Origin: a virus | Lineage: Duplodnaviria; Heunggongvirae; Uroviricota; Caudoviricetes | Virus record (IMG/VR): IMGVR_UViG_2778261163_000009 | Reading direction: 5' to 3' (one strand) | DNA length: 40,609 nt | In this document: positions 1 to 40,609 of the stretch, in pieces | How the letters are laid out: every line of letters begins with the position of its first letter | How positions within the stretch are numbered: position 1 is the first letter of the stretch | Made by a program: the position numbers and the translations under genes | Notes under the pieces: model-generated | The model's input: the letters and a program-made list of their open reading frames with translations, nothing else | What the model was told of the DNA's origin: nothing | Databases searched by the model: none

Positions 1-39
1 ATGGTGCTCATAAATCTGGTATACTTACCTTTACACATT

Positions 40-402
40 GGGGCTGATTCTGGATTCGACGGGATTTGCGAAACCCAAGGTGCATGCCGAGGGGCGGTTG
101 GCCTCGTAAAAAGCCGCAAAAAATAGTCGCAAACGACGAAAACTACGCTTTAGCAGCTTAATAACCTGCTTAGAGCCCTCTCTCCCTAGCCTCCGCTCTT
201 AGGACGGGGATCAAGAGAGGTCAAACCCAAAAGAGATCGCGTGGAAGCCCTGCCTGGGGTTGAAGCGTTAAAACTTAATCAGGCTAGTTTGTTAGTGGCG
301 TGTCCGTCCGCAGCTGGCAAGCGAATGTAAAGACTGACTAAGCATGTAGTACCGAGGATGTAGGAATTTCGGACGCGGGTTCAACTCCCGCCAGCTCCAC
401 CA
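40..402 (+). ncRNA. ssrA: tmRNA (SsrA), complete, ending in CCA
   Basis: Begins GGGGCTGATTCTGGATTCGACGGG, contains the tag-coding region and ends with the tRNA-like acceptor arm ...GGTTCAACTCCCGCCAGCTCCACCA; matches the enterobacterial ssrA sequence from memory. Confidence 0.9.
358..402 (+). repeat. Left copy of 45-bp direct repeat (ssrA 3' end); prophage attachment core (attL)
   Basis: ATGTAGGAATTTCGGACGCGGGTTCAACTCCCGCCAGCTCCACCA occurs identically at 35175..35219. Confidence 0.8.
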
Positions 403-411
403 AATAAATCA

Positions 412-445
412 AGGGGTTACGTGAAAGCGTAGCCCCTTTTTCTTT
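412..445 (+). terminator. Rho-independent terminator downstream of ssrA
   Basis: Stem AGGGGTTACG / CGTAGCCCCT followed by a TTTTTCTTT run. Confidence 0.6.
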
Positions 446-575
446 GGTAGTGGCGGCAAAATGGCGATAGCCATGGACTAGGGTTGGGTACACGCACATT
501 GCCCTCTATCCTTATGAGTGATCGCACACACGCCTCTACTTTCAAGCTATATTCTAATCTCAATATGAGGCTACT

Positions 576-1289
576 ATGGACTTCAACCTGAACAAAAAAA
601 TGCCAGTTAATAGATATCTTGTGATAATAGTTTTTGTCCTTTTCATCTTAGCCTGTATGCAGTTTATTTATCTTTGCCTTCGTTCATTAAGCATTGCCCC
701 AAACTATACGGGGACTGTAAGTGACATTATAATAGCTACAACAAATATTATTTTAGCTACCTACGCCGTTCGTGCATTCAAAAACTTATTTAAAGATAAA
801 CTATCCGATAATGCCATTAGTAAAATAGATACAGCATTGATGTCTCTCGATGATTGCATAGATAGTTTTTCAAGCTTATTTTTAAATATGACACTTATTA
901 AGATTTATAAAAACACTAATAACCCCAAGGACCCTCAGTTAGTTAAACAGCTCGATGAAGCAGCAAAAAACATTGAAAAAGCAACAAGTTCAGCCTACAA
1001 GGCAAGATCTATAATTGACTCATTAACTCGTTGGAATATAAGCTTAAACACAGAAAAAGGAATAAGACTAAACCAACTTACCACTGATGTTTTTGAGTTA
1101 GGCATGCAGGCAACAAATATGTATATCGCACTAATAAATGAAATAAACCCTAACTCCCCATACAACTCTTTAACTCATAGACCATTTGATGAGTTATTTA
1201 ACGAATTTAATGAAGAAAGGACCAGAGTTGAAGACGAAAGCAATGAATTAAAAGAGTTCTCTATTCATGAAATATTTAAAATCAAATAA
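576..1289 (+). CDS. Hypothetical membrane-anchored protein (prophage cargo, AT-rich)
   Basis: 237-aa ORF with a GAGG ribosome-binding site; hydrophobic N-terminal helix (LVIIVFVLFILACMQFIYLCL) then a charged, probably helical domain; lies between attL and ogr; no family recognised. Confidence 0.6.
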   Translation: MDFNLNKKMPVNRYLVIIVFVLFILACMQFIYLCLRSLSIAPNYTGTVSDIIIATTNIILATYAVRAFKNLFKDKLSDNAISKIDTALMSLDDCIDSFSSLFLNMTLIKIYKNTNNPKDPQLVKQLDEAAKNIEKATSSAYKARSIIDSLTRWNISLNTEKGIRLNQLTTDVFELGMQATNMYIALINEINPNSPYNSLTHRPFDELFNEFNEERTRVEDESNELKEFSIHEIFKIK

Positions 1290-1366
1290 GTTATTATAGA
1301 ATAATTTTAAAAAATCATTTGCATTCTTCTTGTGTCAAAAATCAAATAACTGTCTCGATATTATTC

Positions 1367-1388
1367 AAAACCCGCCAGCGGCGGGTTA
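1367..1388. terminator. Bidirectional hairpin terminator between the cargo ORF and ogr
   Basis: AAAACCCGCCAGCGGCGGGTT; perfect GC-rich stem with an A-run on one side and a T-run on the opposite strand. Confidence 0.6.
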
Positions 1389-1391
1389 GTA

Positions 1392-1607
1392 TCAGTAAAC
1401 TAATTGCTCCTGCATCCCTTTGGGATGCGGTGGGGCGGCACTGATTTTCTCGGGACGACAAACAGAACGAACAAAGGTTTCATGCGTTACAAACGTATGC
1501 CCACACTCAATATTAGTGCACTGATTGTAACGCTCTTTGGTTTGAGAGGAGACTTGAAAACTACTGCGAGTATGTGCGGCCTGACCACACAACGGACAAT
1601 TCATCAT
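1392..1607 (-). CDS. ogr: Late gene transcriptional activator Ogr (zinc finger)
   Basis: 71 aa, CPLCG...C..IEC four-cysteine motif, size and position as in P2 ogr, next to gene D. Confidence 0.85.
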   Translation of the reverse strand: MMNCPLCGQAAHTRSSFQVSSQTKERYNQCTNIECGHTFVTHETFVRSVCRPEKISAAPPHPKGMQEQLVY

Positions 1608-1675
1608 TTATCAACTCTCCTCATCTTTGCTATATTTACAATAATGATACACCATTATTCAATATTGAGAACCAT

Positions 1676-2776
1676 TTATTCCATCTCAAGATCACCAATC
1701 CTCACTTCAAGCTCAAGACTGGTCGTAAAACCGTTATCCGGGCTGACGGTATGTGTCAGAGTCGTAATGGTCCATTCCGCATCATCTATCGGCTGTTTAA
1801 AGCCACTGACCTTCACAGGCATTTCTGTGTAGAGGTCTGCCCGCCCTTCCGCCAGTTGTAGCGAGAATGACGCAACACCGCGTTGCAGGCGTTCCCACTG
1901 CATTTTCGCCGCTCGTTCAGCGTTGCCCCGGTTGGCATAGGTACGATTAAGTACCAGCACGTTTTCATCCGTACCCACCAGGTAATCGCCCTGCTTCGCT
2001 TCCGGCTCTTTCTTCTGCTTCTTAGTCCTGCGCTTACGCTTCACCGTGGTGCTTTCTTTCTTCGCGGGTTCGCGGGTATGCAACCAGCTGGCAATTACGC
2101 CCGTGTAGGCTCCGCGATCTGCCAGGGTAAAGCGGTGACTGTCGCCGTCCTTGCGTGTGATAGTGATCACCGGCAGTGGTTTACCGCTGGCGCTTTTACC
2201 CTGTCCCTGTCGGATAAATAACAGATTGCCATTTTTCACCGACGCAATAGCACCGTACTGGCGCGCCAACCGCATCAGAAAACTGCCGTCACTCTCATTG
2301 GTCTGGTCTATATGTTCCACGGGTTTATCTGACAGGTCTTTACCCAATGCCATCTTCAGTTTGTGCCGCGCAGCTATTTCCTTCACCACTTCCCCAACGG
2401 TGGTCTTGTGCCACGACTTTTCACGGCGGGTATTCAGCGTTTCACGAAAATCAGCACTTCGCGCCCGGATAGTCAGGCGGTCCGGTGCGCCAGTGTGTTC
2501 AATCTCGTCCACCGTGAATGCCCCTTTCGGGAAAAGCGGCTGCCCCTTCCAGCCCAGCGCCAGCGTAATGACCGCACCACGGCGCGGCAGCGCTATTTTT
2601 CCATCGGCGTCGTCCAGCTCCAGATCAAGCTGGTCCGCTTCAAAGCCCCGGTTATCCGTCAGCGTCAGCCTCATCAGGCGGTTATCCAGCACAGTGGTGA
2701 TATCCCTGCCCTCAATACTGATGCTGAATGCCGGAGTTTTGTTGCCTTTGTTAAGCAGTTCAGAGCTGAAATTCAC
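1676..2776 (-). CDS. D: Tail protein D (late control D protein)
   Basis: 366 aa; sequence and position (after U, before ogr) match P2 gpD. Confidence 0.85.
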   Translation of the reverse strand: MNFSSELLNKGNKTPAFSISIEGRDITTVLDNRLMRLTLTDNRGFEADQLDLELDDADGKIALPRRGAVITLALGWKGQPLFPKGAFTVDEIEHTGAPDRLTIRARSADFRETLNTRREKSWHKTTVGEVVKEIAARHKLKMALGKDLSDKPVEHIDQTNESDGSFLMRLARQYGAIASVKNGNLLFIRQGQGKSASGKPLPVITITRKDGDSHRFTLADRGAYTGVIASWLHTREPAKKESTTVKRKRRTKKQKKEPEAKQGDYLVGTDENVLVLNRTYANRGNAERAAKMQWERLQRGVASFSLQLAEGRADLYTEMPVKVSGFKQPIDDAEWTITTLTHTVSPDNGFTTSLELEVRIGDLEME

Positions 2777-3258
2777 GACAGCAGCCCTCCCACCGTTTTA
2801 CTGATATCACTTAAGGCAGATGTTGCCGTGTCCTGCAGATTATTCAGTTGCGTACTGAGATCACCGAACATATCGGACAGGGATTCATCCACCCGTTTGA
2901 GCGACAGGGTGAACTCAATCCGCCGCGGCATACCGTCGCGGAAAAACTCCGTTTTAGTCAGATTCAGTCCCTCAATCACATACATGCCGTAAATCGTGCC
3001 GCTGCCTTCAATCAGGGGCCATGCTTTTCCCTGTTCTGCCATCTGCTCCAGAGCCAGCAACGACAGCCTGCCGCCCGTTATCTCCGGCATAAGAACACCA
3101 GAAAGCGTCAGCATGTCGTTGTCCGGTCCCAGAAACTGCGTGGACGGACGACGGTTTACCCGGCTGTTTGCCGCATGTCGCCAGCTGCGTTGATACTGCA
3201 GTTCCTGATACGGAACGGTGCGCAGCATAAACACGTACAATCCCAGCACCATCATCAT
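2773..3258 (-). CDS. U: Tail protein U
   Basis: 161 aa; overlaps the D start by 4 nt; P2 gpU-like. Confidence 0.85.
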   Translation of the reverse strand: MMMVLGLYVFMLRTVPYQELQYQRSWRHAANSRVNRRPSTQFLGPDNDMLTLSGVLMPEITGGRLSLLALEQMAEQGKAWPLIEGSGTIYGMYVIEGLNLTKTEFFRDGMPRRIEFTLSLKRVDESLSDMFGDLSTQLNNLQDTATSALSDISKTVGGLLS

Positions 3259-6200
3259 GCGTCGTATCCCCCCTGATCGCTGTAGTTACTCCTGGCTTTT
3301 GCCTTCAGCCTGCGTTCACGTTCATCAAGCTGGCGTGCCACCTCCCGCGCAATATCCTGCGCACTTTGTCCTGGCTGCATCTGAATGATGATCTGCGTCG
3401 GTGCCTCAATCCGGTGAACGGGCGGCACAGTGGCTGCACGACTCACCATCGCTTCGCCGCCTTTCGCGGGAAGTGCCAAAGGATGCAACGGTGGAAGCTC
3501 TGCAGGCGCGGCAGCAACGCCCATCATTCCGGCAACAACGGCAGCCAGTGCAGCTGTATTTCTCCGGCTGGTCACATTTGCCGGGCCGTTAACAATTTCC
3601 GGCCCGTTTTCACCGACGATGCCAAACTGCCCGCGCGGGATATAGCCGCCGCTGTCATACATCCCCGCAAAGCCATATCCCCATGACGGAAAACCACCCG
3701 ATGGCATCATCACTTTGCCGTCTGCATTCACCGTCGCAGGTTGCTGACGCGTCACGCGTTCCGGCAGTTTTGCCTTTGCGGCCTCTTTACTGACAATGCC
3801 GAGTTTTTCCAGCAACCAGGATACGCCGGATTTCAGGGAGTCCAGCGGATGCATGACCATATTCAGCCCTTCCGCCAGTGCCTCCCCGAATCGCCGCCCC
3901 ATTGCCGCTGCACTCTGCAGTTCGGCAGAGGTCGACTTAACGGGCGTCAGCAGATCAGTAAACCAGCCCCACAACGCCTGTACTTTGTCGCCAATCCACT
4001 GGAACACGGGCTTAAGCGGTTCGAATGCTGCACTGACGGGACCTGCCGCCGCTTTGAATCCTTCCACCACGCCACCAAGAAATGCGGTGATGGGTTGCCA
4101 GTATTTCCAGACAACCAGCGCCACGCCCGCCAGTGCAGTAACCACAAGACCTATCGGACTGAGCAGAGCACCTAACAGACCAGATACGGCATACAGGGCA
4201 ACGCGCAGCATCGCCAGTGGACCAGATGCCAGTACTCGCAGCACCGTGCCTGCGGCGGCCAGTCCACCGCGTAGTGCTGCCAGTGGATTCATAAACATCA
4301 CAGCAACCGCACGTAAACCGGATAATCCAGACCGCAAAAGTGCAACCGGCGCACCTGCTACAGTTTTCAGGACATTTCCCGTCAGTGATGCCGTGCGGCG
4401 CAAAGACGACAACGGCGCAGTAAGTAAACCTGCGGCGTTGCCCGATGAAGCAAGCCCGCGTCGCAGCAGTGCCAGTGGTGCGCCAGCCAGCCAGGACAAC
4501 GCGCTGCTGGTTCGAGTTACTGCTGCCGTAACGGAAGGTAACGTTTTGATACCCAGCACAGAGAATCCCAGACGGATCACTGCCAGCGGCCCCAGAACTG
4601 CAGCCAGCGCCACCGCTAAGGTGCCGAGGCCTACGGTAACCGCAGCCACAACAGCCGCTACTTTCATCAGTGTGCCTGTCAGTTCCGGGTTAGCTTCCAC
4701 CCAGCGGCGCAACGCCCCCGTGATGCTTTTCACCGTGTACAGAATATCCATCAGCGGCTGGCGCAGCGTTTCGCCCAGGCTGCTGAAGGTGTTCTGCGCT
4801 CCGGTTTTGACCAGCAACCACTGAGCAGAAAGTGAGTCTTTGTTGATGTCGGATTCTTTCTGCATGGAACCGAGCGCATCATTGCCCGCTGTCAGCTTTA
4901 ACTGGCGCTGCAGTTCCGGCAGGTTGTTTGCCAGTTTCGCCGCGTCATCGCCAAACTCTTTACCAAACAACATGGTCATGGCAGACAGACGCTTGTCCTG
5001 CGGCAGTGCGTTCACCTTCTCCAGCACGCGCTGGATGGTTCCCATCGCATCCTTCGTCATCTGCTTTTCAATCACTTCAGGATTGAGTTTCAGCAGATTC
5101 ATCCCTTCAAAGAAACTCTTGCTTTGCATGGTGGCAATGGACAATTCACGCACCATCGCGTTTGCTGCACTGGCTGCAACCTCTGGCGCAGCGCCCAGTG
5201 TCAGAAAGGTGGAACCCAGCGCCGCCGCTTTACGATAATCCAGACGATCAGCCACACCGCCCAGGCGTTGCATGACATCAATGATGTCTGCCCCTTTCGA
5301 CATGGCGTTATCATCCAGATAGTTCAGCGCATCACCGAGCTGTTCAATATTGCGGGTAGGGATTTTGTAGAGCTGGGCGATTTTCCCCAGACTTTCTGAC
5401 AGTTCATCCGCTGGCAGCTCAAAGGCTGTTGCCGCCTTTGCTGCCGTACTGGCGAAGGCCAGCAGGTCACGTTTCTGGTCTTCCCAGCTGTCGTCAGGGT
5501 TTGCGACGTTCATGCGTGCACCACCTTCAACCAGTGCAGCGAAATCCACCGCACCGTTTTCCATCGGCAACTGTTCGCTGGCAGCCTTGATGGCATCCTG
5601 CATTTCATAAAAACGTGCAGTGCGGTTGCCATTATCGTCACGCAGACCATTGACCTGCTTTGCCACACCTTTCATGGCATCTTCTATGCTGGTATAGCTT
5701 TTTACTGCCGCCATCACTGGCGTCCCCATTGCCAACCCTGCAGCCGTGGTAGTGGCTCCGGCTCCTGCAATACGATCGCGCACCTCCAGCGAACGGGCAT
5801 AACTGGCACGCGCCGCATTCATCCTGCGCTGAGCTTCCCCCAGTCGCTTCAGCCGCGCCTCCTGTTTCGACAGTTCCTGGTTATAACGTGATGTTTCACG
5901 GGCTAAACGGGCAGTTGCTCCCGCATCATCTTTCGCAGAAATTCCCGCCCGGTACAGTTCTGCACGCACAAGCGCCGTTTGCTTCTGCAAATATTTTTGT
6001 TGTTCTTCCAGGCGTTGGACTGCCAGCGTTTGCCGACCTAAAGCCACAAGGTGCCGTTGTGATGGTTGTTCCATCGCCTCCAGCTCAGAGCTAAGCAAAT
6101 TAGCCTTCTGTCTGGCATAGTTCAGCCTGTCGCCTAACTTCTTGTTATCGGCCTGCAGCTTGCGAAATTTTTCCAGGCTGTTACCCGCCTGATTGAGTTG

Positions 6201-6332
6201 CTTTAATGCGTCACGGGAGTTTCTGATTGCGCCAGCCAGCTCTTTCGAACTGGCTTGTGCAGCACGGAATGGGCGGGTGAGTTTGTCAACCGCATTAAGA
6301 ATGACCTGCAGGCGCAGGTTGTTATCACTCAT
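3255..6332 (-). CDS. T: Tail tape measure protein T
   Basis: 1025 aa, coiled-coil N-terminus and Ala/Gly-rich hydrophobic central region; follows E/E'. Confidence 0.85.
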   Translation of the reverse strand: MSDNNLRLQVILNAVDKLTRPFRAAQASSKELAGAIRNSRDALKQLNQAGNSLEKFRKLQADNKKLGDRLNYARQKANLLSSELEAMEQPSQRHLVALGRQTLAVQRLEEQQKYLQKQTALVRAELYRAGISAKDDAGATARLARETSRYNQELSKQEARLKRLGEAQRRMNAARASYARSLEVRDRIAGAGATTTAAGLAMGTPVMAAVKSYTSIEDAMKGVAKQVNGLRDDNGNRTARFYEMQDAIKAASEQLPMENGAVDFAALVEGGARMNVANPDDSWEDQKRDLLAFASTAAKAATAFELPADELSESLGKIAQLYKIPTRNIEQLGDALNYLDDNAMSKGADIIDVMQRLGGVADRLDYRKAAALGSTFLTLGAAPEVAASAANAMVRELSIATMQSKSFFEGMNLLKLNPEVIEKQMTKDAMGTIQRVLEKVNALPQDKRLSAMTMLFGKEFGDDAAKLANNLPELQRQLKLTAGNDALGSMQKESDINKDSLSAQWLLVKTGAQNTFSSLGETLRQPLMDILYTVKSITGALRRWVEANPELTGTLMKVAAVVAAVTVGLGTLAVALAAVLGPLAVIRLGFSVLGIKTLPSVTAAVTRTSSALSWLAGAPLALLRRGLASSGNAAGLLTAPLSSLRRTASLTGNVLKTVAGAPVALLRSGLSGLRAVAVMFMNPLAALRGGLAAAGTVLRVLASGPLAMLRVALYAVSGLLGALLSPIGLVVTALAGVALVVWKYWQPITAFLGGVVEGFKAAAGPVSAAFEPLKPVFQWIGDKVQALWGWFTDLLTPVKSTSAELQSAAAMGRRFGEALAEGLNMVMHPLDSLKSGVSWLLEKLGIVSKEAAKAKLPERVTRQQPATVNADGKVMMPSGGFPSWGYGFAGMYDSGGYIPRGQFGIVGENGPEIVNGPANVTSRRNTAALAAVVAGMMGVAAAPAELPPLHPLALPAKGGEAMVSRAATVPPVHRIEAPTQIIIQMQPGQSAQDIAREVARQLDERERRLKAKARSNYSDQGGYDA

Positions 6333-6761
6333 CGTTGGCCCCGCTTCTCTGAATCGCTTTATACCGCCATTCCAGCACTTCGGTCAGCGGCATAACGTCA
6401 GTAACGGATGGCGGCCAGTGAAAAATGGTGGCGATATCTGCCACCAGATCGTCAACCGTCAGGCTGTCGGTAAACCGGCAAGCACCGACTTCTTCAACAA
6501 AAAAGTGACAACCTCAACCGACATGGCAGTGAGATCTGCCGGGTCCATCTCTGCAATTTCCTGTGCAGTCAGTGCCGGGCTGGAGATGCGGGGGATCACG
6601 GTCATCATCGCGTTCACATCCATATCCATAATGGCCTGCAGGCGTGTACCGCGCAGCGCACCGGACTGCGGTTTACGCAGCACAATTTCGGTGATTTCAG
6701 TTTTACCACGCATGATGGGAGTATCCAGTTGAATGGTCTTTTCAGTCTGCTTATCGCTCAT
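6325..6761 (-). CDS. Tail assembly chaperone E+E' made by programmed -1 frameshift
   Basis: Slippery heptamer T_TTT_TTG on the coding strand (+ coords 6498..6504) near the end of E; the -1 frame stays open to a TGA overlapping the T start codon (GATGAGTGA). Confidence 0.7.
6459..6761 (-). CDS. E: Tail assembly chaperone E
   Basis: 100-aa ORF immediately upstream of T; P2 gpE-like. Confidence 0.8.
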   Translation of the reverse strand: MSDKQTEKTIQLDTPIMRGKTEITEIVLRKPQSGALRGTRLQAIMDMDVNAMMTVIPRISSPALTAQEIAEMDPADLTAMSVEVVTFLLKKSVLAGLPTA

Positions 6762-6815
6762 TTTGCTGTCCTGTAAATTGGGTTCTGGCGCGGTATCCCG
6801 CGCCGTTCAGATAGA

Positions 6816-7331
6816 TCAGAGGCCGAGGGCGTTGCGGTGCGCTTCCATCAGGTCCACACCGTCCACAATTTCCACCATGTTGATAAGGTCCACTTCATAG
6901 AGCACCTCACCATTGATGGTCAGCTTCGCGTAGCTGTTGGTACTGGTCACTTTGGTGGTGTTGCTTTCGCCCGTCTTCCACTCGCCGGAATCCACTTCTT
7001 TGTGACGTCCACGCACCACAAGCTCCACGGCCTGCACTTCCCCGGTATCGTCACGCTGGATAGAGCCAGTAAAGCGCAGCTGGATGCCATCCACAGTGGC
7101 TTTGCCTATCTGCTTAAACAGCAGCAGTTCAGTACCACCAATGGAAAATTCTGTGTCCAGAGCACTGTCATCAAGCCCCAGATCCACATCCACCGCCCCC
7201 GGCATTCCGCCGCCGCGATACTTCTCATATTTGCGGGTGAATTTCGGCAGCGTCAGCGACTCAACGATCCCCTGCCAGTTGTTCCCGTCGTTAAACAGGT
7301 TCAGGTGTTTTAATTTGCGTGGTAAAGCCAT
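6816..7331 (-). CDS. FII: Tail tube protein FII
   Basis: 171 aa, P2 gpFII-like, downstream of the sheath gene. Confidence 0.85.
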   Translation of the reverse strand: MALPRKLKHLNLFNDGNNWQGIVESLTLPKFTRKYEKYRGGGMPGAVDVDLGLDDSALDTEFSIGGTELLLFKQIGKATVDGIQLRFTGSIQRDDTGEVQAVELVVRGRHKEVDSGEWKTGESNTTKVTSTNSYAKLTINGEVLYEVDLINMVEIVDGVDLMEAHRNALGL

Positions 7332-7340
7332 GTTGTCCCC

Positions 7341-8513
7341 TTACGCGCTGACCTGGCTGGAGAAATTCACCAGGTACTGATCGGTGATGCGCTGACGCAG
7401 CATCAGGTTTTCAAGTGGCGGCACTGGCGTGTAGTCGTAGTCGATGGTGAGCTTCCCGGCTTTCAGAGTATCTTTGTCGTTCACCGACTCATCCAGCCAG
7501 CAATCACCACCAATGAGATAGCCCTGACTGACCAGGCTGCGCATTTTGGCGCGGATACCTTCGATAATGTCGCGGGCCAACGACGGGTTCAGCGGTTTGT
7601 CCACCGCCCACATATGCGCTTCTGCCATTGTGTCCATAAGTACTTGCGCCGTGCGGGTGTAGTTTTCGAAGGCAAAGAGCGGGTCATCACTCAGGCAGCG
7701 GGAACCCCAGAAGCGGAAACCGTCTTTGCGGATAAGGGTGGTGACGTCGTTCTGGTTCAGCAGTCCCGCATCTGTTGCCGTGTCCTGCAGATCCCAGAAC
7801 ACATCAGCAGAAATTCCGGTGACACCGTTAACGCCCACGTTGGACAGGCTTTTGTGCCATCCGGTCTGCTCATCAATTTTGGCGCGCAGACCAAGCGCAC
7901 GGGCGGTGGCATAAGCCGTTGCTTCGGCATTCAGCACCGTGTCCCAGCCAGTAAAGTCGGGCCAGATCAGCATTCCTTCACGCTGACTGAAGTTTTCACG
8001 GTAAGTGATCGCCTCCTGCACTGTCTTGCAGCCATACGCTGACAGGTAAGCAAACCCACGCAGGCTTTGCGCCACGCTCAGCAACTCAGTAGCAACGGCT
8101 TTGTTATCGTGGCCTGGCACGCCGAGAATGCGCGGTTTAACGCCGAGCTGTGACTGTGCAGATAACAGAGCTTTCATGCCTGTTTTTTTACCTTCAGCAG
8201 TCACTGCGCCGATGATATTGGTCGTGGTTTCTTCTTCCGTTTCACCCTGCGGCACACGCACAACAACGGTCACGGGTTTTGCCTGGTCAGCGATGGCATC
8301 CAGCGAACGGGCCAGCGTGCCGGACTCACCCGCTTTACCGCTGGCAGTCAGCACATCAGTGATCAGCACGGGTTTATTAAGAGGAAACATTTTTGCATCG
8401 GCATCATCGCCCGTGCAGACCATACCCACGATGGCGGTGCTCACCGTGGTAATGGATCGGGTGCCTTCGTTGATTTCAACAACGCGCACCCCGTGGTGGT
8501 AATCCTGAGCCAT
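7341..8513 (-). CDS. FI: Contractile tail sheath protein FI
   Basis: 390 aa, P2 gpFI-like. Confidence 0.9.
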
Positions 8514-8589
8514 AGCGGCGAACCTCCTGATTGGATTAGGCTTCGCCCTATGTTGAAGTGATTGTGCCTGACAAACAGCTAAGCGCAGT

Positions 8590-8607
8590 TGTGTCGTTAT
8601 TCACACA
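8590..8607. promoter_or_regulatory. Ogr-type activator site (TGT-N12-ACA) of the late promoter upstream of FI
   Basis: TGTGTCGTTATTCACACA lies about 75 bp upstream of the FI start. Confidence 0.6.
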
Positions 8608-8655
8608 AAATGACGGTATTTGCCTACTTGCAGGGATAATCAAAATAATGCTGAT

Positions 8656-9225
8656 TCAGGGGGATTCATTGCTCTTATTTGCCGGAAATTTTCTATAAAT
8701 GGTAGAAACGCCTACATCAAAAATCAGTGCAATACGCTGTCTTGATTCTCCGGCCTCGAGTAAACGCCCAATCTGTGCCCACTGTTTGGTGGTCAACTTA
8801 GGACGGCGTCCACCTACTCTGCCTTTGGCACGAGCTGCAGCCAGCCCTGCCCTAGTACGTTCAACTATCAGTTCGCGTTCCATTTCAGCCAGGGCCCCCA
8901 TGACATGAAAAAAGAAACGGCCCATTGGGGTGCTGGTATCAATACTGTCAGTCAGGCTTCGGAAATTCACGCCACGCTGACGCAACTCTTCTATCAGCGT
9001 AACAAGATGCCGCATACTGCGCCCCAACCTGTCTAGCTTCCAGACAACCAGCGTGTCTCCTGCCGATAGTGTCCTGAGCAGTTTTTTCAGCCCCGGTCTG
9101 TCGGACTTAGTGCCACTGATTTTATCCTCAAAAATCCGCTCACATCCCGCGCAGTTCAGTGCATTACGTTGCAAATCGGTGTTCTGGTCATTTGTTGACA
9201 CGCGTACATAGCCAATAAGTATGAT
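8656..9225 (-). CDS. Gin/Pin/Hin-family serine DNA invertase; canonical start codon position is ATA
   Basis: Translation reads (I)LIGYVRVSTNDQNTDLQRNAL... and runs collinear with Pin/Gin through the C-terminal helix-turn-helix; the ORF track begins at GTG 9201, but homology continues 8 codons upstream to an ATA preceded by an AGGGGG ribosome-binding site. Confidence 0.8.
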   Translation of the reverse strand: MILIGYVRVSTNDQNTDLQRNALNCAGCERIFEDKISGTKSDRPGLKKLLRTLSAGDTLVVWKLDRLGRSMRHLVTLIEELRQRGVNFRSLTDSIDTSTPMGRFFFHVMGALAEMERELIVERTRAGLAAARAKGRVGGRRPKLTTKQWAQIGRLLEAGESRQRIALIFDVGVSTIYRKFPANKSNESP

Positions 9226-9249
9226 TATCCCCCTGAATAAAAACCGGGG

Positions 9250-9771
9250 ATGATGCCAGTTAGCTGTTACCTCTGCATTTTCTTAAACGTTGGTTTGGGA
9301 GAAGGCTCTGCATTACCTGTTGGTGTGCCTGTTCCATGGCCTTCAGCCACACCGCCAACAGGCTGGCTGAAATGCAACGGTGCGGCTTTTTCTGCTGAAG
9401 AATACCCGGAACTGGCAAAGGCTTATCCGACAAATAAATTGCCTGATTTACGTGGTGAGTTTATTCGTGGCTGGGATGACGGGCGCGGTATTGATGCAGG
9501 ACGTGTTTTATTGAGCATTCAGACAGGGATGCTGGAAAAGCACCGTCATCCTGTTGTCGCCAACGATGGGTATGACTCAAAAGAGGTATGGGAACTGGCG
9601 GCGATCTTCAGAAGAGCATATACACAGGGCAAGGGACTGGATGGTACCAGTGCAGGCGGAACTTTGATTCCATCACCAACGCTACATACACGAGGGAGTG
9701 TCGGTAATACTGGCGGGAGTGAAACCCGTCCACGAAATATTGCATTTAACTTTATCGTGAGGGCTGCATAA
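9250..9771 (+). CDS. Alternative tail-fibre C-terminal segment (silent copy, tail-collar-like)
   Basis: Encodes GLGEGS at the crossover site, then PVGVPVPWPSATPPTGWLKCNGAAF typical of tail-fibre receptor-binding tips; opposite strand to H. Confidence 0.7.
   Translation: MMPVSCYLCIFLNVGLGEGSALPVGVPVPWPSATPPTGWLKCNGAAFSAEEYPELAKAYPTNKLPDLRGEFIRGWDDGRGIDAGRVLLSIQTGMLEKHRHPVVANDGYDSKEVWELAAIFRRAYTQGKGLDGTSAGGTLIPSPTLHTRGSVGNTGGSETRPRNIAFNFIVRAA
9278..9303. repeat. Invertase crossover site (hix/gix-like 26 bp), left end of invertible segment
   Basis: TTTTCTTAAACG TT GGTTTGGGAGAA; the right half-site is the reverse complement of the left half-site of 11144..11169. Confidence 0.7.
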
Positions 9772-10379
9772 TGGATAACGCCGTATTAAATAGCGAGCTT
9801 ATTGCCACGAAGGCGGGGAATATTACAGTCTATAACTATGATGGTAAAACTCGGGAATATATTTCTACTTCAAATGAATATCTTGCCATTGGTGTCGGTA
9901 TCCCTGCATATTCCTGTCTGGATGAACCTGGTATACATAAGGCGGGTTATGCTATCTGCCGTTCGATGGATTTAAACTCATGGGAATATGTGCCAGACCA
10001 TCGCGGTGAAATCGTCTATAACACCGAAACGGGAGACGCCAAAGAAATCACAGCTCCGGGTGATTATCCTGAAAATACAACCACTATCGCCCCGTTAACG
10101 CCATTCGATAAATGGGATGGTAAGAAATGGGTGACCGATACTGAGGCACATCATAGCGCCGCAGTAGACGCGGCAGAAGCACAGCGTCAGTCACTGATTG
10201 ATACTGCAATGGCTTCCATCAGTCTGATTCAACTGAAATTGCAGGCCGGGCGGAAGCTGACGCAGGCAGAAACCACCCGACTTAACGCTGTGCTGGATTA
10301 CATTGACGCGGTGACGGCAACAGATACCAGCACCGCGCCGGATGTTATCTGGCCTGAACTGCCGGAGACTGCACAATAA
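9771..10379 (+). CDS. Tail fibre assembly chaperone for the alternative fibre tip
   Basis: 202 aa, start overlaps the preceding stop; a hairpin CCCTGCTG-TGTGT-CAGCAGGG follows at 10401..10424. Confidence 0.7.
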   Translation: MDNAVLNSELIATKAGNITVYNYDGKTREYISTSNEYLAIGVGIPAYSCLDEPGIHKAGYAICRSMDLNSWEYVPDHRGEIVYNTETGDAKEITAPGDYPENTTTIAPLTPFDKWDGKKWVTDTEAHHSAAVDAAEAQRQSLIDTAMASISLIQLKLQAGRKLTQAETTRLNAVLDYIDAVTATDTSTAPDVIWPELPETAQ

Positions 10380-10515
10380 ACTCACCATCAATATATAAAT
10401 CCCCCTGCTGTGTGTCAGCAGGGCATTCTTTCCATATTAATGATGGATGGAATCTTCCTTCAGGATTAATTTCCGTTATCTCTTCTACTTTATTTTCTTC
10501 AATTCTTGCCCACAT
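10345..10515 (-). CDS. Small ORF downstream of H (possible short tail-fibre assembly fragment)
   Basis: 57 codons, GGTGAGG ribosome-binding site 6 nt before ATG; overlaps the 3' end of the opposing assembly gene by 35 nt. Confidence 0.35.
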   Translation of the reverse strand: MWARIEENKVEEITEINPEGRFHPSLIWKECPADTQQGDLYIDGEFIVQSPAVQAR

Positions 10516-10522
10516 ATGAACC

Positions 10523-12205
10523 TCACCAGTAAATATAAACTGCGCCATCTGCTCCGGCACCCGACTGACCCGTTGATGAATTAGGACATAATCCAGCACC
10601 GCCACCTCCAGGCCCAACTGCTGATACCGCTTTTCCGTTAGCTGTATCTCTGAATGAACCTGCTCCTCCGGGGCCACCACCAGAACCACCATTACCAGCT
10701 CCCGATGCGGCAGAAGCAATGGAACCTGGAGAACCTGGCCCAAGCGATGTATTAATTGTTCCCCCGACACCAACTGCGCCTAACCCTCCGGAAGGCTGGC
10801 CTCCGCTATAGCCTCCGGAAGCTGACATGTAAGTCCCGAAACTGCTCGAGCCACCATTTTTACCGTTTACAGAAATACCAGACACAGGCGCACCACCGGC
10901 ACCAACCGTAATCGAAACACTGTTTATACCAGTTAAATCTACCAGCCCCTCAGCAACTCCGCCCCCACCACCTCCTCCGCCACATGTAACGGCTGAAGCG
11001 GTTGTTGAACCTATCCCTCCTGACGCACCGCCACCAATAACTTTGACGTAACATTTTCTTCCTTTGCGCAACTCTTCAGGAACAGTCCAGCTTGTTACTC
11101 CAGCCGTTGTGAAGGCAACCAGATTTCTGAACCCAAATGAACCTTCTCCCAAACCAAGGTATGTGAGAAGACCAGCTACATCCTTTCCACTCAAATTAGT
11201 CAGCGTATTGTCCAGCGGTTGTTTACCTGCCAGCGCATTAAGCATTGTCGTGGCAAAGTTCGGATCATTCCCCAGTGCCGCCGCCAGTTCGTTCAGTGTA
11301 TCCAGTGCCGCAGGTGCAGAACCCACCATTCCTGCAATCGCCGATTTCACAAAAGCCGTAGTGGCAATCTGTGTATTATTGACCGACTGCGCCGCCGTAG
11401 GGGCTGTTGGCGTTCCGGTGAGTGCCGGACTCGACAGCGGCGCTTTCAGTGCCAGCGCATTGTTAATGGTGGTACTGAATTTCGGATCATTGTTAATGGC
11501 TACGGCTATTTCTTTCAGCGTGTCCAGCGTGGCTGGCGCACCATTAATAAGAGCCGTCAGTGCCGCCTGAACAAATGCGGTGGTCGCAAGCTGCGTGGTA
11601 TTATTCCCCGCCGCTGGCGTTGGCGCTTTGGGGGTTCCGGTAAACGTTGGACTTTCTTTGGGTGCATACTGTGAATGCGGGTCCGGCGCGGCAAGATGTT
11701 TTGCCATCAGGTCATCCACGTACACCTTCAGCTCCAGAGCCTTGTCATCCACATACTTGCGGGTTGCCAGCACTACAGCAGGGTCGATTTTCAGGGTGAT
11801 ATTGTCCGTGCTGCTGGTAATCAGCACCATGCGCACGGTCTGGGTACGCCCGCTGCCTTCAGCCAGTTGCGGCTTATAGCTTTCCGGGCAGTTGCCCACG
11901 GCAATCAATGTCCCGGACTCATCAAACAGGCCCACTTCACGTATCCACCAACCGCCCTCGTTTTCAGGGATCACCTGTTCGGCAATAATCTGGCTGCTGT
12001 TCTGCGGGTCGATATAGAGCATATTCAGCGCAGCCCGGCGTTTCTCATTTACCAATGCTGTCTGCTTTGCGTCCGGCGTTGGCAATGTTCCGCCGCCATC
12101 GCCGACCGCCATATGGGTAATTTTTAAAGGCACACCGAGCGCGGCGGCGCTGGCAAGTTTCGCCGCGCCAATATCCGTCAGCAGGGTATAAAATTTTGTG
12201 CTCAT
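10523..12205 (-). CDS. H: Tail fibre protein H (constant N-terminus plus invertible glycine-rich C-terminal tip)
   Basis: 560 aa, P2 gpH-like N-terminus; crossover site encodes LTYLGLGEG about residue 345; C-terminal 200 aa is Gly-rich. Confidence 0.85.
   Translation of the reverse strand: MSTKFYTLLTDIGAAKLASAAALGVPLKITHMAVGDGGGTLPTPDAKQTALVNEKRRAALNMLYIDPQNSSQIIAEQVIPENEGGWWIREVGLFDESGTLIAVGNCPESYKPQLAEGSGRTQTVRMVLITSSTDNITLKIDPAVVLATRKYVDDKALELKVYVDDLMAKHLAAPDPHSQYAPKESPTFTGTPKAPTPAAGNNTTQLATTAFVQAALTALINGAPATLDTLKEIAVAINNDPKFSTTINNALALKAPLSSPALTGTPTAPTAAQSVNNTQIATTAFVKSAIAGMVGSAPAALDTLNELAAALGNDPNFATTMLNALAGKQPLDNTLTNLSGKDVAGLLTYLGLGEGSFGFRNLVAFTTAGVTSWTVPEELRKGRKCYVKVIGGGASGGIGSTTASAVTCGGGGGGGGVAEGLVDLTGINSVSITVGAGGAPVSGISVNGKNGGSSSFGTYMSASGGYSGGQPSGGLGAVGVGGTINTSLGPGSPGSIASAASGAGNGGSGGGPGGAGSFRDTANGKAVSAVGPGGGGAGLCPNSSTGQSGAGADGAVYIYW
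11144..11169. repeat. Invertase crossover site (hix/gix-like 26 bp) inside H, right end of invertible segment
   Basis: TTCTCCCAAACC AA GGTATGTGAGAA; left half-site TTCTCCCAAACC is the reverse complement of the right half-site of 9278..9303; resembles hixL TTCTTGAAAACCAAGGTTTTTGATAA. Confidence 0.7.
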
Positions 12206-12807
12206 GGATTCACTCTCATTGTGTCAATAACATGGACCGCCCCGCCTTCATGCGCGGTGCCACCGGAAATAATTGTTTCGTTGATATACGGATAGATCGT
12301 GATTTCTTCGCCAAGATAGCTGGCGGCTCCCACCCAATGCGGGCCGCTGGTCTGCAGATTGATGGACATGCCGATCATGTGACGGCTACATGGTTTGGCA
12401 TCGCTTATCAGTCGCTCAAGTTCCAGATAGGTATCTTCAGTGATGCCCTGGTCCTGCACGCCGATATCCAGGCGAAACGTGCCCGGTGCCTCTCCGGTCT
12501 GCCACCACTCAATAATGCGGATCAGAAAGCCGAACGGCTCCACCACCCGCCGCACGGCACTGGTGGTCCCTTTATGCTGATGAATATAAAAAGCATCCTT
12601 CACCACCTGGCGCTTGACGCTTTCTGTCCAGCCCTCGTCCCAGCGATCCACAGAGAACGCCCAGGCGAGATAAGGCAGGAAACTGACCGGACAGGTTGCC
12701 GGATTCCACAAGTCACGAAGCGGCACCTGCAGATCAGAAATCCCGCTGCAGGTTTGCGCCAGTCGGCGCTCCAGTGGTGTTGAACCCGGTGGCAGCAGAC
12801 TATTCAT
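12202..12807 (-). CDS. I: Baseplate protein I
   Basis: 201 aa, P2 gpI-like, overlaps the H start. Confidence 0.85.
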   Translation of the reverse strand: MNSLLPPGSTPLERRLAQTCSGISDLQVPLRDLWNPATCPVSFLPYLAWAFSVDRWDEGWTESVKRQVVKDAFYIHQHKGTTSAVRRVVEPFGFLIRIIEWWQTGEAPGTFRLDIGVQDQGITEDTYLELERLISDAKPCSRHMIGMSINLQTSGPHWVGAASYLGEEITIYPYINETIISGGTAHEGGAVHVIDTMRVNP

Positions 12808-13708
12808 CCGTTCCTCCGTTGGTTACGCTCCACTGCGTACATGATGCCGCCTGTGTTTTGTTCAGGACCACATCCGCCAGAGGAGAAGCCAGCTCCACAC
12901 GCTGCACACCCTCAACATGCAGGGCGGCAAAGATGGCGCTACGGCGAATATCCCGACCAAGACGCGTCTGACTGGCGATGTACTTCTGCAGGCTGGCTTT
13001 TGCCGCTGCCATTACCGGCTCTGCTTCCGGTCCCGGATAGAGAAAAATGGTGGCTTCCACGCGATACGGGATGATTTCTGCGCTGCGAACCGTAAGACGG
13101 TCAGCCACCGGGCGGACGTTCTCACTGTTCAGAGCTTTTTCCACCACGTCCAGCAGGTCTTTTTCTGCAGTTCCATCGCCTTCGCGGCTAAGGACAGTCA
13201 GTACCACCTCTGCAGGTGCCGGGCTGGTTGCACTGGCATCCGCCACCCGACCGTCGGCGCTTCGGGCATGAAATTCATAAGCTGCAGTTGGCCCCGCAAC
13301 TGAAAGCCCTTCAAAGGCTGCAGGCACACGCAGGCGTAACGCTTCATCGCTTTCCATCACAGCTGCAACGGGCGGCACAGCGTCATTATCAGCAGGCGTC
13401 ACCGTCAGGCGTTTCACGTTGTAGTTGGCAGCGAGCTGGTCAAGATCGCTGCCCATCGCGTAAGCCACCATCACAGCCTGCGCGGCTTCGTTAATGCGCT
13501 GGCGCAGAAGCAACTCACGGTAAGCGTTCTCCTGCAGCAATTTGGTGACGGGTTCAGATTCCAGTTCCAGCGTGCGGATCACTGCTTCCTGCTCATCTTT
13601 CGGATGAAGCGCAACAAATTCGGCCTTGCGTTCGGCAAGCAGCGTCTCAAAGTCCGGCACATCCACAATCTGCGGCGCAGGCAACTGCGAAAGGTCAATC
13701 ACTGCCAT
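12800..13708 (-). CDS. J: Baseplate protein J
   Basis: P2 gpJ-like; start placed at MAVIDLSQLPAPQ by alignment to the P2 N-terminus (the ORF track extends to 13747). Confidence 0.85.
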   Translation of the reverse strand: MAVIDLSQLPAPQIVDVPDFETLLAERKAEFVALHPKDEQEAVIRTLELESEPVTKLLQENAYRELLLRQRINEAAQAVMVAYAMGSDLDQLAANYNVKRLTVTPADNDAVPPVAAVMESDEALRLRVPAAFEGLSVAGPTAAYEFHARSADGRVADASATSPAPAEVVLTVLSREGDGTAEKDLLDVVEKALNSENVRPVADRLTVRSAEIIPYRVEATIFLYPGPEAEPVMAAAKASLQKYIASQTRLGRDIRRSAIFAALHVEGVQRVELASPLADVVLNKTQAASCTQWSVTNGGTDE

Positions 13709-14054
13709 TCTCTGCTCCTGTTGATACGGAAAGGGAAACAGGCACACCGTTATTACGCCGCCCGCTCAGCTCCACCACCATTGAACCGTCAAAATGGCTG
13801 TTGATGGTGATGGAATCCAGCGTCAGCCGTGGCTCCCAGCGACTCAGCGCCACATACACTGCCGACATGACCTGCAGGCGTAACGCCGGATTTTGTGGCT
13901 GGTCTATCAGTGCCGACAGCAGGGAACCATATTCACGGCGAGCAATGCGGCTACCCTGCGGCGTCAGCAGAATGTCCCGCACCGACTGGCGCAGATGGTC
14001 AATATCAGTAATGGCTTTGCCGCTGGTATTGTTCATCCCGCTATAAAGCGTCAT
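13695..14054 (-). CDS. W: Baseplate wedge protein W
   Basis: 119 aa, P2 gpW-like. Confidence 0.85.
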   Translation of the reverse strand: MTLYSGMNNTSGKAITDIDHLRQSVRDILLTPQGSRIARREYGSLLSALIDQPQNPALRLQVMSAVYVALSRWEPRLTLDSITINSHFDGSMVVELSGRRNNGVPVSLSVSTGAENGSD

Positions 14055-14629
14055 ACCGGGCCTCCGGTTGTGTCGCCGCCTTTCAGAACGCCAGTATGCT
14101 GATGCGCATCAACCACGATCCCGTTAGAACTCATCGCTCCGCCGCCCTGGGTAACGCCACCATTGATCACCACTTCGCTGTTAATACGCGTGCGGTCAGC
14201 CTCCAGTACAAACTCACTGGTTTTCATGGTGATGTTGTCAGCGGCCTCAATGACCATTGATTTGATGCCCCTGACATACCAGCGCCCGGTGGCGGGTTCG
14301 TATTCAAACCAGCCACCGTCAGGATGTTCTGTCACGCAGGCGTCCGCCGACGTCGACGGTGGTGCGAACTGATTCGAATAGACAGCGGGCAGCGCAAAGG
14401 CGGTTTCCAGATTGCCGCCCAGACTCAGCAGCACCACCTGCTCACCTTCCGATGGTCGCCACCATGTGCGGGCATTCCCGGCACGCAGCGTCAGCCAGCT
14501 AATCCAGTTGGTTTCAAGCTCGCCCGTTTTCACCCGGCAAAGCCAGTTTTCCCTGTCCACTTCGGTGACTACCCCTGTGCGAATCAGGTTGGTGATAAGG
14601 CGCATGATTTCGGTTAATTGTGCGTTCAT
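14051..14629 (-). CDS. V: Baseplate spike protein V
   Basis: 192 aa, P2 gpV-like. Confidence 0.85.
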   Translation of the reverse strand: MNAQLTEIMRLITNLIRTGVVTEVDRENWLCRVKTGELETNWISWLTLRAGNARTWWRPSEGEQVVLLSLGGNLETAFALPAVYSNQFAPPSTSADACVTEHPDGGWFEYEPATGRWYVRGIKSMVIEAADNITMKTSEFVLEADRTRINSEVVINGGVTQGGGAMSSNGIVVDAHQHTGVLKGGDTTGGPV

Positions 14630-14675
14630 AGGGAAAGGTTGCCATCAGGGGAAGAAAGGCGGCAGTGCTGCAACT

Positions 14676-14693
14676 TGTATCAGTGCTGATACA
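14676..14693. promoter_or_regulatory. Ogr-type activator site (TGT-N12-ACA) of the late promoter upstream of V
   Basis: Perfect palindrome TGTATCAGTGCTGATACA in the S-V intergenic region. Confidence 0.65.
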
Positions 14694-14697
14694 AAGA

Positions 14698-15144
14698 TCA
14701 CCCTGCCAGCCATTGCAGAATCATGTCGCGGGTCATTGCCTCAACATCATCATTTACACCCAGCAGGCGGCGCTCTGCGTAACGGACCTCCAGTCCTTTG
14801 CGACTGACGCGATCACGCAGGCCGTAATGGTGAACACGGGCAATACGCTGCACCTTACCTTCAAACTGTACGCTGGCAGAGTCGGCGCTGGCGGCAGTTT
14901 TCAGGTATTTTGTGGTGCGCAGCTTTGCAAACATCTGACGTTTGATGCGCCCCTTCTTGCTGCGTGCTGTTACCCTGCGCGGTTCATAACTACTGCCATC
15001 TGGATTGCGCTGCATCCTGATATTCTGCTGCTGTGTCCGGCGCAGTTCCTGCGCCAGCTGGCGCATCATGCGGCTTCTCGTGGCTGGTTCCAGATTCGCC
15101 AGCAAGGCACTCAGCCAGTCGTCCACCTTCTGCAGTTCAGCCAC
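14698..15144 (-). CDS. S: Tail completion protein S
   Basis: 148 aa, P2 gpS-like. Confidence 0.85.
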   Translation of the reverse strand: MAELQKVDDWLSALLANLEPATRSRMMRQLAQELRRTQQQNIRMQRNPDGSSYEPRRVTARSKKGRIKRQMFAKLRTTKYLKTAASADSASVQFEGKVQRIARVHHYGLRDRVSRKGLEVRYAERRLLGVNDDVEAMTRDMILQWLAG

Positions 15145-15589
15145 GTTTCACCGTCCACATTTCTTCAGGTGCATCAGGTTCCGCTATACCTTCAACGCTC
15201 GACACACTGCCGTCAGTGCTGACCAGCACACGCTCCGTCAGTTGCAGGTTCAGGCTGATATCACAGACATCGTTGCGCAGAATATCCACCTCAAAGGTGA
15301 ATAGCTTTTCCCGTAACGCCGGGTTATTGATGGCATCGGGCTGGTTATCCCTCAGCCACAGCAAAACCGGGGCCATCAGCAGATTCTGGTCGCCGCTGAA
15401 ATCCTCAATCACCACGTTGAGGGTGTAACGGTACTCCCATGACATGGAGCTGGCCCCCGTGGCAACCAGCGAACCGTTATCCACAAACAGATGCAGTTTG
15501 TCCGGGTTATTGCGGACATAAGGCACCGCTTTATTGAGAGCGTGGCGCAGGGATTGTGGTTTGTTCACTGTTTCGCTCCTGACACGCAA
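15137..15589 (-). CDS. R: Tail completion protein R
   Basis: P2 gpR-like; the true start may be a few codons inside the ORF. Confidence 0.8.
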   Translation of the reverse strand: MRVRSETVNKPQSLRHALNKAVPYVRNNPDKLHLFVDNGSLVATGASSMSWEYRYTLNVVIEDFSGDQNLLMAPVLLWLRDNQPDAINNPALREKLFTFEVDILRNDVCDISLNLQLTERVLVSTDGSVSSVEGIAEPDAPEEMWTVKRG

Positions 15590-15821
15590 TAATCATGTCC
15601 ACTTTGTCTGCACAGACTGCCCAGGCGGCCTCCGTTTCATCCAGCAACGCATTCAGATCACCGTTAGTGCGCGGCGCTGCCTGCTCCAGCCGACACGGCG
15701 TCACTCGCGGACAACCACTGACGGTAAGCTGCACCTCCGGTGAGTGCCGGACGTTCCCGCAGCCGGATAATGTCAGCAGGCAAAGGAGTATCAGCCCAGC
15801 GACGTAAATCCTCGTTCTCAC
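15531..15821 (-). CDS. lysC: Outer-membrane spanin lipoprotein LysC, embedded in lysB in another frame
   Basis: 96 aa; lipobox LTLSGC after a hydrophobic signal; nested within and extending past lysB as in Rz/Rz1 pairs. Confidence 0.7.
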   Translation of the reverse strand: MRTRIYVAGLILLCLLTLSGCGNVRHSPEVQLTVSGCPRVTPCRLEQAAPRTNGDLNALLDETEAAWAVCADKVDMIIACQERNSEQTTIPAPRSQ

Positions 15822-16092
15822 GTTTCAGTTCCTCAATCCGGCGTTGTCGTTGTCTCAGCAGTACACTGGTCTGTTCTGCTTCGGCATAGAGCCGCGCCTG
15901 CTCCCGGTTATTGGTTTCAGTCAGAATGGACAGGCTGATAAGCTGGCTGTTGCTCTTTGCCAGTGCCTGGCTTTTGCTCTGTAGCTCGTCTGCCTGCGTG
16001 CTGATGGTCTGGCTGGCATCAGCCAGCCGCCACGTCTGCCAGCCCAGCGCCGCCAGTAATAACGCCAGCACAACCAGCAGCAACCGGTTCAT
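15664..16092 (-). CDS. lysB: Inner-membrane spanin LysB
   Basis: 142 aa, N-terminal transmembrane helix then coiled coil. Confidence 0.8.
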   Translation of the reverse strand: MNRLLLVVLALLLAALGWQTWRLADASQTISTQADELQSKSQALAKSNSQLISLSILTETNNREQARLYAEAEQTSVLLRQRQRRIEELKRENEDLRRWADTPLPADIIRLRERPALTGGAAYRQWLSASDAVSAGAGSAAH

Positions 16093-16538
16093 GCTGCTAC
16101 CTGTTGCGCCATCTGATTACGGGTGATCCAGAAAGCAATAACGGTCAGCAGATAAAAGACCAGGGTAATAGCCCACCCCGTCCAGGCGAGACTGACGACA
16201 ATCAGCAATCGCATCACCCAGCTGATAAATACGTTTTCTTTTCGGGTAATTGTCTTCAGCAAAGATGCCCTCAACTCCTGCCAGAGCGGGCCATTCTTAA
16301 TTAACGCAGCCAGTGCTACCGGAATTACCGCCCATGTCAGCAAACAGGCTACCCAAACGCCGGACGCTGCCAGTACCGGAAAAATCCCCTGCGGATACAC
16401 CATTGCTTCGATTAACAGCGCCATCCATAACATCAGAAACAGCCCGCTGATTAATTTCTTTTTCATTTCAGTTTGCTCCCTGTAAGCACCAGGCCATCTC
16501 CCGCGCACGGCGGTTATCCAGCCCCTGATTAAACACAC
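16089..16538 (-). CDS. lysA: Lysis timing membrane protein LysA
   Basis: Multi-helix hydrophobic protein between K and lysB; the probable start is MKKKLISGLFL at 16466. Confidence 0.7.
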   Translation of the reverse strand: MCLIRGWITAVRGRWPGAYREQTEMKKKLISGLFLMLWMALLIEAMVYPQGIFPVLAASGVWVACLLTWAVIPVALAALIKNGPLWQELRASLLKTITRKENVFISWVMRLLIVVSLAWTGWAITLVFYLLTVIAFWITRNQMAQQVAA

Positions 16539-16980
16539 CTTTCACATAAACCCAGCGCGGCAACTGTCGGCACGCATCCGCCCAGCGCCGCTGATTGAGT
16601 AATTTCACCAGCGTGGAGCTGCAGGCATTACCTGTCCCCACGTTGAAGGCAAATGACACCACCGCGTCATACACTTTCTGCGGTGGCTGTTGCTTCACAC
16701 ACCTTTCCAGTGACCGCTCCACACGCAGCACGTTGGAGATAAGCCCTTCTGCTGCCTGTCGTTCCGTAATGGTTTTGCCGGGAATGACGCCCGACGTATT
16801 ACCAATGCCGTCAGTCCATACACCCGCGCTGCACTGATACGGCTGCAGACGACAGCCTTCGTAATCGGCAATCAGTTTCAGTCCCTCCACGGAGGTGTGA
16901 AGCTGCTGAAAACCCGGCAGCGTGGCAGCAATAGCCAGCACGGCCCCGACAAGACAGCGTTTAACGATTGATGGATTCAT
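16468..16980 (-). CDS. K: Endolysin K (lysozyme with N-terminal signal-anchor)
   Basis: 170 aa, P2 gpK-like. Confidence 0.85.
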   Translation of the reverse strand: MNPSIVKRCLVGAVLAIAATLPGFQQLHTSVEGLKLIADYEGCRLQPYQCSAGVWTDGIGNTSGVIPGKTITERQAAEGLISNVLRVERSLERCVKQQPPQKVYDAVVSFAFNVGTGNACSSTLVKLLNQRRWADACRQLPRWVYVKGVFNQGLDNRRAREMAWCLQGAN

Positions 16981-17176
16981 AGTCCTCCCGCGAGATCTGC
17001 CCGTCGCGCAGAAGCTGGTAGGCTTTGTGTTTGTAGTACCAGTTGATAGCCAGCATCAGCACACCAATCATCAGGCCGCCCAGCGTTGAGGCATCCTTGA
17101 TGGACAAATCGCCCAGCCAGGCCAGCACAACGGCGATGCAGTACGTGATAAAGGCGCTGATTCGCTCAAGCGTCAT
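16961..17176 (-). CDS. Y: Holin Y
   Basis: 71 aa with two hydrophobic helices, directly upstream of the endolysin. Confidence 0.8.
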   Translation of the reverse strand: MTLERISAFITYCIAVVLAWLGDLSIKDASTLGGLMIGVLMLAINWYYKHKAYQLLRDGQISREDYESINR

Positions 17177-17179
17177 AAT

Positions 17180-17383
17180 TCAGTCCCATAGCTGGACGGT
17201 CTGCACGGTGGTGGTGGTCGGAATGTCCGGCAGCTCCACCTGCAGTCCGTGAGGTAAAAAGGGGCCGTATTCGACAAGCCCCGGATTTGCCTTCAGTACC
17301 TGCTCCGTGACACCCTGCGTGCGCCCGTAATGACGCCAGCAAAGTGCATCCACCGTGTCATACTGATGCGCTCGCACTTTCAT
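17180..17383 (-). CDS. X: Tail protein X
   Basis: 67 aa, P2 gpX-like. Confidence 0.85.
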   Translation of the reverse strand: MKVRAHQYDTVDALCWRHYGRTQGVTEQVLKANPGLVEYGPFLPHGLQVELPDIPTTTTVQTVQLWD

Positions 17384-17850
17384 CAGATAAGCTCCACTGT
17401 GCAGTGCGGCGCGTCCTGCACCCGGCTGATGGCCCAGCGGGCGTCACGCCACAAATCACCGCTGGCTTCCGCCAGTTCCTCGCCTCGCTTCACACCGGAT
17501 GCCGTGGCGTCATAGTCCTGGTAACGTTCGTTGAGCATGGCGCGTGCCCAGCAGTAAACCGCGTTGAAATAGTGCTGAACGCGCTCACTTTTCCCGTCCA
17601 GCTGTTCCGCCGGAACCTCTGCCAGCGAGGCATACCCCAGCATCTGCTGGCATCTGCGAAACTCATACAGCTCTGCGTTGACCTCCGAAATTGCCGACAG
17701 CGCAACCTGCTTTAAACGCGGCTGCGTCACCGTACCGTCAGTGCGCATCACACTGCGGAACTCCGACAGGTCCACATCAGGCCAGAACGGCGTATTCCTG
17801 ATGATTTCCGCCTGTTCCGGTGCCTGTTCTGGCGCAACAAACTTCATGCT
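17383..17850 (-). CDS. L: Head completion protein L
   Basis: P2 gpL-like from MKFVAPEQAPEQAEIIRN; the ORF track extends 20 codons further upstream. Confidence 0.8.
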   Translation of the reverse strand, partial: SMKFVAPEQAPEQAEIIRNTPFWPDVDLSEFRSVMRTDGTVTQPRLKQVALSAISEVNAELYEFRRCQQMLGYASLAEVPAEQLDGKSERVQHYFNAVYCWARAMLNERYQDYDATASGVKRGEELAEASGDLWRDARWAISRVQDAPHCTVELI

Positions 17851-17942
17851 GCTTTCTCCTGAAATAGAGGGCGGTGGACGGGGTTTTGATGTGGCAGTGC
17901 CTTTCGCCACCCCGTGCCGCCCGTGCGCGGGGGCACGTTCTG

Positions 17943-18593
17943 TCAGCGGCTGTCATTGCGCAGTCTGCGCTCCAGCTGCTGTTTGTCTTTTTTCACGCCA
18001 CAGCGGGGATCGAGCTGTAACGCATGGTTGAGATGATTAAGGGCGGAAGCCGGGTTGCTTTCACTCAGGACAGCGCCAATCGCTTTATGCAGACGCGCCC
18101 GTGACTGGTCCGGCATATCCAGACCATCTGTCAGCTCCAGCGTCTGCAGCAACAGATCGGCATCAAAGCCGGTGGCGGCAAGCATTGCGCTCTGCGCCGC
18201 GTCTGCCATTTCCTCTGCCAGCACGGTCTGCACATTGCGATTACCCAGTGGCATCACCCAGCCATGACGCAGGGCATGACGCCCGATCTCCAGCGCCCCG
18301 GCATAATCTCCGGCATCAATGCGCCACAGCATCACGTACATCAGCACGTCATCCTGTTGAGCGCCTCCGGCAGCCAGGACACCCTCTGCCCAGGCGACGT
18401 ATTTCGGCAGCAGTTCCACCTTGATTTCCGCTTTTTTGACCGTGGACTGAACACCCTTGAGACGGCGGCGGTCTTCCGCCAGTTGCAGCAGCATCAGGTC
18501 ATAGCCCGACGCGTGGCGAACACTGCCGCCCTCGCGGGCGGCCTGTTCAGCCTGAACGCGCAGGCGATGCTGCCGTGCGGGACTCAGGCTCAT
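17943..18593 (-). CDS. M: Terminase small (endonuclease) subunit M
   Basis: 216 aa, P2 gpM-like. Confidence 0.85.
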   Translation of the reverse strand: MSLSPARQHRLRVQAEQAAREGGSVRHASGYDLMLLQLAEDRRRLKGVQSTVKKAEIKVELLPKYVAWAEGVLAAGGAQQDDVLMYVMLWRIDAGDYAGALEIGRHALRHGWVMPLGNRNVQTVLAEEMADAAQSAMLAATGFDADLLLQTLELTDGLDMPDQSRARLHKAIGAVLSESNPASALNHLNHALQLDPRCGVKKDKQQLERRLRNDSR

Positions 18594-18596
18594 GGA

Positions 18597-19655
18597 TTAC
18601 GCTCCGGTTTCTGCTGCGACGGCGCTGAAGTCGCCAATCTGGATGTTTTCCACCAGTGCGGCGCAGCGGTAGTCCTCAACCACATAGGCTTCGTTAACGG
18701 ATTCAAAGTTTTCAATCCGGTCACGTTTCGGGTTGTCGATAACTGAACGACGGCGAGTGTCTTCCTGCCAGTAGATGGACAGGTTATCCAGACGGGTGAT
18801 CAGCAGCGCATTCGGCGGGAAGAACGGCGCACGCACTGCCTGCAGGCCACCCATGCGTTTTTGGCTGATGATCATATCTGCAGCCAGTTTTTCACTGTTC
18901 TCCTGCTCTTTGTTGACCAGCGGGAAATACTTGTCAGACAACAGTTCACGACCGCAAATCACCACCAGATCGTCATCGTCCTGGTAAACCACGTCGATAA
19001 GCTCATTGACGGCATCCATCACCACGGCATCCAGGTTGGCATATTCGCCACCTTTGCCGACTTTCACTGCGCCCGGTGTGGTTTCAGCGCCCGTGGTGGT
19101 GCTGCCCATGACGTGATCCGGTGCATCCTCACGGATTTTCTGCAGCCAGCCTTTATTTACATCCTGCAGCAGCGGGTTTTCGCTACGGTTGGAGGTTTTC
19201 GCACGCTTCACGCCGTTAAAACCGATCATGATGCGGTCCAGTGCCTGACGTTTCACGATGGCATCACGGATGCGCACCTGGAAATCCTGAAACTTCGCCC
19301 ACAGGTCCAGCTTCGCGTAGGTCAGTACCGTGTCAAAGTTGGTCTGCTCGCATTTATATTCCACATCGACCATCAGCGTCGGATCGACAGGCTCACGCTC
19401 TTTTGCGGTGGTATCAGTGGTTCCGGCAATGGTGCTGCCAACACCCAGCCCCAGCAACTGACCAGACTGCTCAGTCACTGGCGTGACGTTAATCAGCGTC
19501 AGGAATGCGGCGGATTGCTGGATCTGGTCTTCCAGCGTCTGCTGCACGGACGGCTCCACAGTGAACTTGCTGGACAGTTCTTCAACTGCCACACCGTTCA
19601 GACGCGCCAGCTGCTGCAGGTAAGCGTTAAAAGCAAAGCGGGTATTCTTCTTCAT
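18597..19655 (-). CDS. N: Major capsid protein N
   Basis: 352 aa, P2 gpN-like. Confidence 0.9.
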   Translation of the reverse strand: MKKNTRFAFNAYLQQLARLNGVAVEELSSKFTVEPSVQQTLEDQIQQSAAFLTLINVTPVTEQSGQLLGLGVGSTIAGTTDTTAKEREPVDPTLMVDVEYKCEQTNFDTVLTYAKLDLWAKFQDFQVRIRDAIVKRQALDRIMIGFNGVKRAKTSNRSENPLLQDVNKGWLQKIREDAPDHVMGSTTTGAETTPGAVKVGKGGEYANLDAVVMDAVNELIDVVYQDDDDLVVICGRELLSDKYFPLVNKEQENSEKLAADMIISQKRMGGLQAVRAPFFPPNALLITRLDNLSIYWQEDTRRRSVIDNPKRDRIENFESVNEAYVVEDYRCAALVENIQIGDFSAVAAETGA

Positions 19656-19671
19656 CAGGTTTTGTGCTCCA

Positions 19672-20505
19672 TCAGCAATTTGTCAGAGTGTCAGCGGGGG
19701 CATTACCGCCTGTTGCACGCTGGCGGTAGTCCTGGCGGCTGTCTTCATGGCTCAGCTTGTCCACCAGTTCATTAAAGGTGGTCAGCTGTGCCTGCAGGGC
19801 TGTCTCCAGCTCAGACAGGCGTTCTTCCTGTTCAGACAGGGATTTTTCGGTGCGCGCACTCAGGTTTTGCTGCTCAGTGGCGACCAGCTCCACGGCCTTA
19901 TGCACATCAGAGAACCGGGCATCATCGGACTGCTCTTTTTTGGTGAACAGCGCCGTGACACGGGCAAACAGGGATGGTTTTTCGTCCTGGACTTCTTCCA
20001 GTTCGATCACCGTTTCCTCTGCAGCGGTAAAGAGATTGGCGGGGTTCTGCTTGCGGTTTGCCAGCGGGTTATGGGCTGCACTGGCGCTGAATGTCAGCAT
20101 TTCAGTGCCCAGACTGGCAGGGTCATCAGTGGCAGCCAGGCCAACCAGGTAGGCTTTGCCCGTATCAGCAAACTTCGGGCTGACTTCCATAGAGGTGAAT
20201 AATTTCTGGCCTTTTTTCACCAGCTCCACCAGGGACTCTGTTGGCTCAACGTCGGCATACAGCGCCATCTTGCCTGCCAGCGGACCTTCCGTGATTTCTT
20301 CAGCAAACAGCGCCGTCACCTTGCCGTAGCGGTTAAAGGTGCTGTCCGGCAGATAAGACTTGATGTGCTCAAGGTTAATCAGCGCGGTATACACCGCCGG
20401 GTTGTAGCTGGCTGCCATCTGTTCCAGCCATTCACGCTGGATTTCGCGTCCGTCGGTGGTGGCACCTTCCACCCCGATGCGAAAACGCTTTGCTTTCACT
20501 GTCAT
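19672..20505 (-). CDS. O: Capsid scaffold protein O
   Basis: 277 aa, P2 gpO-like. Confidence 0.85.
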   Translation of the reverse strand: MTVKAKRFRIGVEGATTDGREIQREWLEQMAASYNPAVYTALINLEHIKSYLPDSTFNRYGKVTALFAEEITEGPLAGKMALYADVEPTESLVELVKKGQKLFTSMEVSPKFADTGKAYLVGLAATDDPASLGTEMLTFSASAAHNPLANRKQNPANLFTAAEETVIELEEVQDEKPSLFARVTALFTKKEQSDDARFSDVHKAVELVATEQQNLSARTEKSLSEQEERLSELETALQAQLTTFNELVDKLSHEDSRQDYRQRATGGNAPADTLTNC

Positions 20506-20583
20506 GAGCCGTGCTCCGTTAGAAAAAACTTACTGGAGCCTTATGGTTGCGGTGATGGGGGCAGTGAAACAATGCGCGGTATT

Positions 20584-20601
20584 TGTACCGACAACCACAC
20601 A
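20584..20601. promoter_or_regulatory. Ogr-type activator site (TGT-N12-ACA) in the divergent O/P late promoter region
   Basis: TGTACCGACAACCACACA between the O start (20505) and the P start (20648). Confidence 0.6.
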
Positions 20602-20647
20602 AACCGCAGGCGGGGAAAGCCTTCATTCAAGGCTGTAGGTTTGTGCC

Positions 20648-22414
20648 ATGAACACCACACTGACACCCGCAGATCTCGATCCCCGTCGGCAAGCCATGCT
20701 GCTGTACTTTCAGGGATACCGCGTAGCCCGCATTGCTGAAATGCTGGGCGAGAAAGTTGCAACCGTTCACAGCTGGAAAAAACGCGACAAGTGGGGTGAC
20801 TATGGGCCGCTGGATCAGATGCAGCTCACCACCGCCGCACGTTACTGCCAGCTCATTATGAAGGAGCACAAAGAAGGGAAAGATTTCAAAGAAATTGATC
20901 TGCTGGCGCGCCAGTCGGAGCGCCACGCGCGGATCGGCAAGTTTAACAATGGCGGCAACGAAGCCGATTTAAACCCTAACGTCGCCAACCGCAACAAAGG
21001 CCCGCGCCGTCAGCCTGAAAAGAATGTTTTCACCGATGAACAGATTGAGAAGCTGGAAGAAATCTTCCATTCCTCCATGTTCAACTACCAGCGTCACTGG
21101 TGGGAAGCCGGAAAAACCAACCGCATCCGCAACCTGCTGAAGTCACGCCAGATCGGCGCAACCTTCTATTTTGCCCGTGAAGCCCTGATTGACGCCCTGC
21201 TAACCGGACGTAACCAGATTTTCCTTTCTGCCAGTAAGGCACAGGCGCACGTCTTTAAGCAGTACATCATCGACTTCGCCAAAGAAGTGGAGGTGGAGCT
21301 GAAAGGCGATCCGATGGTGCTTCCCAACGGGGCCACACTGTATTTCCTCGGCACCAATGCCCGCACTGCCCAGAGTTACCACGGTAACCTGTATCTGGAT
21401 GAATATTTCTGGATACCGAAATTCCAGGAGCTGCGCAAAGTGGCATCCGGTATGGCTATTCACAAAAAATGGCGACAAACCTATTTTTCCACGCCATCCA
21501 GCCTGACACACAGTGCTTATCCGTTCTGGTCCGGTGCGCTGTTCAACCGTGGGCGCAACAAAGCCGATAAGGTGGACATCGACCTGTCCCACAACAATCT
21601 GGCCCCCGGCCTGCTGTGCGCAGACGGGCAATACCGCCAGATAGTCACCGTGGAAGATGCGGTGCGCGGCGGATGTAACCTGTTCGATCTCGACCAGTTG
21701 CGCATGGAGTACAGCCCGGACGAATACCAGAACCTGCTGATGTGCGAGTTCGTGGACGATCTCGCGTCCGTGTTCCCGCTCAGCGAACTGCAGGCGTGCA
21801 TGGTGGACAGCTGGGAAGTCTGGACCGACTTTCATGCACTAGCCCTGCGCCCGTTTGGCTGGCGCGAAGTGTGGATCGGTTATGACCCGGCAAAAGGTAC
21901 GCAGAACGGCGACAGTGCCGGATGCGTGGTGGTGGCTCCGCCAGCCGTGCCGGGTGGTAAGTTCCGCATTCTTGAGCGTCACCAGTGGCGCGGGATGGAC
22001 TTCCGCGCCCAGGCTGACGCCATCAAAAAACTGACCGAACAGTATAACGTGACCTATATCGGTATCGACTCGACCGGCGTCGGTCACGGGGTTTACGAGA
22101 ACGTGAAAGCGTTTTTTCCTGCCGTCAGGGAGTTTGTCTATAACCCCAACGTTAAAAACGCCCTGGTACTCAAGGCCTACGACATTATCAGCCACCGCCG
22201 TCTGGAGTTTGACGCCGGGCACACCGACATTGCGCAGTCATTTATGGCAATCCGTCGCGCTACCACTGCCAGTGGCAACCGCCCGACCTATGAAGCCAGC
22301 CGCAGCGAAGAAGCCAGCCATGCCGATCTGGCCTGGGCAACAATGCACGCACTGTTTAACGAACCGCTGCAGGGCGAGTCCGCCAATACCAGCAATATTG
22401 TGGAGATTTTTTGA
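20648..22414 (+). CDS. P: Terminase large (ATPase) subunit P
   Basis: 588 aa, P2 gpP-like. Confidence 0.9.
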   Translation: MNTTLTPADLDPRRQAMLLYFQGYRVARIAEMLGEKVATVHSWKKRDKWGDYGPLDQMQLTTAARYCQLIMKEHKEGKDFKEIDLLARQSERHARIGKFNNGGNEADLNPNVANRNKGPRRQPEKNVFTDEQIEKLEEIFHSSMFNYQRHWWEAGKTNRIRNLLKSRQIGATFYFAREALIDALLTGRNQIFLSASKAQAHVFKQYIIDFAKEVEVELKGDPMVLPNGATLYFLGTNARTAQSYHGNLYLDEYFWIPKFQELRKVASGMAIHKKWRQTYFSTPSSLTHSAYPFWSGALFNRGRNKADKVDIDLSHNNLAPGLLCADGQYRQIVTVEDAVRGGCNLFDLDQLRMEYSPDEYQNLLMCEFVDDLASVFPLSELQACMVDSWEVWTDFHALALRPFGWREVWIGYDPAKGTQNGDSAGCVVVAPPAVPGGKFRILERHQWRGMDFRAQADAIKKLTEQYNVTYIGIDSTGVGHGVYENVKAFFPAVREFVYNPNVKNALVLKAYDIISHRRLEFDAGHTDIAQSFMAIRRATTASGNRPTYEASRSEEASHADLAWATMHALFNEPLQGESANTSNIVEIF

Positions 22415-23448
22415 TGGGAAAGAGTAAGAAGAACCGCGCTGCGTCGACGAAACAGATCCAGCATAAAGGCCAGACTTCAGCCGAAGCATTCAGCTTCGGT
22501 GATCCCGTTCCTGTTCTGGACCGCCGCGAACTGCTGGACTATGTGGAATGCGTACAGATGGATCGTTGGTATGAGCCGCCTGTGAGTTTCGACGGACTGG
22601 CGCGAACCTTCCGCGCCGCCGTGCATCACAGCTCACCGATTGCAGTGAAGTGCAACATTCTAACCAGCACCTACATCCCTCACCCGCTGCTCAGCCAGCA
22701 GGCTTTTTCGCGTTTTGTACAGGACTATCTGGTTTTTGGTAACGCCTACCTGGAGAAACGCACGAACCGCTTCGGTGAAGTTATCGCCCTTGAGCCTGCA
22801 CTGGCAAAATACACCCGACGCGGGTTAGACCTGGATACCTACTGGTTTGTGCAATACGGCATGACTACGCAGCCGTATCAGTTCACGAAAGGCAACATTT
22901 TTCATCTGATGGAACCGGACATCAACCAGGAGATCTACGGCCTGCCCGGTTATCTTTCTGCCATTCCGTCAGCTCTGCTCAACGAGTCCGCCACGCTGTT
23001 CCGCCGCAAGTATTACATTAACGGCAGTCATGCAGGCTTCATCATGTACATGACCGATGCAGCGCAGAACCAAGAGGATGTGAACAACCTCCGCAATGCG
23101 ATGAAAAGCGCCAAAGGTCCTGGTAACTTCCGTAACCTGTTTATGTACTCGCCTAACGGTAAAAAGGACGGGCTTCAGATTATCCCGTTGTCAGAAGTGG
23201 CGGCGAAGGATGAGTTCCTGAATATCAAGAACGTGAGCCGGGACGACATGATGGCGGCGCATCGTGTGCCGCCACAAATGATGGGGATAATGCCTAATAA
23301 TGTCGGGGGGTTTGGGGATGTGGAGAAGGCCAGTCGCGTATTTGTACGTAATGAATTAACGCCCTTGCAAAAAAGGCTACAAGAGCTGAACGACTGGCTG
23401 GGCGAAGAAGTGATTAAATTTACGCCCTATATTCTTTCAGAAGAATAA
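22411..23448 (+). CDS. Q: Portal protein Q
   Basis: 345 aa, P2 gpQ-like; start overlaps the P stop. Confidence 0.9.
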   Translation: MMGKSKKNRAASTKQIQHKGQTSAEAFSFGDPVPVLDRRELLDYVECVQMDRWYEPPVSFDGLARTFRAAVHHSSPIAVKCNILTSTYIPHPLLSQQAFSRFVQDYLVFGNAYLEKRTNRFGEVIALEPALAKYTRRGLDLDTYWFVQYGMTTQPYQFTKGNIFHLMEPDINQEIYGLPGYLSAIPSALLNESATLFRRKYYINGSHAGFIMYMTDAAQNQEDVNNLRNAMKSAKGPGNFRNLFMYSPNGKKDGLQIIPLSEVAAKDEFLNIKNVSRDDMMAAHRVPPQMMGIMPNNVGGFGDVEKASRVFVRNELTPLQKRLQELNDWLGEEVIKFTPYILSEE

Positions 23449-23456
23449 TTCCGAAC

Positions 23457-24155
23457 TTATTTGTTTCTTCTTTGTTCACGCCTTGTCTTGGCTTCGATAA
23501 GGCGTTGAGGTTCAGTGTAAAGCCGTTCTAAAAAAAGATAGGTAAAATCTTCAAGATCCTCAGCAGCAGCTTTATCCAAAATACCTTCATGCGCTCCATC
23601 ATTTCCGTCATCTTTAACGCATTCAGCTAGTTCCCTTAAAGCTTCAGGCAGTAGATGATTATCAAATAACCACTCCATTCTTAACCCTAGGCTTCTCCTT
23701 ATTTTTTGCGCAGGCCCTTGCTCCCCATCAGGAAGAAGTCCTTTTGTGGCATAATCAAGGCAAAGCCTAAACATGGTTGCTGCTGCATTATAACAACCTA
23801 TAGCCAAACATTTCGCCCCTTCCTCATATGCACTATTGATATGCTCAGGTAAGAACTCTGGTGGCTCCTCTACTGCTAAGTCTGCCGGTGATATAGGTCT
23901 AACAACCTCTGCAACTTCCTTTAAGCCGAATATTCCACTTTCCCAATTATAGTCATCTAAAGTTTTATTTTTCGTTAAAGGTCTGCAAAGAAAAATTGTC
24001 GTTTTATGACACTCTCGGCAAACACAATAGACCTCGTACTCGTATGTTTTACCCCCGCCCAATGCATTGTAAACCCTAGTGCAATTCAGCCCATTAACAT
24101 CAAACGCTATTTTTTGTGATCCACATCGTGGACAGTCATCCACTAACATAACCAT
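23457..24155 (-). CDS. Hypothetical zinc-ribbon protein (cargo between Q and cos)
   Basis: 232 aa, GGGAGGAG ribosome-binding site; N-terminal CPRCG...CVCRECH cysteine cluster; C-terminal acidic/His region (DDGNDGAHEG); AT-rich; no P2 counterpart at this position. Confidence 0.6.
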   Translation of the reverse strand: MVMLVDDCPRCGSQKIAFDVNGLNCTRVYNALGGGKTYEYEVYCVCRECHKTTIFLCRPLTKNKTLDDYNWESGIFGLKEVAEVVRPISPADLAVEEPPEFLPEHINSAYEEGAKCLAIGCYNAAATMFRLCLDYATKGLLPDGEQGPAQKIRRSLGLRMEWLFDNHLLPEALRELAECVKDDGNDGAHEGILDKAAAEDLEDFTYLFLERLYTEPQRLIEAKTRREQRRNK

Positions 24156-24265
24156 GTCAATTACTCCTCCCTATGAAAAAAATGAGTTGAAAAATTGAAT
24201 ATTCACGACTTAAAAAGCTAGCCTATTTAACACCATAATTTCATTAATTCAACCATGAGCGCGCG

Positions 24266-24284
24266 CTCGTATCCCCGCCACGCC
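24266..24284. other. cos site (19-nt cohesive end) of the prophage
   Basis: Reverse complement GGCGTGGCGGGGATACGAG resembles the P2/186 cohesive end (GGCG(A/T)GGCGGGGAAAGCA-) and lies where cos is expected next to Q. Confidence 0.6.
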
Positions 24285-24324
24285 TGCCCGCTTTATGTAG
24301 TGGTTTTCATGCGCCTGCATGACA

Positions 24325-24353
24325 TAAGCAAAAGCCCGCCACTCCTGGCGGGC
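24325..24353 (-). terminator. Rho-independent terminator after the 203-aa cargo gene
   Basis: GCCCGCCA-CTCC-TGGCGGGC stem followed by TTTTGCTT on the minus strand. Confidence 0.6.
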
Positions 24354-24444
24354 CTCAGCTAAAACGATCCTCAAACGATCATGCGGATTCATGCGGCATA
24401 GACATGCACAATCTCCAAAGCGGGCATCGAGACTTTTTGGAAAC

Positions 24445-25056
24445 CTACGTAACCACAGTTAATGTGTGCATCCTGTTTCGAATTGCATCACACGTCTCAT
24501 CAAAAAGCTTGGTGATGGTTGTACGGTTCAACTCCGCCTCTTTCCAATAATTTTGCCCGTCAAATTCTGGATCGCTATGCTGAAACGATATTGACTCTGA
24601 AAGGCATTCCTTCCGGAAACGGTCCAAGATTATATAAACCTCTGGTGAGATGAACGGTTTGTTAGATTCAACACTTGTAACAAAAGTGTTAAATGCTTCA
24701 AAAAAAACTTTCAATCTTCTAAATTTTCTCTCTTCAAATGGTTCGTTGGGGTCAACATGATCCAGCGCAGGCCTCAGCTTAAGCACGCTTTCTCTGGTTT
24801 CAAACATCGAATTCCAAATGAGACTATATGCTGATAACTCCTTATCAAAATACGCTTTCGTTACATAAACAGAATTGTCTAACTTAGCCTTTATTCTTTC
24901 ATTAGTTGCACTCAGTTGTGATTGAAATTCAGCAATATCTTTGTTTAGCCGCGACTTATATCTTTCTAAATAAACTTTCCCGATCCAAACAAATATGCCA
25001 GATGCAACAAAAGACACCCCACCCAACGAAGCCAGAACTTTAAAGACTAAATCCAT
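24445..25056 (-). CDS. Hypothetical membrane-anchored protein (cargo between cos and the SOS module)
   Basis: 203 aa; AGGTGGGGG ribosome-binding site; TATAAT-like -10 box about 30 bp upstream; N-terminal transmembrane helix (LVFKVLASLGGVSFVASGIFVWI); AT-rich. Confidence 0.6.
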   Translation of the reverse strand: MDLVFKVLASLGGVSFVASGIFVWIGKVYLERYKSRLNKDIAEFQSQLSATNERIKAKLDNSVYVTKAYFDKELSAYSLIWNSMFETRESVLKLRPALDHVDPNEPFEERKFRRLKVFFEAFNTFVTSVESNKPFISPEVYIILDRFRKECLSESISFQHSDPEFDGQNYWKEAELNRTTITKLFDETCDAIRNRMHTLTVVT

Positions 25057-25104
25057 TGCGCCCCCACCTGCAAAAATAGTATTCCATTATAAGCTAATAC
25101 ATTT

Positions 25105-25365
25105 TTAATCAAACAGGAGATAATTCGCGTCAACCTCATCACTTCTCTGCTCTACCCTAGTGACTTCCATCAAAAACCCCAGGCCGTCATATAGCGAAAC
25201 GGGGAATTCCAGCTCAAGCCAGAAGCAGTCTTCATAGATGCGGCCCAACCAAAAACCTCCGCCACACTCCTTTGGGCGTTGAAAGAAGACCCAATCGCCA
25301 AGGGTAAACCGTTCCAGCACCTGGCCCCGATAAATAATCTGGTGATTACTGTCTTTTTTATCCAT
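25105..25365 (-). CDS. Hypothetical small protein (cargo)
   Basis: The ORF track starts at a TTG (25416); ATG at 25365 (MDKKDSNHQIIY...) with a GAGG ribosome-binding site is more plausible, giving 86 aa; no family recognised. Confidence 0.45.
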   Translation of the reverse strand: MDKKDSNHQIIYRGQVLERFTLGDWVFFQRPKECGGGFWLGRIYEDCFWLELEFPVSLYDGLGFLMEVTRVEQRSDEVDANYLLFD

Positions 25366-25438
25366 GGCTAACGCCTCGCTACTCTCGTTGTTCAACCTTG
25401 CTGACGTCAGATTCAAGTTCTTACATCAGGAACGTTCC

Positions 25439-25672
25439 TTAGTGCAGCCAGCTGTCGTCTTCCCAAACCTGTTGCATAATTTCCATCACCCGCTTTTTGT
25501 CTTCATCAAGCTTTAAGCCACTCAGCTCAACGCCGTTTGCCGACCCTTTACGGATGCGGATAGCGGTCTTTGGATAGATGGGTTGCAGGTTGCGGTAAAG
25601 CTCGGACTCCAGAGCGTCCAGGGTAGACTGGCTAATCTTCTGCTCTTTATCGATCATTATTTCAATGCGCAT
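25439..25672 (-). CDS. DinI-like protein (resembles the C-terminal part of the 186 Tum antirepressor)
   Basis: From MRIEIMIDK...; pattern MRIE(V/I)...LxxELxRxxxxxxP...EDKxRxxEIxQxxWExxxW matches E. coli DinI; GAGGTG ribosome-binding site. Confidence 0.7.
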   Translation of the reverse strand: MRIEIMIDKEQKISQSTLDALESELYRNLQPIYPKTAIRIRKGSANGVELSGLKLDEDKKRVMEIMQQVWEDDSWLH

Positions 25673-25682
25673 AAAAGTCACC

Positions 25683-25871
25683 TCAGCTGATGACATCCAT
25701 TGAGCTGTTGTATTCGTGGGTTCTGATTTTTGCCATGAGTTCATCTGTCAGTTCAGAAACCCACTGCAAAGCCAGCCCCTTCTCTTCATCACTACACTCA
25801 CTAGCCGCTACAAGCTTAAGAAAAAAATCAATGCGCTGGAGCTTCAAAGACTCCAAAAAATAGTCCTGCAT
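25683..25871 (-). CDS. Small ORF immediately upstream of the DinI-like gene
   Basis: 62 aa from MQDYFLESL with a GGAGG ribosome-binding site 5 nt upstream; stop lies 10 nt before the DinI-like ATG; the longer track ORF would span the LexA box. Confidence 0.5.
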   Translation of the reverse strand: MQDYFLESLKLQRIDFFLKLVAASECSDEEKGLALQWVSELTDELMAKIRTHEYNSSMDVIS

Positions 25872-25912
25872 CTTTCCTCCTATGACACCACAAGCAATAC
25901 TGTATACATAAC

Positions 25913-25932
25913 CACTGTTTATATTTACAGTA
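25913..25932. promoter_or_regulatory. LexA (SOS) box at the promoter of the small-ORF / DinI-like operon
   Basis: CACTGTTTATATTTACAGTA fits CTGT-N8-ACAG; a half-site CTGT lies 15 bp upstream (25900..25903). Confidence 0.7.
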
Positions 25933-26024
25933 TATAATAATCTTACTGATGTAAAACGTTTTTTTACGTTCATCAGCCTGATATGCCTGGTATTATTAAG
26001 AGCACGAATTGTTAACCCGCGTAA

Positions 26025-28439
26025 TTAATACAGGTTTCGCCACTTATCATCTTCCTGCAAACGCTGGTTCCGATAGAAGATACGCAGGCCTGCTCCTGAC
26101 GGAATACTGCCGCCGCGAAGGAGTAAATCGACCTCTTTCTCGCTGCCATTAAATCCTCTGGACTTCAGTTCATAGACGAGCTGCTGTCGCTGATGGTCTG
26201 TAATTCGCTGTTTGTAGTCTTTACGCCGTTTCGGTTTCACCAGGCGTAACCTTGCAGCCAGTTCCCGGCGCTCTTTTTTGCTCATACTGTGCAGGTAACC
26301 GTGCAACTCCTTGTCATCCATGCGGGTAATGTCCGTCCTGGTATCCCCATCAGCTGATTTGTCTTTCCCTTGTTGGTTCAAATTTTCAGCAAGGGGACAG
26401 TTATTGCCACGAGTCCAAGGGGCGCAAGCGCCCTGGTCGGCTGCCGCCTCCTGAACATCAACGGCCTTACGAACCATTTTCCACTTCACGGCATGAGTGC
26501 AGATCTTGCCCTCTGCAATAGGTGACCAGATGCCATAAATACGAATGCCGTGATCGCCATAGGCGGTCGGCTCTTCGTTGATTTCATAAGCGGTTCTGAT
26601 GAGGTGATATTTGCGGGGAACCAGTACGCCGCCCTGCTTCATGATGTAGGTGGCAAAACAACCAGCATCAGCAGCAGCCAGGATGGCATCAAGGCGTGGG
26701 TTATCCAGTACCGGCGCACCTGCTTTTTTGTCCCCCTGTTGCCTTGCCGCCTGACCAGCCAGCAATCGCAGTTCACGGTAAGCCTGACGCCCCGGAATGC
26801 CAAAGAAGCGGAATTGCTGAACACGATGCAGAGACGCCCAGGCATTAACGTATTCAGCATTATCACGCAGGGATTTCCCCGTTTCCTTGCTGATCTCGCC
26901 AGCCAGACCACGCCCGTCAATGTTCTTACTGATGTATTTCGCGATGTAGCTTGTTGGCGTTCCTTTGCGCGGGTTAATCAACTCAGACTTAAAGCGCGGC
27001 CCAGTGTTATTGCCCAGCTCCTCGCGGTCTTCACGGATGGCAAACTTACGCAGTAATGCAGTGATGGCACGGCGGTCTTTTTTGCGCATGAAACACAACA
27101 GGTGCCAGTGAACTGTGCCGTCATGATGCGGCTCAGCCACCCGCACGCCATACCAGCGCAACCCGGCTTTGTGCATCGCCTTACGAAATGCAGCAAACAT
27201 GCCGACCAGATAATCGCTGCTTTGTCTTACCGTCGCGTTTGTCCAGGTCGGGTTTGGTCTGCCGTTATTGAGCGTGGAATGGAAACGTGACGGACAGGTG
27301 ATGGTGTAGAAAACGGCGCAGTCACCGCGCATTTCCGCGATAAGCTCCAGACCTTTAACACAGGCCATCATCTCATTGCGGCGATGCGCCGGGTTGCTGC
27401 TGCTGGCGTTTACCACATCCTCCATGTCCAGCGTGTCGCCGTCTTCGTTCACCAGTTCATGAGAACGGAAAAACTCCAGCGACTTACGGCGCTGCTCACG
27501 TTTATGCATCACGGCTTCATAGCTGACATAGGGAGATGCTTTTTTGCTGACCAGGCAGACAGCACGCAACTGCTCTTCCCGCCATTCGCAACGCATCTTC
27601 CATAATTTCCGATACCACCAGTCGGCGCACAACATACGCGCCAGCGAACCCGGAATGAGTTCATAGGGCACGGGTTTACGGCGGTTTCTTTTCCGACGGA
27701 GTTGCTCAAACGCAGGAGGGATTACATCCAGACGCAGGGTTTCCGCTGCCACCTTTTCCCATGTCTTGCGGATTTCTTCTGGCTTAACGTCATCGGTGGC
27801 ATACAAATCACCACAAGCTGCATCAAGGCACATGCTCATATGCGCGGCAACAAGGGTAGACAGGCGCTTCACCTGATCCTGACTCATTTCAGGCAGGATC
27901 AGCAGGCCGTCCAGCCCTTCATGGCTTGCCATAAAGCGAAAAGAAGTGGATAGCTGACTCTCGCGTACATGCTCCAGTCGTTCCAGACATGGCTTAATCG
28001 TCTCACGCAAATAGCGGGAATAAGCCTTTGGCCTGCCCAGGCTGCTGAAGTATTCAATACGTTGCATCAGCGGCTTGCTGATATGGGAAGGCTGGGCGTT
28101 GACGTCCGCCAGAATGACCATATCCGGATTAAAACGCTGCTGCTCATGCGCCAGCTTTGCCCGACTAATGAGCTTATCCTGCTCGATTTCGCGCTGGACA
28201 GGATCACGGGATTCATTAAAGAAATAACGCTCCCAGACCTGATCACTCAGCGCCTCACGGCGCAGCTGTTCCTGCTCGTTATCGGCAGCGTACAGAGTGA
28301 TCAGGTTTGAAAGCGCAGAAACCGGCGCAACTTCCGCCGGGTCCAGATAAGGGTTAATGGCCTTTTTCGGGCTGCTCCATGAGAATGCTGCTGCGACCTC
28401 GTTAAAGCCGCTGCAGTTGTTCATATCAGCATGGCTCAT
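26025..28439 (-). CDS. A: Replication initiation protein A (rolling-circle nickase)
   Basis: 804 aa, P2/186 gpA-like. Confidence 0.85.
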
Positions 28440-29293
28440 GCACGCACTCCGTACACGGCAGAACTATCCACGCCACGCGAAGGATCAAATCCCACCCAGC
28501 AGCGCGGCCCGGAAACAGCGATGATTTCTGTTGCTGATTTACACTCGCCAGCTGCCACACCGATGCTGCGTTTTACCTTGATATAGTGGTGAGTAAAATT
28601 GCGATACAGCGAACGAATCAGGGATGTGTCACTGTTAGAAACAATGACCGGATGTCCTTCAGATGATCGATGTTCAAGAACGGATGCCAGGTGATACTGG
28701 TCATCTTCAGTGAAACCATCAGTGTGATAGCCGGAAAACGTACCGTCATAAGGCGGATCGCAATACACCACATCCCCCGCCTTCAACATCGCCAGCGTTT
28801 CATCAAAGCTGGCGCAGATAAACGTTGCCCGCTGGGCTTTTTCTGCAAATGCGCGAATTTCTTTTTCAGGGAAATACGGATTTTTATAATTACCGTAGGG
28901 AATATTGAAATGCCCGCTCTTGTTATAGCGACATAAACCACGGTAACCGTGACGATTGAGATACAGGAAATATACCGCTTTCATGAAATCAGTAATTTCA
29001 GTTGAGTAATTAAACTCCTGCCTTATGTTGTAATAAGCTACCTCCCTGTTTGCGATCTCAAATAAAACTCTGGCGCGAGATATAAACGATTCACAATCAG
29101 CGGCAACCTTTTTATAGAGGTTGATTAAATCAGGATTAATATCCGCAACCAGATAGCTTGGATAATCCGTCTCCATCATCACCGCACAGGAACCCGCGAA
29201 AGGTTCAACCAGTCGCGGGCCAGCTGGAAGGTGTTTTTTCAGTTCTGGCATAATGGCGGTTTTATTTCCCGCCCATTTCAGGATGGTGCTCAT
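28436..29293 (-). CDS. dam: DNA adenine methyltransferase (Dam family)
   Basis: [12 protein letters not shown]-terminus, DPPY catalytic motif ([12 protein letters not shown]); start chosen at the ATG with a GGAGGTG ribosome-binding site. Confidence 0.8.
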
Positions 29294-29592
29294 ACAGCAC
29301 CTCCGGCAATAACATATCCTAAAGCTTCTAATGGGGTTAATGGGCGAATTGATAGCATCACCCATTGTTCTGAAACTGCCATGACGTCATTAACCGGAAG
29401 CACATGAGAGATAACAGCGGCCCATTCCCTACCCGTAAATACGCCATGCTTCCATTCGCAAAGAGAAAGAACATCACCAACTTTATAGCCACGATCGTCT
29501 TTACGAAGTTCAGCCGTCTTTTGACCTGCAACCACAGCGTTGAAATACTTAGGTGCAATTTTTAATTGATGGATACGCACTGCCCTTGTCAT
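29290..29592 (-). CDS. Small early protein, ASCH/DUF3850-like
   Basis: About 100 aa from [17 protein letters not shown]; same GGAGGTGCTGT-ATG context as dam; overlapping stop/start. Confidence 0.5.
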
Positions 29593-29816
29593 ACAGCACC
29601 TCCGTTGTAATGTTTGCCTTTCAGCTCTGCGATTTCCTGGCAAGTAATGCAAAGCTGCACACCCGGAATGGCGCGGCGTCGTGCTGGCGGAATTGGCGCT
29701 TCACACTCAATGCAAAGCACGCGAGACACACCCGGTGTTTTGGCACGGGCAGCACGGATATGGCGCTGGCGTTCTTCTTCAACGCGCTGCTGTACGAGAT
29801 CCATTGCATCAGCCAT
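29589..29816 (-). CDS. TraR/DksA-family C4 zinc-finger protein
   Basis: 75 aa with CIECEAPIP...LCITCQ, the C-x2-C-x17-C-x2-C pattern. Confidence 0.7.
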
Positions 29817-30055
29817 TAGTGGATCTCCTGCGCTTCGTTCTGGATTGCTTCAGCAGTCACACGCAGCAGTTCTGCCGCTTCCACGTGGTTTAGCTGACGG
29901 GATGAGATATGACACGCCAGGCTATCAAGGCGAGCTGCCATTGCTTCAGCCCTTGCCCGGCGTTCTTCCAGACGAGCCTCTGTCAGTAAAATATTAAGCC
30001 CTGCATCATCCGGTCCGGTTTTAGTCGTGAGGATTTCAATATTACGCATAATCAA
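29816..30055 (-). CDS. Hypothetical early protein (DUF2732-like)
   Basis: 79-aa helical protein in the early operon; assignment from recall of P2-family conserved ORFs. Confidence 0.5.
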   Translation of the reverse strand: MIMRNIEILTTKTGPDDAGLNILLTEARLEERRARAEAMAARLDSLACHISSRQLNHVEAAELLRVTAEAIQNEAQEIH

Positions 30056-30116
30056 TTCTCCTGAATTTAGATAAAGGGATGCCCGGCGGGTTTACGCCAT
30101 TAATTTCATTATTTGG

Positions 30117-30458
30117 TTAATTCGGCATGGTTAGCCGTCTGGGAAATAAGCTCACCACTGCACGAAAATGATTCATTGCTTTAATCAACTCCCGCTTTTC
30201 GTCAGTGGTCAGCTCATTAATGCTGATGCTATGACGTTCAGCTGGAATTTTTGCCATAAAGAATATGGCAGCCAGTGCCCGTTTATTTTGTTCGCTATTA
30301 ATATCCCGTGGATCACGCATATCTTTAATAAACCGTTCAAGCTCTGACTCAATATTAAGACCAAAAACTTTCGCCCTTAACTCCGCAATATGATTAAGTC
30401 CATTCAGGCGTTCACCGGGGCTTAATGGAACAGTCGCCGCAGCGCCTTCAATAGCCAT
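30117..30458 (-). CDS. Hypothetical early protein
   Basis: 113-aa ORF in the early lytic operon. Confidence 0.5.
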   Translation of the reverse strand: MAIEGAAATVPLSPGERLNGLNHIAELRAKVFGLNIESELERFIKDMRDPRDINSEQNKRALAAIFFMAKIPAERHSISINELTTDEKRELIKAMNHFRAVVSLFPRRLTMPN

Positions 30459-30652
30459 TTGTTCCCCCGTTTTTTCGTAGATAGTTCTGCCAGCAATTCA
30501 TCTTGTGAACGGCACGGATGCCAGCGTTTACCATCCTCACCCATGATCCAGCCGTGACCGTAGTGCATTGCCGGGCTTTGTTTAACCAGCAGCGATGCAA
30601 ATGATGGTTCTTTCGTAAGCATAAGCACCTCACAGCAAACCGAATGAAGCAC
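30422..30652 (-). CDS. Hypothetical small early protein (position of 186 fil-like genes)
   Basis: 76-aa ORF overlapping both neighbours; true start uncertain. Confidence 0.35.
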   Translation of the reverse strand: MLHSVCCEVLMLTKEPSFASLLVKQSPAMHYGHGWIMGEDGKRWHPCRSQDELLAELSTKKRGNKWLLKALRRLFH

Positions 30653-31139
30653 CGAGGCCAGTCACGGTATCAACTGCACTCGCCATCGCAGGGTTAGCCT
30701 GTAAACGGGCCTGCAGTGAAACAGCAGCCAGCGCCATCAGTCGTGTTACAGAGTTAATGCTGCTGATAGCATCACGACGACCTGCACTGGTTTTTACATC
30801 GCCAGATACCGCACCTGCAGCAACACGCCCGATCTCTGCGGTTGCACTCATGACGTAATGCGGCAGTTTCTCTTTTGCTACCTCATTAATCGGTACACAT
30901 GGCAGGCAGTGAATCTGTGCCAGAAAACCATCTATCAGCGTTGAATCTTCAGTCAGATCGGTAAGCAGCCAGATTTCTGGCGCATTGAGCTGATGTGGTT
31001 GATCTGGGTTGAGTTTGTTTCGCAGAGTCTGGACATTCATTCCTGCACGTTCTGCCAGCTTCGCCATATTGTGACGAAGTGCAAAAGCTCTACAGGCTTC
31101 ATCAAAATGCTGGTGTTTGGAAATCTTATAATCAAACAT
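30630..31139 (-). CDS. cII: Lysogeny establishment activator CII (186-type)
   Basis: 169 aa, near-identical in length and sequence pattern to phage 186 CII (MFD..SKH.H.DEACRAFA.RHNMAKLAE...). Confidence 0.85.
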   Translation of the reverse strand: MFDYKISKHQHFDEACRAFALRHNMAKLAERAGMNVQTLRNKLNPDQPHQLNAPEIWLLTDLTEDSTLIDGFLAQIHCLPCVPINEVAKEKLPHYVMSATAEIGRVAAGAVSGDVKTSAGRRDAISSINSVTRLMALAAVSLQARLQANPAMASAVDTVTGLGASFGLL

Positions 31140-31171
31140 GCTACCCCCTTAGAAAGTTCTCATAATTGAAC

Positions 31172-31414
31172 TCACTTACCAACAATGACGCGGAAGTTGG
31201 AATGACCGAGGGATTCACGGACCTGATCGGTTTTGTACATTAAATAACGCAGACTTACGCGGCCTTTGTTTTTTTCTTTCTTGACCATGTATTTAGCAAG
31301 CTGACCATGGTGAATTTTTTGATACACGGAGCCGCGGGAGATACCTTCCCATTCCGCGAACTCTGCAGGCGTAGCCATCTCTTTTGGTACACGAATTGAA
31401 ATATCAGTGCTCAT
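31172..31414 (-). CDS. apl: Excisionase / lytic-promoter repressor Apl (Cox-like)
   Basis: 80-aa helix-turn-helix protein, first gene of the lytic operon opposite cI. Confidence 0.75.
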   Translation of the reverse strand: MSTDISIRVPKEMATPAEFAEWEGISRGSVYQKIHHGQLAKYMVKKEKNKGRVSLRYLMYKTDQVRESLGHSNFRVIVGK

Positions 31415-31467
31415 AGTGCAGTATCTCCCGATTAAGGTTTGGTTTACGTCGTTTTATCTCGTTTTAC

Positions 31468-31522
31468 TTGATTCAATATTTGATACATCGAGATACTACG
31501 ATCCAATATTTGATACGTCAAC
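31468..31522. promoter_or_regulatory. Lysis/lysogeny switch region with direct operator-like repeats
   Basis: GAT(T/C)CAATATTTGATAC occurs at 31470..31486 and 31500..31516, 30 bp apart, in the 119-bp apl-cI intergenic region; CGTTTTA is also duplicated at 31449..31466. Confidence 0.55.
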
Positions 31523-31533
31523 AGGATTAAAAA

Positions 31534-32166
31534 ATGATACAGGTAAAGGCTGGAGAGAATACAGGGGGAAGAGAGGCTATCCATAGACTAATGGCAGCCT
31601 ATGATTTCAAGTCCAGACAGCAACTTTGCGATCACTTAGGCGCATCAAAAAGCACCATGGCAAACAGATACTTAAGAGATAGTTTTCCTGCAGAGTGGGT
31701 GATTCAGTGCGCCTTGGAAACAGGAGTTTCTTTACTGTGGCTAACCACCGGACAGGGAGAGCCAGGTCCAAACATTAAACCTAAAAAAAATATCAATTCC
31801 GTGAACTCCAGCAAGGTTGTACCTCTTTCTGAACTAGTATCTCCTGAAATTGACAAGGCGACTCTCAACGGTGGTTTATTGGTCGATGCTGGAAAAGCAA
31901 TCATTGATAGCAGCATACTCCCCTCAGACTCAAGCAACCTACTGCTGGTGACTACTTCTGGTGATTCTTATTTAATAGATCGCAACCAAACACCACCAGT
32001 AAATGGTATGTGGTTAGTCGATATCGACGGGATAAAAAGCATTGTTAAATTGACTCGGCTCCCGGGAAACAAATTAGTAGTGCATCAGGATGATTCATCG
32101 TTTGAGTGCGGTCTGGATGACATTGAGGTAGTAGGCCGCGCACTGAAAATCATTAAGAGCCTTTGA
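31534..32166 (+). CDS. cI: Immunity repressor CI (186-type)
   Basis: 210 aa; N-terminal helix-turn-helix and C-terminal region resemble 186 CI (..CALETG..L.WL.TG.GE... LPG.KL.V). Confidence 0.8.
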   Translation: MIQVKAGENTGGREAIHRLMAAYDFKSRQQLCDHLGASKSTMANRYLRDSFPAEWVIQCALETGVSLLWLTTGQGEPGPNIKPKKNINSVNSSKVVPLSELVSPEIDKATLNGGLLVDAGKAIIDSSILPSDSSNLLLVTTSGDSYLIDRNQTPPVNGMWLVDIDGIKSIVKLTRLPGNKLVVHQDDSSFECGLDDIEVVGRALKIIKSL

Positions 32167-32167
32167 T

Positions 32168-33181
32168 ATGACCATCAGAAAACAGCCGAACGGAAAATGG
32201 TTGTGTGAGTGCTATCCCAATGGACGCAATGGCAAGCGCGTGCGTAAGCAATTTGCTACGAAAGGCGAAGCCATTGCGTTTGAAAGCTTCACAATGGAAG
32301 AAGTGAATAAAAAACCGTGGTTGGGTGAAAAGGATGATCGGCGACGCCTATCAGAATTAATTGAGCTTTGGTATTCCCTGTATGGTCAAACACTCGCAGA
32401 CCCCAAGCGCCTCATGGCGAAACTTAGAATTATCTGTAATGGTCTAGGCGATCCCATCGCCTCAGAACTGACAGCTGGTGACTTTACAAAATACCGCGAA
32501 GCACGGTTAAAAGGTGAAATACGAAATGAAGATGGCACACTTATGTCGCCCGTAAAGCCCCGTACGGTAAACCTTGAACAGCGCAATCTATCATCTGTGT
32601 TCGGTACATTAAAAAAACTAGGACACTGGTCAGCACCAAACCCGCTGGCAGGACTTCCGACCTTCAAAATTGCCGAAGGTGAGCTGGCTTTTCTTTCCAC
32701 GGACGAAATCAAGCGCCTGTTGGCGGCATGTGCTGAATCTCAAAACCCTAGCTTACTAATGATTGCAAAAATATGCCTAGCTACTGGCGCACGGTGGAGT
32801 GAAGCCGAAAATCTGCAGGGCCACCAAATATCGAAATACCGAATTACTTATACAAAAACAAAAGGCAAGAAAAACAGAACAGTACCCATATCACAGGAGC
32901 TGTATGACGAACTCCCAAAGAACAGAGGGAAGTTATTCTCACCATGTAGAAAAGCCTTTGAACGAGCAGTAAAACGGGCAGGTATAGATCTACCGGATGG
33001 CCAATGCACCCACGTGCTGCGACATACGTTTGCTAGCCACTTTATGATGAATGGCGGGAACATACTTGTGCTAAGGGATATTTTGGGACATTCGGATATC
33101 AAGATGACCATGGTTTACTCACATTTCTCACCAGATCATCTTGAAGATGCCGTTACTAAGAACCCATTAAACTTGATATAA
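32168..33181 (+). CDS. int: Tyrosine integrase (P2/186 type)
   Basis: 337 aa; C-terminal catalytic region HVLRHTFAS...LGHSDIKMTMVYSHF with the R-H-R-Y tetrad; directly follows cI. Confidence 0.9.
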   Translation: MTIRKQPNGKWLCECYPNGRNGKRVRKQFATKGEAIAFESFTMEEVNKKPWLGEKDDRRRLSELIELWYSLYGQTLADPKRLMAKLRIICNGLGDPIASELTAGDFTKYREARLKGEIRNEDGTLMSPVKPRTVNLEQRNLSSVFGTLKKLGHWSAPNPLAGLPTFKIAEGELAFLSTDEIKRLLAACAESQNPSLLMIAKICLATGARWSEAENLQGHQISKYRITYTKTKGKKNRTVPISQELYDELPKNRGKLFSPCRKAFERAVKRAGIDLPDGQCTHVLRHTFASHFMMNGGNILVLRDILGHSDIKMTMVYSHFSPDHLEDAVTKNPLNLI

Positions 33182-33194
33182 AACAGCCAAAATT

Positions 33195-34952
33195 CTATTT
33201 CATCAAGTAATCCAATTCATCCTTCATAGGTATAACTTGCTCATAAAGTCTATGGTAGGATTTTCCAATTGCCCCCCTAAATTGAATAAGTTTAGGGGAA
33301 AAGCTACCGATATTAATAATATGTTCTTGCGCTATACCAGGATATGGATCGATAAAAATAATCTCTGTCATACCTAACTGATAAGCTTTTTTAGCACAAA
33401 GTTCACAAGGGCTAGCTGTAGTATATAGTTTCCCTCCATTAATACCGACCCCACCATATTTGGCCAATTGCAAAAAAGCATTCTCCTCTGCGTGCAATGC
33501 ACGGGTATGCACTTGATTCCCTTTCTTTTCATCATCAAGGCTGTTGTGAATATCTTTAAAACAATATGGCAAATTAAGTCCTTTAAAAACAGTAGAACTT
33601 GAATCACTCGCCCTTATTTTTATTAAATTTTCTTTAACTTTACTCCTAAATTTTGTATTACTTCGTTCGTACAGGCTATATGTTCCCTCATCAAAATCAT
33701 GCAATAACCCATCAAATGACCTCATAGAACAAGGAACTTGACCTTTTGCTACATCGTTCCAACCAACTGACTTGATAGAGTTATCATTATCTGTCACAAC
33801 CGCCCCTACTTGCCTAGATATACATCCAGAATTTAGTTTTACAGTATATGCAACTTGCATAACCCTTTCCATGGCGGTAGGAGATATTAATCCAGGGTGT
33901 TGCATTAATGATACATACCACGCAATTTGTGCTTTGAGAAAGTTATTATTATCAAATTCTTTTTTAGGGTTAAAAAAATGTATATCTGAAATTTCAATGC
34001 ATTTTTTTACATTAGGATTAGTAAGATGATTATACTCGCCATCTCCTTTACCAGATTCTTCATCATTAATTTTTTTTATCTGTTCCTCTGAGAACTTATG
34101 TAATTTCTTTAAATATCTGGTTCGATGTTCATCTGGTGCATTTATAGAAACCAGATGGAATGCAGCATATCTATCTTTGAAGAATTTAGCTTCATACGGG
34201 TTACGTATCGCATCAATGACTATATACGCTTTATTATTCTTTACTTTTCTAATTATTTTAATAACACGATTAATTGTTTCAGGTAAATGAAAAACAGCCT
34301 TTGGAATAAAGTCTTGATTTTCATAATCTACATCAACCTTCCCTATTCTTCTAATTGACTTTCCTGCTGACTGATATAGCTCAATATATAAACCTGGCTC
34401 TAGTTCATTTAATTCCCTTTTAAAATCCCGTGTAAATTTTCGAGTAAGAGTTAATATCCTAATAAAGGTATCTTTCCCCCTGCCTTTAAAGTCAATCTCA
34501 TCATCATGATTAAGAAGATTTTTTATCACCTTAAGATATTTTATCTTCAACAAACTTTTAGCGAACACACCATTAACAACCAGTTTCTTAGCTGCCTTAA
34601 AGGAAATCGAATTTTCTTTTTTATCGGGGATTTTACTTGCAGAAAACTGAATGAATTTAGCTAAGGCCGATGGAGATAAAAGGAGCAAATATATTGAAAT
34701 GAGATCACTGACCTTTATCGAATAGAAGTTCTTCCAATGAGTCTCTGCAAAATTTTTTACTATTTCATAACGCCGCAAATCCAATCCTTTATAATACTCA
34801 GCCAAGACGTTACTATCTGGAAAAGATATTTCTTTTTGTTCTAAAATATTTGCTGCAGTAGTACATCCTGAGCCAGTTCTCCCAGTTAAACCAATAAGAA
34901 TAAATTGACTATTTTCTAAAAAAAGCTCACTAATAAATTTGTGTTCTCTCAT
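33195..34952 (-). CDS. P-loop NTPase/kinase-like plus zinc-dependent cytidine/deoxycytidylate deaminase fusion (AvcD / dCTP-deaminase-like defence protein)
   Basis: 585 aa; N-terminal Walker-A-like ILIGLTGRTGSGCTT; C-terminal deaminase signature HTRALHAEENA ... ASPCELCAKK (H-A-E and P-C-x-x-C zinc ligands); AT-rich; sits between int and attR. Confidence 0.6.
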   Translation of the reverse strand: MREHKFISELFLENSQFILIGLTGRTGSGCTTAANILEQKEISFPDSNVLAEYYKGLDLRRYEIVKNFAETHWKNFYSIKVSDLISIYLLLLSPSALAKFIQFSASKIPDKKENSISFKAAKKLVVNGVFAKSLLKIKYLKVIKNLLNHDDEIDFKGRGKDTFIRILTLTRKFTRDFKRELNELEPGLYIELYQSAGKSIRRIGKVDVDYENQDFIPKAVFHLPETINRVIKIIRKVKNNKAYIVIDAIRNPYEAKFFKDRYAAFHLVSINAPDEHRTRYLKKLHKFSEEQIKKINDEESGKGDGEYNHLTNPNVKKCIEISDIHFFNPKKEFDNNNFLKAQIAWYVSLMQHPGLISPTAMERVMQVAYTVKLNSGCISRQVGAVVTDNDNSIKSVGWNDVAKGQVPCSMRSFDGLLHDFDEGTYSLYERSNTKFRSKVKENLIKIRASDSSSTVFKGLNLPYCFKDIHNSLDDEKKGNQVHTRALHAEENAFLQLAKYGGVGINGGKLYTTASPCELCAKKAYQLGMTEIIFIDPYPGIAQEHIINIGSFSPKLIQFRGAIGKSYHRLYEQVIPMKDELDYLMK

Positions 34953-35174
34953 TTCGCACCTGTTACGTTATAACACAAGTTTCTTCCATGTTGTATTTAT
35001 TAGTATTTATTAAAAAACAAGAAATTGCAACATAGCGGCAACAATACACACACCAAGAAAATGGCGGCAACTTGGCGGCAGAGCTTTAAAAACGTATAAA
35101 ACGGATAAACACAAAACAATACCAACCAACTGTTTTTGAAAACAAATTATTGTTTTCATTATAATATAAATGGT

Positions 35175-35219
35175 ATGTAGGAATTTCGGACGCGGGTTCA
35201 ACTCCCGCCAGCTCCACCA
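35175..35219 (+). repeat. Right copy of 45-bp direct repeat (ssrA 3' fragment); prophage attR and boundary to the next island
   Basis: Identical to 358..402. Confidence 0.8.
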
Positions 35220-35255
35220 CTTTTTAGTTGTTTGAAGTTCAATGAAGTCTACTAA

Positions 35256-35287
35256 GCCCACACAGCACAAGCTCTGCGGGCTTTTTT
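35256..35287 (+). terminator. Rho-independent terminator following the ssrA 3' fragment
   Basis: GCCCACACAGC / GCTCTGCGGGC imperfect stem followed by TTTTTT. Confidence 0.5.
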
Positions 35288-35384
35288 ACGTCTATTGTCG
35301 TCCAGTGAGAATTGCTGAGAACTACGAGTTATGGCACCCTGAATGGGACCCACTAAGAAGGGTCCAAAAACCGAGGGTCCCAAA

Positions 35385-36614
35385 ATGGCAAAAATCGCTA
35401 AGAAGCTCACTGACACTGAAATCAAAAGCACCAAGCCAGCCGATAAAGAAATCAACTTGTTTGACGGTGATGGTCTGATTCTACGAATCGCTCCTTTGGC
35501 GAAAGGAGGCAAGAAAAATTGGTATTTCAGGTATGCAGTACCAGTGAGCAAGAAAAGAACCAAAATGAGCCTTGGGACATATCCTCACCTTACCCTTGCA
35601 AGAGCCAGAGCCTTACGTGATGAATATCTCTCCTTTCTGGCAAATGGTGTTGATCCCCAAATCCATAACAACGATAAGGCGAAGGCATTAAAGAGTGCTA
35701 CTGAGCACACTCTCCAAGCCGTAGCGCGGAAATGGTTAGATGAGAAGGTAAAGACATCAGGTATCTCACAAGACCATGCAGCAGACATCTGGCGCAGCTT
35801 AGAGAGAAATGTCTTTCCCGGTCTGGGTAATGTCCCTATCAATGAGATCCGACCTAAGCTCTTAAAACAACACCTTGATCCTATTGAGCAACGAGGCGTA
35901 TTGGAAACTCTACGCCGTATCATTTCACGTCTGAATGAAATCTTCCGGTGGGCAGCTACTGAAGAACTTATTGAGTTCAACCCGGCTGACAACCTTGGTC
36001 AAAGATTCAGTAAACCAAAAAAGCAAAATATGCCTGCCCTTCCCCCAAGCGAATTGCCAAGGTTTATGGAATCTTTGACGAATGCGTCAATCCGGTTGGA
36101 AACACGTATGCTAATTGAATGGCAATTGTTGACATGGGTTCGTCCGGGTGAAGCCGTTCGCGCAAGGTGGTCTGATATTGATACAACCAACAGCATTTGG
36201 AACATTCCTGCTGATTTCATGAAAATGAAAAAGCTTCACAAAGTTCCTTTGAGTAAAGAAGCTTTGCGCATCCTTGAATTAATGAAATCAATAAGTGGGC
36301 ATAGAGAATGGGTTTTCCCCAGCATAAAAGCGCCTCTTAATCATATGCATGAACAAACAGCCAACGCAGCTATCATCCGAATGGGGTTCGGAGGCGAGCT
36401 TGTAGCTCACGGTATGCGTTCTATTGCACGAACAGCGGCAGAGGAGTCTGGTAAATTCAGAGCTGAAGTTCTTGAGGCAGCGCTTGCCCACTCGAAAAAA
36501 GATGAAATTATCGCAGCATACAATCGTGCAGAATATCTGATAGAGCGACAGAGTTTGATGCAATGGTGGAGTGATTACGTTCAAGCTCAAAGATCAAATG
36601 CTCTGGTAGCCTAA
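35385..36614 (+). CDS. P4-family tyrosine integrase (IntA/CP4-57-like)
   Basis: From MAKIAKKLTDTEIKSTKP...DGDGL.LRI... which resembles E. coli IntA; C-terminal catalytic region with HGMRS and AYNRAEY; the ORF track starts 14 codons earlier. Confidence 0.8.
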   Translation: MAKIAKKLTDTEIKSTKPADKEINLFDGDGLILRIAPLAKGGKKNWYFRYAVPVSKKRTKMSLGTYPHLTLARARALRDEYLSFLANGVDPQIHNNDKAKALKSATEHTLQAVARKWLDEKVKTSGISQDHAADIWRSLERNVFPGLGNVPINEIRPKLLKQHLDPIEQRGVLETLRRIISRLNEIFRWAATEELIEFNPADNLGQRFSKPKKQNMPALPPSELPRFMESLTNASIRLETRMLIEWQLLTWVRPGEAVRARWSDIDTTNSIWNIPADFMKMKKLHKVPLSKEALRILELMKSISGHREWVFPSIKAPLNHMHEQTANAAIIRMGFGGELVAHGMRSIARTAAEESGKFRAEVLEAALAHSKKDEIIAAYNRAEYLIERQSLMQWWSDYVQAQRSNALVA

Positions 36615-36652
36615 GTATCAGAATAGCTAATATAATCCTGAAGGTAAAGAAA

Positions 36653-37069
36653 ATGGAAACCCTATTCAAAGTTTTTGAAAAATTTAGTTCCAGACCACTT
36701 TTTTTTATTTTTTTCGGACTCTCACTTTGTGAATTTTTTCAGAAACAATCTGTTCTGATGAATCCATCAGCAGATAACATCGCGAAATTATTCGCAGCCA
36801 TGATATTAGTTGTTTTTTTTACTTGGGGATTTGAATGGCTAATCTTCAAGTTCAATGTAAACCTTGAACCTCATGATCAAGGCGATATTGGACCAACAAT
36901 TGGAACGGCTACTTTAGCTGTATACTTAGTTTATGCCTTTCACTTTCTCAGTGAAAATCCTGAAGCATTAAATTTAAAGTTATTAACTAACTCTGGCTTT
37001 ATATACAGCACAACTCTATTATTATTCTCATTAGAATGCATGAAGCTTAGAAGACTTAAACAAAAATAA
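36653..37069 (+). CDS. Hypothetical small multi-pass membrane protein
   Basis: 138 aa with three to four hydrophobic helices; 39 bp after int on the same strand; AT-rich. Confidence 0.5.
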   Translation: METLFKVFEKFSSRPLFFIFFGLSLCEFFQKQSVLMNPSADNIAKLFAAMILVVFFTWGFEWLIFKFNVNLEPHDQGDIGPTIGTATLAVYLVYAFHFLSENPEALNLKLLTNSGFIYSTTLLLFSLECMKLRRLKQK

Positions 37070-37140
37070 ACAACATCATTGTGATGATAAATATAAAATA
37101 GGCATGGCGAAAAAAAATCACCACGCCTAAAATATAATAA

Positions 37141-38907
37141 TTATGGTAGCATCATTGATACATAATCCACACCAATCCTTGAGCTATACTGAGACGCTAT
37201 AGCCTGATATCTTTCTGCATAACCAGTTCTCAGTTGAGATTTAAGTTTGAGTCGGACAGGAACATTTTGCACGTTGCCATCCATATTACTTAAAAACACG
37301 GCAGAAATAATATTTTTTTCTTCGCCATCAACTGTTGTTCCATGATTCAACACCACCATATAATCAACAACAGGAAGCGTTTTATCCCCTTCGAAAATAG
37401 AGAGATATTTTCTTTGATTTTTATGCATTACATATATATATTTCGAATGTTCAGCAAATGGCAATGCTTTACTCTGACTGGCGTTAAAAAGCTCCAGAAC
37501 TTTAATGAGCCTGTGCGGACTTAATCTTACATGGTGAGGGTCGTTACCCTGAGTAGGAACCAAATCACATGCCGCAGATACACATAAATACCATTTGTTC
37601 GACTCTGTATCAAAGAAAATAGTGCCAGTAGAAATATGACCATCTTCAAAATTCTTTGAAGACAAATTCATATTTAAAGCATGATACATTTCGTGATAAG
37701 TATCATTATTTGATGGCAGATCCATTTTTGAAGAGCAATATTGGAGCAATGCAGCAACTCCGCTGTTAGCGTATTCATTTGAATAGCTATCAAAAACACT
37801 TTTGATAAATTCATCCAGCGTATTATTATTTTTAAGTCTTTGATAAAGCTCTTCTGATAAATTACCAAATACAAAGTCAATATTTCTACATCTAATATCA
37901 GGCGAGTCTGATTTTAATATCTCATTTAACCACGCAGCTTGACCGTAATGATCGTTAGCCAAATGATTTACAAAAGATAAAGCCTCAGCTTCGATTGCAT
38001 TCTGAATTTCAGATTTTATTAACTGATAATAAGATGGTTTCCATTCAATGAGAGAATCATTGAGAGTTTGCCAAATCCTATCTCCATCGTTTTCATGATC
38101 ATCTTGAACCTTATGAAATAGGGAGACAAAGATATTACCACATTGAATCCATTTTACTCCGCTTTCATCACCCCGAATGACATTGCCAGATGTGTTGCTA
38201 GAAATAATTGCATTTCTAGACACAGCATATTCTGCAATCATTTTTGCAATGAAGTTTTTATCCTTTTGATCCTCCAACACAGCATCATCATGTATTAATC
38301 TTTTAATTCTTCTACAAGGCTTACTGTCTTTAATATAGGCTATTGTTTCATCTCTTGTGAGAGCTTTATTACCATTATCATTTAAGTTCGGTAATACAAC
38401 GTCTTCCCAATAACTTTGGACATCTTCATTATCGTAGTCAATGATCAAGCTGTTGATATCCAGAGCACCTTTGAGAGTCGATGATATCTGCATCCAAACC
38501 GTTTCTAAATTCTCTCTAGTATATATTACAATCATATTTAAATGATCGGAGTCTTTCAAATCTTGTAATAGTTTAAGTGTTTTATCAGGTGCATTATTAT
38601 CAAGATGATAATCTACAATAATAAGATCTGATTTTCTAATCCGATCCACATCGAAATTAACAGAACCATTGTCAACATCACAAATCATATTTTTAGATTG
38701 AAAAAAGCTCTCAAGAGTAGCGGCTCGTTTAGATGAGTCAATTTTGTTGTAGTCTAAATCAACTTCGTTATTCAACGCCCTGATTGATTCAGAATACGTC
38801 AGAAAATCGTCATCAATCATGACAACGGAACGAATTGCATTTTCGCAGAAAGTTTTCTGGACAAGAGAATTATAATTTGCCACTGTCATATTAGAACTCC
38901 ACTCCAT
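37141..38907 (-). CDS. Response-regulator receiver domain protein with a large uncharacterised C-terminal output domain
   Basis: 588 aa; N-terminal receiver-like motifs VVMIDDD (acidic pocket), DLIIVDYHL (phospho-acceptor Asp), MIVIYT (Thr); about 430 aa of unassigned C-terminal sequence; start overlaps the upstream kinase gene by 17 nt. Confidence 0.55.
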   Translation of the reverse strand: MEWSSNMTVANYNSLVQKTFCENAIRSVVMIDDDFLTYSESIRALNNEVDLDYNKIDSSKRAATLESFFQSKNMICDVDNGSVNFDVDRIRKSDLIIVDYHLDNNAPDKTLKLLQDLKDSDHLNMIVIYTRENLETVWMQISSTLKGALDINSLIIDYDNEDVQSYWEDVVLPNLNDNGNKALTRDETIAYIKDSKPCRRIKRLIHDDAVLEDQKDKNFIAKMIAEYAVSRNAIISSNTSGNVIRGDESGVKWIQCGNIFVSLFHKVQDDHENDGDRIWQTLNDSLIEWKPSYYQLIKSEIQNAIEAEALSFVNHLANDHYGQAAWLNEILKSDSPDIRCRNIDFVFGNLSEELYQRLKNNNTLDEFIKSVFDSYSNEYANSGVAALLQYCSSKMDLPSNNDTYHEMYHALNMNLSSKNFEDGHISTGTIFFDTESNKWYLCVSAACDLVPTQGNDPHHVRLSPHRLIKVLELFNASQSKALPFAEHSKYIYVMHKNQRKYLSIFEGDKTLPVVDYMVVLNHGTTVDGEEKNIISAVFLSNMDGNVQNVPVRLKLKSQLRTGYAERYQAIASQYSSRIGVDYVSMMLP

Positions 38908-40609
38908 TGAACTGGATCACAAAATTAGCGCCATCTTTTATTAAATAGTTATCGCCTTCATCAGGTTCTGAATACCATATTTTATGATGTGCAACAGCAA
39001 GGTTTTCTCGACATAGATACAGACCTACCCCATGTCCATTTGCTCTTTTGCTATAAAATAGTTCAAATAGTCGCGGGATATCATCGGTATCAATTGCCGG
39101 ACCAGAATTTGCTATGATAACCAAAGAATTCACAAAACCAATCTTTATGAGCCTATTATTTGACAGACTGACCCAATACATTGCATTGTTGATAATATTA
39201 GTAAAAACAGGATAGATCCTTGATGGTATATCTGTTATTGCGATTTGCTTAAACTCTTCACTAAATTCAATAGTTATTCGTTGCCGTTCGAAACGCTCCC
39301 CAAAGAACTTCAGGACATAATCCATGATATTTTTTCCAGTTATTCTCTGCCTGGATTGATAACCTGATATTTTCAAAGGTGATAAGAAACGTATTTGTTG
39401 AGTAAGCGATCTGTGAGCATTTAACGCCAATGAAAAACCAGGGTGTTCTTTTACAGAAGTAGGAAGAGAGTTTAGTCCTCTGGTTACCATAGAATCCATT
39501 TCTTCAAGTTCATGAGATATTATCTCAACACTAATACCTAACTGTGCAAGCGCGTTTAAACTTTTAGCTTTTTCTTCAAAATATGAGCGTTCTTCTTCAG
39601 ATAATGAGAATGCTGAATCTAAGTTTATACCTTCAAATAATCTATCGAGACCTTTTATTATTGATTGATATTTGAAAGTTAGGGTATCAACTGACTCAAC
39701 ATATAAACTATCGAGCAAATTAAACACATTTTCAATTTGTGAATCATTATCTATTGAATCAACAACTGATATAGTTTTAGCATAATAATCACTTCGATCA
39801 ACCTTTATTTCATCGGCCCATTTTTTTAAAAGAGAATGTATCTTCTCCTCTATCGTGTTATTAAACTTAGTTAGTTTAGAATTAATAATACCTTGATTTT
39901 TTTCAAGGTGATTTTTCGCTGACAATGAAGGCTCAAGTTTATTTAATTCAGAATCAAGTTTATTAATTGCTAACTTCATTTGTAGAATATACGCAGAGAA
40001 CTCATTAAATTTATCTCTGTAGTCTCTATATTTCTCTTCATACATTCCAAGTTTTGGAGGTTTGATAGGCGTTTTAATTTCACTGCGCAACGCATCTAAG
40101 TTTGTAAGATCACTGTCTATAATTTTAAGATAGTTTAAATCTAACGAACCATCAGTTTTATCAAGCTTAGTTTTCAGCCTTTTAACAGCCTCCAAGGAAG
40201 CATCAAGAACTGGTGTCTGATTCTTCAAAGCTTCTGAAAAACTTTTTTGTGTTGATTTTCGAGCTTGTTGTTGAGCAGATTTTCTTAACTCTTTTTCACG
40301 CTTAACTTGTTCTAAAAGCTCTTTACGGTCATCAGAACGTGAACCAAAAAATCTATCAGCAAGTTCAGTTAACAAATTAGATATAATAGTTTTCAGTTCT
40401 CTTGCAGCCTGGTTTCTTATGAATCCCTCTCTCCCCGACTTATCTTTCAGCTCTTTATTACTGGATTGAGTAATTCCAATATAACCAAAAATCCTTCTAT
40501 TAGACCAATAATATCGCCCTGCATTCCATGAACGTCTTTCTTCTATCTGGAAGAAATCATTATCTACTCGACCATAAGGTAATACTCTCAAGCTATCCCT
40601 AAAAATCAT
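38891..40609 (-). CDS. Histidine kinase (HisKA + HATPase_c), probably N-terminally truncated by the window edge
   Basis: H-box EIISHELEEMD; ATP-binding N box FTNIINNAMYW, G1 NSGPAID, G2 GHGVGL; long coiled-coil region upstream; ORF runs to the last base of the window. Confidence 0.65.
   Translation of the reverse strand: MIFRDSLRVLPYGRVDNDFFQIEERRSWNAGRYYWSNRRIFGYIGITQSSNKELKDKSGREGFIRNQAARELKTIISNLLTELADRFFGSRSDDRKELLEQVKREKELRKSAQQQARKSTQKSFSEALKNQTPVLDASLEAVKRLKTKLDKTDGSLDLNYLKIIDSDLTNLDALRSEIKTPIKPPKLGMYEEKYRDYRDKFNEFSAYILQMKLAINKLDSELNKLEPSLSAKNHLEKNQGIINSKLTKFNNTIEEKIHSLLKKWADEIKVDRSDYYAKTISVVDSIDNDSQIENVFNLLDSLYVESVDTLTFKYQSIIKGLDRLFEGINLDSAFSLSEEERSYFEEKAKSLNALAQLGISVEIISHELEEMDSMVTRGLNSLPTSVKEHPGFSLALNAHRSLTQQIRFLSPLKISGYQSRQRITGKNIMDYVLKFFGERFERQRITIEFSEEFKQIAITDIPSRIYPVFTNIINNAMYWVSLSNNRLIKIGFVNSLVIIANSGPAIDTDDIPRLFELFYSKRANGHGVGLYLCRENLAVAHHKIWYSEPDEGDNYLIKDGANFVIQFNGVEF

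Follow-up and report, generated by a model that had tools for sequence, protein, structure and literature searches.

The stretch of DNA analysed in this work (the window, 40,609 nucleotides) carries an intact ssrA gene, a prophage, a displaced copy of the ssrA 3' end and part of an island headed by a P4-family integrase. The tag encoded by ssrA is ANDENYALAA (ARAGORN/Rfam). The features around the two ssrA 3' ends are the following:

40-402, plus strand: intact tmRNA gene ssrA (ARAGORN; Rfam RF00023, 295.8 bits, full length)
358-402, plus: attL core, the left 45-bp copy, which completes ssrA; identical to the attP core of Cartapus and Fels-2
411-448, plus: phage-supplied intrinsic terminator 3' of the regenerated ssrA (terminator scan; kept in the Cartapus attP and at the Fels-2 end)
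450-469, plus: P' arm with GTGGCGGCA and ATGGCGATA, putative Int arm-type sites in tandem, kept in Cartapus and Fels-2
35061-35080, plus: P arm with putative Int arm-type sites ATGGCGGCA and TTGGCGGCA, kept in Cartapus and Fels-2
35175-35219, plus: attR core, the displaced 45-bp ssrA 3' fragment, joined to the island flank in the same way as in genomes without the phage
35255-35290, plus: former ssrA terminator, stranded behind the displaced fragment (same sequence 3' of ssrA in the phage-free strain 89-3156)

A repeat search of the window found the two 45-nt copies to be 100% identical, as the initial annotation had claimed. The repeat terminates precisely at the CCA end of ssrA, and shuffled sequences predict 0.00 occurrences of a 23-nt sub-pattern of it that the window contains exactly twice. 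The distance enclosed by the two copies, 34,817 bp, corresponds to one prophage unit. The putative sites GTGGCGGCA and ATGGCGATA of the P' arm resemble the complement of the annotated arm consensus of phage 186, YAYCGCCAYTY.

The element between the repeats is apparently a complete prophage of the Peduoviridae (P2 family), of the Fels-2/Cartapus type. It has the full P2-type gene set with all ORFs open, and its DNA is about 96-97% identical to Cartapus over most of the genome. The identity of its Int is 94% to Cartapus, 90% to Fels-2, 56% to 186 and 40% to P2, and its capsid protein is 99% and 90% identical to those of Cartapus and Fels-2, respectively. Its structural and replication genes are arranged as follows:

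1392-1607, minus: ogr/B-type late-gene activator (Pfam Ogr_Delta; annotation of the relative L001)
1676-8513, minus: tail genes D, U, T (tape measure), E/E', FII and FI (ORFs; collinear with annotated L001 and Cartapus, 96-97%)
8656-11169, both strands: Gin-like DNA invertase and invertible tail-fibre segment (PHROGs, Caudo_TAP, inverted repeat)
8656-9201, minus: the Gin-like invertase (phrog_125)
9250-9771, plus: alternative fibre tip in the invertible segment (tail-fibre PHROGs)
9771-10379, plus: alternative tail-fibre assembly gene in the invertible segment (Caudo_TAP)
10523-20505, minus: tail fibre H, baseplate I/J/W/V, tail completion S/R, lysis genes and head L/M/N/O (ORFs; synteny with L001, Cartapus and Fels-2)
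20648-23448, plus: large terminase (P) and portal (Q) (ORFs; L001 and Cartapus annotation)
24258-24316, minus: cos site, same sequence as bases 1-59 of Cartapus, whose annotation marks them as the putative cos site
26025-28439, minus: replication endonuclease A (ORF, L001 annotation, Pfam)
28436-29293, minus: Dam methylase (ORF, L001 annotation, Pfam)

The blast alignment with Cartapus breaks at 24316/24317, the position to which the termini of that genome correspond. Inverted repeats (9278-9308 and 11139-11169) enclose the invertible segment, and the invertase/tail-fibre module is also annotated in Cartapus and Fels-2.

The regulatory genes lie in two places:

25439-25930, minus: putative SOS operon consisting of a LexA box, a 62-aa ORF and a DinI-family gene (Pfam DinI; motif match)
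25439-25672, minus: the DinI-family gene (Pfam DinI)
30630-33181, both strands: lysis-lysogeny switch and recombination module (PHROGs; Pfam Int_N, Phage_integrase; identities)
30630-31139, minus: CII, 95/92/69% identical to Cartapus/Fels-2/186
31172-31414, minus: Apl/Cox-like excisionase, 100/100/33% identical to the same three
31534-32166, plus: CI, 51/58/33% identical
32168-33181, plus: prophage Int (Pfam Int_N and Phage_integrase; PHROGs)

Because CI is just 51-58% identical to that of Cartapus and Fels-2, the prophage is of a different immunity type, and the regulation known from those phages should not be carried over to it unexamined. The LexA-box consensus CTGTTTATATTTACAG at 25915-25930, upstream of the DinI-family gene, is the sole match to CTGT-N8-ACAG in the window. 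The putative operon parallels the p95/LexA/tum arrangement of 186, and the prophage is probably SOS-inducible.

Accessory genes occupy variable slots on both sides of attP, near cos and in an insertion carrying a DUF3850 gene; the functions suggested for them are predictions.

576-1289, plus: orphan 237-aa gene between attL and ogr (ORF)
23457-24155, minus: DUF4145 gene in the portal-to-replicase hotspot (Pfam DUF4145)
24445-25056, minus: orphan 203-aa gene near cos (phrog_26391, no function assigned)
29290-29592, minus: extra DUF3850/ASCH gene (Pfam DUF3850; blast gaps; sequence)
33195-34952, minus: predicted anti-phage dCTP deaminase gene between int and attR (NCBIfam, PADLOC, Pfam)

The last of these would be cargo of a known anti-phage type, as it matches the NCBIfam equivalog NF041025 (420.5 bits, cutoff 400), PADLOC dCTPase (E 2e-146) and Pfam dCMP_cyt_deam_1. 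The DUF4145 gene, which is gp01 in Cartapus, is weakly similar to PD-T7-4 (PADLOC, E 9e-7). The DUF3850/ASCH gene sits on a 283-bp insertion (29306-29588) flanked by repeated GGAGGTGCTGTATGA; blast gaps show that the insertion is not present in Cartapus, L001 and L008. The 237-aa orphan had no match in Pfam, PHROGs, PADLOC and NCBIfam and has only 12 homologue clusters; its AF2 model (pLDDT 78) starts with two hydrophobic helices and continues as a helical bundle, and a fold search with this model gave no informative match. By our own reading of the sequence the 203-aa orphan has a hydrophobic N-terminus, and none of its 18 homologue clusters is annotated.

To the right of the displaced ssrA fragment lies the island:

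35385-36614, plus: full-length P4-family tyrosine integrase (Pfam Arm-DNA-bind_3, Phage_int_M, Phage_integrase; NF007246)
36653-40609, both strands: island cargo (Pfam)
36653-37069, plus: 138-aa ORF
37141-38907, minus: Response_reg_2 protein (Pfam)
38891-40609, minus: HEF_HK/HATPase_c protein (Pfam)

The integrase scores 440.6 bits with NF007246 (cutoff 434) and is 48% identical to IntA of CP4-57 of E. coli K-12 and 34% to P4 Int. Its ORF opens at 35343, the likely true start being 35385, 166 bp past the right repeat. The response-regulator-like/histidine-kinase-like (RR-like/HK-like) gene pair is a predicted two-component-like system (PMC8011034). The window stops within the island, and its far end is described here from relatives. 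In the three relatives examined the island consists of the integrase, the 138-aa ORF, the RR-like/HK-like pair, an IS3 and a truncated ygaQ, i.e. it is a decayed remnant of about 5.5 kb that IS3 has truncated, with RR-like pseudogenes. Neither an ssrA fragment of its own nor an excisionase was found in the island of these three relatives.

This gene map bears out several points of the initial annotation. The prophage integrase is at the end distal to the intact ssrA, with one cargo gene (33195-34952) between it and attR; a second, P4-family integrase does begin just past the right repeat; the two integrases are unrelated, showing no BLASTP similarity (E=1.5); and each of the two elements has its own cargo.

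How the phage came to lie here can be read from the attachment sites. In the deposited phage genome of Cartapus the attP contains these 45 bp without a mismatch; this attP aligns as the left arm of the window attR, the core and the right arm of the window attL; the ends of the Fels-2 prophage have the same core and the same arms. In the attB of strain 89-3156 the core has the host left flank on one side and the island flank on the other, and this strain matches the window with 100% identity over 1-402, with 99.9% over 35175-40609 and at no position between these two segments. As the 45 bp and the two arms found together in the attP of Cartapus and Fels-2 are split here between attL and attR, the arrangement, as far as sequence can tell, is a textbook Campbell insertion. 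The last 45 bp of the present ssrA gene (40-402) are phage-supplied, and the attR core is the copy that completed ssrA prior to phage insertion.

We consider it highly probable that a Fels-2/Cartapus-type phage integrated at ssrA beside a pre-existing remnant of a P4-integrase island. A temperate phage of this type, with a 186-style CI/Apl/CII switch and an attP bearing a 45-bp copy of the ssrA 3' end, would have entered that end by Int-mediated site-specific recombination, in a chromosome in which a CP4-57-type island remnant lay directly downstream of ssrA. The crossover would have occurred somewhere within the 45-bp identity block. At attL, ssrA would then be completed by the phage copy and followed by the phage terminator, and at attR the previous 3' end would have moved 34.8 kb away, still abutting the resident P4-type integrase. 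Excision by Int and Apl would leave a wild-type ssrA, given the identity of the two copies. The identity block is 45 bp for the phage and about 14 bp for CP4-57-type elements; the two types of integrase probably use different portions of the ssrA 3' end.

The initial annotation had proposed sequential integration of two elements at the tmRNA site and comparison with related ssrA loci. The comparison revealed the phage-free state: ssrA directly abuts the P4-type integrase in 947 of 5,426 complete E. coli genomes (query coverage at least 80%), with 100% identity among the matches listed. This widespread junction suggests that the island was resident before the phage arrived. Sequential integration is supported, and its order can be refined to island first, phage second. 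For the phage, integration at ssrA follows from the attP/attB relations; the island, which in relatives lacks an ssrA fragment of its own, would have integrated there too, as its location and homology with CP4-57 suggest.

Three other explanations were considered. The phage may have entered a naive ssrA first, and the P4-type island later the 45-bp fragment displaced to attR. This fragment does include the last ~15 nt used by CP4-57-type integrases, and arrays with the opposite physical order exist at other loci: L014 has a Fels-2-type P' arm joined to the P4-type junction CCCCCAGC-CCACCA, so that its CP4-57-like island has ssrA on one side and a Fels-2-like remnant on the other. However, Campbell logic puts the newest element beside the intact gene, which here is the phage, the island-only configuration is common, and the island is decayed but the prophage is intact and occurs in few genomes (10-63), therefore we regard this order of events as very improbable.

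P2-family phages can act as helpers for P4-like satellites. The adjacency of the two elements and the family of this phage could thus suggest a composite element whose prophage and P4-integrase parts are mobilised together, or a helper/satellite pair, but the free phage genome of Cartapus (33.4 kb) is without the island segment, and the island occurs without the phage in the 947 genomes. Furthermore, the P4 satellite genes sid, delta, psu and alpha primase were not found in the island of relatives, where only the genes listed above precede IS3; we give this explanation still less credence than the reversed order. The initial annotation had also named an assembly error as a possible source of the repeat; a collapsed or chimeric join would then have duplicated the ssrA 3' end. 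Misassembly can in general create repeats, and nothing specific speaks for it here. The attL junction was found again in 10-12 independent complete E. coli genomes and the attR junction, in which phage arm, ssrA fragment and island flank follow one another, in 63, and both junction flanks correspond to the two arms of a real phage attP, the Cartapus attP joining them as expected of recombined junctions. An artefact is the least probable of the three, and its likelihood is close to nil.

A prophage beside an island, which is preferred here, is a real arrangement already well described for the ssrA site. Fels-2 and SopEΦ integrate in ssrA (PMC3448106), Fels-2 (P2-type int) and Stm27X (P4-type int) occupy it together in Salmonella LT2 (Table 1, PMC10107115), and the Islander database contains 125 tandem tDNA arrays (PMC4383910).

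It is instructive to compare the locus with the known systems. Fels-2 (S. Typhimurium LT2, Felsduovirus), like SopEΦ, shares with our prophage the integration into ssrA, and Fels-2 also the attachment core and both arms, the orientation, in which ogr is next to the intact ssrA and int distal to it, the invertible tail-fibre module with a Gin/Cin-like invertase and closely similar Int (90%), Apl (100%), CII (92%) and capsid (90%) proteins; in LT2 the P4-integrase element Stm27X is also at ssrA. Unlike Fels-2, the present prophage has an E. coli host, only 77-86% DNA identity, a CI of differing immunity type (58%) and one cargo gene on each side, between ogr and att and between int and att, where Fels-2 has none. 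Cartapus (Peduoviridae, Elveevirus cartapus, NC_070909) has identical 45-bp attP core and cos, and the DUF4145 and 203-aa genes near cos in common, but its attP is flanked by a putative exonuclease and a RES-domain protein instead of the 237-aa orphan and the dCTP deaminase, its CI is only 51% identical, its tail-fibre segment differs and it has no DUF3850 insert.

The cryptic prophage CP4-57 of K-12 (P4-type IntA) lies, like the present island, directly 3' of ssrA, before ygaQ-glaH, and the two integrases share family and domain architecture (48% identity). It differs in its length of 22 kb, its AlpA and its 14-bp pseudo-ssrA attR (psaA, CCGCCAGC-CCACCA); the island described here is in relatives a remnant of ~5.5 kb with RR-like/HK-like cargo, truncated by IS3 and without attR fragment or excisionase.

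The term 186-like, used in the initial annotation, suits the regulatory layout but not the element as a whole, which is specifically of the Fels-2/Cartapus type. Phage 186 (Eganvirus) has the same layout of CI, Apl, CII, Fil, a DksA-like gene, a LexA-controlled DinI/Tum-type gene and the late activator B/ogr, and it also integrates, with similar Int arm-type motifs, into the 3' end of a tRNA-like gene via a long identity block. On the other hand, there is no megablast match between 186 and the prophage, Int, CI and Apl are only 56%, 33% and 33% identical, and 186 targets ileY, through a 36-bp block. In the attP of 186 the tDNA fragment is oppositely oriented relative to int, hence in 186 lysogens int would adjoin the intact gene.

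The intact tmRNA gene lies at 40-402 (+), was called by both ARAGORN and Rfam (RF00023, 295.8 bits) and encodes the tag ANDENYALAA. Its last 45 nt (358-402) recur at 35175-35219 with 100% identity, and the terminus of the repeat coincides exactly with the CCA end of ssrA. A search of the window for a 23-nt core of this repeat gave exactly two places, where none would be expected by chance. The initial annotation had given the coordinates and the description of this repeat correctly. An intrinsic terminator supplied by the phage (411-448) stands directly 3' of the regenerated ssrA, while the old ssrA terminator was left behind the displaced fragment, at 35255-35290. When the 45 bp were used as query, 5,762 places were found across 5,426 complete E. 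coli genomes, thus an extra long ssrA fragment is present in a few per cent of strains.

By its gene content the 34,817-bp unit between the repeats is an apparently complete P2-family prophage. Its exact limits can be given as 403-35219 or, equivalently, 358-35174, with attL and attR at the two ends. The main features are the following.

Features of the prophage and of the adjoining island (window coordinates)
576-1289 (+), 237-aa orphan gene, adjoins attL
1392-1607, ogr, between the 237-aa gene and the tail genes
right of ogr, tail genes D to FI
8656-9201 (-), Gin-like invertase, in the invertible tail-fibre module 8656-11169
9278-9308 and 11139-11169, 31-nt inverted repeats bounding the tail-fibre segment, containing TTCTCCCAAACC
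right of the invertible segment, tail fibre, baseplate, lysis and head genes, then terminase and portal
23457-24155 (-), DUF4145 gene, between portal and cos
24316/24317 (ends), cos site, between the DUF4145 gene and the 203-aa orphan
24445-25056 (-), 203-aa orphan gene, beside cos
right of the 203-aa orphan, DinI-family gene with a LexA-box consensus upstream
in rightward order to Int, replicase A, Dam, DUF3850 insert, DksA-like gene, DUF5347, CII, Apl, CI
32168-33181, Int of the prophage
33195-34952, predicted anti-phage dCTP deaminase, between Int and attR
37141-40609 (-), island cargo: Response_reg_2 protein (588 aa) and HEF_HK/HATPase_c protein (572 aa)

All ORFs of the P2-type structural, lysis and replication genes (Q P O N M L ... 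FI FII E T U D ogr, A) are present and open, in an order collinear with that of the annotated Cartapus, Fels-2 and RefSeq prophages. Fil and DUF2732 genes are probably present as well, given how near-identical relatives are annotated. In the cos region, 59/59 nt agree with the cos annotated in Cartapus, whose genome ends map to 24316/24317. The invertible module, annotated in the same form in Fels-2 and Cartapus, carries alternative genes for the fibre tip and for fibre assembly, which are oriented oppositely to the H and G genes that are expressed. According to the identities with the Fels-2 and 186 homologues, the lysogeny switch is of the 186 type (CI, Apl and CII, with a DinI/Tum-type gene predicted to be under SOS control) rather than the P2-type C/Cox switch, and the DinI-family gene is preceded by the sole perfect LexA-box consensus in the window. 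The gene set, the cos site, the 186-type switch and the tDNA 3' end in attP are all those of a P2-family phage of the Fels-2/186 type.

The prophage had been described as 186-like. Comparison with known phages (see the table) shows that this is right for the regulatory architecture, whereas the element itself is specifically of the Fels-2/Cartapus type. At the DNA level most of it matches the deposited phage genome Cartapus (Peduoviridae, Elveevirus) at ~96-97% identity, and identity to Fels-2 is 77-86%; no megablast similarity to 186 was found.

Identity of prophage proteins to their counterparts in known phages
Int: Cartapus 94%, Fels-2 90%, 186 56%, P2 40%
Apl: Cartapus 100%, Fels-2 100%, 186 33%, P2 Cox 21%
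CII: Cartapus 95%, Fels-2 92%, 186 69%
CI: Cartapus 51%, Fels-2 58%, 186 33%, P2 C 31%
Capsid: Cartapus 99%, Fels-2 90%, 186 59%, P2 60%

The att sites are those of a classical Campbell insertion, in which a tyrosine integrase would have inserted the phage into the 3' end of ssrA. The attP of Cartapus contains the identical 45 bp, located between its ogr-side and int-side cargo genes. Alignment showed that this attP can be read as the attR left arm of the window (~35050-35174), then the core, then the attL right arm (403 to ~470). The attB of the phage-free strain 89-3156 is likewise composed of the left flank on the host side, the core and the sequence that stands 3' of 35219 in the window; attL and attR of the window are recombinants of these two types of site. 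The ends of the Fels-2 prophage record have the same core and the same arms. Putative arm-type Int sites (RTGGCGRYA) are present in tandem at 450-469 and once at 35061-35069, with the near-match TTGGCGGCA just after it (35072-35080). Both reference phages, Cartapus and Fels-2, keep these sites, which resemble the annotated arm consensus of 186. The crossover would have taken place somewhere inside the 45-bp block, its position not being locatable more closely because the two copies are identical, and the phage copy would complete ssrA. We infer this recombination chemistry from the sequence; the prophage is probably active, and would be inducible and viable.

The P arm of the phage also contains a strong sigma-70-like match (TTGAAA-18-TATAAT, 11/12, 35136-35165, +), which would read through the displaced piece of ssrA in the direction of the island's P4-type int. 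Weaker versions are found at the same place in Cartapus and Fels-2. The total of promoter-like matches was equal to the shuffled expectation, and this match may simply reflect the AT-rich nature of the P arm.

The second integrase was said to be unrelated to that of the prophage and to belong to the P4 family, and both statements were borne out. The protein has the P4-type architecture of Arm-DNA-bind_3, Phage_int_M and Phage_integrase domains (Pfam), scores 440.6 bits with NCBIfam NF007246 (cutoff 434), and is 48% identical to CP4-57 IntA and 34% identical to P4 Int (full length, E 2e-82), while no similarity to the prophage Int was detectable (E 1.5). The ORF is open from 35343, but the alignment with K-12 IntA begins only at residue 15, therefore the true start is likely to be at 35385, 166 bp past the end of the ssrA fragment (35219).

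In the complete relatives 600468, 89-3156 and EC5502 the island stops short at an IS3 and a ygaQ truncated at its 5' end, with glaH-lhgO-gabD next. The same chromosomal place is taken up in K-12 by the 22-kb CP4-57, ileY and a ygaQ of intact length. In all three of the relatives' loci L001, L003 and L008 the IS3 directly follows the HK-like gene and abuts the truncated ygaQ; ileY, the 186 attB in K-12, is unannotated between the island and the ygaQ region in these loci. A search with 23-nt and 16-nt patterns (≤3 mismatches) found no third ssrA fragment between the island and gabD in L001, no AlpA-type excisionase or regulator is annotated in the island of the three loci, and the RR-like gene, intact in the window, is a pseudogene in two of three relatives. 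By these features the island is a decayed, probably immobile remnant. The 138-aa island ORF had no Pfam match. The RR-like and HK-like proteins correspond to a predicted two-component-like system, which was linked to R-M systems and paraMORC ATPases (PMC8011034); neither protein had a match in PADLOC 2023, and the RR-like protein has no annotation over its C-terminal ~400 aa.

To judge from homology and position, the island itself probably entered at ssrA. In K-12 the attR of CP4-57 is only a 14-bp, imperfect ssrA fragment (CCGCCAGC-CCACCA), so the portion of the ssrA 3' end used by P4-type elements appears to be much shorter than that used by the phage. A strict definition of tandem tDNA island arrays is available (PMC4383910). 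In the Islander sense the prophage has both an integrase and its own fragment; the island has an integrase, and no fragment of its own was seen in the relatives, its far end lying beyond the window.

The initial annotation proposed that the two elements integrated sequentially at ssrA. Comparison with the ssrA loci of related strains supports this, and allows some refinement. Strain 89-3156 is 100% identical to the window over 1-402 and 99.9% identical over 35175-40609, and lacks the prophage. A phage-free junction was built by joining window 1-402 to 35220-36200; searched with a required cover of at least 80%, this synthetic sequence was found in 947 of the 5,426 complete E. coli genomes, with 100% identity among the matches listed; in phage-free genomes the P4-type integrase lies directly 3' of ssrA. 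The composite attR junction, made up of the phage P arm, the fragment and the island flank, is present in 63 genomes, and the attL junction with the 237-aa gene in 10-12. The common phage-free junction and the alignment with 89-3156 point to the island as the first resident and to the phage as a recent arrival. The newest member of a tandem array adjoins the intact gene, which agrees with the phage coming later. An assembly error creating an artificial repeat had been named as the observation that would overturn the proposal, and it is ruled out, since independent assemblies carry the same junctions. We also considered whether phage and island could be parts of one composite element, and rejected this on the basis of gene content and of the independent occurrence of each part. 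Neither is the island a P4-like satellite, as the satellite genes annotated in P4 (sid, delta, psu and alpha primase) were found neither in the part contained in the window nor in the whole island of the relatives. The neighbouring P4-type integrase forms part of an older island remnant; it is not a phage gene.

Further arrays are found in metagenomic contigs from another enterobacterial lineage (L010-L012) and in a third lineage (L013-L015). In the latter, ssrA is separated by a CP4-57-like island from a decayed element of Fels-2-like type with the 238-aa gene and a dCTP deaminase, and at the junction a P4-type CCCCCAGC-CCACCA scar is fused to a Fels-2-type P' arm. This reversed stacking indicates that both orders occur at ssrA in nature. 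In L014 (7800-7890 and 16620-16717), as in L013 and L015, the end of the CP4-57-like island has DUF932, antirestriction, RadC and CbeA/CbtA genes, and the decayed element has the 238-aa gene, a split int and a dCTP deaminase. The sequence past the attR of this element resembles the region upstream of K-12 intA, and the arrangement in L013-L015 may be a triple array.

Close relatives of the prophage diverge in gene content precisely at the variable slots. The slot near cos is occupied by the DUF4145 and 203-aa genes in the window prophage and in Cartapus, by an AAA ATPase and an S8 peptidase in 600468, and by DUF6953 and other genes in EC5502. The attP flanks carry an exonuclease and a RES protein in Cartapus versus the 237-aa gene and the deaminase in the window prophage. 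This deaminase is predicted to be an anti-phage enzyme by a curated equivalog model (NF041025, 420.5 bits, cutoff 400; PADLOC dCTPase E 2e-146). The DUF4145 gene, common to Cartapus (gp01), is situated in the portal-to-replicase defence hotspot, and its product has an N-terminal CxxC...CxxC motif and a weak PADLOC similarity to PD-T7-4 (E 9e-7). A 283-bp insertion (29306-29588) without counterpart in Cartapus and two close RefSeq prophages lies between the DksA-like gene and dam and adds a DUF3850/ASCH gene of 100 aa. On either side of the insertion stands the duplicated GGAGGTGCTGTATGA, which comprises a ribosome-binding site and overlapping stop and start codons, and this suggests a cassette-like gene gain by recombination at translational-coupling junctions.

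The two orphan genes are the only lead with some novelty. Both encode proteins with hydrophobic N-termini and occupy variable slots, 23 kb apart in the prophage; in P2-like phages such slots are where defence genes collect. Neither gene has a family annotation. The homologues of the 237-aa protein fall into only 12 clusters; the AF2 model (pLDDT 78) has two N-terminal hydrophobic helices and a helical bundle, for which Foldseek against the PDB returned only generic four-helix bundles, none at E≤0.001. The idea that the two orphans are paralogues was dropped, as the BLASTP E value of 0.004 was unsupported by profile-profile comparison (probability 0.2%). In L010-L012 a Fels-2-type P' arm and a 238-aa homologue come next after ssrA, then a cos-proximal scrap and a homologue of the 203-aa protein (75% identical), to which a 3' fragment of the P4-type int is joined; the homologues stand side by side next to ssrA (L010, 6001-7629). 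What is left here of an array of this kind is a decayed remnant in which only the two orphan genes are kept. Their retention while almost all phage genes were lost suggests, for this single lineage, that the pair was useful to the host and kept by selection. In L013-L015 the 237-aa homologue again occurs with the dCTP deaminase across attP. We consider it rather unlikely that the two would be uncharacterised phage-exclusion or defence genes under host selection.

The main finding is already known: the locus is a clean instance of a described arrangement, near-identical loci are annotated in RefSeq, and beyond annotation the finding is of little consequence. It illustrates the known principles of phage-completed tDNA, tandem stacking at ssrA, a site in frequent use, and hotspot cargo exchange in P2-like phages. 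Islander identified 125 tandem tDNA arrays, with the tmRNA gene as the most enriched integration target (PMC4383910), and P2-like phages have a portal-to-replicase hotspot and a less populated integrase-att hotspot (PMC13586616). A passage of PMC3448106, citing Pelludat 2003, places the integration of Fels-2 and SopEΦ in ssrA. For Salmonella LT2, Table 1 of PMC10107115 (citing Williams 2003) lists at ssrA Fels-2, with a P2-type int and leaving an intact ssrA 3' end, and Stm27X, with a P4-type int; these are the two element types that also share ssrA in the window. The comparison with K-12 reveals a difference in what departure of the element means for the host: Int- and Apl-mediated excision of the window prophage would restore wild-type ssrA, because the two 45-bp copies are identical, whereas excision of CP4-57 yields ssrAΔT357, an inactive tmRNA, and trans-translation is inactivated (PMC10107115).

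Follow-up and report, generated by a model that had tools for sequence, protein, structure and literature searches.

Background

T4 Imm, P22 SieA and HK97 gp15 are phage proteins whose working mode is a block of genome entry. The classical place of exclusion genes is next to the attachment site, and lactococcal Sie2009, P22 sieA and HK97 gp15 exemplify both this place and the usual form of such a gene. Another mode is represented by lambda RexB and by the membrane effectors of the CBASS, retron and Pycsar systems, which act through the loss of membrane integrity upon infection. Besides these, prophages carry conversion genes that are kept for the benefit of the host, such as lambda Bor and Lom. 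The cargo hotspots of prophages have been fruitful ground for anti-phage genes, and the greater part of what they contain is unnamed. For the P2-like phages, the accessory genes old, tin and fun/Z and the described hotspot systems (Rousset 2022, PMC9122126; PMC13586616) are variable cargo lying between core genes. One study (bioRxiv 10.1101/2024.10.15.618418) places a cargo hotspot of P2 'between a tail protein and CI', and another (PMC13586616) records the int-att interval as one. Among the P2-like phages, Fels-2 and SopE-phi are on record as users of ssrA (PMC3448106).

Here we present the analysis of a 237-aa ORF in a P2-like prophage integrated at ssrA, which is contained in a viral record of 40,609 nucleotides (IMGVR_UViG_2778261163_000009), the whole of which is called the window below. 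Like HK97 gp15, P22 SieA, T4 Imm and lactococcal Sie2009, its product is a small, non-enzymatic, membrane-anchored protein made from a single gene; and, as with their genes, the composition is foreign, the location is between backbone genes at or near the att/int end, and expression may proceed independently of the late genes. Unlike those proteins, it has a large predicted cytoplasmic four-helix bundle, and the exclusion phenotype is in this case one that we infer. By sequence or profile it is a member of none of these families, nor of those of P2 old, tin and fun/Z, although it shares with the latter and with the P2-like hotspot systems the type of carrier and the setting as variable cargo between core genes. 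A known defence gene, encoding a dCTP deaminase, flanks this attP on its opposite side; however, the position between ogr and att is not singled out in the accessible text of PMC13586616 or of bioRxiv 10.1101/2024.10.15.618418, and the protein matches no PADLOC model. More generally, neither this position nor the protein is named in the accessible part of the literature on P2-like cargo, and the protein accession numbers of the family give no literature match. The cargo hotspot is already known; the gene family is unnamed. With lambda RexB and the membrane-helix effectors of CBASS, retrons and Pycsar the protein has in common membrane helices with conserved polar residues and a cytoplasmic part. 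Those effectors need a partner sensor or a nucleotide signal, whereas the 237-aa gene stands alone (in the window and in locus L022), has no partner conserved across its contexts and shows no homology to them.

The prophage at ssrA and its cargo cassette

The window opens with an intact ssrA gene (tmRNA, 40-402, plus strand; ARAGORN, and Rfam RF00023 with 295.8 bits). Its final 45 nt (358-402) are the att core, and therefore the phage restores the 3' end of ssrA. A repeat search shows that these 45 bp recur exactly, in direct orientation, at 35175-35219, so the two copies are attL and attR of an element of roughly 34.8 kb. This element is a P2-like prophage with a 186-type repressor/immunity region. 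The first backbone gene is an ogr/Delta-type late activator (1392-1607, minus strand), next comes gene D (1676-2776, minus strand), both of them seen in the ORF list and in the RefSeq annotation of an identical locus, and beyond gene D lie the tail, baseplate, lysis, head and terminase genes. The backbone also includes a replication gene (26025-28439, minus strand), CI (31534-32166, plus strand), which shares the immunity region with a cII-type gene, and the integrase (32168-33181, plus strand). Just past the CCA end of the tmRNA, a terminator scan finds a phage-borne hairpin (411-438, plus strand), which belongs to the backbone and is found in a cargo-free relative as well.

The 237-aa ORF starts with ATG and occupies 576-1289 on the plus strand, between the end of ssrA and ogr and in the opposite orientation to ogr and D, which are late genes, just where a preliminary description of this DNA had placed it. 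It has the same orientation as ssrA and follows it directly, behind the terminator. A Shine-Dalgarno sequence, GAGG (567-570, plus strand), stands 5 nt before the ATG, and an alignment of upstream regions shows that the start context GAG-N-CT-A-N-T-ATG is retained in most of the homologous loci. The identical locus in E. coli CEA212U is annotated in RefSeq as a 'hypothetical protein' (WP_096953857.1; locus ACA013_RS13945 of NZ_CP166707.1), and the strand opposite the ORF has only ORFs of 32 and 56 aa. A promoter scan upstream of the ORF gives no sigma-70 promoter in which 9 or more of the 12 consensus positions match, the best candidate by eye being a TATATT -10 element with a poor -35; a promoter conserved among the family loci was not found in the upstream alignment, where these regions are too divergent. 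The Rfam search of the cassette yields nothing credible as a non-coding RNA.

The limits of the inserted DNA are given by E. coli EC96, which has a related prophage at ssrA. There ogr lies 117 nt from the end of the tmRNA, consistent with the earlier statement that ogr normally adjoins the attachment site. The cargo-free EC96 junction (L020) is 99% identical to positions 1-471 of the window and 88% identical to positions 1367-1771, and the blastn homology ends at 471 and restarts at 1367. Since this junction aligns on either side of 472-1366, the 895 bp in between (taken on the plus strand) are extra; in the cargo-free phage some 30 bp stand in their place. The same segment is marked by a drop of identity to the related prophage of E. 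coli TUM12355 (L019). The G+C content is 32.7% for the cassette and 32.1% for the ORF itself, against 54.9% for the late region, which bears out the description of the gene as AT-rich. Two of the properties by which a moron is recognised are seen here: the 895 bp are present in the window and absent from a collinear relative, and their base composition is foreign to the phage. These comparisons make it well supported that the ORF is a horizontally acquired, single-gene moron cassette in a hotspot flanking attP.

Downstream of the ORF there is a single hairpin, the GC-rich AACCCGCC-AGC-GGCGGGTT at 1369-1387. It had been described as a bidirectional terminator following the ORF. The hairpin is present, but a T-run follows it on the minus strand only, and it belongs to the backbone as the terminator of ogr, with an equivalent in cargo-free EC96. 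The cassette shares it with ogr and did not bring it in.

Homologues, selection and database searches

The 237-aa ORF is a real and intact gene. We found 16 homologues with lengths of 197-261 aa, making 17 distinct family sequences in all, most of which conserve the length. A word-indexed search of 5.8 billion proteins gives 12 clusters with 52-97% identity, all of them 236-261 aa long bar one fragment; an exhaustive HMM search of 1.84 billion representatives gives 4 family clusters only, and a second profile search adds two further members. One family copy is truncated (P0016, 197 aa). Compared with the 60%-identical allele of E. coli TUM12355 (WP_047662324.1), the window gene has a dN/dS of 0.21 at a dS of 1.26, which is saturating, and the ratio is alike in the two parts of the protein (0.26 in the membrane part and 0.18 in the bundle), showing purifying selection. 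In addition, 27 residues are invariant among 11 sequences that reach down to 28% identity. The preliminary description had named a frameshifted remnant of a known gene as one finding that would overturn its reading; no frameshift is present, as the lengths of the homologues and the dN/dS confirm.

The profile searches that had been recommended were run, and no known family matches the protein. Pfam, NCBIfam, PHROGs and PADLOC return noise only (SCAPER_N at 0.043, MAG1210 at 0.063 and phrog_4068 at 0.033), in agreement with the earlier remark that no domain is recognisable, the best E-value over all four being about 0.03. In PHROGs v4 this best match (E = 0.033) is to a family of unknown function and is not significant. 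In PADLOC-DB v2.0.0, whose 5027 models represent systems described up to 2023, the window protein has zero matches at E <= 10, and among the distant members P0013-P0015 have zero at E <= 0.1 and P0016-P0017 zero at E <= 0.01. The 237-aa protein thus shows no homology to the exclusion and defence families represented in PADLOC and PHROGs. By tblastn, the gene is encoded in none of 50,697 deposited phage genomes. A syntaxin, the best match of a profile search against PDB sequences (E = 0.13), was rejected as a coiled-coil artefact.

Predicted architecture of the protein

The protein has one or two membrane helices followed by a four-helix bundle. A single N-terminal transmembrane helix had been claimed before; instead, there are two hydrophobic helices, a strong one at aa 14-36 (615-683, plus strand; Kyte-Doolittle values up to 2.9) and a marginal one at aa 49-69, the latter being preceded by a short, predicted periplasmic turn at aa 37-48 (turn and helix 2 together at 684-782, plus strand). 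The AF2 model built on the family alignment (pLDDT 78, pTM 0.61) has one helix at 13-40 and another at 48-71 with a turn of 7 residues between them, with a pLDDT of only 55-72 in this hairpin, and then four long helices at 78-112, 120-153, 160-190 and 204-225, with a pLDDT of about 90. These four form the bundle (aa 78-225; 807-1250, plus strand), which is predicted to be cytoplasmic. The hydrophobicity of helix 2 is near the insertion threshold in most family members, and R66 makes insertion less favourable in the window copy. Throughout the family, Lys and Arg number 2-4 in the N-terminal flank (full-length members), 0-1 in the turn and 3-5 after helix 2. From this charge pattern, the positive-inside rule predicts that both termini and the bundle are cytoplasmic, that is, an N-in/C-in topology with a two-helix hairpin and then a cytoplasmic bundle.

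Self-association is a known effect of Asn and Asp within membrane helices, and both residues are among the most conserved of the family. The alignments show P42, T45-G46-T47, S49-D50, A54, N57, A64 and A67 as the most conserved positions, located in the hairpin turn and on one face of helix 2. By entropy, conservation is highest at residues 41-60, next at 71-90 and lowest in the membrane-distal parts of the bundle, which are the most variable of the protein. On a helical wheel the invariant D50, A54, N57, A64 and A67 of helix 2, with small residues at 61, fall on one face at 100-240 degrees. A face of this type is suited to close packing with a second helix and to the lining of a polar contact. 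For the invariant turn P-x-x-T-G-T-x-S-D, a purely structural role as a helix N-cap is also conceivable.

The structure search, likewise recommended in the preliminary description, did give four-helix-bundle matches, but these are generic and provide no identity for the protein. The nearest natural folds are the sensor bundles of the chemoreceptors and sensor kinases Tar, Tsr, PcaY and TorS, and de novo designed bundles score equally high. Compared with these ligand-binding domains, there is no Pfam match to a sensor domain of the 4HB_MCP type, and the bundle comes after both helices and is predicted cytoplasmic by charge, rather than periplasmic between them. The search of BFVD gives two uncharacterised proteins and nothing else.

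Genomic distribution of the family

All placed copies of the family lie in cargo sites of temperate phages or in remnants thereof. There are four such positions in two phage types, P2-like and lambdoid, often adjoining defence genes. The first, between the ssrA attL and ogr, is that of the window and of loci L013, L019, L002-5 and L011. It is also the position in ten further complete E. coli genomes with at least 98.9% DNA identity to the window, in two complete E. coli genomes whose copy is about 76% identical in DNA, in several metagenome contigs, and in 'Enterobacteriaceae bacterium G50', the only match among 185,579 species representatives. The second position, from int to attR, is found in L021 with the order cI, int, a 397-aa gene, the family gene and the ssrA core. 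The third is in P2-like phages between baseplate gene V and tail gene S, in antisense; here the family gene is alone in L022 and L028, while in L018 it comes after a 246-aa gene. The fourth is in a lambdoid prophage at ssrA (L023-27), where the gene lies past the tail-fibre genes, next to a restriction-modification system of the EcoRII type; the presence of P0017 in such a prophage rules out that the family is exclusive to P2-like phages. At every position the gene either runs antisense to the late operons or follows the cI-int operon of lysogeny, a placement which would fit expression in the lysogen. The strains that carry it are of human, animal and bird origin.

Overall, the gene is present in 13 of 5426 complete E. 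coli genomes. Where ssrA of a complete E. coli genome is occupied by a P2-like prophage, the gene is present in 13 cases and the ssrA-ogr junction is empty in only 2. At other sites, P2-like prophages that have a similar ogr-D region but not the gene occur in about 1100 E. coli genomes.

In the excised phage, the first two positions become a single interval from ogr to int that contains attP, and the gene content around attP, from tail gene D/ogr to int/CI, is variable. The ogr side is empty (EC96) or holds the family in the form of two allele groups, and in L021 the family is on the int side. The int side holds a dCTP deaminase in the window and in L002-5, a dCTP-deaminase-domain gene with thyX in L019, and the 397-aa gene with the family gene in L021. 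The deaminase of the window is a defence gene of 585 aa (33195-34952, minus strand; PADLOC dCTPase with 2.2e-146, Pfam dCMP_cyt_deam_1), and after excision the 237-aa gene becomes its divergent neighbour across attP. The association with defence genes is weak evidence of function, because hotspots hold many kinds of cargo.

Three neighbours were considered as obligate partners and rejected. The 585-aa deaminase is shared by the window and L002-5, but the int-side cargo of L019 differs. A 203-aa membrane protein lies in the window at 24445-25056, as cargo of the hotspot between replication gene A and portal gene Q, and a protein 75% identical to it is encoded next to the family gene in L006; in L019, however, this hotspot lacks it. 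The 246-aa gene upstream in L018 is unrelated to the family and absent elsewhere. The family is not paralogous to the 203-aa or the 246-aa neighbour either, as hhalign found no relationship.

Decayed prophages and allele exchange

The gene is intact in three decayed prophages. In the prophage of E. coli TUM12355 (L019) the portal, tape-measure and replication genes are truncated; in the loci of P0004 (L002-5) most of the late genes are lost and int is split; and in L006 and L007 no phage core gene is left beside ssrA. This retention shows a benefit to the host and does not indicate its kind. The earlier view of the gene as cargo is thereby upheld on several sides: it is a discrete foreign insertion relative to a cargo-free phage, it lies in a known P2 hotspot, its family occupies other cargo sites, and it outlives the decay of its carriers.

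The comparison of the window with TUM12355 further shows that the cassettes are 53-78% identical, the alleles differing in about 30% of their DNA, while the flanks are nearly the same, with 99-100% identity in ssrA and about 91-100% (mostly at least 94%) in ogr-D. Old alleles in a young backbone imply exchange by recombination through the conserved flanks. Divergent alleles within near-identical flanks are a pattern typical of exchanged conflict genes.

Possible functions

Our favoured reading, which we hold at about even or slightly better, is that the 237-aa protein is a prophage-borne phage-exclusion factor of some kind at the inner membrane, serving the host. The lysogen would express the protein, and it would guard the cell, and hence the prophage, against other phages at the inner membrane. 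In favour of this reading we count the moron anatomy, the purifying selection, the spread of the family over several cargo sites, the neighbouring defence genes, the intact copies in decayed prophages, the allele pattern and the predicted architecture. As to how, an abortive membrane model may be put forward tentatively. Here the conserved hairpin would be the effector, self-associating through the Asp/Asn face of helix 2, and the variable four-helix bundle would be the sensor or gate for a cue of infection; once the bundle detects the cue, assembly of the hairpins would perturb or permeabilise the membrane and the infection would abort. Against it count the lack of homology to the defence and exclusion families searched, the failure of any upstream promoter to reach 9 of 12 consensus matches together with the divergence of the upstream regions, the low pLDDT of the hairpin, R66 in helix 2 of the window copy, the possibly structural nature of the invariant turn, the weakness of the defence-gene association as evidence, and the cost of a pore-former made constitutively.

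An entry block is nearly as likely as the abortive model, though in itself a possibility of modest weight. The protein would then effect superinfection exclusion by blocking the entry of phage DNA across the inner membrane, the cell not being killed, and would do so via the turn, with helix 2 contributing its outer half, or by binding a host inner-membrane protein. The turn and this outer half, which are predicted to face the periplasm, are indeed the most invariant parts down to 28% identity, constant expression would do no harm, carriage by both P2-like and lambdoid prophages fits a target among host components, and a small, non-enzymatic, single-gene membrane protein adjoining att is what one would expect; but only about 7 residues are exposed to the periplasm in the AF2 model, and the cytoplasmic bundle, for which a blocking role is not obvious, makes up 70% of the protein. 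PHROGs presumably contain the families to which the known exclusion proteins of sequenced phages belong, and the lack of similarity to any PHROG family speaks against an entry block too, as does the fact that topology and expression are only predicted. Less probable than either is a lysogenic conversion unrelated to phages, in which the protein would alter the physiology of the envelope (stress or serum resistance, colonisation, or signalling via the bundle) for the benefit of the host in its niche. Intact copies that outlast prophage decay, carriers from human, animal and bird sources, and the sensor bundles of Tar, Tsr, PcaY and TorS as nearest natural folds are consistent with it. These fold matches are generic, however, with designed bundles equal to them, the protein has no output or signalling domain, the family is seen only in temperate-phage cargo sites and remnants, and divergent alleles in near-identical backbones fit a conflict gene better than a housekeeping-like one.

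We regard it as rather improbable that the gene serves the phage itself in lytic growth or establishment, be it in the timing of lysis, in protection against interference by the host or by a satellite such as P4, or in counter-defence. The confinement of all members to temperate-phage genomes or remnants would agree with such a role, and so would the V-S position near the lysis cassette and a membrane anchoring like that of holins, antiholins and spanins; yet in every P2-like context the gene is antisense to the late and lysis operons, most P2-like phages do without it (as seen in the roughly 1100 E. coli genomes with a similar ogr-D region, against 13 with the gene), it is encoded in 0 of the 50,697 deposited phage genomes, and it is kept intact where phage growth is no longer possible. 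DNA of 32% G+C is a typical target of H-NS silencing, and a silenced, AT-rich hitch-hiker without function, persisting by its linkage to att, is a further reading, for which one may cite the lack of a promoter reaching 9 of 12 consensus matches and the truncated 197-aa copy P0016. We hold this to be very improbable in view of the dN/dS of 0.21 at saturating dS of 1.26, the 27 residues invariant in 11 sequences down to 28% identity, the conserved Shine-Dalgarno context and the intact state of the gene in three independently decayed prophages.

Returning to the exclusion factor, a more specific form of it can be offered as speculation, rather doubtful as a whole. The family would represent a new anti-phage system that consists of one protein and is restricted to temperate phages of enterobacteria. 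Its variable cytoplasmic bundle would sense a cue of infection and then gate an oligomeric two-helix hairpin lined by Asp and Asn, so that the membrane potential collapses or the route of DNA entry closes, and diverged alleles would be swapped among the attP-flanking, baseplate-gap and tail-fibre-distal sites of different phage types.

Conclusions

The family is a well-defined and inexpensive candidate for phage challenge, being a lone gene with 4 clusters among 1.84 billion representatives, a sharp membrane motif, four genomic sites in two phage types and survival of prophage decay. With either outcome the advance would be incremental and not surprising. If no phage phenotype appears, the gene would encode a lysogenic-conversion membrane protein whose effects on the envelope would be of interest. 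Should a role in exclusion or abortive infection be borne out, a new membrane-acting family would be added, and the ogr side of attP in the ssrA-integrating P2-like phages would be a working defence locus.

Cargo genes at two phage hotspots and in a prophage remnant

Between the integrase and attR of the P2-like prophage, the window has a gene on the minus strand (33195-34952, GC content 33%) that encodes a 585-aa dCTP-deaminase defence protein (PADLOC dCTPase, 2.2e-146; Pfam dCMP_cyt_deam_1). This gene is cargo of the int-att hotspot of P2-like phages, of which the description is only recent (PMC13586616), and across attP, the att site of the excised phage, it and the 237-aa gene are divergent neighbours. 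Two further cargo genes, also on the minus strand, occupy another hotspot, bounded by replication gene A and portal gene Q (window 23457-25056). The first encodes a DUF4145 protein of 232 aa that weakly matches PD-T7-4 (9e-7), and the second a 203-aa protein that has a membrane helix at its N-terminus and belongs to no recognised family.

A copy of the 203-aa gene with 75% identity is located at 7018-7629 of L006, a decayed-prophage locus, where it directly adjoins a homologue of the 237-aa gene (hereafter the family gene). Adjoining ssrA there (L006 5500-9400, likewise in L007-L010), the remnant has kept genes of cargo type alone, namely the family gene, its 203-aa neighbour and a 374-aa ORF; ogr and every other phage core gene are absent. 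It appears to be a prophage of which nothing but the cargo is left.

Surroundings of the att core and other variable segments

The GTGGCGGCAAAATGGCG motif flanks the att core on both sides in several ssrA-integrating phages. Its sites are found at window 440-470, at 6810-6835 of L021, where the family gene is on the int side of att, and at 1560-1600 of L020, the cargo-free ssrA-ogr junction of E. coli EC96, which has the motif twice; the copies may be arm-type binding sites of the integrase. In the 'Enterobacteriaceae bacterium G50' locus (L013, about 7840-7960), the ssrA terminator and the family-gene copy are separated by a tandem (CAGGCAGT)n repeat that takes up the whole interval, and the same repeat is carried by L011, a further locus with the family gene between attL and ogr.

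Past attR, window 35343-40609 holds a second ssrA island, arranged in tandem with the prophage. It has its own 423-aa integrase (Arm-DNA-bind_3 and Phage_integrase) and, after this, a pair of genes, one with Response_reg_2 (PF19192) and one with HEF_HK/HATPase (PF19191), that looks like a conflict-system module. Within the prophage, a Hin/resolvase-type invertase gene (8656-9201, minus strand) adjoins a tail-collar ORF (9250-9771) and a tail-fibre-assembly ORF (9771-10379), both on the plus strand and opposite to the late genes, and together they probably mark an invertible host-range segment (window 8656-10379).

Related cargo in a lambdoid prophage

P0017, at 28% identity the family's most divergent member, resides in a lambdoid prophage at ssrA (L023-L027), flanked by tail-fibre genes on one side and by a cytosine methylase and an EcoRII-type endonuclease on the other. 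Related cargo is therefore carried by different phage types that share the ssrA site.

Follow-up and report, generated by a model that had tools for sequence, protein, structure and literature searches.

An ATA codon at the start position of a Gin/Pin-family DNA invertase gene in a P2-like prophage

An invertase locus in a P2-like prophage

The stretch of DNA analyzed here, which we call the window, is 40,609 nucleotides in length. The ssrA gene for tmRNA occupies positions 40-402 and is followed by a complete P2-like prophage. The prophage genes lie in the order ogr, D, U, tape measure, E/E', tube, sheath, invertase, invertible tail-fiber segment, baseplate, lysis, head, terminase/portal, replication, immunity and integrase, as read from the RefSeq annotation of a near-identical region in Escherichia coli CEA212U. 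The closest named records are Escherichia phage 500465-1, Cartapus and Klebsiella prophage records, with ~97.5% identity over the invertase region. The host phage is a P2-like prophage of the Peduoviridae, close to Wadgaonvirus 500465-1 and integrated next to ssrA.

Two other regions of the window are of note. Between ssrA and ogr lies a 237-aa open reading frame (576-1289, plus strand) that has no Pfam or PADLOC match and is annotated as hypothetical in CEA212U. After the portal gene, positions 23457-25365 (minus strand) encode a DUF4145 protein with a weak PADLOC match to PD-T7-4 (E = 9e-7), together with two hypothetical proteins. These genes are possibly anti-phage cargo carried by the P2-like prophage.

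The region singled out in an earlier note on this DNA (8656-9303) spans the proximal crossover site and the invertase gene together with its leader. The components of the inversion system are as follows, where labels such as L161 denote individual prophage loci.

8656-9222, minus strand: DNA invertase gene (Gin/Pin/Cin/Hin family), 188 codons plus stop, 567 nt, counted from ATA.
9078-9126, minus strand: putative Fis-dependent recombinational enhancer region, within the 5' part of the gene as in gin and hin, and placed by analogy with hin.
9278-9303, minus strand: proximal 26-bp crossover site TTCTCCCAAACC-AA-CGTTTAAGAAAA, with outer half 9278-9289, core 9290-9291 and inner half 9292-9303.
9290-11157: invertible segment of ~1.87 kb, inverted in L161 (no real substitutions), L001/L076, L158 and L164.
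9292-10379, plus strand: silent alternative cassette, consisting of a Collar-domain fiber C-terminus (to 9771) and a 202-aa tail-fiber assembly protein (9771-10379); Pfam Collar and Caudo_TAP.
10523-12205, minus strand: tail-fiber gene in its present orientation, 560 aa, with a constant N-terminus and a glycine-rich C-terminal cassette; Pfam Phage_tail_fib and Gly_rich_2.
11144-11169, plus strand: distal 26-bp crossover site TTCTCCCAAACC-AA-GGTATGTGAGAA, within the tail-fiber gene, with core 11156-11157.

Both crossover sites are intact. They are inverted relative to each other, have a 12-2-12 organization, and share an identical AA core and the same inner half-site. The proximal site coincides with the inverted repeat I1 and with the inversion breakpoint in sister prophages. 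In CEA212U and L158, the cassette that is silent in the window is fused to the fiber gene, and the result is a 509-aa fiber followed by the 202-aa assembly protein (Tfa).

The cassettes differ in their content. In the window, the glycine-rich fiber end (PF21722) within 10345-12205 (minus strand) is followed by a 58-aa open reading frame without a Pfam match, and no Caudo_TAP protein is found there. Relatives have a third cassette type that encodes a 500-aa fiber and a 147-aa Tfa.

The window gene encodes a typical Gin/Pin-family serine DNA invertase that is otherwise intact. The Pfam Resolvase domain (PF00239) is matched with E = 2e-53, and HTH_7 (PF02796) is matched at residues 138-181 with E = 3e-15. 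Residues 2-184 align with Mu Gin (PDB 3UJ3/4M6F) without gaps and in the same numbering, with E values of ~1e-92 to 2e-92, and the protein is ~80% identical to Mu Gin (PDB 3UJ3). Tyr5, Arg7 and the nucleophilic Ser9 are all present, in the sequence YVRVS. The first two are the equivalents of γδ resolvase Tyr6 and Arg8, and in serine recombinases this Arg belongs to the active site.

Residues expected to contact Fis and the enhancer are also kept. In Hin, these contacts involve the basic helix-B residues K47, R48 and K51 and the helix-1 residues Q151, R154 and L155 (PMC3798978). The window protein has K46, K47, R50, Q150, R153 and L154, each numbered one lower than its Hin counterpart. The catalytic domain, the HTH domain, the Fis/enhancer residues, the paired 26-bp sites and the inversion seen among near-identical prophages together place the system with Gin, Hin, Cin and Pin.

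The enhancer itself is less distinct. A scan of the invertase gene for Fis motifs found only loose matches, at gene positions 97 and 131. Their spacing differs from the 48 bp expected, and the Mu gene gave comparably loose matches. The hin enhancer lies ~100 bp away from a hix site (PMC3798978). A tblastn search of the window detected no second invertase.

The start region of the invertase gene

Read on the minus strand, the start region is AGGGGG ATA ATC ATA CTT ATT GGC TAT GTA CGC GTG TCA ACA AAT GAC. The second of the two ATA codons is at the initiator position. Translation from it gives I-LIGYVRVSTNDQNTDLQRNAL..., and the reading frame closes with TGA (8658-8656, minus strand). The following elements are relevant to initiation.

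9199-9201, minus strand: GTG (Val8), the first canonical in-frame start and the choice of automatic gene callers, giving a 181-aa product.
9220-9222, minus strand: ATA at the initiator position; ancestrally ATG, by a G>A transition.
9226-9228, minus strand: second in-frame ATA, two codons 5' of the initiator ATA; ATG in the commonest allele (gATGATCATG).
9229-9234, minus strand: Shine-Dalgarno sequence AGGGGG, with a 6-nt spacer to ATA; its position is kept in relatives.
9250-9258, minus strand: conserved TGGCATCAT 9-mer, ~27 nt 5' of the start; TGGCATSAT in 52 of 53 distinct upstream sequences, including that of Mu gin.

The earlier note, made from the sequence alone, had claimed that the codon at the Met position is ATA, that a well-spaced AGGGGG precedes it, and that no in-frame ATG lies upstream. 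Each of these observations was reproduced. The alignment with Gin begins at residue 2, which places ATA at 9222-9220 on the minus strand. The AGGGGG at 9234-9229 is the best-placed Shine-Dalgarno sequence in the region, with six pairs, including one G-U, and the 6-nt spacer. The upstream in-frame stop is a TAA at 9285-9283, within the crossover site, and none of the 20 codons from this TAA to the initiator ATA is ATG, GTG, TTG or CTG.

The upstream ATA directly abuts the Shine-Dalgarno sequence and probably never serves as the main start. An ATC (9225-9223, minus strand) separates the two ATA codons. This near-cognate codon at -1, and the ATT at codon 3, could add to initiation. Because the GTG at Val8 is the first canonical start, the program-made list of open reading frames gives the gene as 181 aa.

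Farther upstream, the TGGCATCAT 9-mer is possibly the extended -10 element of the invertase promoter. The intergenic DNA around it has otherwise diverged. A consensus promoter scan did not call the 9-mer.

Translational coupling to, or reinitiation after, an upstream open reading frame was considered and rejected. Among upstream open reading frames of 40 aa or longer, none terminates at the start. The only candidate is a 3-codon mini-ORF, ATG-CAG-AGG-TAA, and the out-of-frame TAA just 5' of the ATA has no ATG ahead of it. If the TGGCATCAT 9-mer is the -10 element, then the mini-ORF and the out-of-frame TAA would not be transcribed.

Folding of 70 nt of upstream sequence predicts a hairpin, CATCATCCCC / GGGGGATGAT, that would sequester the Shine-Dalgarno sequence. 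The 5' arm of this hairpin coincides with the putative -10 element, so the hairpin may be absent from the mRNA. The corresponding inverted repeat at 9224-9253 (minus strand), formed by CATCATCCCC and GGGGGATRAT, would hide the Shine-Dalgarno sequence if transcribed. Polymorphisms in the two arms are linked in the haplotypes seen, such that a 5' T occurs with a 3' G and a 5' C with a 3' A. A terminator-like hairpin at 9261-9242 was set aside as weak, and the number of such matches is at chance level.

Carriers of the ATA allele

Gene callers that disallow ATA shorten the gene to 181 aa, and we therefore used the 181-aa product as a query to find carriers of the ATA allele. A lookup of this truncated product in an assembly index returned 53 blocks, from which 24 contigs were taken as loci L158-L165. 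The haplotype gataatcATA is present in all eight of these representative loci, which correspond to at least 24 independent contigs in NCBI, Logan and ENA assemblies. E. coli CEA212U has the identical gataatcATA haplotype, and its RefSeq coding sequence (WP_096953861.1) starts at the ATA and has the same bounds. Other genomes with the allele include GCA_053191345.1 and GCA_964053765.1. The base call, for which the earlier note had sought confirmation, is upheld by this shared haplotype in CEA212U and the eight further loci.

Around the invertase gene, divergence within the ATA lineage is only 0-0.15%, and the intact reading frame therefore cannot prove purifying selection. Over longer distances the carriers are less uniform. 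The window and CEA212U (L076) prophages are 99.4-99.96% identical from ssrA to ~30.4 kb. Farther on, within window positions 30460-33200, the immunity and integrase modules have only 92% and 86% identity to L076, and the outer flanks differ. Given this divergence in the immunity and integrase modules among carriers, the ATA allele sits in mosaic prophages.

Start codon alleles among relatives

All 75 close relatives that a protein similarity search drew from IMG/VR have ATG as the start codon, and the start in close relatives reads gatgatcATG or gataatcATG. When IMG/VR was scanned for an exact pattern with ATR at the start codon, all 68 matches had ATG, and the corresponding ATA-only scan of IMG/VR gave no matches. 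A JGI metagenome scan likewise found no ATA start. The invertase start region is carried by ~1,050 of 5,426 complete E. coli genomes, and an ATA-specific 30-mer matches two of the 5,426 (CEA212U and strain 1283). GTG starts occur in Mu gin and in two distant relatives (L145/L155).

The nearest ATG allele (L006) differs from the window gene at 6 of 567 nucleotides. Four of these differences are G>A, including those responsible for the start codon change and for E146K. The gatA variant upstream is also found with an intact ATG start (L005-L008, L009/L156), and is therefore older than the start codon mutation. On the sequences compared, the ATA is a rare allele, derived by a G>A transition, and not a conserved feature. 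The idea that it is a conserved non-canonical start was rejected, given ATG in every one of the 75 relatives, ATA in only two of the 5,426 E. coli genomes, and its absence from the IMG/VR and JGI scans.

The E146K substitution (codon 146, 8783-8785, minus strand) is specific to the ATA lineage. Residue 146 is at the N-terminus of helix 1 of the DNA-binding domain, on the side facing Fis, and is equivalent to Hin His147, a surface position that crosslinks to Fis. The position is variable across the family, in which E, S, A, G, R and K are found.

In E. coli strain 1283 (L004, NZ_CP023371.1, locus 825), this codon underwent the ATG>ATA change independently, in a gatgatc background. Its allele keeps an in-frame ATG two codons upstream, and the RefSeq coding sequence nonetheless begins at the ATA.

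The common allele, gatGATCatg, has a Dam site (GATC) directly before the start. The window haplotype, gatAATCata, has lost this site (9223-9226, minus strand). The prophage encodes its own DNA adenine methylase (28436-29293).

Both orientations occur in the ATA lineage

The earlier note had proposed that, if the invertase were inactivated, the tail fiber would be locked in its current orientation. Prophages with the ATA allele occur in both orientations. One (L159, SRR3988192) is 100% identical to the window across 8,546 nt and has the same orientation. Another (L161, SRR12424735) is identical to the window outside the segment and has the segment inverted, where the sole apparent mismatches correspond to the differing outer half-sites. 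The segment is also inverted relative to the window in CEA212U, L158 and L164.

A second cassette type, encoding the 500-aa fiber and the 147-aa Tfa, accompanies the same ATA invertase in other prophages. It is fused to the fiber gene in L162/L163 and is adjacent to the invertase gene in L165. Since both orientations are found among prophages with the ATA allele, and in two cassette backgrounds, the proposal of a locked orientation is contradicted at the level of sequence comparison.

The inversion breakpoints fall in the 19-nt part that the crossover sites share. The L163 contig begins exactly at the crossover core, and those of L164 and L165 end no more than ~56 nt from a site, as expected for populations of mixed orientation. 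Judging from these sequence comparisons, the lineage has undergone two or more inversions since it acquired the ATA. We infer that the agent of these inversions was the prophage's own enzyme.

One genome with the ATA allele (L160, GCA_964053765.1) has a different arrangement. At L160 positions 3860-3930, corresponding to window position 9304, the crossover site next to the invertase gene is linked to sequence from the middle of a lambdoid rusA gene and not to the segment. Intact rusA has 10 nt (AAACCAACGT) in common with the crossover site. Invertase-mediated recombination with a secondary site was rejected as the origin of this junction, because the breakpoint is 8 nt off the core and is not the clean product of a serine recombinase. 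The junction could be a rearrangement or a misassembly.

Interpretation of the ATA codon

The explanation that we prefer, with moderate confidence, is that the window carries a hypomorphic allele with leaky initiation at ATA, such that switching is slowed rather than abolished. In the lineage of the window, a G>A transition changed the initiator ATG to ATA. Translation would still begin at this codon, 6 nt past a strong AGGGGG Shine-Dalgarno sequence, with fMet-tRNA decoding the ATA at a few percent of the normal rate. The lowered synthesis of invertase would then result in slow switching of the 1.87-kb segment between the two 26-bp sites, and with it a slow exchange of the C-terminal cassette of the tail fiber.

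Invertases act catalytically and at low abundance. This property, together with the GTG starts that occur in the family, is the reason that we prefer a hypomorphic allele to the alternatives below. The use of ATA as the actual start codon, and the level of expression, are what we would expect from initiation in other genes. AUA is one of four near-cognate codons that are measurably used by E. coli, with activities relative to AUG of 1-2% (sfGFP) or 0.02-3% (NanoLuc) (bioRxiv 10.1101/063800). An AUG>AUA mutant of T4 rIIB has ~15% residual translation, and a phage murein hydrolase with an AUA start has 7.5% (PMC5499595). The published values for AUA thus vary with context, from ~0.02% to 15% of AUG. 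The earlier note had left a choice between weak or non-canonical initiation and an inactive invertase with a locked fiber. Weak initiation is the better supported of the two, given the Shine-Dalgarno sequence and the intact gene and sites.

A possible, though less probable, explanation is that ATA is effectively a null allele, and that the gene is a young pseudogene. Orientations would then be flipped in trans by other invertases of the Gin/Pin family, such as e14 Pin or those of P2-like, Mu-like and P1-like prophages. Gin, Cin, Pin and Hin cross-complement one another, and potential donors are common: the invertase coding sequence is matched at one or more places in 4,647 of the 5,426 E. coli genomes (median two among these), and CEA212U has two such chromosomal places. 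The activity of AUA can be as low as 0.02% of that of AUG (bioRxiv 10.1101/063800), and the ATA lineage is too young for the missing decay to be informative. Several observations oppose a null allele. The Shine-Dalgarno sequence and its spacing are optimal for residual initiation, AUA supported 7.5-15% in the two phage genes (PMC5499595), the rest of the gene is undamaged, and both orientations are found repeatedly, in two cassette backgrounds.

It is improbable, in our judgment, that the allele is an adaptive slow-switch variant, in which synthesis is cut 10- to 1000-fold so that orientation becomes nearly heritable and is still reversible. If this were true, the ATA of strain 1283 and the GTG of Mu gin would represent recurrent tuning of the inversion rate through the strength of the start codon. 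A related proposal, that ATA is a weak start selected to set a very low switching rate in the manner of infC AUU or Mu gin GTG, seems to us slightly more doubtful still. The family does tolerate non-AUG starts (Mu gin and L145/L155), the ATA arose a second time in strain 1283, and dozens of assemblies retain the allele, which is also kept in mosaic prophages whose immunity modules differ. However, ATA is limited to one narrow lineage and one singleton, with none among the 75 close relatives or in the IMG/VR and JGI scans, and the strain 1283 allele retains an upstream in-frame ATG. This is the distribution of a recent mutation, either neutral or mildly deleterious, that hitch-hikes in a clone, and not that of a conserved feature.

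We regard as very unlikely the possibility that translation starts at the Val8 GTG to yield an active invertase of 181 aa that is truncated at its N-terminus. This GTG is the first canonical in-frame start, and Prodigal-type callers report the 181-aa product in many assemblies, but no sequence resembling a Shine-Dalgarno element lies 5' of it (cttattggctatgtacgcGTG). The earlier note was correct that such a start would remove seven residues and retain the catalytic Ser. That description is incomplete, in that residues 1-7 include strand β-1, Tyr5 and Arg7, according to the alignment with the Gin structure, and activity of the product is unlikely. Finally, an error of sequencing or assembly, which has nothing in its favor except the rarity of ATA, was rejected with near certainty by the same base and haplotype in independent NCBI, Logan and ENA assemblies.

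The window has a rare start codon mutant of a well-known system, which is already in RefSeq with an ATA start, and it reveals no new mechanism. The allele matters for annotation, in that gene callers shorten the gene to 181 aa from Val8 whereas RefSeq starts it at the ATA, and this difference bears on whether prophage invertases are scored as intact or defective. As a natural allele, it could serve to gauge the amount of invertase that tail-fiber switching requires. Its practical importance is small.

Comparison with known systems

The closest counterparts are the P2-like loci of 500465-1/Wadgaonvirus, Cartapus, pro483 and the prophages of EPEC E2348/69, in which the genes follow the same order and the invertase region is 97-98% identical in nucleotide sequence. 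These relatives start with ATG, whereas the window allele has ATA and E146K. Phase variation by inversion in E. coli P2-like prophages has been shown experimentally, in EPEC E2348/69 (PMC4272514).

The arrangement in the window is of the classical type represented by Mu G, P1 C and e14 P. As with Mu Gin and its G segment (NC_000929), the invertase gene is just outside the segment and beside one 26-bp site, alternative fiber C-termini and assembly genes are in opposite orientations, and the TGGCATSAT motif lies upstream of the gene. In contrast to Mu, the phage is P2-like, and the invertase gene is between the tail-fiber and sheath genes. Mu gix has TC as its crossover core, where the sites here have AA. 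Moreover, Mu gin starts with GTG, whereas the start position is ATA here and ATG in close relatives.

The system resembles Hin/hix/Fis of Salmonella in its subclass of serine recombinase, in the residues that contact Fis and the enhancer, and in a 12-2-12 site with an AA core. However, hin is inside its own segment and controls a promoter, whereas the invertase gene here is outside the segment and coding cassettes are swapped; the enhancer here is putative.

With regard to initiation, the T4 rIIB AUA mutant is similar in that a transition at the third position of the codon left a leaky start preceded by a good Shine-Dalgarno sequence. The AUU start of infC is different, because it is conserved and autoregulatory, whereas the ATA of the window is a rare mutation specific to one lineage.

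Follow-up and report, generated by a model that had tools for sequence, protein, structure and literature searches.

In E. coli, a P2-family prophage that sits beside ssrA has two fibre tips of different kinds behind its tail-fibre gene H, one joined to it and the other lying in the opposite orientation, which raises the question of how H is connected to either of them and what the small open reading frame (ORF) after the joined, glycine-rich tip contributes. The window, i.e. the whole stretch of 40,609 nucleotides analysed here, points to a Din-family inversion switch in the fibre operon, which chooses between two alternative H tips with their helper genes; as a whole, we hold this explanation to be very probable. 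By this account, the invertase would pair the inverted 26-bp sites and cut at their central TT/AA dinucleotide, after which the 1.87-kb segment would rotate. Since the sites lie inside the fibre frame (G-L-G-E-G-S), one of the two tips is fused in each case to the 345 constant residues of H, and the late promoter would read only the joined tip with the helper gene that belongs to it. As the window stands, H carries a predicted Pam3 gp24-type TNF-like and glycine-rich tip followed by a 56-aa protein, which would be its helper, a putative stand-alone fibre-binding β-sandwich N-domain of the Pam3 gp25 type without the C-terminal trimerising helices. In the other orientation it would carry a T4 gp37/gp12-like collar tip accompanied by a conventional Caudo_TAP chaperone. 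The coordinates of these features are collected in Table 1.

Table 1. Features of the switch and its surroundings in the window
Feature	Position	Strand	Remarks
Din-family serine DNA invertase, 188 codons	8656..9222	-	conserved start is ATA, not ATG
Left crossover site, 26 bp	9278..9303	.	TTTTCTTAAACG-TT-GGTTTGGGAGAA; inversion boundary of the natural variants lies here
Invertible segment, 1,868 bp between central dinucleotides	9290..11157	.	in-silico inversion reproduces E. coli CEA212U
Collar-type alternative tip, silent	9292..9771	+	H residues ~350-509 after inversion
Tail-fibre assembly chaperone of the collar tip, 202 aa	9771..10379	+	Pfam Caudo_TAP (PF02413) 7.6e-33
Companion of the Gly-rich tip, 56 aa, a candidate mini-chaperone of a single domain	10345..10515	-	
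Hairpin, 8-bp stem, terminator-like on both strands	10403..10423	.	inside the companion ORF
Expressed tip, predicted TNF-like and glycine-rich receptor-binding domain	10523..11157	-	H residues ~350-560
Right crossover site, 26 bp	11144..11169	.	TTCTCCCAAACC-AA-GGTATGTGAGAA
H constant part, residues 1-345	11170..12205	-	Pfam Phage_tail_fib N-terminal domain 2.4e-65

Crossover sites and inversion in nature

A repeat search found the longest inverted repeat of the window at 9278-9308 and 11139-11169 (31 nt, 81% complementary). It comprises two 12-2-12 sites in inverted orientation with matching central dinucleotides (TT/AA), which is the arrangement of the Din family. In the 12+2+12 reading, the right site when reverse-complemented is TTCTCACATACC-TT-GGTTTGGGAGAA, and the two sites have in common an exact 16-nt core, TTGGTTTGGGAGAAGG, with exactly two copies in the 40.6-kb window, one per strand; with up to three mismatches allowed, the expected count is 0.47. 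Scored against a Din-type consensus with 18 specified positions (TTNTCNNAAACCNNGGTTTNNGANAA), each site agrees at 17 of them and the gixL and gixR sites of Mu at 16. The initial annotation had proposed hix/gix-like inverted 26-bp sites at these positions, both encoding GLGEGS in the tail-fibre frame: coordinates, inverted repeat and consensus score all agree with this, and both sites do encode the peptide in the fibre frame. A third crossover site, which would permit multiple inversions as in one of the E2348/69 prophages, was also considered; nothing site-like was found in or near the fibre region.

The segment inverts in nature. In-silico inversion of the window about the central dinucleotide gives a sequence that differs from E. 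coli CEA212U by 3 mismatches in 9,651 nt and matches it across 100% of 3,651 nt. Two sister isolates from horse, SWYHX138.33gt and SWYHX138.261ft, are identical across 6,633 nt save for one exact inversion, and a SNP in the inner half-site moves along with the segment, which narrows the exchange down to TTGGTTTG, 8 nt that include the central dinucleotide. Of 5,426 complete genomes of E. coli, seven have the cassette pair (counted at at least 80% coverage) in the orientation of the window and four in the opposite one. Thus both orientations are found among near-identical natural copies with the exchange at the sites, a result of comparison between genomes and not of the source culture. Together with the adjoining Gin-like invertase, this upholds the earlier proposal of an invertible tail-fibre segment. 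Inversion in E. coli P2-like prophages has been demonstrated experimentally by the sequencing of clonal cultures (PMC4272514).

It could be argued that fibre sequence common to both arms accounts for the inverted repeat, with inversion arising from general homologous recombination and no site-specific system. Indeed, both arms encode the same peptide, so that some similarity between them is expected. However, the identity is limited to ~16 nt with a Din-type half-site architecture, too little for RecA to recombine efficiently, a Gin homologue adjoins the segment, and the natural crossover falls within 8 nt that span the central dinucleotide. We hence regard an origin by homologous recombination as exceedingly improbable.

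The invertase and its start codon

The gene beside the segment encodes a small serine recombinase with the domain composition typical of the Din family, namely a catalytic domain with the active-site serine and a C-terminal HTH (Pfam Resolvase 1.4e-48, HTH_7 2.8e-15; PHROG 125 'DNA invertase' 9e-100). It is identical to Mu Gin at 138 of 193 positions (72%) and retains the catalytic-serine motif YVRVSTNDQ, with LIGYVRVSTNDQ kept relative to Gin. The first 240 nt of the gene, which we scanned for a Fis enhancer, are 67% identical to gin, and a Fis-like 15-mer of a highly degenerate motif is common to both genes at the same position (centre 78). The scan of this 5' part of the gene detected no clear second Fis site at the spacing that an enhancer would have, the motif being too degenerate to decide the matter.

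At the conserved start, the window has ATA where six relatives have ATG, and the upstream in-frame ATG is likewise ATA. The initial annotation had overlooked the missing ATG. The first canonical start is a GTG at Val8, use of which would remove the first β-strand. With neither ATG nor GTG at the conserved position, expression may be very low, or the flipping might be carried out by another cellular invertase. These observations could be taken to mean that the loss of the start has left no invertase, such that the segment would either keep the Gly-rich tip on H or be flipped solely in trans, by another Din invertase of the same cell. Rescue in trans would be compatible with a median of two such places in each of the E. 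coli genomes that match the region, and with the interchangeability of Din invertases, which are known to replace one another, as Fin does for Hin. The Fin-for-Hin substitution is cited in PMC4272514. A frozen relative is found in the Yersinia phage vB_YpM_MLG42, which has its Gly tip on the silent side and lacks an annotated invertase gene; a literature search on this phage found no paper. Yet CEA212U, only 3 SNPs away from the window in 9.65 kb, has the same ATA codons and the opposite orientation, which suggests that the inversion probably took place later than the start-codon mutation. Furthermore, PGAP still annotates a complete 188-aa invertase in CEA212U, and in Mu, too, gin is initiated at a codon other than ATG, namely GTG, indicating that weak initiation is normal for Din invertases. 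A frozen or host-dependent switch therefore appears to us the less probable case, though a serious one, and we infer that the window's own ATA-start invertase is the enzyme that flips its segment.

Two tips and the 56-residue companion

The fibre gene H, which comes after P2 I-like and J-like genes, encodes 560 residues with a Gly-rich C-terminus in the present orientation. After in-silico inversion it encodes 509 residues ending in the collar tip, corresponding to a 1,530-nt gene annotated in CEA212U; the two variants have residues 1-354 in common, as sites within the reading frame would produce. Searches of the PDB with full-length H recovered shaft-repeat matches only. The collar tip matches Pfam Collar (PF07484, 1.3e-15) and PHROG 523 'tail collar fiber protein' (1e-74), and among PDB sequences the short tail fibre 9cuy (6e-17), the T4 gp37 tip 2xgf (7e-16) and T4 gp12. 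The ATG of its chaperone overlaps the collar-tip stop, and the protein belongs to the Caudo_TAP family, along with P2 G, Mu U and lambda Tfa, and matches PHROG 105 'tail fiber assembly' (8e-98). These products bear out the earlier reading that the H constant region is currently fused to a Gly-rich tip (it matches PF21722) and that inversion would exchange this for a collar tip with its own 202-aa chaperone (PF07484 and PF02413). The switch had also been proposed to replace G and Z/fun of P2, and the segment does lie between H and FI, where P2 has G and fun(Z).

The Gly-rich tip matches PF21722 Gly_rich_2 with 40.4 bits (cut-off 24.3) over profile positions 1-225 of 226; a literature search on this family found no paper. 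In a PDB profile search, a profile of 61 tip homologues matches Pam3 gp24 at 1.3e-10; matches to scFvs were dismissed as Gly-Ser linker noise. An AlphaFold model, as distinct from a solved structure, predicts the succession characteristic of Pam3 gp24, a TNF-like β-sandwich and then a stacked glycine-rich lattice, and chain A of the solved complex 7ypx is the best structural match of this model.

At its conserved end, TGG-TGA-GG, H supplies the Shine-Dalgarno sequence of the companion ORF, of which PGAP annotates a 67-aa version in relatives (to 10548). It was noted initially that this small ORF overlaps the opposing chaperone gene and contains a hairpin, both of which are present: the last 12 codons lie in the overlap, at the 3' end of the chaperone gene, and the hairpin is kept in relatives, one stem pair having changed on both sides in the related locus L008. 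The hairpin could be the common terminator of the two convergent cassettes. The ORF might be due to chance or be the relic of a truncated chaperone, its sequence being kept as a bidirectional terminator while the Gly tip folds unaided; that the protein has no matches in Pfam, PHROG, NCBIfam or PDB sequences fits this. Against it, the ORF lies directly 3' (5-10 nt) of diverged Gly tips in four other loci (L005, L006, L008 and L009), whose tips are 54-60% identical to that of the window and include two further fibre/baseplate contexts, and its length of 53-56 aa is retained in L006, L008 and L009, including loci without the opposing chaperone gene or the hairpin. Across 42 sequences, 10 residues are invariant, and with pN/pS at ~0.1-0.5, saturated synonymous sites and low non-synonymous change, the codons indicate that the ORF is under purifying selection. 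There are 752 representative-level relatives, and the family forms 53 clusters at 90% identity, from Enterobacterales and one Pseudomonas phage. A further match in the representative search, P0160, is a translated repeat array and not a relative. The conserved Shine-Dalgarno context and a confident model with a specific match to a fibre chaperone point the same way. A chance ORF or relic is thereby largely refuted and very unlikely; judged by its sequence conservation, the small ORF is a real gene.

The AlphaFold model of the companion has a pLDDT of at least 90 at 47 of 56 residues and predicts five strands without any helix. In structure it matches best to chain a of 7ypx, the same complex that is matched by the tip, and second-best to Mu U (5yvq), solved in complex with the Mu fibre. 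Elsewhere, hundreds of longer proteins begin with the same N-domain, including ones of 100-215 aa with a C-terminal extension, for instance the protein encoded next to a Gly-rich fibre of Achromobacter, on its 3' side (99.5% probability in hhalign). The C-terminal helical domain of the Pam3 gp25 type is absent, as the companion stops at residue 56, and we have accordingly filed it as a domain-only variant and not as a full gp25-type member. The initial annotation had left unclear whether the Gly-rich tip requires a chaperone. This is now largely resolved, in that the conserved companion resembles the fibre-binding domain of the Pam3 chaperone in its predicted fold, and may act as the dedicated assembly helper of this tip.

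An argument against such a role is that the helical domain of Pam3 gp25 trimerises the client (PMC9608196), and it is this domain that the companion lacks. It is conceivable, though we put it forward only tentatively, that the companion represents a minimal single-domain class of fibre helpers in which the client-binding β-sandwich works by itself and the long P2 H shaft takes over trimerisation. Retention of just the client-binding domain, along with the match to Mu U, would also suit a permanent fibre-tip accessory like TfaMu or T2 gp38, which modulates or contributes to receptor binding and is not a transient chaperone. However, the Pam3 chaperone covers the distal receptor-binding loops, and its authors argue that it departs before maturation (PMC9608196), and we consider a permanent accessory unlikely.

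As a candidate, the previously unannotated companion thus looks like a cut-down assembly chaperone, and this domain-only mini-chaperone is a modestly novel sub-feature of the locus. As a putative helper, it lends itself to testing, in a simple way, if a fibre chaperone can work with nothing but its client-binding domain, and the small-protein family could receive a name in annotation pipelines. The Pam3-type Gly-rich module, so far studied in a cyanophage and lytic Klebsiella phages, circulates in E. coli prophages as a phase-variable plug-in cassette. This cassette is compact, with a tip of ~210 residues, a helper of 56 residues and a fixed G-L-G-E-G-S junction to the shaft; it may be shuffled by Din sites among P2-like, Mu-like and Pam3-like baseplates, and could serve the engineering of fibres, tailocins and phage host range.

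Relation to known fibre switches and chaperones

The switch is of an ordinary and known kind, described also in E. coli P2-like prophages (PMC4272514), and does not extend what is known of Din inversion systems. It resembles the Mu G segment with Gin, the P1 C segment with Cin and the e14 P segment with Pin in its adjoining serine invertase (72% identical to Gin), in the 26-bp imperfectly symmetric inverted sites inside the fibre gene, in the combination of a constant N-terminal fibre part with one of two variable tips, and in the convergence of both cassettes in the middle of the segment. In contrast to the Mu G segment of 3 kb with a central dinucleotide TC/GA and two homologous S/U pairs, the segment here has 1.87 kb, TT/AA and two cassettes of unrelated types, and the phage that hosts it is of the P2 family, not Mu or P1.

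The ssrA site of this prophage is also that of Fels-2/SopEphi, which integrate at ssrA. The P2-like Fels-2/SopEphi (Fin) and the E. coli E2348/69 prophages (PMC4272514) agree with it in the phage family, in the type of enzyme and in the placing of the switch between H and the gene for the sheath. The Gly-rich tip and mini-gene take the place of what in most relatives is a second cassette of the Caudo_TAP type, and the cassette pair found here is present in only 11 of the 5,426 complete E. coli genomes.

In Pam3 (gp24/gp25, PDB 7YPX / 7YFW; PMC9608196), the tip domain is borne on a short helical stalk and is served by a 162-aa helper with a C-terminal trimerising helical domain, whereas here it sits on the long P2 H shaft, is followed by a 56-aa protein without that domain and is under inversion control. 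TFP_Y of the Klebsiella phage SCNJ1-Y (PMC12671077) is comparable in its enterobacterial host and Gly-rich receptor-binding domain. LPS is the reported receptor of the Pam3-type fibres of Klebsiella phages, in which adaptive mutations fall in the Gly-rich domain (PMC12671077). This likeness makes LPS a plausible class of receptor for the present tip, which by analogy is probably LPS-binding. The Klebsiella phages with such fibres are lytic and have no switch, whereas here the fibre belongs to a prophage that has one.

Crossover sites, invertase and natural inversion

Genome comparison bears out the initial annotation's claim that the segment following the constant part of the tail-fibre gene H inverts. 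We inverted 9290-11157 in silico and searched the result against complete E. coli genomes. Strain CEA212U agrees with it along all 3,651 nt, and over 9,651 nt this strain shows 3 differences from the inverted sequence as against 1,353 from the window as given. The H gene annotated there is 1,530 nt long, with the collar tip at the end. Similarly, one horse strain is represented by two isolates, SWYHX138.33gt and SWYHX138.261ft, whose 6,633 nt agree throughout except that the segment is exactly reverse-complemented. In this pair the inner half-sites differ by one base that travels with the segment, indicating that exchange is confined to TTGGTTTG, central dinucleotide included. Among the E. coli genomes the cassette pair is oriented as in the window in 7 and oppositely in 4. 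Inversion in E. coli P2-like prophages has been demonstrated by sequencing of clonal cultures (PMC4272514).

The inverted hix/gix-like sites, each said to encode G-L-G-E-G-S in the fibre frame, are confirmed by translation, consensus scoring and a repeat search, which gave no longer inverted repeat in the region. The arms can be written as 12-2-12 sites, TTTTCTTAAACG-TT-GGTTTGGGAGAA and, on the opposite strand, TTCTCACATACC-TT-GGTTTGGGAGAA. The 16-mer common to both, TTGGTTTGGGAGAAGG, has exactly two copies in 40.6 kb, one on each strand, where chance alone would give about 0.5 matches at up to three mismatches. Scored with a Din-type consensus, each site fits 17 of the 18 specified positions, as against 16 of 18 for gixL and gixR extracted from the genome of Mu.

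Features of the fibre switch, its prophage and the adjoining region
Feature	Coordinates	Strand	Remark
tmRNA gene (ssrA)	40-402		left end of window
Sheath, tube and tape-measure genes	8513-3255	minus	downstream of H
Invertase gene	8656-9222		
Invertase start region	9214-9231	minus	
Inverted repeat, left arm	9278-9308		
Small companion gene	10345-10515	minus	56 aa
Palindrome	10385-10445		
Hairpin	10403-10423		
Inverted repeat, right arm	11139-11169		
H	12205-10523	minus	560 codons
V, W, J, I homologues	14629-12202	minus	
DUF4145 protein gene	23457-24155	minus	
CI	31534-32166		
Integrase	32168-33181		
Deaminase-domain gene	33195-34952	minus	
Second integrase	35343-36614		
Two large genes	37141-40609		

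The account of an invertible segment gains an adjoining invertase gene, whose product has Resolvase and HTH_7 domains, matches the PHROG 'DNA invertase' family (9e-100) and is identical to Mu Gin at 138/193 positions, active-site stretch included. A Fis enhancer would be expected in the 5' part of such a gene; here one Fis-like 15-mer lies at the position that it has in gin, and a second at the expected spacing is not clear-cut. What the initial annotation overlooked is an irregular start: the start region reads GATAATCATA in the window versus GATGATCATG in relatives. The conserved start codon, ATG in six related loci, is here ATA, as is the in-frame ATG two codons upstream, both by G-to-A changes. 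CEA212U has the same ATA codons, and PGAP nevertheless calls a full 188-aa protein. No canonical start comes in the ORF before a GTG at Val8, and initiation there would cost the catalytic domain its first strand. Mu gin, too, begins with GTG; thus, weak starts are not foreign to the Gin-like family. Given that two near-identical copies with ATA differ in orientation, the segment has most likely gone on inverting since the start codon changed. Either weak initiation at ATA or a further Din invertase in the same cell could have been responsible; the median number of such places in the matching E. coli genomes is two. In E. coli ET734 (positions 1286-2518 of locus L003, from NZ_CP100922.1), the same segment is accompanied by another allele of the invertase (561 nt), and a hypothetical gene of 140 aa has been inserted between this and the left crossover site.

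The two tips and the small companion gene

In the present orientation H is fused, as initially described, to a glycine-rich tip, its final ~210 residues matching Pfam Gly_rich_2 (PF21722) above threshold. A profile of 61 tip homologues recovered the fibre gp24 of cyanophage Pam3 (1.3e-10). In structural comparison the predicted tip best matches chain A of 7ypx, and the hits after it are two tail-tip proteins of Bxb1 and, in ALK receptors, the glycine-rich domains. The Pam3 fibre combines a TNF-like domain with a stacked lattice rich in glycine, and its distal loops are the proposed receptor-binding part (PMC9608196). A Klebsiella phage fibre of the Pam3 type recognises LPS and has host-adaptive mutations in its glycine-rich domain (PMC12671077). 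By analogy with these fibres, LPS is most likely the receptor class of this tip.

The silent cassette is conventional. Collar and Caudo_TAP domain matches agree with the earlier description of a tail-collar-type tip with its own 202-aa chaperone: inversion would give H a tail-collar C-terminus (Pfam Collar; PHROG 523), and the Caudo_TAP assembly protein comes next, its ATG overlapping the tip stop codon. Among solved structures, the collar tip matches a short tail fibre (9cuy, 6e-17), the T4 gp37 tip (2xgf, 7e-16) and T4 gp12.

The initial annotation had left the chaperone requirement of the glycine-rich tip unclear, as only an ORF of 57 codons by its count follows it. The doubt over this ORF does not stand, as it is a real gene, conserved and under selection; its role as a helper is one that we infer. 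In four related loci (L005, L006, L008 and L009) an ORF of 53-56 codons starts 5-10 nt past a glycine-rich tip only 54-60% identical to that of the window; in L011, whose tip is about 98% identical, the ORF is present in the DNA but uncalled as a gene. The baseplate context of loci with the tip and small ORF is P2-like, Mu-like or Pam3/E217-like. The products show 36-80% identity, with invariant residues including W2, R4, E12, T14, R21, H23, L26, W28 and C31, and divergence per site is 0.09-0.34 for non-synonymous versus 0.61-0.91 for synonymous changes. The ATG has a Shine-Dalgarno sequence 5 nt ahead of it, provided by the conserved TGG TGA GG with which H ends. PGAP annotates the product in relatives as a hypothetical protein. 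A profile search recovered 53 clusters, most of 50-70 aa, from Enterobacterales and one Pseudomonas phage, none of them with a family assignment. An exhaustive search gave 752 representatives, many being 100-215 aa long and matching at the N-terminus, such as a 135-aa ORF after an Achromobacter glycine-rich fibre. One entry of the representative search (P0160), a 376-aa 'protein' with ten matches to the small-gene profile, was rejected as a gene-calling artefact: it is a translated repeat array of recurring FQSLIWVACPTG.

The AlphaFold model of the small protein is confident, with five strands and a pLDDT of at least 90 at 47 of 56 residues. Its best structural match is chain a of 7ypx, so that the tip and the small protein correspond one to each chain of a single solved complex of fibre and chaperone, Pam3 gp24-gp25 (PDB 7YPX). 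In gp25, an N-terminal beta-sandwich binds where the TNF-like domain meets the glycine-rich one and a C-terminal helical domain trimerises (PMC9608196), whereas the small protein corresponds to the first domain alone. Our proposal is that it protects the glycine-rich tip as this folds, the long H shaft supplying trimerisation.

The small gene also contains a hairpin with an 8-bp stem and GC-rich core, terminator-like on both strands and set within a longer palindrome (z = -4.8). In the small genes of the relatives it is kept in L005 and L009 and absent from L006, while L008 keeps the stem with one T-A pair changed on both sides to C-G. It may be a shared terminator of the convergent cassettes.

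Prophage setting and relation to known switches

The prophage is of the P2 family and the region belongs to its late tail operon, with the V, W, J and I homologues leading into H and the sheath, tube and tape-measure genes further along the same strand. The positions of the tmRNA gene, CI and the integrase place the prophage beside ssrA, which is also the integration site of the Salmonella P2-family phages Fels-2 and SopEphi. In P2 the interval between H and the sheath gene holds G, a terminator and fun(Z), whereas here it holds the invertible segment and invertase gene; the earlier statement that the switch takes the G and Z/fun slot is thus correct. Directly beyond the prophage integrase lies a gene whose 585-aa product has a cytidine/dCMP deaminase domain (PADLOC dCTP-deaminase defence model, 2e-146), and farther on come the second integrase and two large genes, one with a Response_reg_2 domain. 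This arrangement suggests a second island at the ssrA site. Within the prophage, a 232-aa DUF4145 protein with a weak PADLOC match (9e-07) to the candidate defence family PD-T7-4 is possibly the product of a cargo or defence gene.

The glycine-rich tip and its helper are joined to at least three other constant regions, always at an L-G-L-G/R-E-G-S junction: one with an N-terminus, presumably e14 StfP-like, behind a Mu-type baseplate, one of the 'MAKNDFKAF...' type behind a Pam3-like baseplate, and a shorter P2-like fibre. The junctions carry Din-type sites, and such modularity fits the long-known swapping of fibre modules at Din crossover sites. A related tip is carried by only two of 50,697 phage records. 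In Yersinia phage vB_YpM_MLG42 (positions 2838-3762 of locus L016, from PP599993.1) it is in the silent orientation, adjoining the sheath gene; as this locus has no annotated invertase gene and a single detectable crossover site, its switch appears to be frozen in the collar-tip state.

Taken together, the initial observation and its interpretation are both sound. Three features go beyond the textbook: the cargo is asymmetric, pairing a glycine-rich tip of the Pam3 type with one of the collar type, the helper gene is domain-only and from an unannotated family, and the invertase start is non-canonical. These are unlikely to surprise a specialist: the system is a further case of a thoroughly known kind, the Din-family inversion switches of host range in P2-like prophages.

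Follow-up and report, generated by a model that had tools for sequence, protein, structure and literature searches.

A 232-residue protein encoded between the portal gene and the cos site of a P2-like prophage probably acts as a single-protein abortive-infection system of the RAZR type, carried as prophage cargo; we put the probability of this reading at about 0.55. The protein joins an N-terminal Cys4 zinc ribbon to a C-terminal DUF4145/HEPN domain, and sequence comparison places it in a separate sister family that is homologous to RAZR, not in the RAZR family itself. Its gene lies in a stretch of 40,609 nucleotides, here called the window, in which the prophage runs in reversed orientation relative to the P2 map, with the order O, P, Q, 232-aa gene, cos, four small genes and A. 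The features of the locus are:

19672..20505, minus strand: scaffold gene O
20648..22414, plus strand: terminase gene P
22414..23448, plus strand: portal gene Q, convergent neighbour of the 232-aa gene (from the annotation of the near-identical CEA212U prophage)
23457..24155, minus strand: RAZR-like candidate single-gene defence protein, zinc ribbon plus DUF4145/HEPN, 232 aa (open reading frame, Pfam DUF4145, PHROG 1305)
24156..24257, minus strand: cassette-specific AT-rich upstream region, 29% G+C, putative promoter (homology break after the cos core; G+C)
24164..24171, minus strand: Shine–Dalgarno sequence GGGAGGAG, 8 nt 5′ of the ATG (read from the sequence)
24258..24316, no strand assigned: cos packaging site (corresponds to the annotated cos of Cartapus)
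24445..25056, minus strand: further low-G+C cargo gene of the hotspot, between cos and gpA, 203 aa (PHROG 26391 match alone)
26025–28439: replication gene A

The open reading frame list of the window gives the gene an ATG start. Its stop codon occupies 23457–23459 and the TAA of Q 23446–23448, leaving 8 bp between two convergent stops, and the coordinates thus confirm the preliminary description, which had placed the gene between Q and cos in just this arrangement and had credited it, rightly, with a strong ribosome-binding site of its own. P2 itself has Q at 187..1221 and cosL at 1..19 with the terminator tQ alone between them, in keeping with the earlier remark that the P2 portal gene sits directly beside cos. 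The 232-aa gene has 41.3% G+C (31% GC3) against 51.9% (62% GC3) for Q, 55.9% for P and 53.5% for A; the description of the gene as AT-rich therefore holds relative to flanks of 52–56% but not in absolute terms. A dN/dS of 0.04–0.05, measured against alleles of 81% nucleotide identity or 81–83% protein identity, shows that this is a real gene kept by purifying selection. The region at 24156..24257 is presumably its promoter region and contains an imperfect TTGAAT-N16-TTAAAT at 24252..24225; a promoter consensus scan found no sigma-70 consensus on the strand of the gene, which counts against the RAZR-type reading. A terminator scan and a separate hairpin scan both returned no terminator between Q and the 232-aa gene.

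On the far side of the gene from Q lies the 19-nt cos core, GGCGTGGCGGGGATACGAG at 24266..24284 (minus strand). It matches the annotated cos of Escherichia phage Cartapus, a prophage of strain LF82 (Peduoviridae), and resembles that of P2, GGCGAGGCGGGGAAAGCAC; the motif is kept in every P2-like locus examined. The first gene of Cartapus, gp01, is 99.6% identical to the 232-aa open reading frame and is annotated as ‘DUF4145 domain-containing protein’. A 47-aa open reading frame at 24249..24392 (minus strand) overlaps cos, has no family match and is probably spurious as a gene.

The segment between gpA and gpQ is a published hotspot (Rousset et al. 2022, PMC9122126), the ‘P2 defence hotspot #1’ of Vassallo et al. 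2022 (PMC9519451). Located between A and Q in a segment that varies among collinear P2-like prophages, the 232-aa gene is accessory cargo of this hotspot. The same arrangement is listed in a supplementary table of Rousset et al. (PMC9122126) under WP_000245245 and WP_112020959, labelled ‘DUF4145’, and the DUF4145 gene of the hotspot stood outside the set of constructs tested in that study. The window gene shares its locus with the other P2 hotspot cargo, is low in G+C and is swapped among P2-like backbones; it lies on the Q side of cos, whereas the P2 cargo genes old and tin lie on the gpA side and have unrelated mechanisms.

Surveying the slot between Q and cos in 73 P2-like IMG/VR contigs that contain the cos motif (L108–L187), we found it filled in 71, by cargo that falls into 52 protein clusters; a DUF4145 family member occupies it in three of the 73. 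Every slot open reading frame of at least 80 aa in these contigs converges on Q. The gap between the stop of Q and that of the cargo has a median near 38 bp in the 71 filled slots, and a terminator-like hairpin sits in this gap in 50 of the 71 cassettes; the DUF4145 cassette, with its gap of 8 bp, lacks one. Ten annotated slots (nine E. coli prophages and P2) were also inspected by content. They hold the window-type gene, DUF262/GmrSD (twice), an Old-like ATP-dependent endonuclease, SieB, an S8 peptidase with an AAA ATPase, and two hypothetical proteins; the slot is empty in P2 and in APEC O18. Sister prophages further carry a KAP NTPase near the slot and, judged by eye, TIR-, retron RT- and HipA-like slot proteins. 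The variable slot that had been expected at this junction is thus borne out, and the presence of known defence genes in it in sister prophages counts in favour of the RAZR-type reading.

Homology between the prophages ends right after the cos core and inside the last ~25 codons of Q. Aligned portal C termini (L007–L009 and L095–L099) show that these last ~25 residues, at 23370..23448 in the window, vary together with the cargo; the boundary of the cassette therefore falls within the 3′ end of Q. The cassette of the window is 99.6% identical to that of LF82 and the adjoining Q 94% identical, which indicates cassette exchange. Among 5,426 complete E. coli genomes, 43 contain the 232-aa gene and 1,206 the 3′ part of a P2-type Q, and the same slot of P2-like prophages holds homologues at 60% identity in E. 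coli and 55% in Serratia. What the survey adds to the published hotspot is its division by cos into two sub-slots, the Q-proximal one being nearly always filled, and always by genes convergent on Q. In the other, the 203-aa gene at 24445..25056 (38.6% G+C) has no convincing Pfam match and no PADLOC match; in another DUF4145-carrying prophage a DUF2971 protein takes its place, which marks this as a second variable cargo position.

Elsewhere in the window, the left end holds the tmRNA gene ssrA (40..402, plus strand), followed by a 237-aa open reading frame (576..1289, plus strand) that precedes the prophage late genes and has no Pfam or PADLOC match. A 585-aa protein encoded at 33195..34952 (minus strand) matches the PADLOC dCTPase model (dCTP deaminase defence, E = 2e-146); Pfam likewise detects a cytidine/dCMP deaminase domain in it. 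Its gene stands just outside the P2-like integrase gene (32168..33181) and before a second integrase gene (35343..36614), and its place between two integrases suggests that a second defence-carrying island abuts the prophage.

The 232-aa protein divides into the following parts, all encoded on the minus strand:

23976..24155: Cys4 zinc-ribbon domain, codons 1–60, putative sensor, with CPRCG at 8–12 and CRECH at 46–50 (conserved Cys)
23871..23975: hypervariable insert and linker, codons 61–95, absent from the RAZR family (pairwise identity, hhalign)
23541..23870: DUF4145/HEPN domain, codons 96–205
23589..23615: KDDGNDGAH, codons 181–189, counterpart of RAZR R146-x7-H154 (alignment to PDB 9y9c)

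Pfam DUF4145 (PF13643) matches residues 114–203 with 30.3 bits (gathering cut-off 23.1, E = 4.5e-7), which bears out the HEPN/DUF4145 assignment that had been offered as uncertain; precomputed PF13643 hits exist for nearly all of the 120 homologues listed, and the region has the all-alpha fold of HEPN domains. The whole protein matches phrog_1305 (E = 8e-53), whose label is ‘DNA binding protein’; NCBIfam gave no match, and the sole match among the PADLOC defence models is a weak one to PD-T7-4 (26.6 bits). Homologues of equal length number about 600 in a word-indexed protein database and 939 cluster representatives in an exhaustive search.

The N-terminal cysteine cluster of the preliminary description proves to be a pair of CxxC knuckles. 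C8, C11, C46 and C49 are invariant in 25 close homologues; in 46 homologues reaching down to 24% identity, C8, C46 and C49 remain invariant and C11 is present in at least 90%. The pattern CxxC-N(25–46)-CxxC recurs in 226 of 266 family members. In profile searches this domain weakly matches zinc ribbons, those of RPA12 and L33, and in the AF2 model codons 1–60 are all-beta.

Residues 182–191 form the segment DDGNDGAHEG, previously described as conserved-looking. Most of it is indeed invariant in the close family (G184, N185, D186, G187, A188, H189 and G191), with D183 nearly so and D182 and E190 varying slightly, but in the wide set of 46 H189 is the only invariant residue and N185 is kept in at least 90%. 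R130 is invariant in both the close set of 25 and the wide set of 46, and K181 in the close 25; the loop 184–188 has pLDDT below 50 in the AF2 model. A catalytic R-x(4–7)-H motif is kept in about 80% of DUF4145 proteins (Anantharaman et al. 2013, PMC3710099). Here the histidine is present as H189 and the arginine position is Lys181, a site at which lysine may or may not serve catalysis as far as sequence can tell. Among 257 family members, 168 have K at this position, 73 have R and 16 a different residue. The N-terminal part evolves fastest: mean pairwise identity is 42% over residues 1–60, 22% over 61–95 and 67% over 96–205, and dN is 0.126 in the N-terminal half versus 0.030 in the C-terminal half.

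The closest characterized system is PD-T7-4, found as a ‘Zn finger-HEPN’ single-gene system in E. coli UMB1727 (Vassallo et al. 2022, PMC9519451) and renamed RAZR by Zhang et al. (Nature 2026, PMC13017515; PDB 9Y9C). In RAZR an N-terminal Cys4 zinc finger is the sensor and a DUF4145/HEPN domain the RNase, with catalytic residues R146 and H154, and alanine at either abolishes defence (PMC13017515). RAZR alone is non-toxic; 24 copies assemble around rings of ~170 Å (phage portal or Erf-like protein) and become active, cleaving single-stranded RNA non-specifically in an abortive infection, and the zinc-finger domain, the most variable part, sets specificity (PMC13017515).

Searches of the PDB by single-protein phmmer, or by hmmsearch with a profile of 25 close homologues, returned nothing relevant. 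A profile of 46 family sequences reaches RAZR (9y9c) at E = 1.2e-5, aligning residues 97–220 with RAZR 76–190 and setting K181 opposite R146 and H189 opposite H154. With the RAZR family alignment rebuilt from database relatives, hhalign matched the two families at 98.5% probability (E = 3.7e-15) in an alignment of 155 columns that begins at the second CxxC knuckle and reaches the C terminus, with a gap of ~30 residues in the RAZR profile at codons 61–95. BLASTP aligns 106 residues with a bona fide RAZR relative at 29% identity, and within the HEPN domain the pairwise identity to RAZR relatives is 23–29%. The two families thus have a common ancestry over the HEPN domain and the second zinc knuckle. 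They also share the architecture of a single protein of ~220–230 aa in which a Cys4 zinc ribbon (zinc binding is predicted here) precedes DUF4145/HEPN, the aligned catalytic histidine, a GN dipeptide, the invariant helix-1 arginine in R-L-C-L (R130), the fast-evolving zinc-ribbon half, the lack of a partner gene and carriage on mobile elements.

The differences are equally clear. The window protein is 19–29% identical to RAZR, and its N-terminal part is longer, with the hypervariable insert of ~30 residues. Where RAZR has R146, and RAZR relatives have arginine in 88 of 88 cases, it has K181; lysine at this position in about two thirds of the family counts against the RAZR-type reading. So does the PADLOC PD-T7-4 score of 26.6 bits (profile positions 39–165 of 211), which falls far below the 326, 295 and 264 bits of RAZR relatives and sets the protein apart from the known members. 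Foldseek found no match of the 232-aa protein to the RAZR chains in the PDB, and among viral structures (BFVD) it returned one full-length match, which was uninformative. Homologues in Stx, Burkholderia and Gordonia phages, considered as true PD-T7-4 members, score equally weakly (16–21 bits) and were rejected. The close relatives of RAZR examined lie beside the integrase of a small island, unlike the window gene in its P2 slot; Klebsiella and E. coli genes of RAZR type (L102, L104–L107) are found directly 3′ of an integrase gene. Recorded calls of such genes are often 168 aa from an internal Met, with loss of the first CxxC knuckle. One relative (L105, 6869..7507) has a 212-aa open reading frame that overlaps the integrase stop by 8 bp, encodes the full zinc finger and scores 326 bits against PD-T7-4; it reads CPYC...CLCC, the cysteine order of the window family.

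Relatives of the window protein were detected by tblastn in at least 134 GTDB species genomes (one representative per species), from Proteobacteria, Nitrospirae, Planctomycetes, Verrucomicrobia, Omnitrophota and other phyla; the search used the close-homologue alignment, and neighbourhoods were taken from 80 of the 134 loci. A P2-type portal gene adjoins the relative in five of the 80. Of 299 neighbouring open reading frames in these 80 species, 278 are singletons, the P2 portal and terminase are the only recurrent neighbours, and no conserved partner gene emerged from the 80 loci. Pfam and PADLOC scans of 142 neighbouring open reading frames revealed no enriched family. Outside P2 phages the neighbourhoods are mixed and contain few defence or mobile genes, which counts against the RAZR-type reading; a Pseudomonas homologue adjoins an integrase. 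Gene 1 of Gordonia phage Meyran, an unrelated actinophage, is a homologue of 27% identity (L005, 94..783); the first gene from the cohesive ends, it immediately precedes the terminase genes, a cos-adjacent position like that of the window gene. A 224-aa homologue of 25% identity in Shigella phage 75/02 Stx (L003, 3040..3714) bears the annotation ‘DNA binding protein’; flanked by a Ren-like exclusion gene and a RelE/ParE-type module, it belongs to the early region of Stx and lambdoid phages.

Several other defence proteins combine related domains differently. DS-38 (WP_001313577.1; DefensePredictor, DeWeirdt et al.) is a validated E. coli single-protein defence with HEPN and a zinc finger unlike that of PD-T7-4. 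At 366 aa it is not the 232-aa protein, an identity we considered and rejected, and accessions of the window type are absent among the rows listed of the tables of DeWeirdt et al. The QOYR contig set (ECOR series) carries the 232-aa gene, and DS-38 likewise comes from a QOYR contig; if the QOYR strain was part of the Vassallo fosmid library, the 232-aa gene did not emerge from the T4, lambda-vir and T7 selections, which would count against the RAZR-type reading. In BxaP (PMC10799925) and Ishtar (bioRxiv 10.64898/2026.07.06.735840) DUF4145/HEPN is the presumed effector against phages or plasmids; both proteins have HEPN at the N terminus and unrelated domains at the C terminus, and neither has a zinc ribbon. 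The literature searched yielded no phage challenge or other experiment on the family of the window protein.

The homology to RAZR/PD-T7-4, an abortive-infection RNase, supports the earlier suggestion that the gene may be a defence or abortive-infection gene. Its stand-alone occurrence, its faster-evolving zinc-ribbon half and its hotspot setting, with cassette exchange and homologues in the same slot, favour the RAZR-type reading as well. Read as a RAZR-type system, the protein would be made by the lysogen as an inactive oligomer, and its variable Cys4 zinc ribbon would recognize a structural or recombination protein of a superinfecting phage, which in RAZR is the ~170 Å ring of a portal or Erf-like protein. 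Target binding would reposition the paired C-terminal HEPN domains and His189, with Lys181 and Asn185, would form an active RNase site; non-specific RNA cleavage would then stop translation and abort the infection. We infer each of these steps, from expression in the lysogen through RNase activity, trigger and ring-templated activation to the abortive outcome, by analogy with RAZR. Because the N-terminal domain is larger by ~30 residues and Foldseek finds no RAZR match, trigger and activation geometry may differ; and because lysine replaces arginine and the sensor domain is different, the mechanism may not agree with that of RAZR in its details, so we weigh separately a reading in which the trigger or substrate differs.

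This would be an anti-phage HEPN nuclease activated unlike RAZR, one whose cue would not be a large protein ring but, for instance, a nucleic acid, a modified nucleotide or a phage protein in monomeric form, and whose Lys-type site may have another substrate, such as a specific tRNA or mRNA. The longer zinc-ribbon domain with its RAZR-absent insert, the substitution in the catalytic motif and the failure to match RAZR chains structurally all agree with it, as do the quite different partner domains carried by the DUF4145 proteins DS-38, BxaP and Ishtar. The order of elements is nonetheless that of RAZR (CPxCG, beta hairpin, CxxC, beta strand, P-x-x-(L/M)-P linker, HEPN), the lengths are nearly equal (232 versus 219 aa) and homology extends as far as the second zinc knuckle, and we therefore hold this reading to be possible but rather unlikely. 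Still less probable, in our estimate, is a more specific proposal: that the protein belongs to a separate branch of zinc-ribbon HEPN immunity, widespread and of the Lys type, whose enlarged, hypervariable sensor recognizes a phage assembly other than that of RAZR, and that P2-like phages tolerate it through antisense RNA. Late-operon read-through in the phage's own lytic cycle would produce antisense RNA over the 232-aa gene and silence it, keeping the protein from firing on the resident portal. The antisense idea stems from the convergence of the gene on its own portal gene, with 8 bp between the stops and no recognizable terminator. We dropped it as a general property of the slot in view of the hairpins in 50 of 71 other cassettes, and retain it for the DUF4145 cassette alone.

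Readings in which the protein is an anti-defence decoy, a toxin–antitoxin component or a DNA-binding regulator are poorly supported. A weakened Lys-type protein might act as a dominant negative, co-oligomerizing with host RAZR-type proteins or shielding its own phage's portal, and a gene that adjoins the portal gene of its carrier, related to a higher-order oligomer that binds portals and lacking the catalytic arginine, would suit such a role. Yet H189 is invariant, N185 is retained throughout most of the wide family and purifying selection acts strongly across the HEPN domain; in many phyla the Lys form is common on chromosomes, away from phages, the other occupants of the slot are defence rather than anti-defence genes, and 19–29% identity is too weak for co-assembly with RAZR to be likely, all of which makes the decoy very unlikely. 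It is likewise very unlikely that the gene encodes a DNA-binding regulator with a zinc ribbon, or the HEPN toxin of a toxin–antitoxin or addiction module stabilizing the prophage. Toxins of HEPN–MNT modules are commonly HEPN domains (PMC3710099) and a HicB-like gene lies directly upstream of the Serratia homologue, but the adjacent conserved antitoxin by which such modules are recognized appeared neither in the 80 loci nor in the window slot, where there is no MNT gene. The PHROG 1305 label, which would favour a regulator, appears to derive from zinc-ribbon annotation and not from a test, and conservation is concentrated in the nuclease-type HEPN domain.

The hotspot locus was already known, the gene had been catalogued there and the closest system was solved in 2026. 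New here is a sister family, distinct and widespread, whose motif is of the Lys type and whose sensor domain differs from that of RAZR; comparison with RAZR suggests a role in defence. If the gene defends, zinc-ribbon HEPN sensors would form a larger superfamily with RAZR as one of its branches, HEPN catalysis could be probed with a naturally occurring Arg-to-Lys change in the active site, and the very different sensor domain of the family would provide a test of how general ring-templated activation is. The locus also raises a question of self-tolerance, as an immunity protein of a portal-sensing type is encoded beside the portal gene of the very phage that carries it.

Follow-up and report, generated by a model that had tools for sequence, protein, structure and literature searches.

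The prophage studied here carries two neighboring genes between its DinI-family gene and cos, and our tentative reading, to which we give slightly less than even chances, is that they are two independent units, namely an autonomous moron encoding a 203-aa protein, for which exclusion is the most likely role, and an 86-aa gene of an SOS operon. Within this reading, the 203-aa gene is a self-contained, autonomous cargo gene (moron), and the 86-aa gene is the last gene of a LexA-controlled operon that also contains the 62-aa and DinI genes, with LexA binding being predicted. In the initial annotation the two genes were described as a pair, a candidate exclusion or abortive-infection module, but they were found to differ in regulation and distribution, and the 86-aa gene was found pseudogenised beside an intact 203-aa gene. 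The Cartapus ortholog of the 203-aa gene is a published moron, and the protein is a listed hotspot candidate.

Organization of the locus

The window (the whole analyzed stretch of DNA, 40,609 nucleotides, IMG/VR record IMGVR_UViG_2778261163_000009) contains a 186/Fels-2-like, P2-like prophage that is ~98% identical to the prophage Cartapus of E. coli LF82. The gene order is gpA, 62 aa, DinI, 86 aa, 203 aa, cos, DUF4145 and portal (Table 1); in P2, for comparison, it is A, orf91, tin, old and cos. The correspondence of the gene orders and the similarity of the cos sequences confirmed that the locus occupies a cos-proximal slot equivalent to the P2 old/tin region. Both ORFs were found on the minus strand at the annotated positions (24445–25056, 203 aa; 25105–25416, 103 aa with a TTG start), between cos and the LexA-controlled 62-aa/DinI module. 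The slot had also been rightly called a recognized hotspot, as it is the P2 gpA-gpQ cos-proximal diversity hotspot (PMC9122126). A 47-aa ORF spanning cos (24249–24392) had no family match and was taken as spurious.

Table 1. Features of the analyzed locus (positions in the window, bp)
Feature	Position	Strand	Basis
232-aa zinc-ribbon + DUF4145 gene	23457..24155	-	Pfam DUF4145 E 4.5e-7; PADLOC PD-T7-4 E 9e-7
cos cohesive-end sequence GGCGTGGCGGGGATACGAG	24266..24284	-	14/19 identical to P2 cosR
Intrinsic-terminator-like hairpin with U-rich tail	~24333..24361	-	between 203-aa gene and cos; inverted repeat I3
203-aa gene	24445..25056	-	ORF listing
Promoter-like site of the 203-aa gene	25086..25112	-	read from sequence; conserved in relatives
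86-aa gene	25105..25365	-	phrog_2100
DinI-family gene, 77 aa	25439..25672	-	Pfam DinI E 4e-24; Cartapus annotation
62-aa gene, first in SOS-controlled operon	25683..25871	-	phrog_698; Cartapus annotation
Consensus LexA box CTGT-N8-ACAG	25915..25930		upstream of 62-aa gene; inverted repeat I2

Both genes had been described as AT-rich. This held for the 203-aa gene (38.6% GC) and did not hold for the 86-aa gene (47.9% GC), the corresponding values being 49.1% for DinI and 52.6% for the whole prophage. Neither protein resembled Old or Tin, as had been stated: in a BLASTP search of a three-protein database the best E values were ~1, namely 0.94 against P2 Old and, against P2 Tin (253 aa), 1.2 for the 203-aa and 4.2 for the 86-aa protein.

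Regulation and expression of the two genes

Upstream of the 203-aa gene, a -35 element TTGATT (25112–25107) that overlaps the stop codon of the 86-aa gene is followed by a 15-nt spacer and a perfect -10 element TATAAT (25091–25086). A strict consensus promoter scan did not report this promoter-like site because the 15-nt spacer is suboptimal. The site is conserved in Cartapus and in the Enterobacter prophage L005, and in the island L010 the -10 element reads TATACT. On the other side of the gene, a U-rich tail comes after the hairpin GAGGCCCGCCA-GGAG-UGGCGGGCUUU, whose predicted folding energy is -26.4 kcal/mol (z = -3.85), in agreement with the terminator proposed earlier.

The Cartapus ortholog of the 203-aa gene, LF82_789/CARTA_47, which encodes a 97%-identical protein at the same position, is a published moron transcribed in the lysogen; the paper reports its expression only (PMC9928086). 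RNA-seq of the LF82 lysogen placed CARTA_47 7-fold above the prophage background, and the structural genes stayed at floor level (PMC9928086). Its log2 values in this data set were 5.4–5.6 in LB, 7.1–7.3 in B1, 8.5–8.6 in B6, 9.0 in MB1 and 10.5 in MB6, and in B6 the value was 8.6 versus 2.7 for the upstream 86-aa ortholog. The own promoter ascribed to the 203-aa gene is supported both by the site kept in relatives and by the independent transcription of the ortholog, and expression in the lysogen, on which the proposed role depended, was observed for CARTA_47. Transcription of the ortholog in the LF82 lysogen, an own promoter and terminator, deviant GC content and variable presence are together the features of a prophage moron.

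The 86-aa gene has a different regime. No terminator-like element was found between DinI and the 86-aa gene, and the LexA box is the only CTGT-N8-ACAG match in the window; since 0.52 matches per window are expected by chance, the argument rests on position and expression data and not on the count. CARTA_46, the 86-aa Cartapus ortholog (93% protein identity), had log2 values of 3.1–3.3 in LB, 2.6–2.8 in B6, 4.9–5.2 in MB1 and 7.5–7.7 in MB6, and it tracks DinI (2.9–3.1, 3.6–3.8, 7.9 and 9.2, respectively) and the 62-aa gene. It is thus at background in the LB-grown lysogen and co-induced with DinI. The strongest induction in macrophages was that of the 62-aa ortholog (log2 from 4.2–4.6 to 10.9). 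The authors of the LF82 RNA-seq study called the macrophage environment SOS-inducing, and the 62-aa, DinI and 86-aa orthologs rise there together.

Architecture and family of the 203-aa protein

The N-terminal membrane anchor reported earlier was found again by prediction as one hydrophobic helix (residues 7–25, Kyte-Doolittle 2.0), with no other such helix in the protein. An AF2 model (pLDDT 85) consists of a transmembrane helix at ~7–25, a coiled-coil stalk to ~60 and a four-helix bundle closed by a two-strand sheet. A single N-terminal transmembrane helix is predicted in 67 of 70 diverse family members, and the positive-inside rule predicts an N-out/C-in topology in 69 of the 70, in which the mean K+R content flanking the helix is 0.37 on the N-terminal side and 3.5 on the C-terminal side. 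A GG motif within the helix is conserved in 49–53 of the 70 members, and the bundle residues E73, R95-P96, P134-F135, E154 and R193/R195 are conserved family-wide. Longer members contain no fused domains and differ only in stalk length. A C151-C189 disulfide was considered as a sign of a periplasmic domain and rejected, as the two cysteines (present in 21/70 and 55/70 members) do not co-vary. It was also observed that the 70-sequence alignment contains no conserved stretch.

The protein is matched over its full length by phrog_26391 (E 2e-141), a PHROG family with no assigned function. Scans of the protein and 70 homologs gave no Pfam or NCBIfam match, including AAA, TOPRIM or SieB for the 203-aa protein itself, and returned only sub-threshold coiled-coil noise (Val_tRNA-synt_C, Apolipoprotein, Rootletin). 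RefSeq entries that name the protein a valyl-tRNA synthetase are corrected here. PADLOC-DB v2.0.0 gave no match at E <= 1 for the 203-aa or the 86-aa protein, and for the 70 diverse 203-aa homologs only scattered single matches to unrelated models (best E 1e-4). Profile-based sequence searches of the PDB gave no match, and no significant match to the 203-aa protein was found in BFVD. The family is large and unannotated, comprises no fewer than 1,181 clusters (50% identity) and spans Proteobacteria, Nitrospira, Chloroflexota and Balneolota; a genome search with a 12-sequence alignment returned seven genome loci only.

Comparison with known systems

The 203-aa protein, with few substitutions, is 'System #39' of the P2 hotspot catalogue of Rousset et al. 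2022, in which it is listed alone, with no Pfam match, one transmembrane segment, 103 occurrences and no function. The exact five-gene arrangement of the window appears in Table S5A of that work. The sequence of System #39 was not found in the consulted tables of cloned systems of Rousset et al. 2022, and the system appears to have been left out of the cloning tests. In these tests 3 of 8 cloned systems of the P2 hotspot, plus old-tin, gave defence, and the hotspot cargo also includes non-defence genes, such as partition systems and a cytolethal distending toxin (Rousset et al. 2022).

Like P2 old/tin, the 203-aa gene lies between the right cos end and gene A with the genes that follow A, and both are non-essential AT-rich cargo with an own promoter and expression in the prophage (PMC9122126). 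However, the directions differ: transcription of old/tin starts on the cos side and proceeds to A, and the 203-aa gene points towards cos, as A does. The 203-aa protein also differs in having no sequence similarity to Old or Tin and no ATPase or TOPRIM domain. The Old and Tin proteins are soluble. The P2 record contains no membrane-anchor annotation for Old and Tin, while the 203-aa protein is predicted to be membrane-anchored. Anti-phage activity was demonstrated for old-tin, and the 203-aa gene is a candidate.

HK97 gp15, P22 SieA and lactococcal Sie2009 are small inner-membrane superinfection-exclusion proteins of temperate phages. The 203-aa protein resembles them in being a small, single-gene, prophage-expressed product with a moron position and a predicted cytoplasmic-membrane anchor. 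No sequence or fold relationship with them was found, there being no Pfam match to SieB or any other family and no significant BFVD match, and the globular domain of the 203-aa protein is predicted to be cytoplasmic. The modeled four-helix-bundle fold would be shared with the sensor bundles of the chemoreceptors/histidine kinases Tar, TorS and Adeh_2942, but the fold is generic; identity is 3–11%, and the scores of designed helical bundles are almost as high. Unlike these sensors, the 203-aa protein has no second transmembrane helix or signaling domain, and its bundle is predicted to be cytoplasmic and not periplasmic.

Distribution of the two genes and their relationship

The 203-aa gene was found in 52 of 5,426 complete E. 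coli genomes, and both parts of the arrangement are present in 41 of these 52, the other 11 having the 203-aa part only. It is absent from most P2-like relatives, including close ones that share the DinI-cos backbone. In IMG/VR, 417 stretches encode an 86-aa homolog and 22 a 203-aa homolog; the best 80 of the 86-aa loci include 16 with the 203-aa gene and 64 without it. Enterobacter P2-like prophages contain an 86-aa gene that lacks its ATG and carries a +1 frameshift and a TAG stop, and the 203-aa gene there is intact, 84% identical and under purifying selection (dN/dS 0.11). DNA homology to these Enterobacter loci ends a few bases from cos (window 24255–24260). A satellite-like element (L004/L056) has the 203-aa gene and no 86-aa homolog. 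In the E. cloacae island L010, only the promoter and the terminal ~100 nt of the 86-aa gene are left upstream of an intact 203-aa gene. Relatives in unrelated temperate phages also occupy moron positions, next to the CI region in Pseudomonas phage Riah and next to an integrase in L028, whose two adjacent 206-aa genes were considered as paralogs and found not to be. Close relatives of the gene are confined to mobile elements, in classic moron positions. Distant chromosomal homologs have mostly housekeeping genes as neighbors; a small sample of such neighborhoods (four annotated and six self-annotated) lay outside defence islands and contained no conserved partner and no enrichment in defence genes.

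We consider very improbable the hypothesis that the two proteins form a single module for exclusion or abortive infection, in which, for instance, one would be a sensor or antitoxin and the other a membrane effector; the findings on pseudogenes and distribution already refute most of it. It draws on the arrangement itself: the genes are adjacent, co-directional and 48 bp apart, 20 of 21 P2-like IMG/VR loci that carry the 203-aa gene have DNA homologous to the 86-aa gene immediately before it, and the same arrangement recurs in E. coli (41/52 genomes; Rousset Table S5A). Against this, the expression regimes of the two genes differ, an 86-aa pseudogene stands next to a conserved 203-aa gene, and the 203-aa gene occurs alone in the satellite-like element, in the island and at all distant homolog loci examined. 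The 86-aa gene is, moreover, ~20 times commoner in viral contigs and occurs with no partner in P22-like, SSU5-like and Serratia phages, and the curation of Rousset 2022 treats the 203-aa protein as a system of one gene. Neither joint retention of both genes intact across related prophages nor, in LF82, co-expression from one promoter, as expected of an obligate two-gene system, was found. Insertion of the 203-aa cassette behind the last gene of the SOS operon, with the cassette's promoter lying in the 3' part of the 86-aa gene, would explain why the two genes are adjacent. Being neighbors in a hotspot does not by itself make two genes a module, and the unit to clone is the 203-aa gene with ~60 bp upstream, not the pair.

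Putative function of the 203-aa protein

Under the reading of two independent units, the 203-aa gene would be a moron that was inserted where the SOS operon ends, before cos. It would have its own terminator and a promoter of its own that lies within the final codons of the 86-aa gene, and the lysogen would transcribe it while the structural genes are silent. The protein would be tethered to the inner membrane by its N-terminal helix, which is rich in glycine; a short acidic tail would be outside, and the coiled-coil stalk of variable length and the conserved four-helix bundle would be in the cytoplasm. We infer that it may be a lysogenic-conversion factor that needs no partner and works on the cytoplasmic side of the membrane. 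Anti-phage exclusion by this protein is plausible; it could disturb genome entry or early membrane-associated steps, or it could cause membrane-directed abortive infection through oligomerisation of its helix.

Gene neighborhood on the other side of cos bears on this role. The 232-aa DUF4145 gene lies beyond cos as seen from the 203-aa gene, in front of the portal gene, and in relatives this position is occupied by AIPR, retron RT, OLD-like, AAA_15+RloB, SEFIR or Hypoth_Ymh genes. The truly hypervariable defence slot in relatives is thus the cos-portal side, opposite the 203-aa gene, which counts against an exclusion role. Further points against it are the lack of significant PADLOC matches in the family, the lack of Pfam or NCBIfam annotation and of fused domains, and the housekeeping neighbors of the distant chromosomal homologs. 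A function in host physiology, in which the protein would be a conversion factor for envelope/membrane stress or intracellular survival unrelated to exclusion, is a less likely but serious alternative. It agrees with the ~30-fold rise of the ortholog from stationary phase in LB to 6 h in macrophages, with its rise in medium free of macrophages (B1, B6), with the breadth of a family whose members are often in ordinary chromosomal neighborhoods and with the non-defence genes among the hotspot cargo. However, no domain or neighbor indicates a specific physiological pathway, the close relatives are limited to mobile elements, and other AT-rich cargo, including the DUF4145 gene, is induced alike, so that the rise may reflect relief of silencing. 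A service to the phage cycle (control of induction, the timing of lysis, or a membrane anchor for replication or packaging near cos) appears improbable. The gene does adjoin cos downstream of the replication and SOS genes, and membrane-tethered helical proteins serve in lysis control, but most P2-like phages have no such gene, the ortholog is expressed in the uninduced lysogen and homologs occur outside phages.

If the 203-aa protein does exclude phages, a compact single-gene membrane system would join the defence catalogue, a large unannotated bacterial family would gain a function, and the DinI-to-cos side of the P2 hotspot would carry defence cargo too. The locus has already been catalogued as a candidate, so its immediate value is modest. 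A more far-reaching proposal, which we consider rather unlikely, is that the 203-aa protein is the first recognized member of a large cross-phylum single-gene anti-phage family absent from defence databases and that the 86-aa protein, which has no recognizable fold and recurs in early operons of P2-like, P22-like and SSU5-like phages, is possibly an undescribed counter-defence or host-takeover protein.

The 86-aa protein

The size of the small protein had been given as 86 to 103 aa. The 86-aa version was found to be the real gene, its ATG being preceded by GAGG; phrog_2100 matches from residue 18 of the 103-aa ORF, the homologs all start with MG/MD-K-D, and a length of 86 aa is given by PGAP as well as by the Cartapus record. 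The protein is acidic, as described (pI 4.5; 16 D+E versus 9 K+R). Homologs occur in P2-like, P22-like, SSU5-like and Serratia phages that have no 203-aa gene. Pfam, NCBIfam, PADLOC and PHROGs scans of the protein and 23 homologs gave only a function-less PHROG family. A Tad2/DUF2829 anti-Thoeris sponge was considered and rejected, with no Pfam DUF2829 match and no fold similarity to Tad2 structures; this lead came from the UniRef name of the homolog P0239, 'DUF2829 domain-containing'. The protein would be made only upon SOS induction and is an early accessory protein found widely among temperate enterobacterial phages; a part in host takeover or counter-defence is a guess.

The tum operon of coliphage 186 is LexA-controlled. 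It has in common with the operon described here a LexA box, a small gene and a DinI-like gene; to our knowledge, the 86-aa gene has no counterpart in phage 186. Like coliphage 186, the prophage in the window has 186-type CI, CII and Fil genes, and its SOS genes are induced under genotoxic conditions.

Location and features of the two cargo genes

The prophage in the window belongs to the P2 family (186/Fels-2 type) and encodes a CI repressor, CII/CP76, a Dam methylase, gpA, the terminase and the portal protein. Region 24317–26100 shares 97.8% identity with Escherichia phage Cartapus (genus Elveevirus), namely prophage 4 of adherent-invasive E. coli LF82, and E. coli CEA212U matches positions 24400–25440 at 99.9% identity. 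Since the gene order of P2 is A, orf91, tin, old, cosR, the initial annotation correctly placed two cargo genes in the slot equivalent to old/tin. This slot belongs to the gpA–gpQ interval, a published P2 diversity hotspot, and its description as an anti-phage hotspot agrees with the activity of old-tin and three of eight other cloned systems (PMC9122126).

Features of the prophage and of the adjoining, probably integrated stretch
Feature	Position	Strand	Remark
Portal Q	22411–23448	+	
232-aa protein	23457–24155	-	N-terminal zinc ribbon and DUF4145 domain; between cos and portal gene
cos	24266–24284	-	
203-aa gene	24445–25056	-	
86-aa gene	25105–25365	-	
DinI	25439–25672	-	
Weak terminator-like hairpin	25677–25694	-	62-aa gene/DinI junction
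62-aa gene	25683–25871	-	
LexA box	25915–25930		upstream of 62-aa gene
gpA	26025–28439		
585-aa gene	33195–34952	-	AT-rich; directly after prophage integrase
Second integrase	35343–36614		Arm-DNA-bind_3 and Phage_integrase; within 35343–40609

Both ORFs were confirmed as real genes. The PHROG family phrog_26391 matched the 203-aa ORF over its full length (E 2e-141), and phrog_2100 matched the small ORF starting at its residue 18. This start, the ribosome-binding site, the N-termini of homologs and the PGAP and Cartapus annotations settle the length of the small gene, noted as 86 to 103 aa, at 86 aa. Its product is acidic, as described (pI 4.5). AT-richness had been attributed to both genes; this applies to the 203-aa gene (38.6% GC) but not to the 86-aa gene (47.9%; prophage 52.6%). 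Neither protein showed similarity to Old or Tin when compared with the P2 proteins, in line with the first reading.

A promoter-like site (TTGATT, 15-nt spacer, TATAAT) precedes the 203-aa gene. The -35 element and the 86-aa stop codon overlap, and the site is kept in relatives; a strict promoter scan did not report it owing to the 15-nt spacer. Between the gene and cos is a strong hairpin (-26.4 kcal/mol, z = -3.85) followed by a U-rich tail. These features support the promoter and terminator proposed earlier, the promoter also by the independent expression of the ortholog.

Expression of the orthologs in LF82

The Cartapus orthologs of the 203-aa and 86-aa genes are CARTA_47 and CARTA_46, respectively. 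CARTA_47 (LF82_789; 97% identity) is a listed moron expressed 7-fold over the prophage background in LB (PMC9928086). Values for five conditions were taken from the supplementary table of the same LF82 prophage paper, in which the structural genes of Cartapus never rise above the floor value of 2.32.

Expression in LF82 (log2 values; B1 and B6, medium without macrophages; PMC9928086)
Gene	LB stationary	B1	B6	Macrophage 1 h	Macrophage 6 h
CARTA_47 (203 aa)	5.4–5.6	7.1–7.3	8.5–8.6	9.0	10.5
CARTA_46 (86 aa)	3.1–3.3	3.3–3.6	2.6–2.8	4.9–5.2	7.5–7.7
DinI	2.9–3.1	4.4	3.6–3.8	7.9	9.2
62-aa gene	4.2–4.6	5.5	4.1–4.7	9.8–10.0	10.9–11.0

CARTA_46 is raised only inside macrophages, tracking DinI and the 62-aa gene; the authors consider the macrophage a genotoxic, SOS-inducing environment (PMC9928086). 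Because of this co-induction, the consensus LexA box upstream of the 62-aa gene and the lack of any detected terminator between DinI and the 86-aa gene, the latter is assigned to the SOS operon as its distal member. In B6 the 203-aa gene reads 8.6 and the gene just upstream 2.7, so the former must be transcribed from a promoter of its own. The hairpin at the 62-aa gene/DinI junction may be an attenuator, as it fits the stepwise drop along the operon in macrophages at 6 h (10.9, 9.2 and 7.6).

Distribution and decay

Expression, distribution and decay, as three independent lines, show that the two genes do not form a module, and the proposal of a two-gene pair was abandoned. In IMG/VR, 417 stretches contained an 86-aa homolog versus only 22 with a 203-aa homolog, and among the 80 best loci of the 86-aa family, almost all of which are P2-like, only 16 contained the 203-aa gene. 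P22-like Salmonella phages carry members of the 86-aa family in their ea region; others occur in the SSU5 phage-plasmid, in the early region of a Serratia phage and behind DinI in a Klebsiella Dagavirus, in all cases without the 203-aa gene. Conversely, no 86-aa homolog accompanied the 203-aa homologs of an integrase-AlpA satellite-like element (48% identity) or an E. cloacae island near smpB (75% identity), or the distant homologs examined, which are spread over many phyla.

In Enterobacter P2-like prophages, conservation at ~84% DNA identity to the window extends from the 86-aa gene all the way to cos. Their 86-aa frame is a pseudogene that has lost its ATG and acquired a one-base insertion (+1 frameshift) and a TCG-to-TAG change (locus L005, 5685–5960; also L050 and L053), while the 203-aa gene is intact (dN/dS 0.11 versus the window gene). 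In the E. cloacae island, the 86-aa gene is reduced to roughly its last 100 nt, with the promoter elements. The mobile unit is therefore the promoter, 203-aa gene and terminator, and adjacency to the 86-aa gene is a consequence of the insertion site. DinI is deleted in the same three Enterobacter prophages.

The satellite-like element (Logan ERR10548450 contig 7, 4071–12337) also encodes an AAA_25 protein and DUF4238, a defence domain validated in Rousset 2022. It seems to interrupt a phage major capsid gene, with Phage_cap_E fragments of 84 and 346 aa flanking it, and may be a satellite that integrated into the capsid gene of a prophage. In E. coli RM10410 (locus L030, 3205–5732), a decayed P2-hotspot remnant contains a truncated 203-aa gene adjoining a DprA and phosphoribosyltransferase pair, an anti-phage system validated in Rousset 2022.

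Family and predicted topology of the 203-aa protein

When 1.84 billion representative proteins were searched with a profile, 1,181 clusters matched at E <= 1e-3, of which 526 passed E <= 1e-10. Almost all of the 150 clusters listed are ~190–230 aa long, the exceptions being some shorter sequences that seem to be partial and a few longer ones; the latter differ only in stalk length, and no fused domains were found in them. Among 70 diverse members, no significant Pfam, NCBIfam or PADLOC match was obtained.

In the AF2 model (pLDDT 85), a long N-terminal helix comprises the membrane segment and then a stalk that ends near residue 60. The rest forms a four-helix bundle, which a small two-strand sheet closes. 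The single N-terminal hydrophobic helix agrees with the anchor noted initially and was predicted in 67 of 70 members. The short acidic N-terminal tail contains on average 0.37 K+R versus 3.5 in the basic C-terminal flank, a bias seen in 69 of 70 members, which predicts an N-out/C-in topology with the bundle in the cytoplasm. The membrane helix contains a conserved GG motif surrounded by small residues. E73 and P134 are invariant, and F70, W81, L94-R95-P96, F135, E154, I192-R193 and R195 are nearly so. We consider this architecture and the autonomy of the gene highly probable.

Several RefSeq E. coli genomes (e.g., NZ_AP022215.1, NZ_CP019355.1) carry the PGAP label "valyl-tRNA synthetase" for this protein. 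This is a misannotation, for which the probable source is a coiled-coil match to Val_tRNA-synt_C that stays below threshold (E 0.0096; 16.6 bits versus a cutoff of 25.9).

The gene is a real, already catalogued candidate. The exact arrangement (62 aa, DinI, 86 aa, 203 aa, DUF4145) is listed in Table S5A of Rousset et al. (2022) under the RefSeq protein accessions that CEA212U has. The 203-aa protein alone is "System #39" of their Table S5B (no Pfam, 103 occurrences, 1 TM). Its sequence is absent from the tables of cloned systems consulted, so it seems not to have been assayed. Misson et al. (2023) reported the ortholog as expressed as a moron. New here are the evidence for its autonomy from the 86-aa gene, the placement of the latter in the SOS operon, the predicted topology and the family size.

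Possible function

Close relatives of the 203-aa gene are confined to mobile elements, in moron positions; a Pseudomonas phage homolog adjoins the CI region and another an integrase. These positions, the anti-phage hotspot, expression in the lysogen and the membrane tether make phage exclusion the leading hypothesis. Thus, of the exclusion or abortive-infection pair suggested initially, the slot and one plausible single-gene candidate remain. We infer an exclusion mechanism only tentatively, at slightly less than an even chance, because distant chromosomal homologs have ordinary gene neighbourhoods, the hypervariable defence position in relatives lies on the other side of cos, and hotspot cargo is not always defensive (PMC9122126). 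In addition, the strong induction of the ortholog in macrophages would suit a role in host physiology equally well.

Other genes of the window

The 232-aa protein partially matched the PADLOC model of PD-T7-4, a single-gene defence system (E 9e-7). Its gene occupies the hypervariable position of the hotspot, where relatives carry AIPR, retron RT, OLD-like, AAA_15 plus RloB, SEFIR or Hypoth_Ymh genes. The Cartapus counterpart at this position, CARTA_1, shows expression in the lysogen (log2 4.7, increasing to 9.6).

The 585-aa protein contains a cytidine/dCMP deaminase domain and gave a very strong match (E 2e-146) to the dCTP-deaminase defence model of PADLOC. Its gene, which marks the integrase-att end of the prophage, is already known as anti-phage. 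Region 35343–40609 is probably another integrated element with two-component-like cargo. After its integrase, an AT-rich stretch (29–37% GC) encodes two proteins, one of 588 aa with a Response_reg_2 domain and one of at least 572 aa that combines HEF_HK with HATPase_c; neither protein matched PADLOC.

Follow-up and report, generated by a model that had tools for sequence, protein, structure and literature searches.

An anti-phage dCTP deaminase gene as cargo between the integrase gene and attachment site of a Peduoviridae prophage at ssrA

Introduction

What is the function of a long, AT-rich gene that lies between the integrase of a prophage and its attachment site, and does the unusual P-loop of its product indicate a working enzyme or a damaged one? 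These questions are raised by a 585-aa open reading frame with an ATG start in the ORF listing (33195..34952, minus strand) of a 40,609-nt stretch of viral DNA (IMG/VR record IMGVR_UViG_2778261163_000009), which we refer to throughout as the window. On sequence evidence, the gene is an ordinary and correctly recognised member of the known anti-phage dCTP deaminase family. It is very probably an accessory gene that a Peduoviridae prophage, integrated at ssrA, carries in its integrase-att slot, where an AvcD-like enzyme of the kind described by Tal et al. and Hsueh et al. would protect the lysogen by depleting dCTP. Much of this is already known: the identical protein is named in RefSeq, and the family, its P-loop peculiarity and the genomic hotspot have all been published.

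Family membership and domain architecture

The gene product matches profiles from three collections. In PADLOC it matches the dCTPase model (E = 2.2e-146), and its NCBIfam score for the equivalog NF041025, ‘anti-phage dCTP deaminase’, is 420.5 bits, above the curated threshold of 400 (E = 7.5e-126), with model positions 1-437 aligned to residues 17-577. Both matches are far beyond chance. Pfam assigns residues 361-533 to dCMP_cyt_deam_1 (E = 4.8e-15) and returns the kinase families AAA_18, CoaE and Cytidylate_kin2 at the N-terminus, all sub-threshold. The protein is 75% identical (84% positives) over its full length to the validated defence enzyme of E. coli AW1.7 (WP_045268677.1, 576 aa). An earlier note on this DNA had read the gene from its letters as a kinase-deaminase fusion of the AvcD/dCTP-deaminase type and had proposed profile searches against deaminase and AvcD models; the searches, the identity to the AW1.7 enzyme and the structure model described below all bear this reading out.

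The window protein is 100% identical to RefSeq WP_001206704.1 of E. coli 300709, which lies in the same genomic context. The gene occurs in 7 of 5426 complete E. coli genomes at 99.6-99.8% nucleotide identity, from varied hosts and countries, and all seven name its product ‘anti-phage dCTP deaminase’. The family is large: 4383 of the 8000 candidates scored match at E <= 1e-5, and most of the 450 representatives obtained by 50% clustering at E <= 1e-30 align over both domains. By the criterion of Tal et al., a member is a single chain longer than 350 aa that has a kinase-like domain at its N-terminus and a cytidine/dCMP deaminase domain at its C-terminus. The window protein has this layout. The same authors place the V. 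cholerae gene in the same family (preprint 10.1101/2021.04.26.441389).

An AlphaFold2 model built from 112 homologs (mean pLDDT 78.8, pTM 0.77) consists of an NMP-kinase-like domain followed by a dCMP-deaminase domain, and Foldseek is in agreement. The N-terminal domain comprises residues ~6-351 (33900..34937, minus strand); in the model, large helical insertions enlarge a kinase-like core of ~170 residues to ~350 residues. The zinc-dependent dCMP/dCTP deaminase domain comprises residues ~357-560 (33273..33884, minus strand). Sequence and fold searches of the PDB returned no solved structure of a full-length family member.

Within the C-terminal domain, the HAEENA motif starts at residue 487 (33477..33494, minus strand) and aligns with the HAE of the T4 and S-TIM5 dCMP deaminases; His487 is a zinc ligand and Glu489 the catalytic base. 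The PCELC motif starts at residue 515 (33396..33410, minus strand) and aligns with the PCxxC of solved dCMP deaminases, with Cys516 and Cys519 as the other zinc ligands. Both motifs are invariant among the homologs aligned, as are all seven cysteines of the window protein. By analogy with characterised relatives, this domain would carry out zinc-dependent deamination through these four residues.

The same likeness raises the alternative that the gene encodes a phage nucleotide-metabolism enzyme comparable to the T4 Cd dCMP deaminase, which would supply dUMP for dTTP during prophage replication. The deaminase domain is indeed homologous to the enzymes of T4, S-TIM5 and PBCV-1, and T4 Cd (1VQ2), S-TIM5 (4P9C), S. 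mutans (2HVV) and PBCV-1 bi-DCD (7FH4) share its fold and zinc motifs. However, these single-domain proteins lack the kinase-like domain, function in dTTP biosynthesis rather than defence, and have 20-30% identity to the window protein over ~130-150 aligned residues. Phage enzymes of this kind are ~130-190 aa long and match only residues ~360-540, at 27-30% identity, whereas the two-domain protein passes the anti-phage equivalog and closely resembles a validated defence enzyme. Among 50,697 deposited phage genomes no full-length homolog occurs, only dCMP-deaminase-domain matches at 27-30% identity; the gene is thus known from prophages only. It is, moreover, foreign and AT-rich, and sister prophages have other cargo in its place (see below). 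A metabolic role in phage replication is therefore highly improbable, and defence through dCTP depletion remains our preferred reading.

A cysteine in place of the Walker A lysine

The N-terminal domain carries a P-loop-like motif, GLTGRTGSGCTT, at residues 21-32 (34857..34892, minus strand). Its core, GRTGSGCTT, has Cys30 where the Walker A consensus GxxGxGK[ST] has the catalytic lysine, so that the protein departs from the canonical P-loop NMP kinases (adenylate, cytidylate and dephospho-CoA kinases) at the residue that defines them. A separate explanation for the gene is that it once served in defence and is now inactive or in decay. Its 8-residue insertion, absent from the 576-aa class, would fit decay. 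Against this, the reading frame is full length, all family-invariant residues are intact, and the seven E. coli genomes maintain the gene nearly unchanged across different hosts and countries. We regard decay as the least credible of the explanations considered here, and a functional defence enzyme as by far the better one.

The cysteine is not specific to this copy. Across 112 homologs, the most distant at 57% identity, residues G21-T31 of the motif do not vary and T32 hardly does; genomic loci with as little as 38% identity, some of them in Firmicutes, also have the motif. A survey of the lysine position in 150 representatives of 50% clusters gave cysteine in all 89 strict motif matches. Looser matches have mostly cysteine, with occasional threonine, serine, tyrosine, valine, leucine or alanine, and none of the motif matches in these 150 representatives has lysine.

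Published mutants indicate that the motif matters. In the AW1.7 enzyme, which shares the G29/C30 numbering with the window protein, G29A + C30A abolished both defence and dCTP depletion (Tal et al., preprint 10.1101/2021.04.26.441389). The ‘zinc’ mutant of that enzyme in the same preprint is C370A/C401A, which corresponds to C377/C408 in the window protein (offset 7). In V. cholerae AvcD the Walker A substitution S52K is inactivating (Hsueh et al., preprint 10.1101/2021.03.31.437871). All residues essential in the AW1.7 enzyme are present and invariant here, namely G29, C30, C377, C408, H487, E489, C516 and C519 in window numbering. Family-wide retention of the cysteine and the inactivation caused by G29A/C30A and S52K together make the non-lysine P-loop a required hallmark of the family, not a copy-specific defect. 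The earlier note was thus right that Walker A lacks its lysine; the feature is not peculiar to this gene, being conserved throughout the family, and its importance was shown in AW1.7. The N-terminal domain is needed for activity in relatives and, by extension, most likely serves nucleotide binding or regulation here, not phosphotransfer. Despite its kinase-like fold, it should not be filed as an active or canonical kinase.

Prophage boundaries and genomic context

The window begins with an intact tmRNA gene (40-402; ARAGORN, Rfam) whose last 45 nt (358..402, plus strand) form the attL core. A perfect copy of this ssrA 3′ end at 35175..35219 (plus strand) forms the attR core, and the two delimit a prophage of 34.8 kb. 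The integrase gene (32168..33181, plus strand; Pfam Int_N and Phage_integrase) encodes a tyrosine integrase, and its counterpart in E. coli 300709 is annotated as a site-specific integrase. Upstream of it in the lysogenic operon lies a gene for a 186-type CI repressor (31534..32166, plus strand; Pfam Phage_CI_repr and Phage_CI_C). Other regulatory genes are also of 186 type (CII/CP76, Fil and an 80-aa protein that RefSeq names a Rha family regulator), and the backbone matches Escherichia phage Cartapus (Peduoviridae, Elveevirus) at 96% identity, with 86% of a 25-kb query covered.

Between the deaminase gene and attR there is no further gene, and the deaminase ATG lies 222 bp from the att core. 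The earlier placement of the gene as cargo between int and attR is upheld by the direct repeat that bounds the prophage, and its reported abutment on the integrase gene from the opposite strand is exact. The stop codons of the two convergent genes are separated by 13 bp (33182-33194). The AT-richness that had been remarked on is also evident: GC content is 0.332 in the deaminase gene, 0.455 in int and 0.552 in the backbone and structural region (2000-23000). A standard promoter and terminator scan found no terminator-like site 3′ of the deaminase gene. Its transcription may run antisense into the int-cI lysogenic operon (32168-33195), and, in a reading that we consider doubtful, such apparently unterminated convergent transcription might couple expression of the defence gene to that operon.

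An outward-facing, strong sigma-70 consensus match (TTGAAA-18-TATAAT, 11 of 12 positions; 35136-35165, plus strand) crosses the ssrA 3′ copy at attR and faces a remnant of the ssrA terminator at 35269-35283. If active, this candidate promoter would transcribe a 3′ tmRNA fragment; it may be a chance match in AT-rich DNA.

The integrase-att slot and its other occupants

The interval between integrase and att site is a variable cargo site in ssrA-integrating Peduoviridae. In Cartapus it holds a RES-domain gene, and in further E. coli prophages that share the att-proximal sequence it is filled by unrelated genes for hypothetical proteins of 222-418 aa. Three further dCTP deaminase alleles use the same slot in related ssrA-linked prophages: one in Citrobacter braakii (83% amino acid identity), one of 577 aa (70% identity; 20 E. 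coli genomes at >97% nucleotide identity) and one of 580 aa (4 E. coli genomes). P2/P4 hotspots were described by Rousset et al. 2022 (PMC9122126), and an integrase-att slot that holds 3% of P2-borne defence systems was reported for P2-like phages (NAR 2026, PMC13586616). This is the slot occupied here, filled with other cargo in sister prophages; the main text of the latter paper does not mention dCTP deaminase. The window gene is convergent with int, in contrast to the alternative slot cargos examined, which are co-oriented with it.

Other E. coli settings of the family are the tRNA-Phe island of AW1.7, an ICE in LF82 and an island with a serine recombinase. The att-delimited prophage of the window adds to a pattern in which alleles lie in prophages, an ICE and islands, as expected of a family located on mobile elements or in defence islands. 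In loci L085-L089 (~5800-10500), a 70%-identical allele (P0055, from a 90%-identity cluster of 228 member sequences) adjoins a degenerate ssrA 3′ copy in a ~4.5-kb remnant beside smpB from which int and CI have been lost. The remnant looks like what is left of a prophage end after decay, with the defence gene retained.

Relation to AvcID and the upstream leader

Two of the closest described systems differ from the window gene in several respects. The AW1.7 enzyme (Tal et al. 2022) has the same two-domain architecture, G29/C30 motif, HAE, PCxxC and NCBIfam equivalog; the window protein is longer (585 vs 576 aa), with its 8-residue insertion at ~107-114. The AW1.7 gene lies in its tRNA-Phe integrative island behind a 524-bp upstream intergenic region, whereas the window gene lies in a prophage integrase-att slot behind a 222-bp leader. 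In V. cholerae, the deaminase of the AvcD-AvcI pair (VC0175 and the AvcI/DifV sRNA; Hsueh et al. 2022) likewise joins a P-loop-kinase domain to a dCMP-deaminase domain. AvcD is 532 aa long; compared by description, its Walker A mutant is S52K and the window protein has cysteine at the lysine position. AvcD deaminates both dCTP and dCMP, requires both domains, and becomes active when transcription stops and its labile inhibitor AvcI decays; AvcI is an RNA of 152-174 nt directly 5′ of avcD on the same strand, within a 504-nt intergenic region (10.1101/2021.03.31.437871). An AvcID system is defined by such an RNA of ~150-300 nt, co-transcribed with the deaminase gene and acting on the enzyme post-translationally.

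An AvcID-like arrangement here would allow the gene to act mainly in prophage addiction, as a toxin-antitoxin module in which a labile leader RNA neutralises the deaminase, loss of the element poisons the cell, and any anti-phage effect is secondary. AvcD relatives are toxic without AvcI and behave like type III toxin-antitoxin systems (10.1101/2021.03.31.437871). Survival of the gene in the decayed ssrA-adjacent remnant, without int and CI, is also in keeping with addiction. The composition of the leader bears directly on this alternative.

The leader has two parts. The part next to the gene, ~107 nt long (34953..35059, minus strand), is cassette-specific: it is conserved only with the 83%-identical allele (locus L082) and differs in other alleles. 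The 115 nt proximal to the att core (35060..35174, minus strand), which contain a repeated TGCCGCCA, are conserved in five deaminase-allele lineages and matched in 143 of 5426 E. coli genomes, compared with 44 in which deaminase alleles were detected. Four representatives of the 143 were examined, and all have other cargo in the slot and no annotated deaminase, so this stretch is best read as a phage attP arm, which it probably is in the window. An RNA gene as the sole cause of att-proximal conservation was considered and rejected, because the same 115 nt occur in prophages with other cargo.

Promoter evidence in the leader consists of consensus matches. A standard scan found no minus-strand promoter there. 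In a relaxed scan, each of the five lineages has a proximal candidate 39-52 nt from its ATG; the one in the window is 49 nt away and reads TTGCAA-17-AATACT (35002-35030, minus strand). A second, distal candidate falls within the arm in L082, in L091 and in the window (35116-35142, minus strand). The distal candidate in the window would give a leader of ~155-160 nt, near the length of AvcI, which is a point in favour of addiction.

Searches for the RNA itself gave no positive evidence. At gathering thresholds Rfam finds only tmRNA in the window and no AvcI-like RNA; the predicted folding of the 222-nt leader is not better than that of shuffled versions (z = -1.24); RNAalifold over the five att-linked lineages gives 0 pairs; and when the leader is compared by BLAST with the upstream regions from 80 homologous loci, no significant similarity appears. 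An AvcI equivalent was thus not found in the leader by folding, covariation or comparison among cargos. AvcI homologs lack mutual sequence similarity (Hsueh et al., preprint 10.1101/2021.03.31.437871), so absence of an equivalent cannot be concluded from these results. The E. coli H10407 (ETEC) AvcD-AvcI pair of Hsueh et al. was not among the nucleotide-level matches.

Beyond the missing structure signal, three observations count against addiction: the distal part of the leader occurs in prophages that lack the gene, the unrelated cargo in the same slot of sister prophages is more in keeping with a defence hotspot than with a role in maintenance, and close relatives protect against phages. Addiction as the main role is accordingly unlikely, though less so than the metabolic and decay explanations, and anti-phage defence is the reading with which we continue.

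The short leader invites a further suggestion. Because only ~107 nt of cassette-specific sequence precede the gene, the prophage-borne clade could work without an AvcI-type RNA antitoxin, a proposal that we consider doubtful. If true, it would place restraint of the enzyme elsewhere, for example in a nucleotide-sensing Cys P-loop domain or a short leader element. The nature of any inhibitor is suggested here by characterised relatives.

The AW1.7-type allele has its own upstream conservation. Approximately 250 nt are conserved across Escherichia, Yersinia and Buttiauxella (L090 4735-4994; L003 and L004 3741-4000), with a conserved TTAATTAAC-TGTTGATTTTTTT element and a small 5′-UTR hairpin that has some compensatory changes. 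The region contains only short hairpins with weak covariation. It could be the AvcI-equivalent region of that clade.

Proposed mechanism and significance

Characterised relatives turn dCTP and dCMP into deoxyuridine nucleotides on infection, which starves phage DNA synthesis (10.1101/2021.04.26.441389). T7 escape mutants map to gene 5.7, the product of which inhibits host RNA polymerase (Tal et al., 10.1101/2021.04.26.441389), and escape from the companion dGTPase system was more complete in double mutants of 5.7 and 0.7 (10.1101/2021.04.26.441389). By analogy, the enzyme would be made in the lysogen and held inactive until a superinfecting lytic phage shuts off host transcription. It would then be released and would deaminate dCTP and dCMP to dUTP and dUMP, so that the deoxycytidine pool is emptied and phage DNA replication stalls. 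Both the activity and the trigger in this scheme are those of the relatives, and they would probably protect the lysogen from lytic phages in the same way.

P2/186-type phages depend on host RNA polymerase, and shut-off of host transcription is not known for them. This could explain how such a phage carries the gene without self-harm. The locus adds one more temperate phage with host-protective cargo in the integrase-att slot and has little significance beyond correct annotation. A compact cassette of this kind could nevertheless help to address family-level questions, including the role of the Cys-substituted kinase-like domain and the need for an RNA antitoxin in E. coli-type enzymes.

Other cargo and elements in the window

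The prophage has AT-rich cargo at other positions. A block between the portal gene and gpA (23457-24155, minus strand, and 24445-25973) occupies the classic P2 tin/old hotspot. It encodes a DUF4145 protein with a weak PADLOC match to PD-T7-4 (E = 9e-7), ORFs of 203 and 103 aa without family match, a 96-aa ORF and a DinI-like gene; Cartapus, too, has a DUF4145 gene, which adjoins its cos site.

A second integrative element follows directly after attR (35343-40609), which indicates tandem insertions at ssrA. After its P4-type integrase gene (35343-36614) come a 138-aa ORF without family match (36653-37069) and, on the minus strand, a pair of AT-rich genes (GC 0.34). One gene of the pair encodes a Response_reg_2 protein (37141-38907); the other encodes a HEF_HK/HATPase_c histidine-kinase-like protein (38891-40609), and its ORF boundary coincides with the end of the window. 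The pair has no match in PADLOC, follows the prophage in other E. coli strains too, and may be a conflict or defence system that is not yet characterised.

A 237-aa ORF with a GC content of 0.32 (576-1289, plus strand) is found immediately interior to attL, across the att site from the deaminase gene; Pfam and PADLOC give no match for it. In Cartapus this position is taken by a different gene, annotated as ‘putative exonuclease’, and the attL-side position may be a second att-flanking cargo slot.
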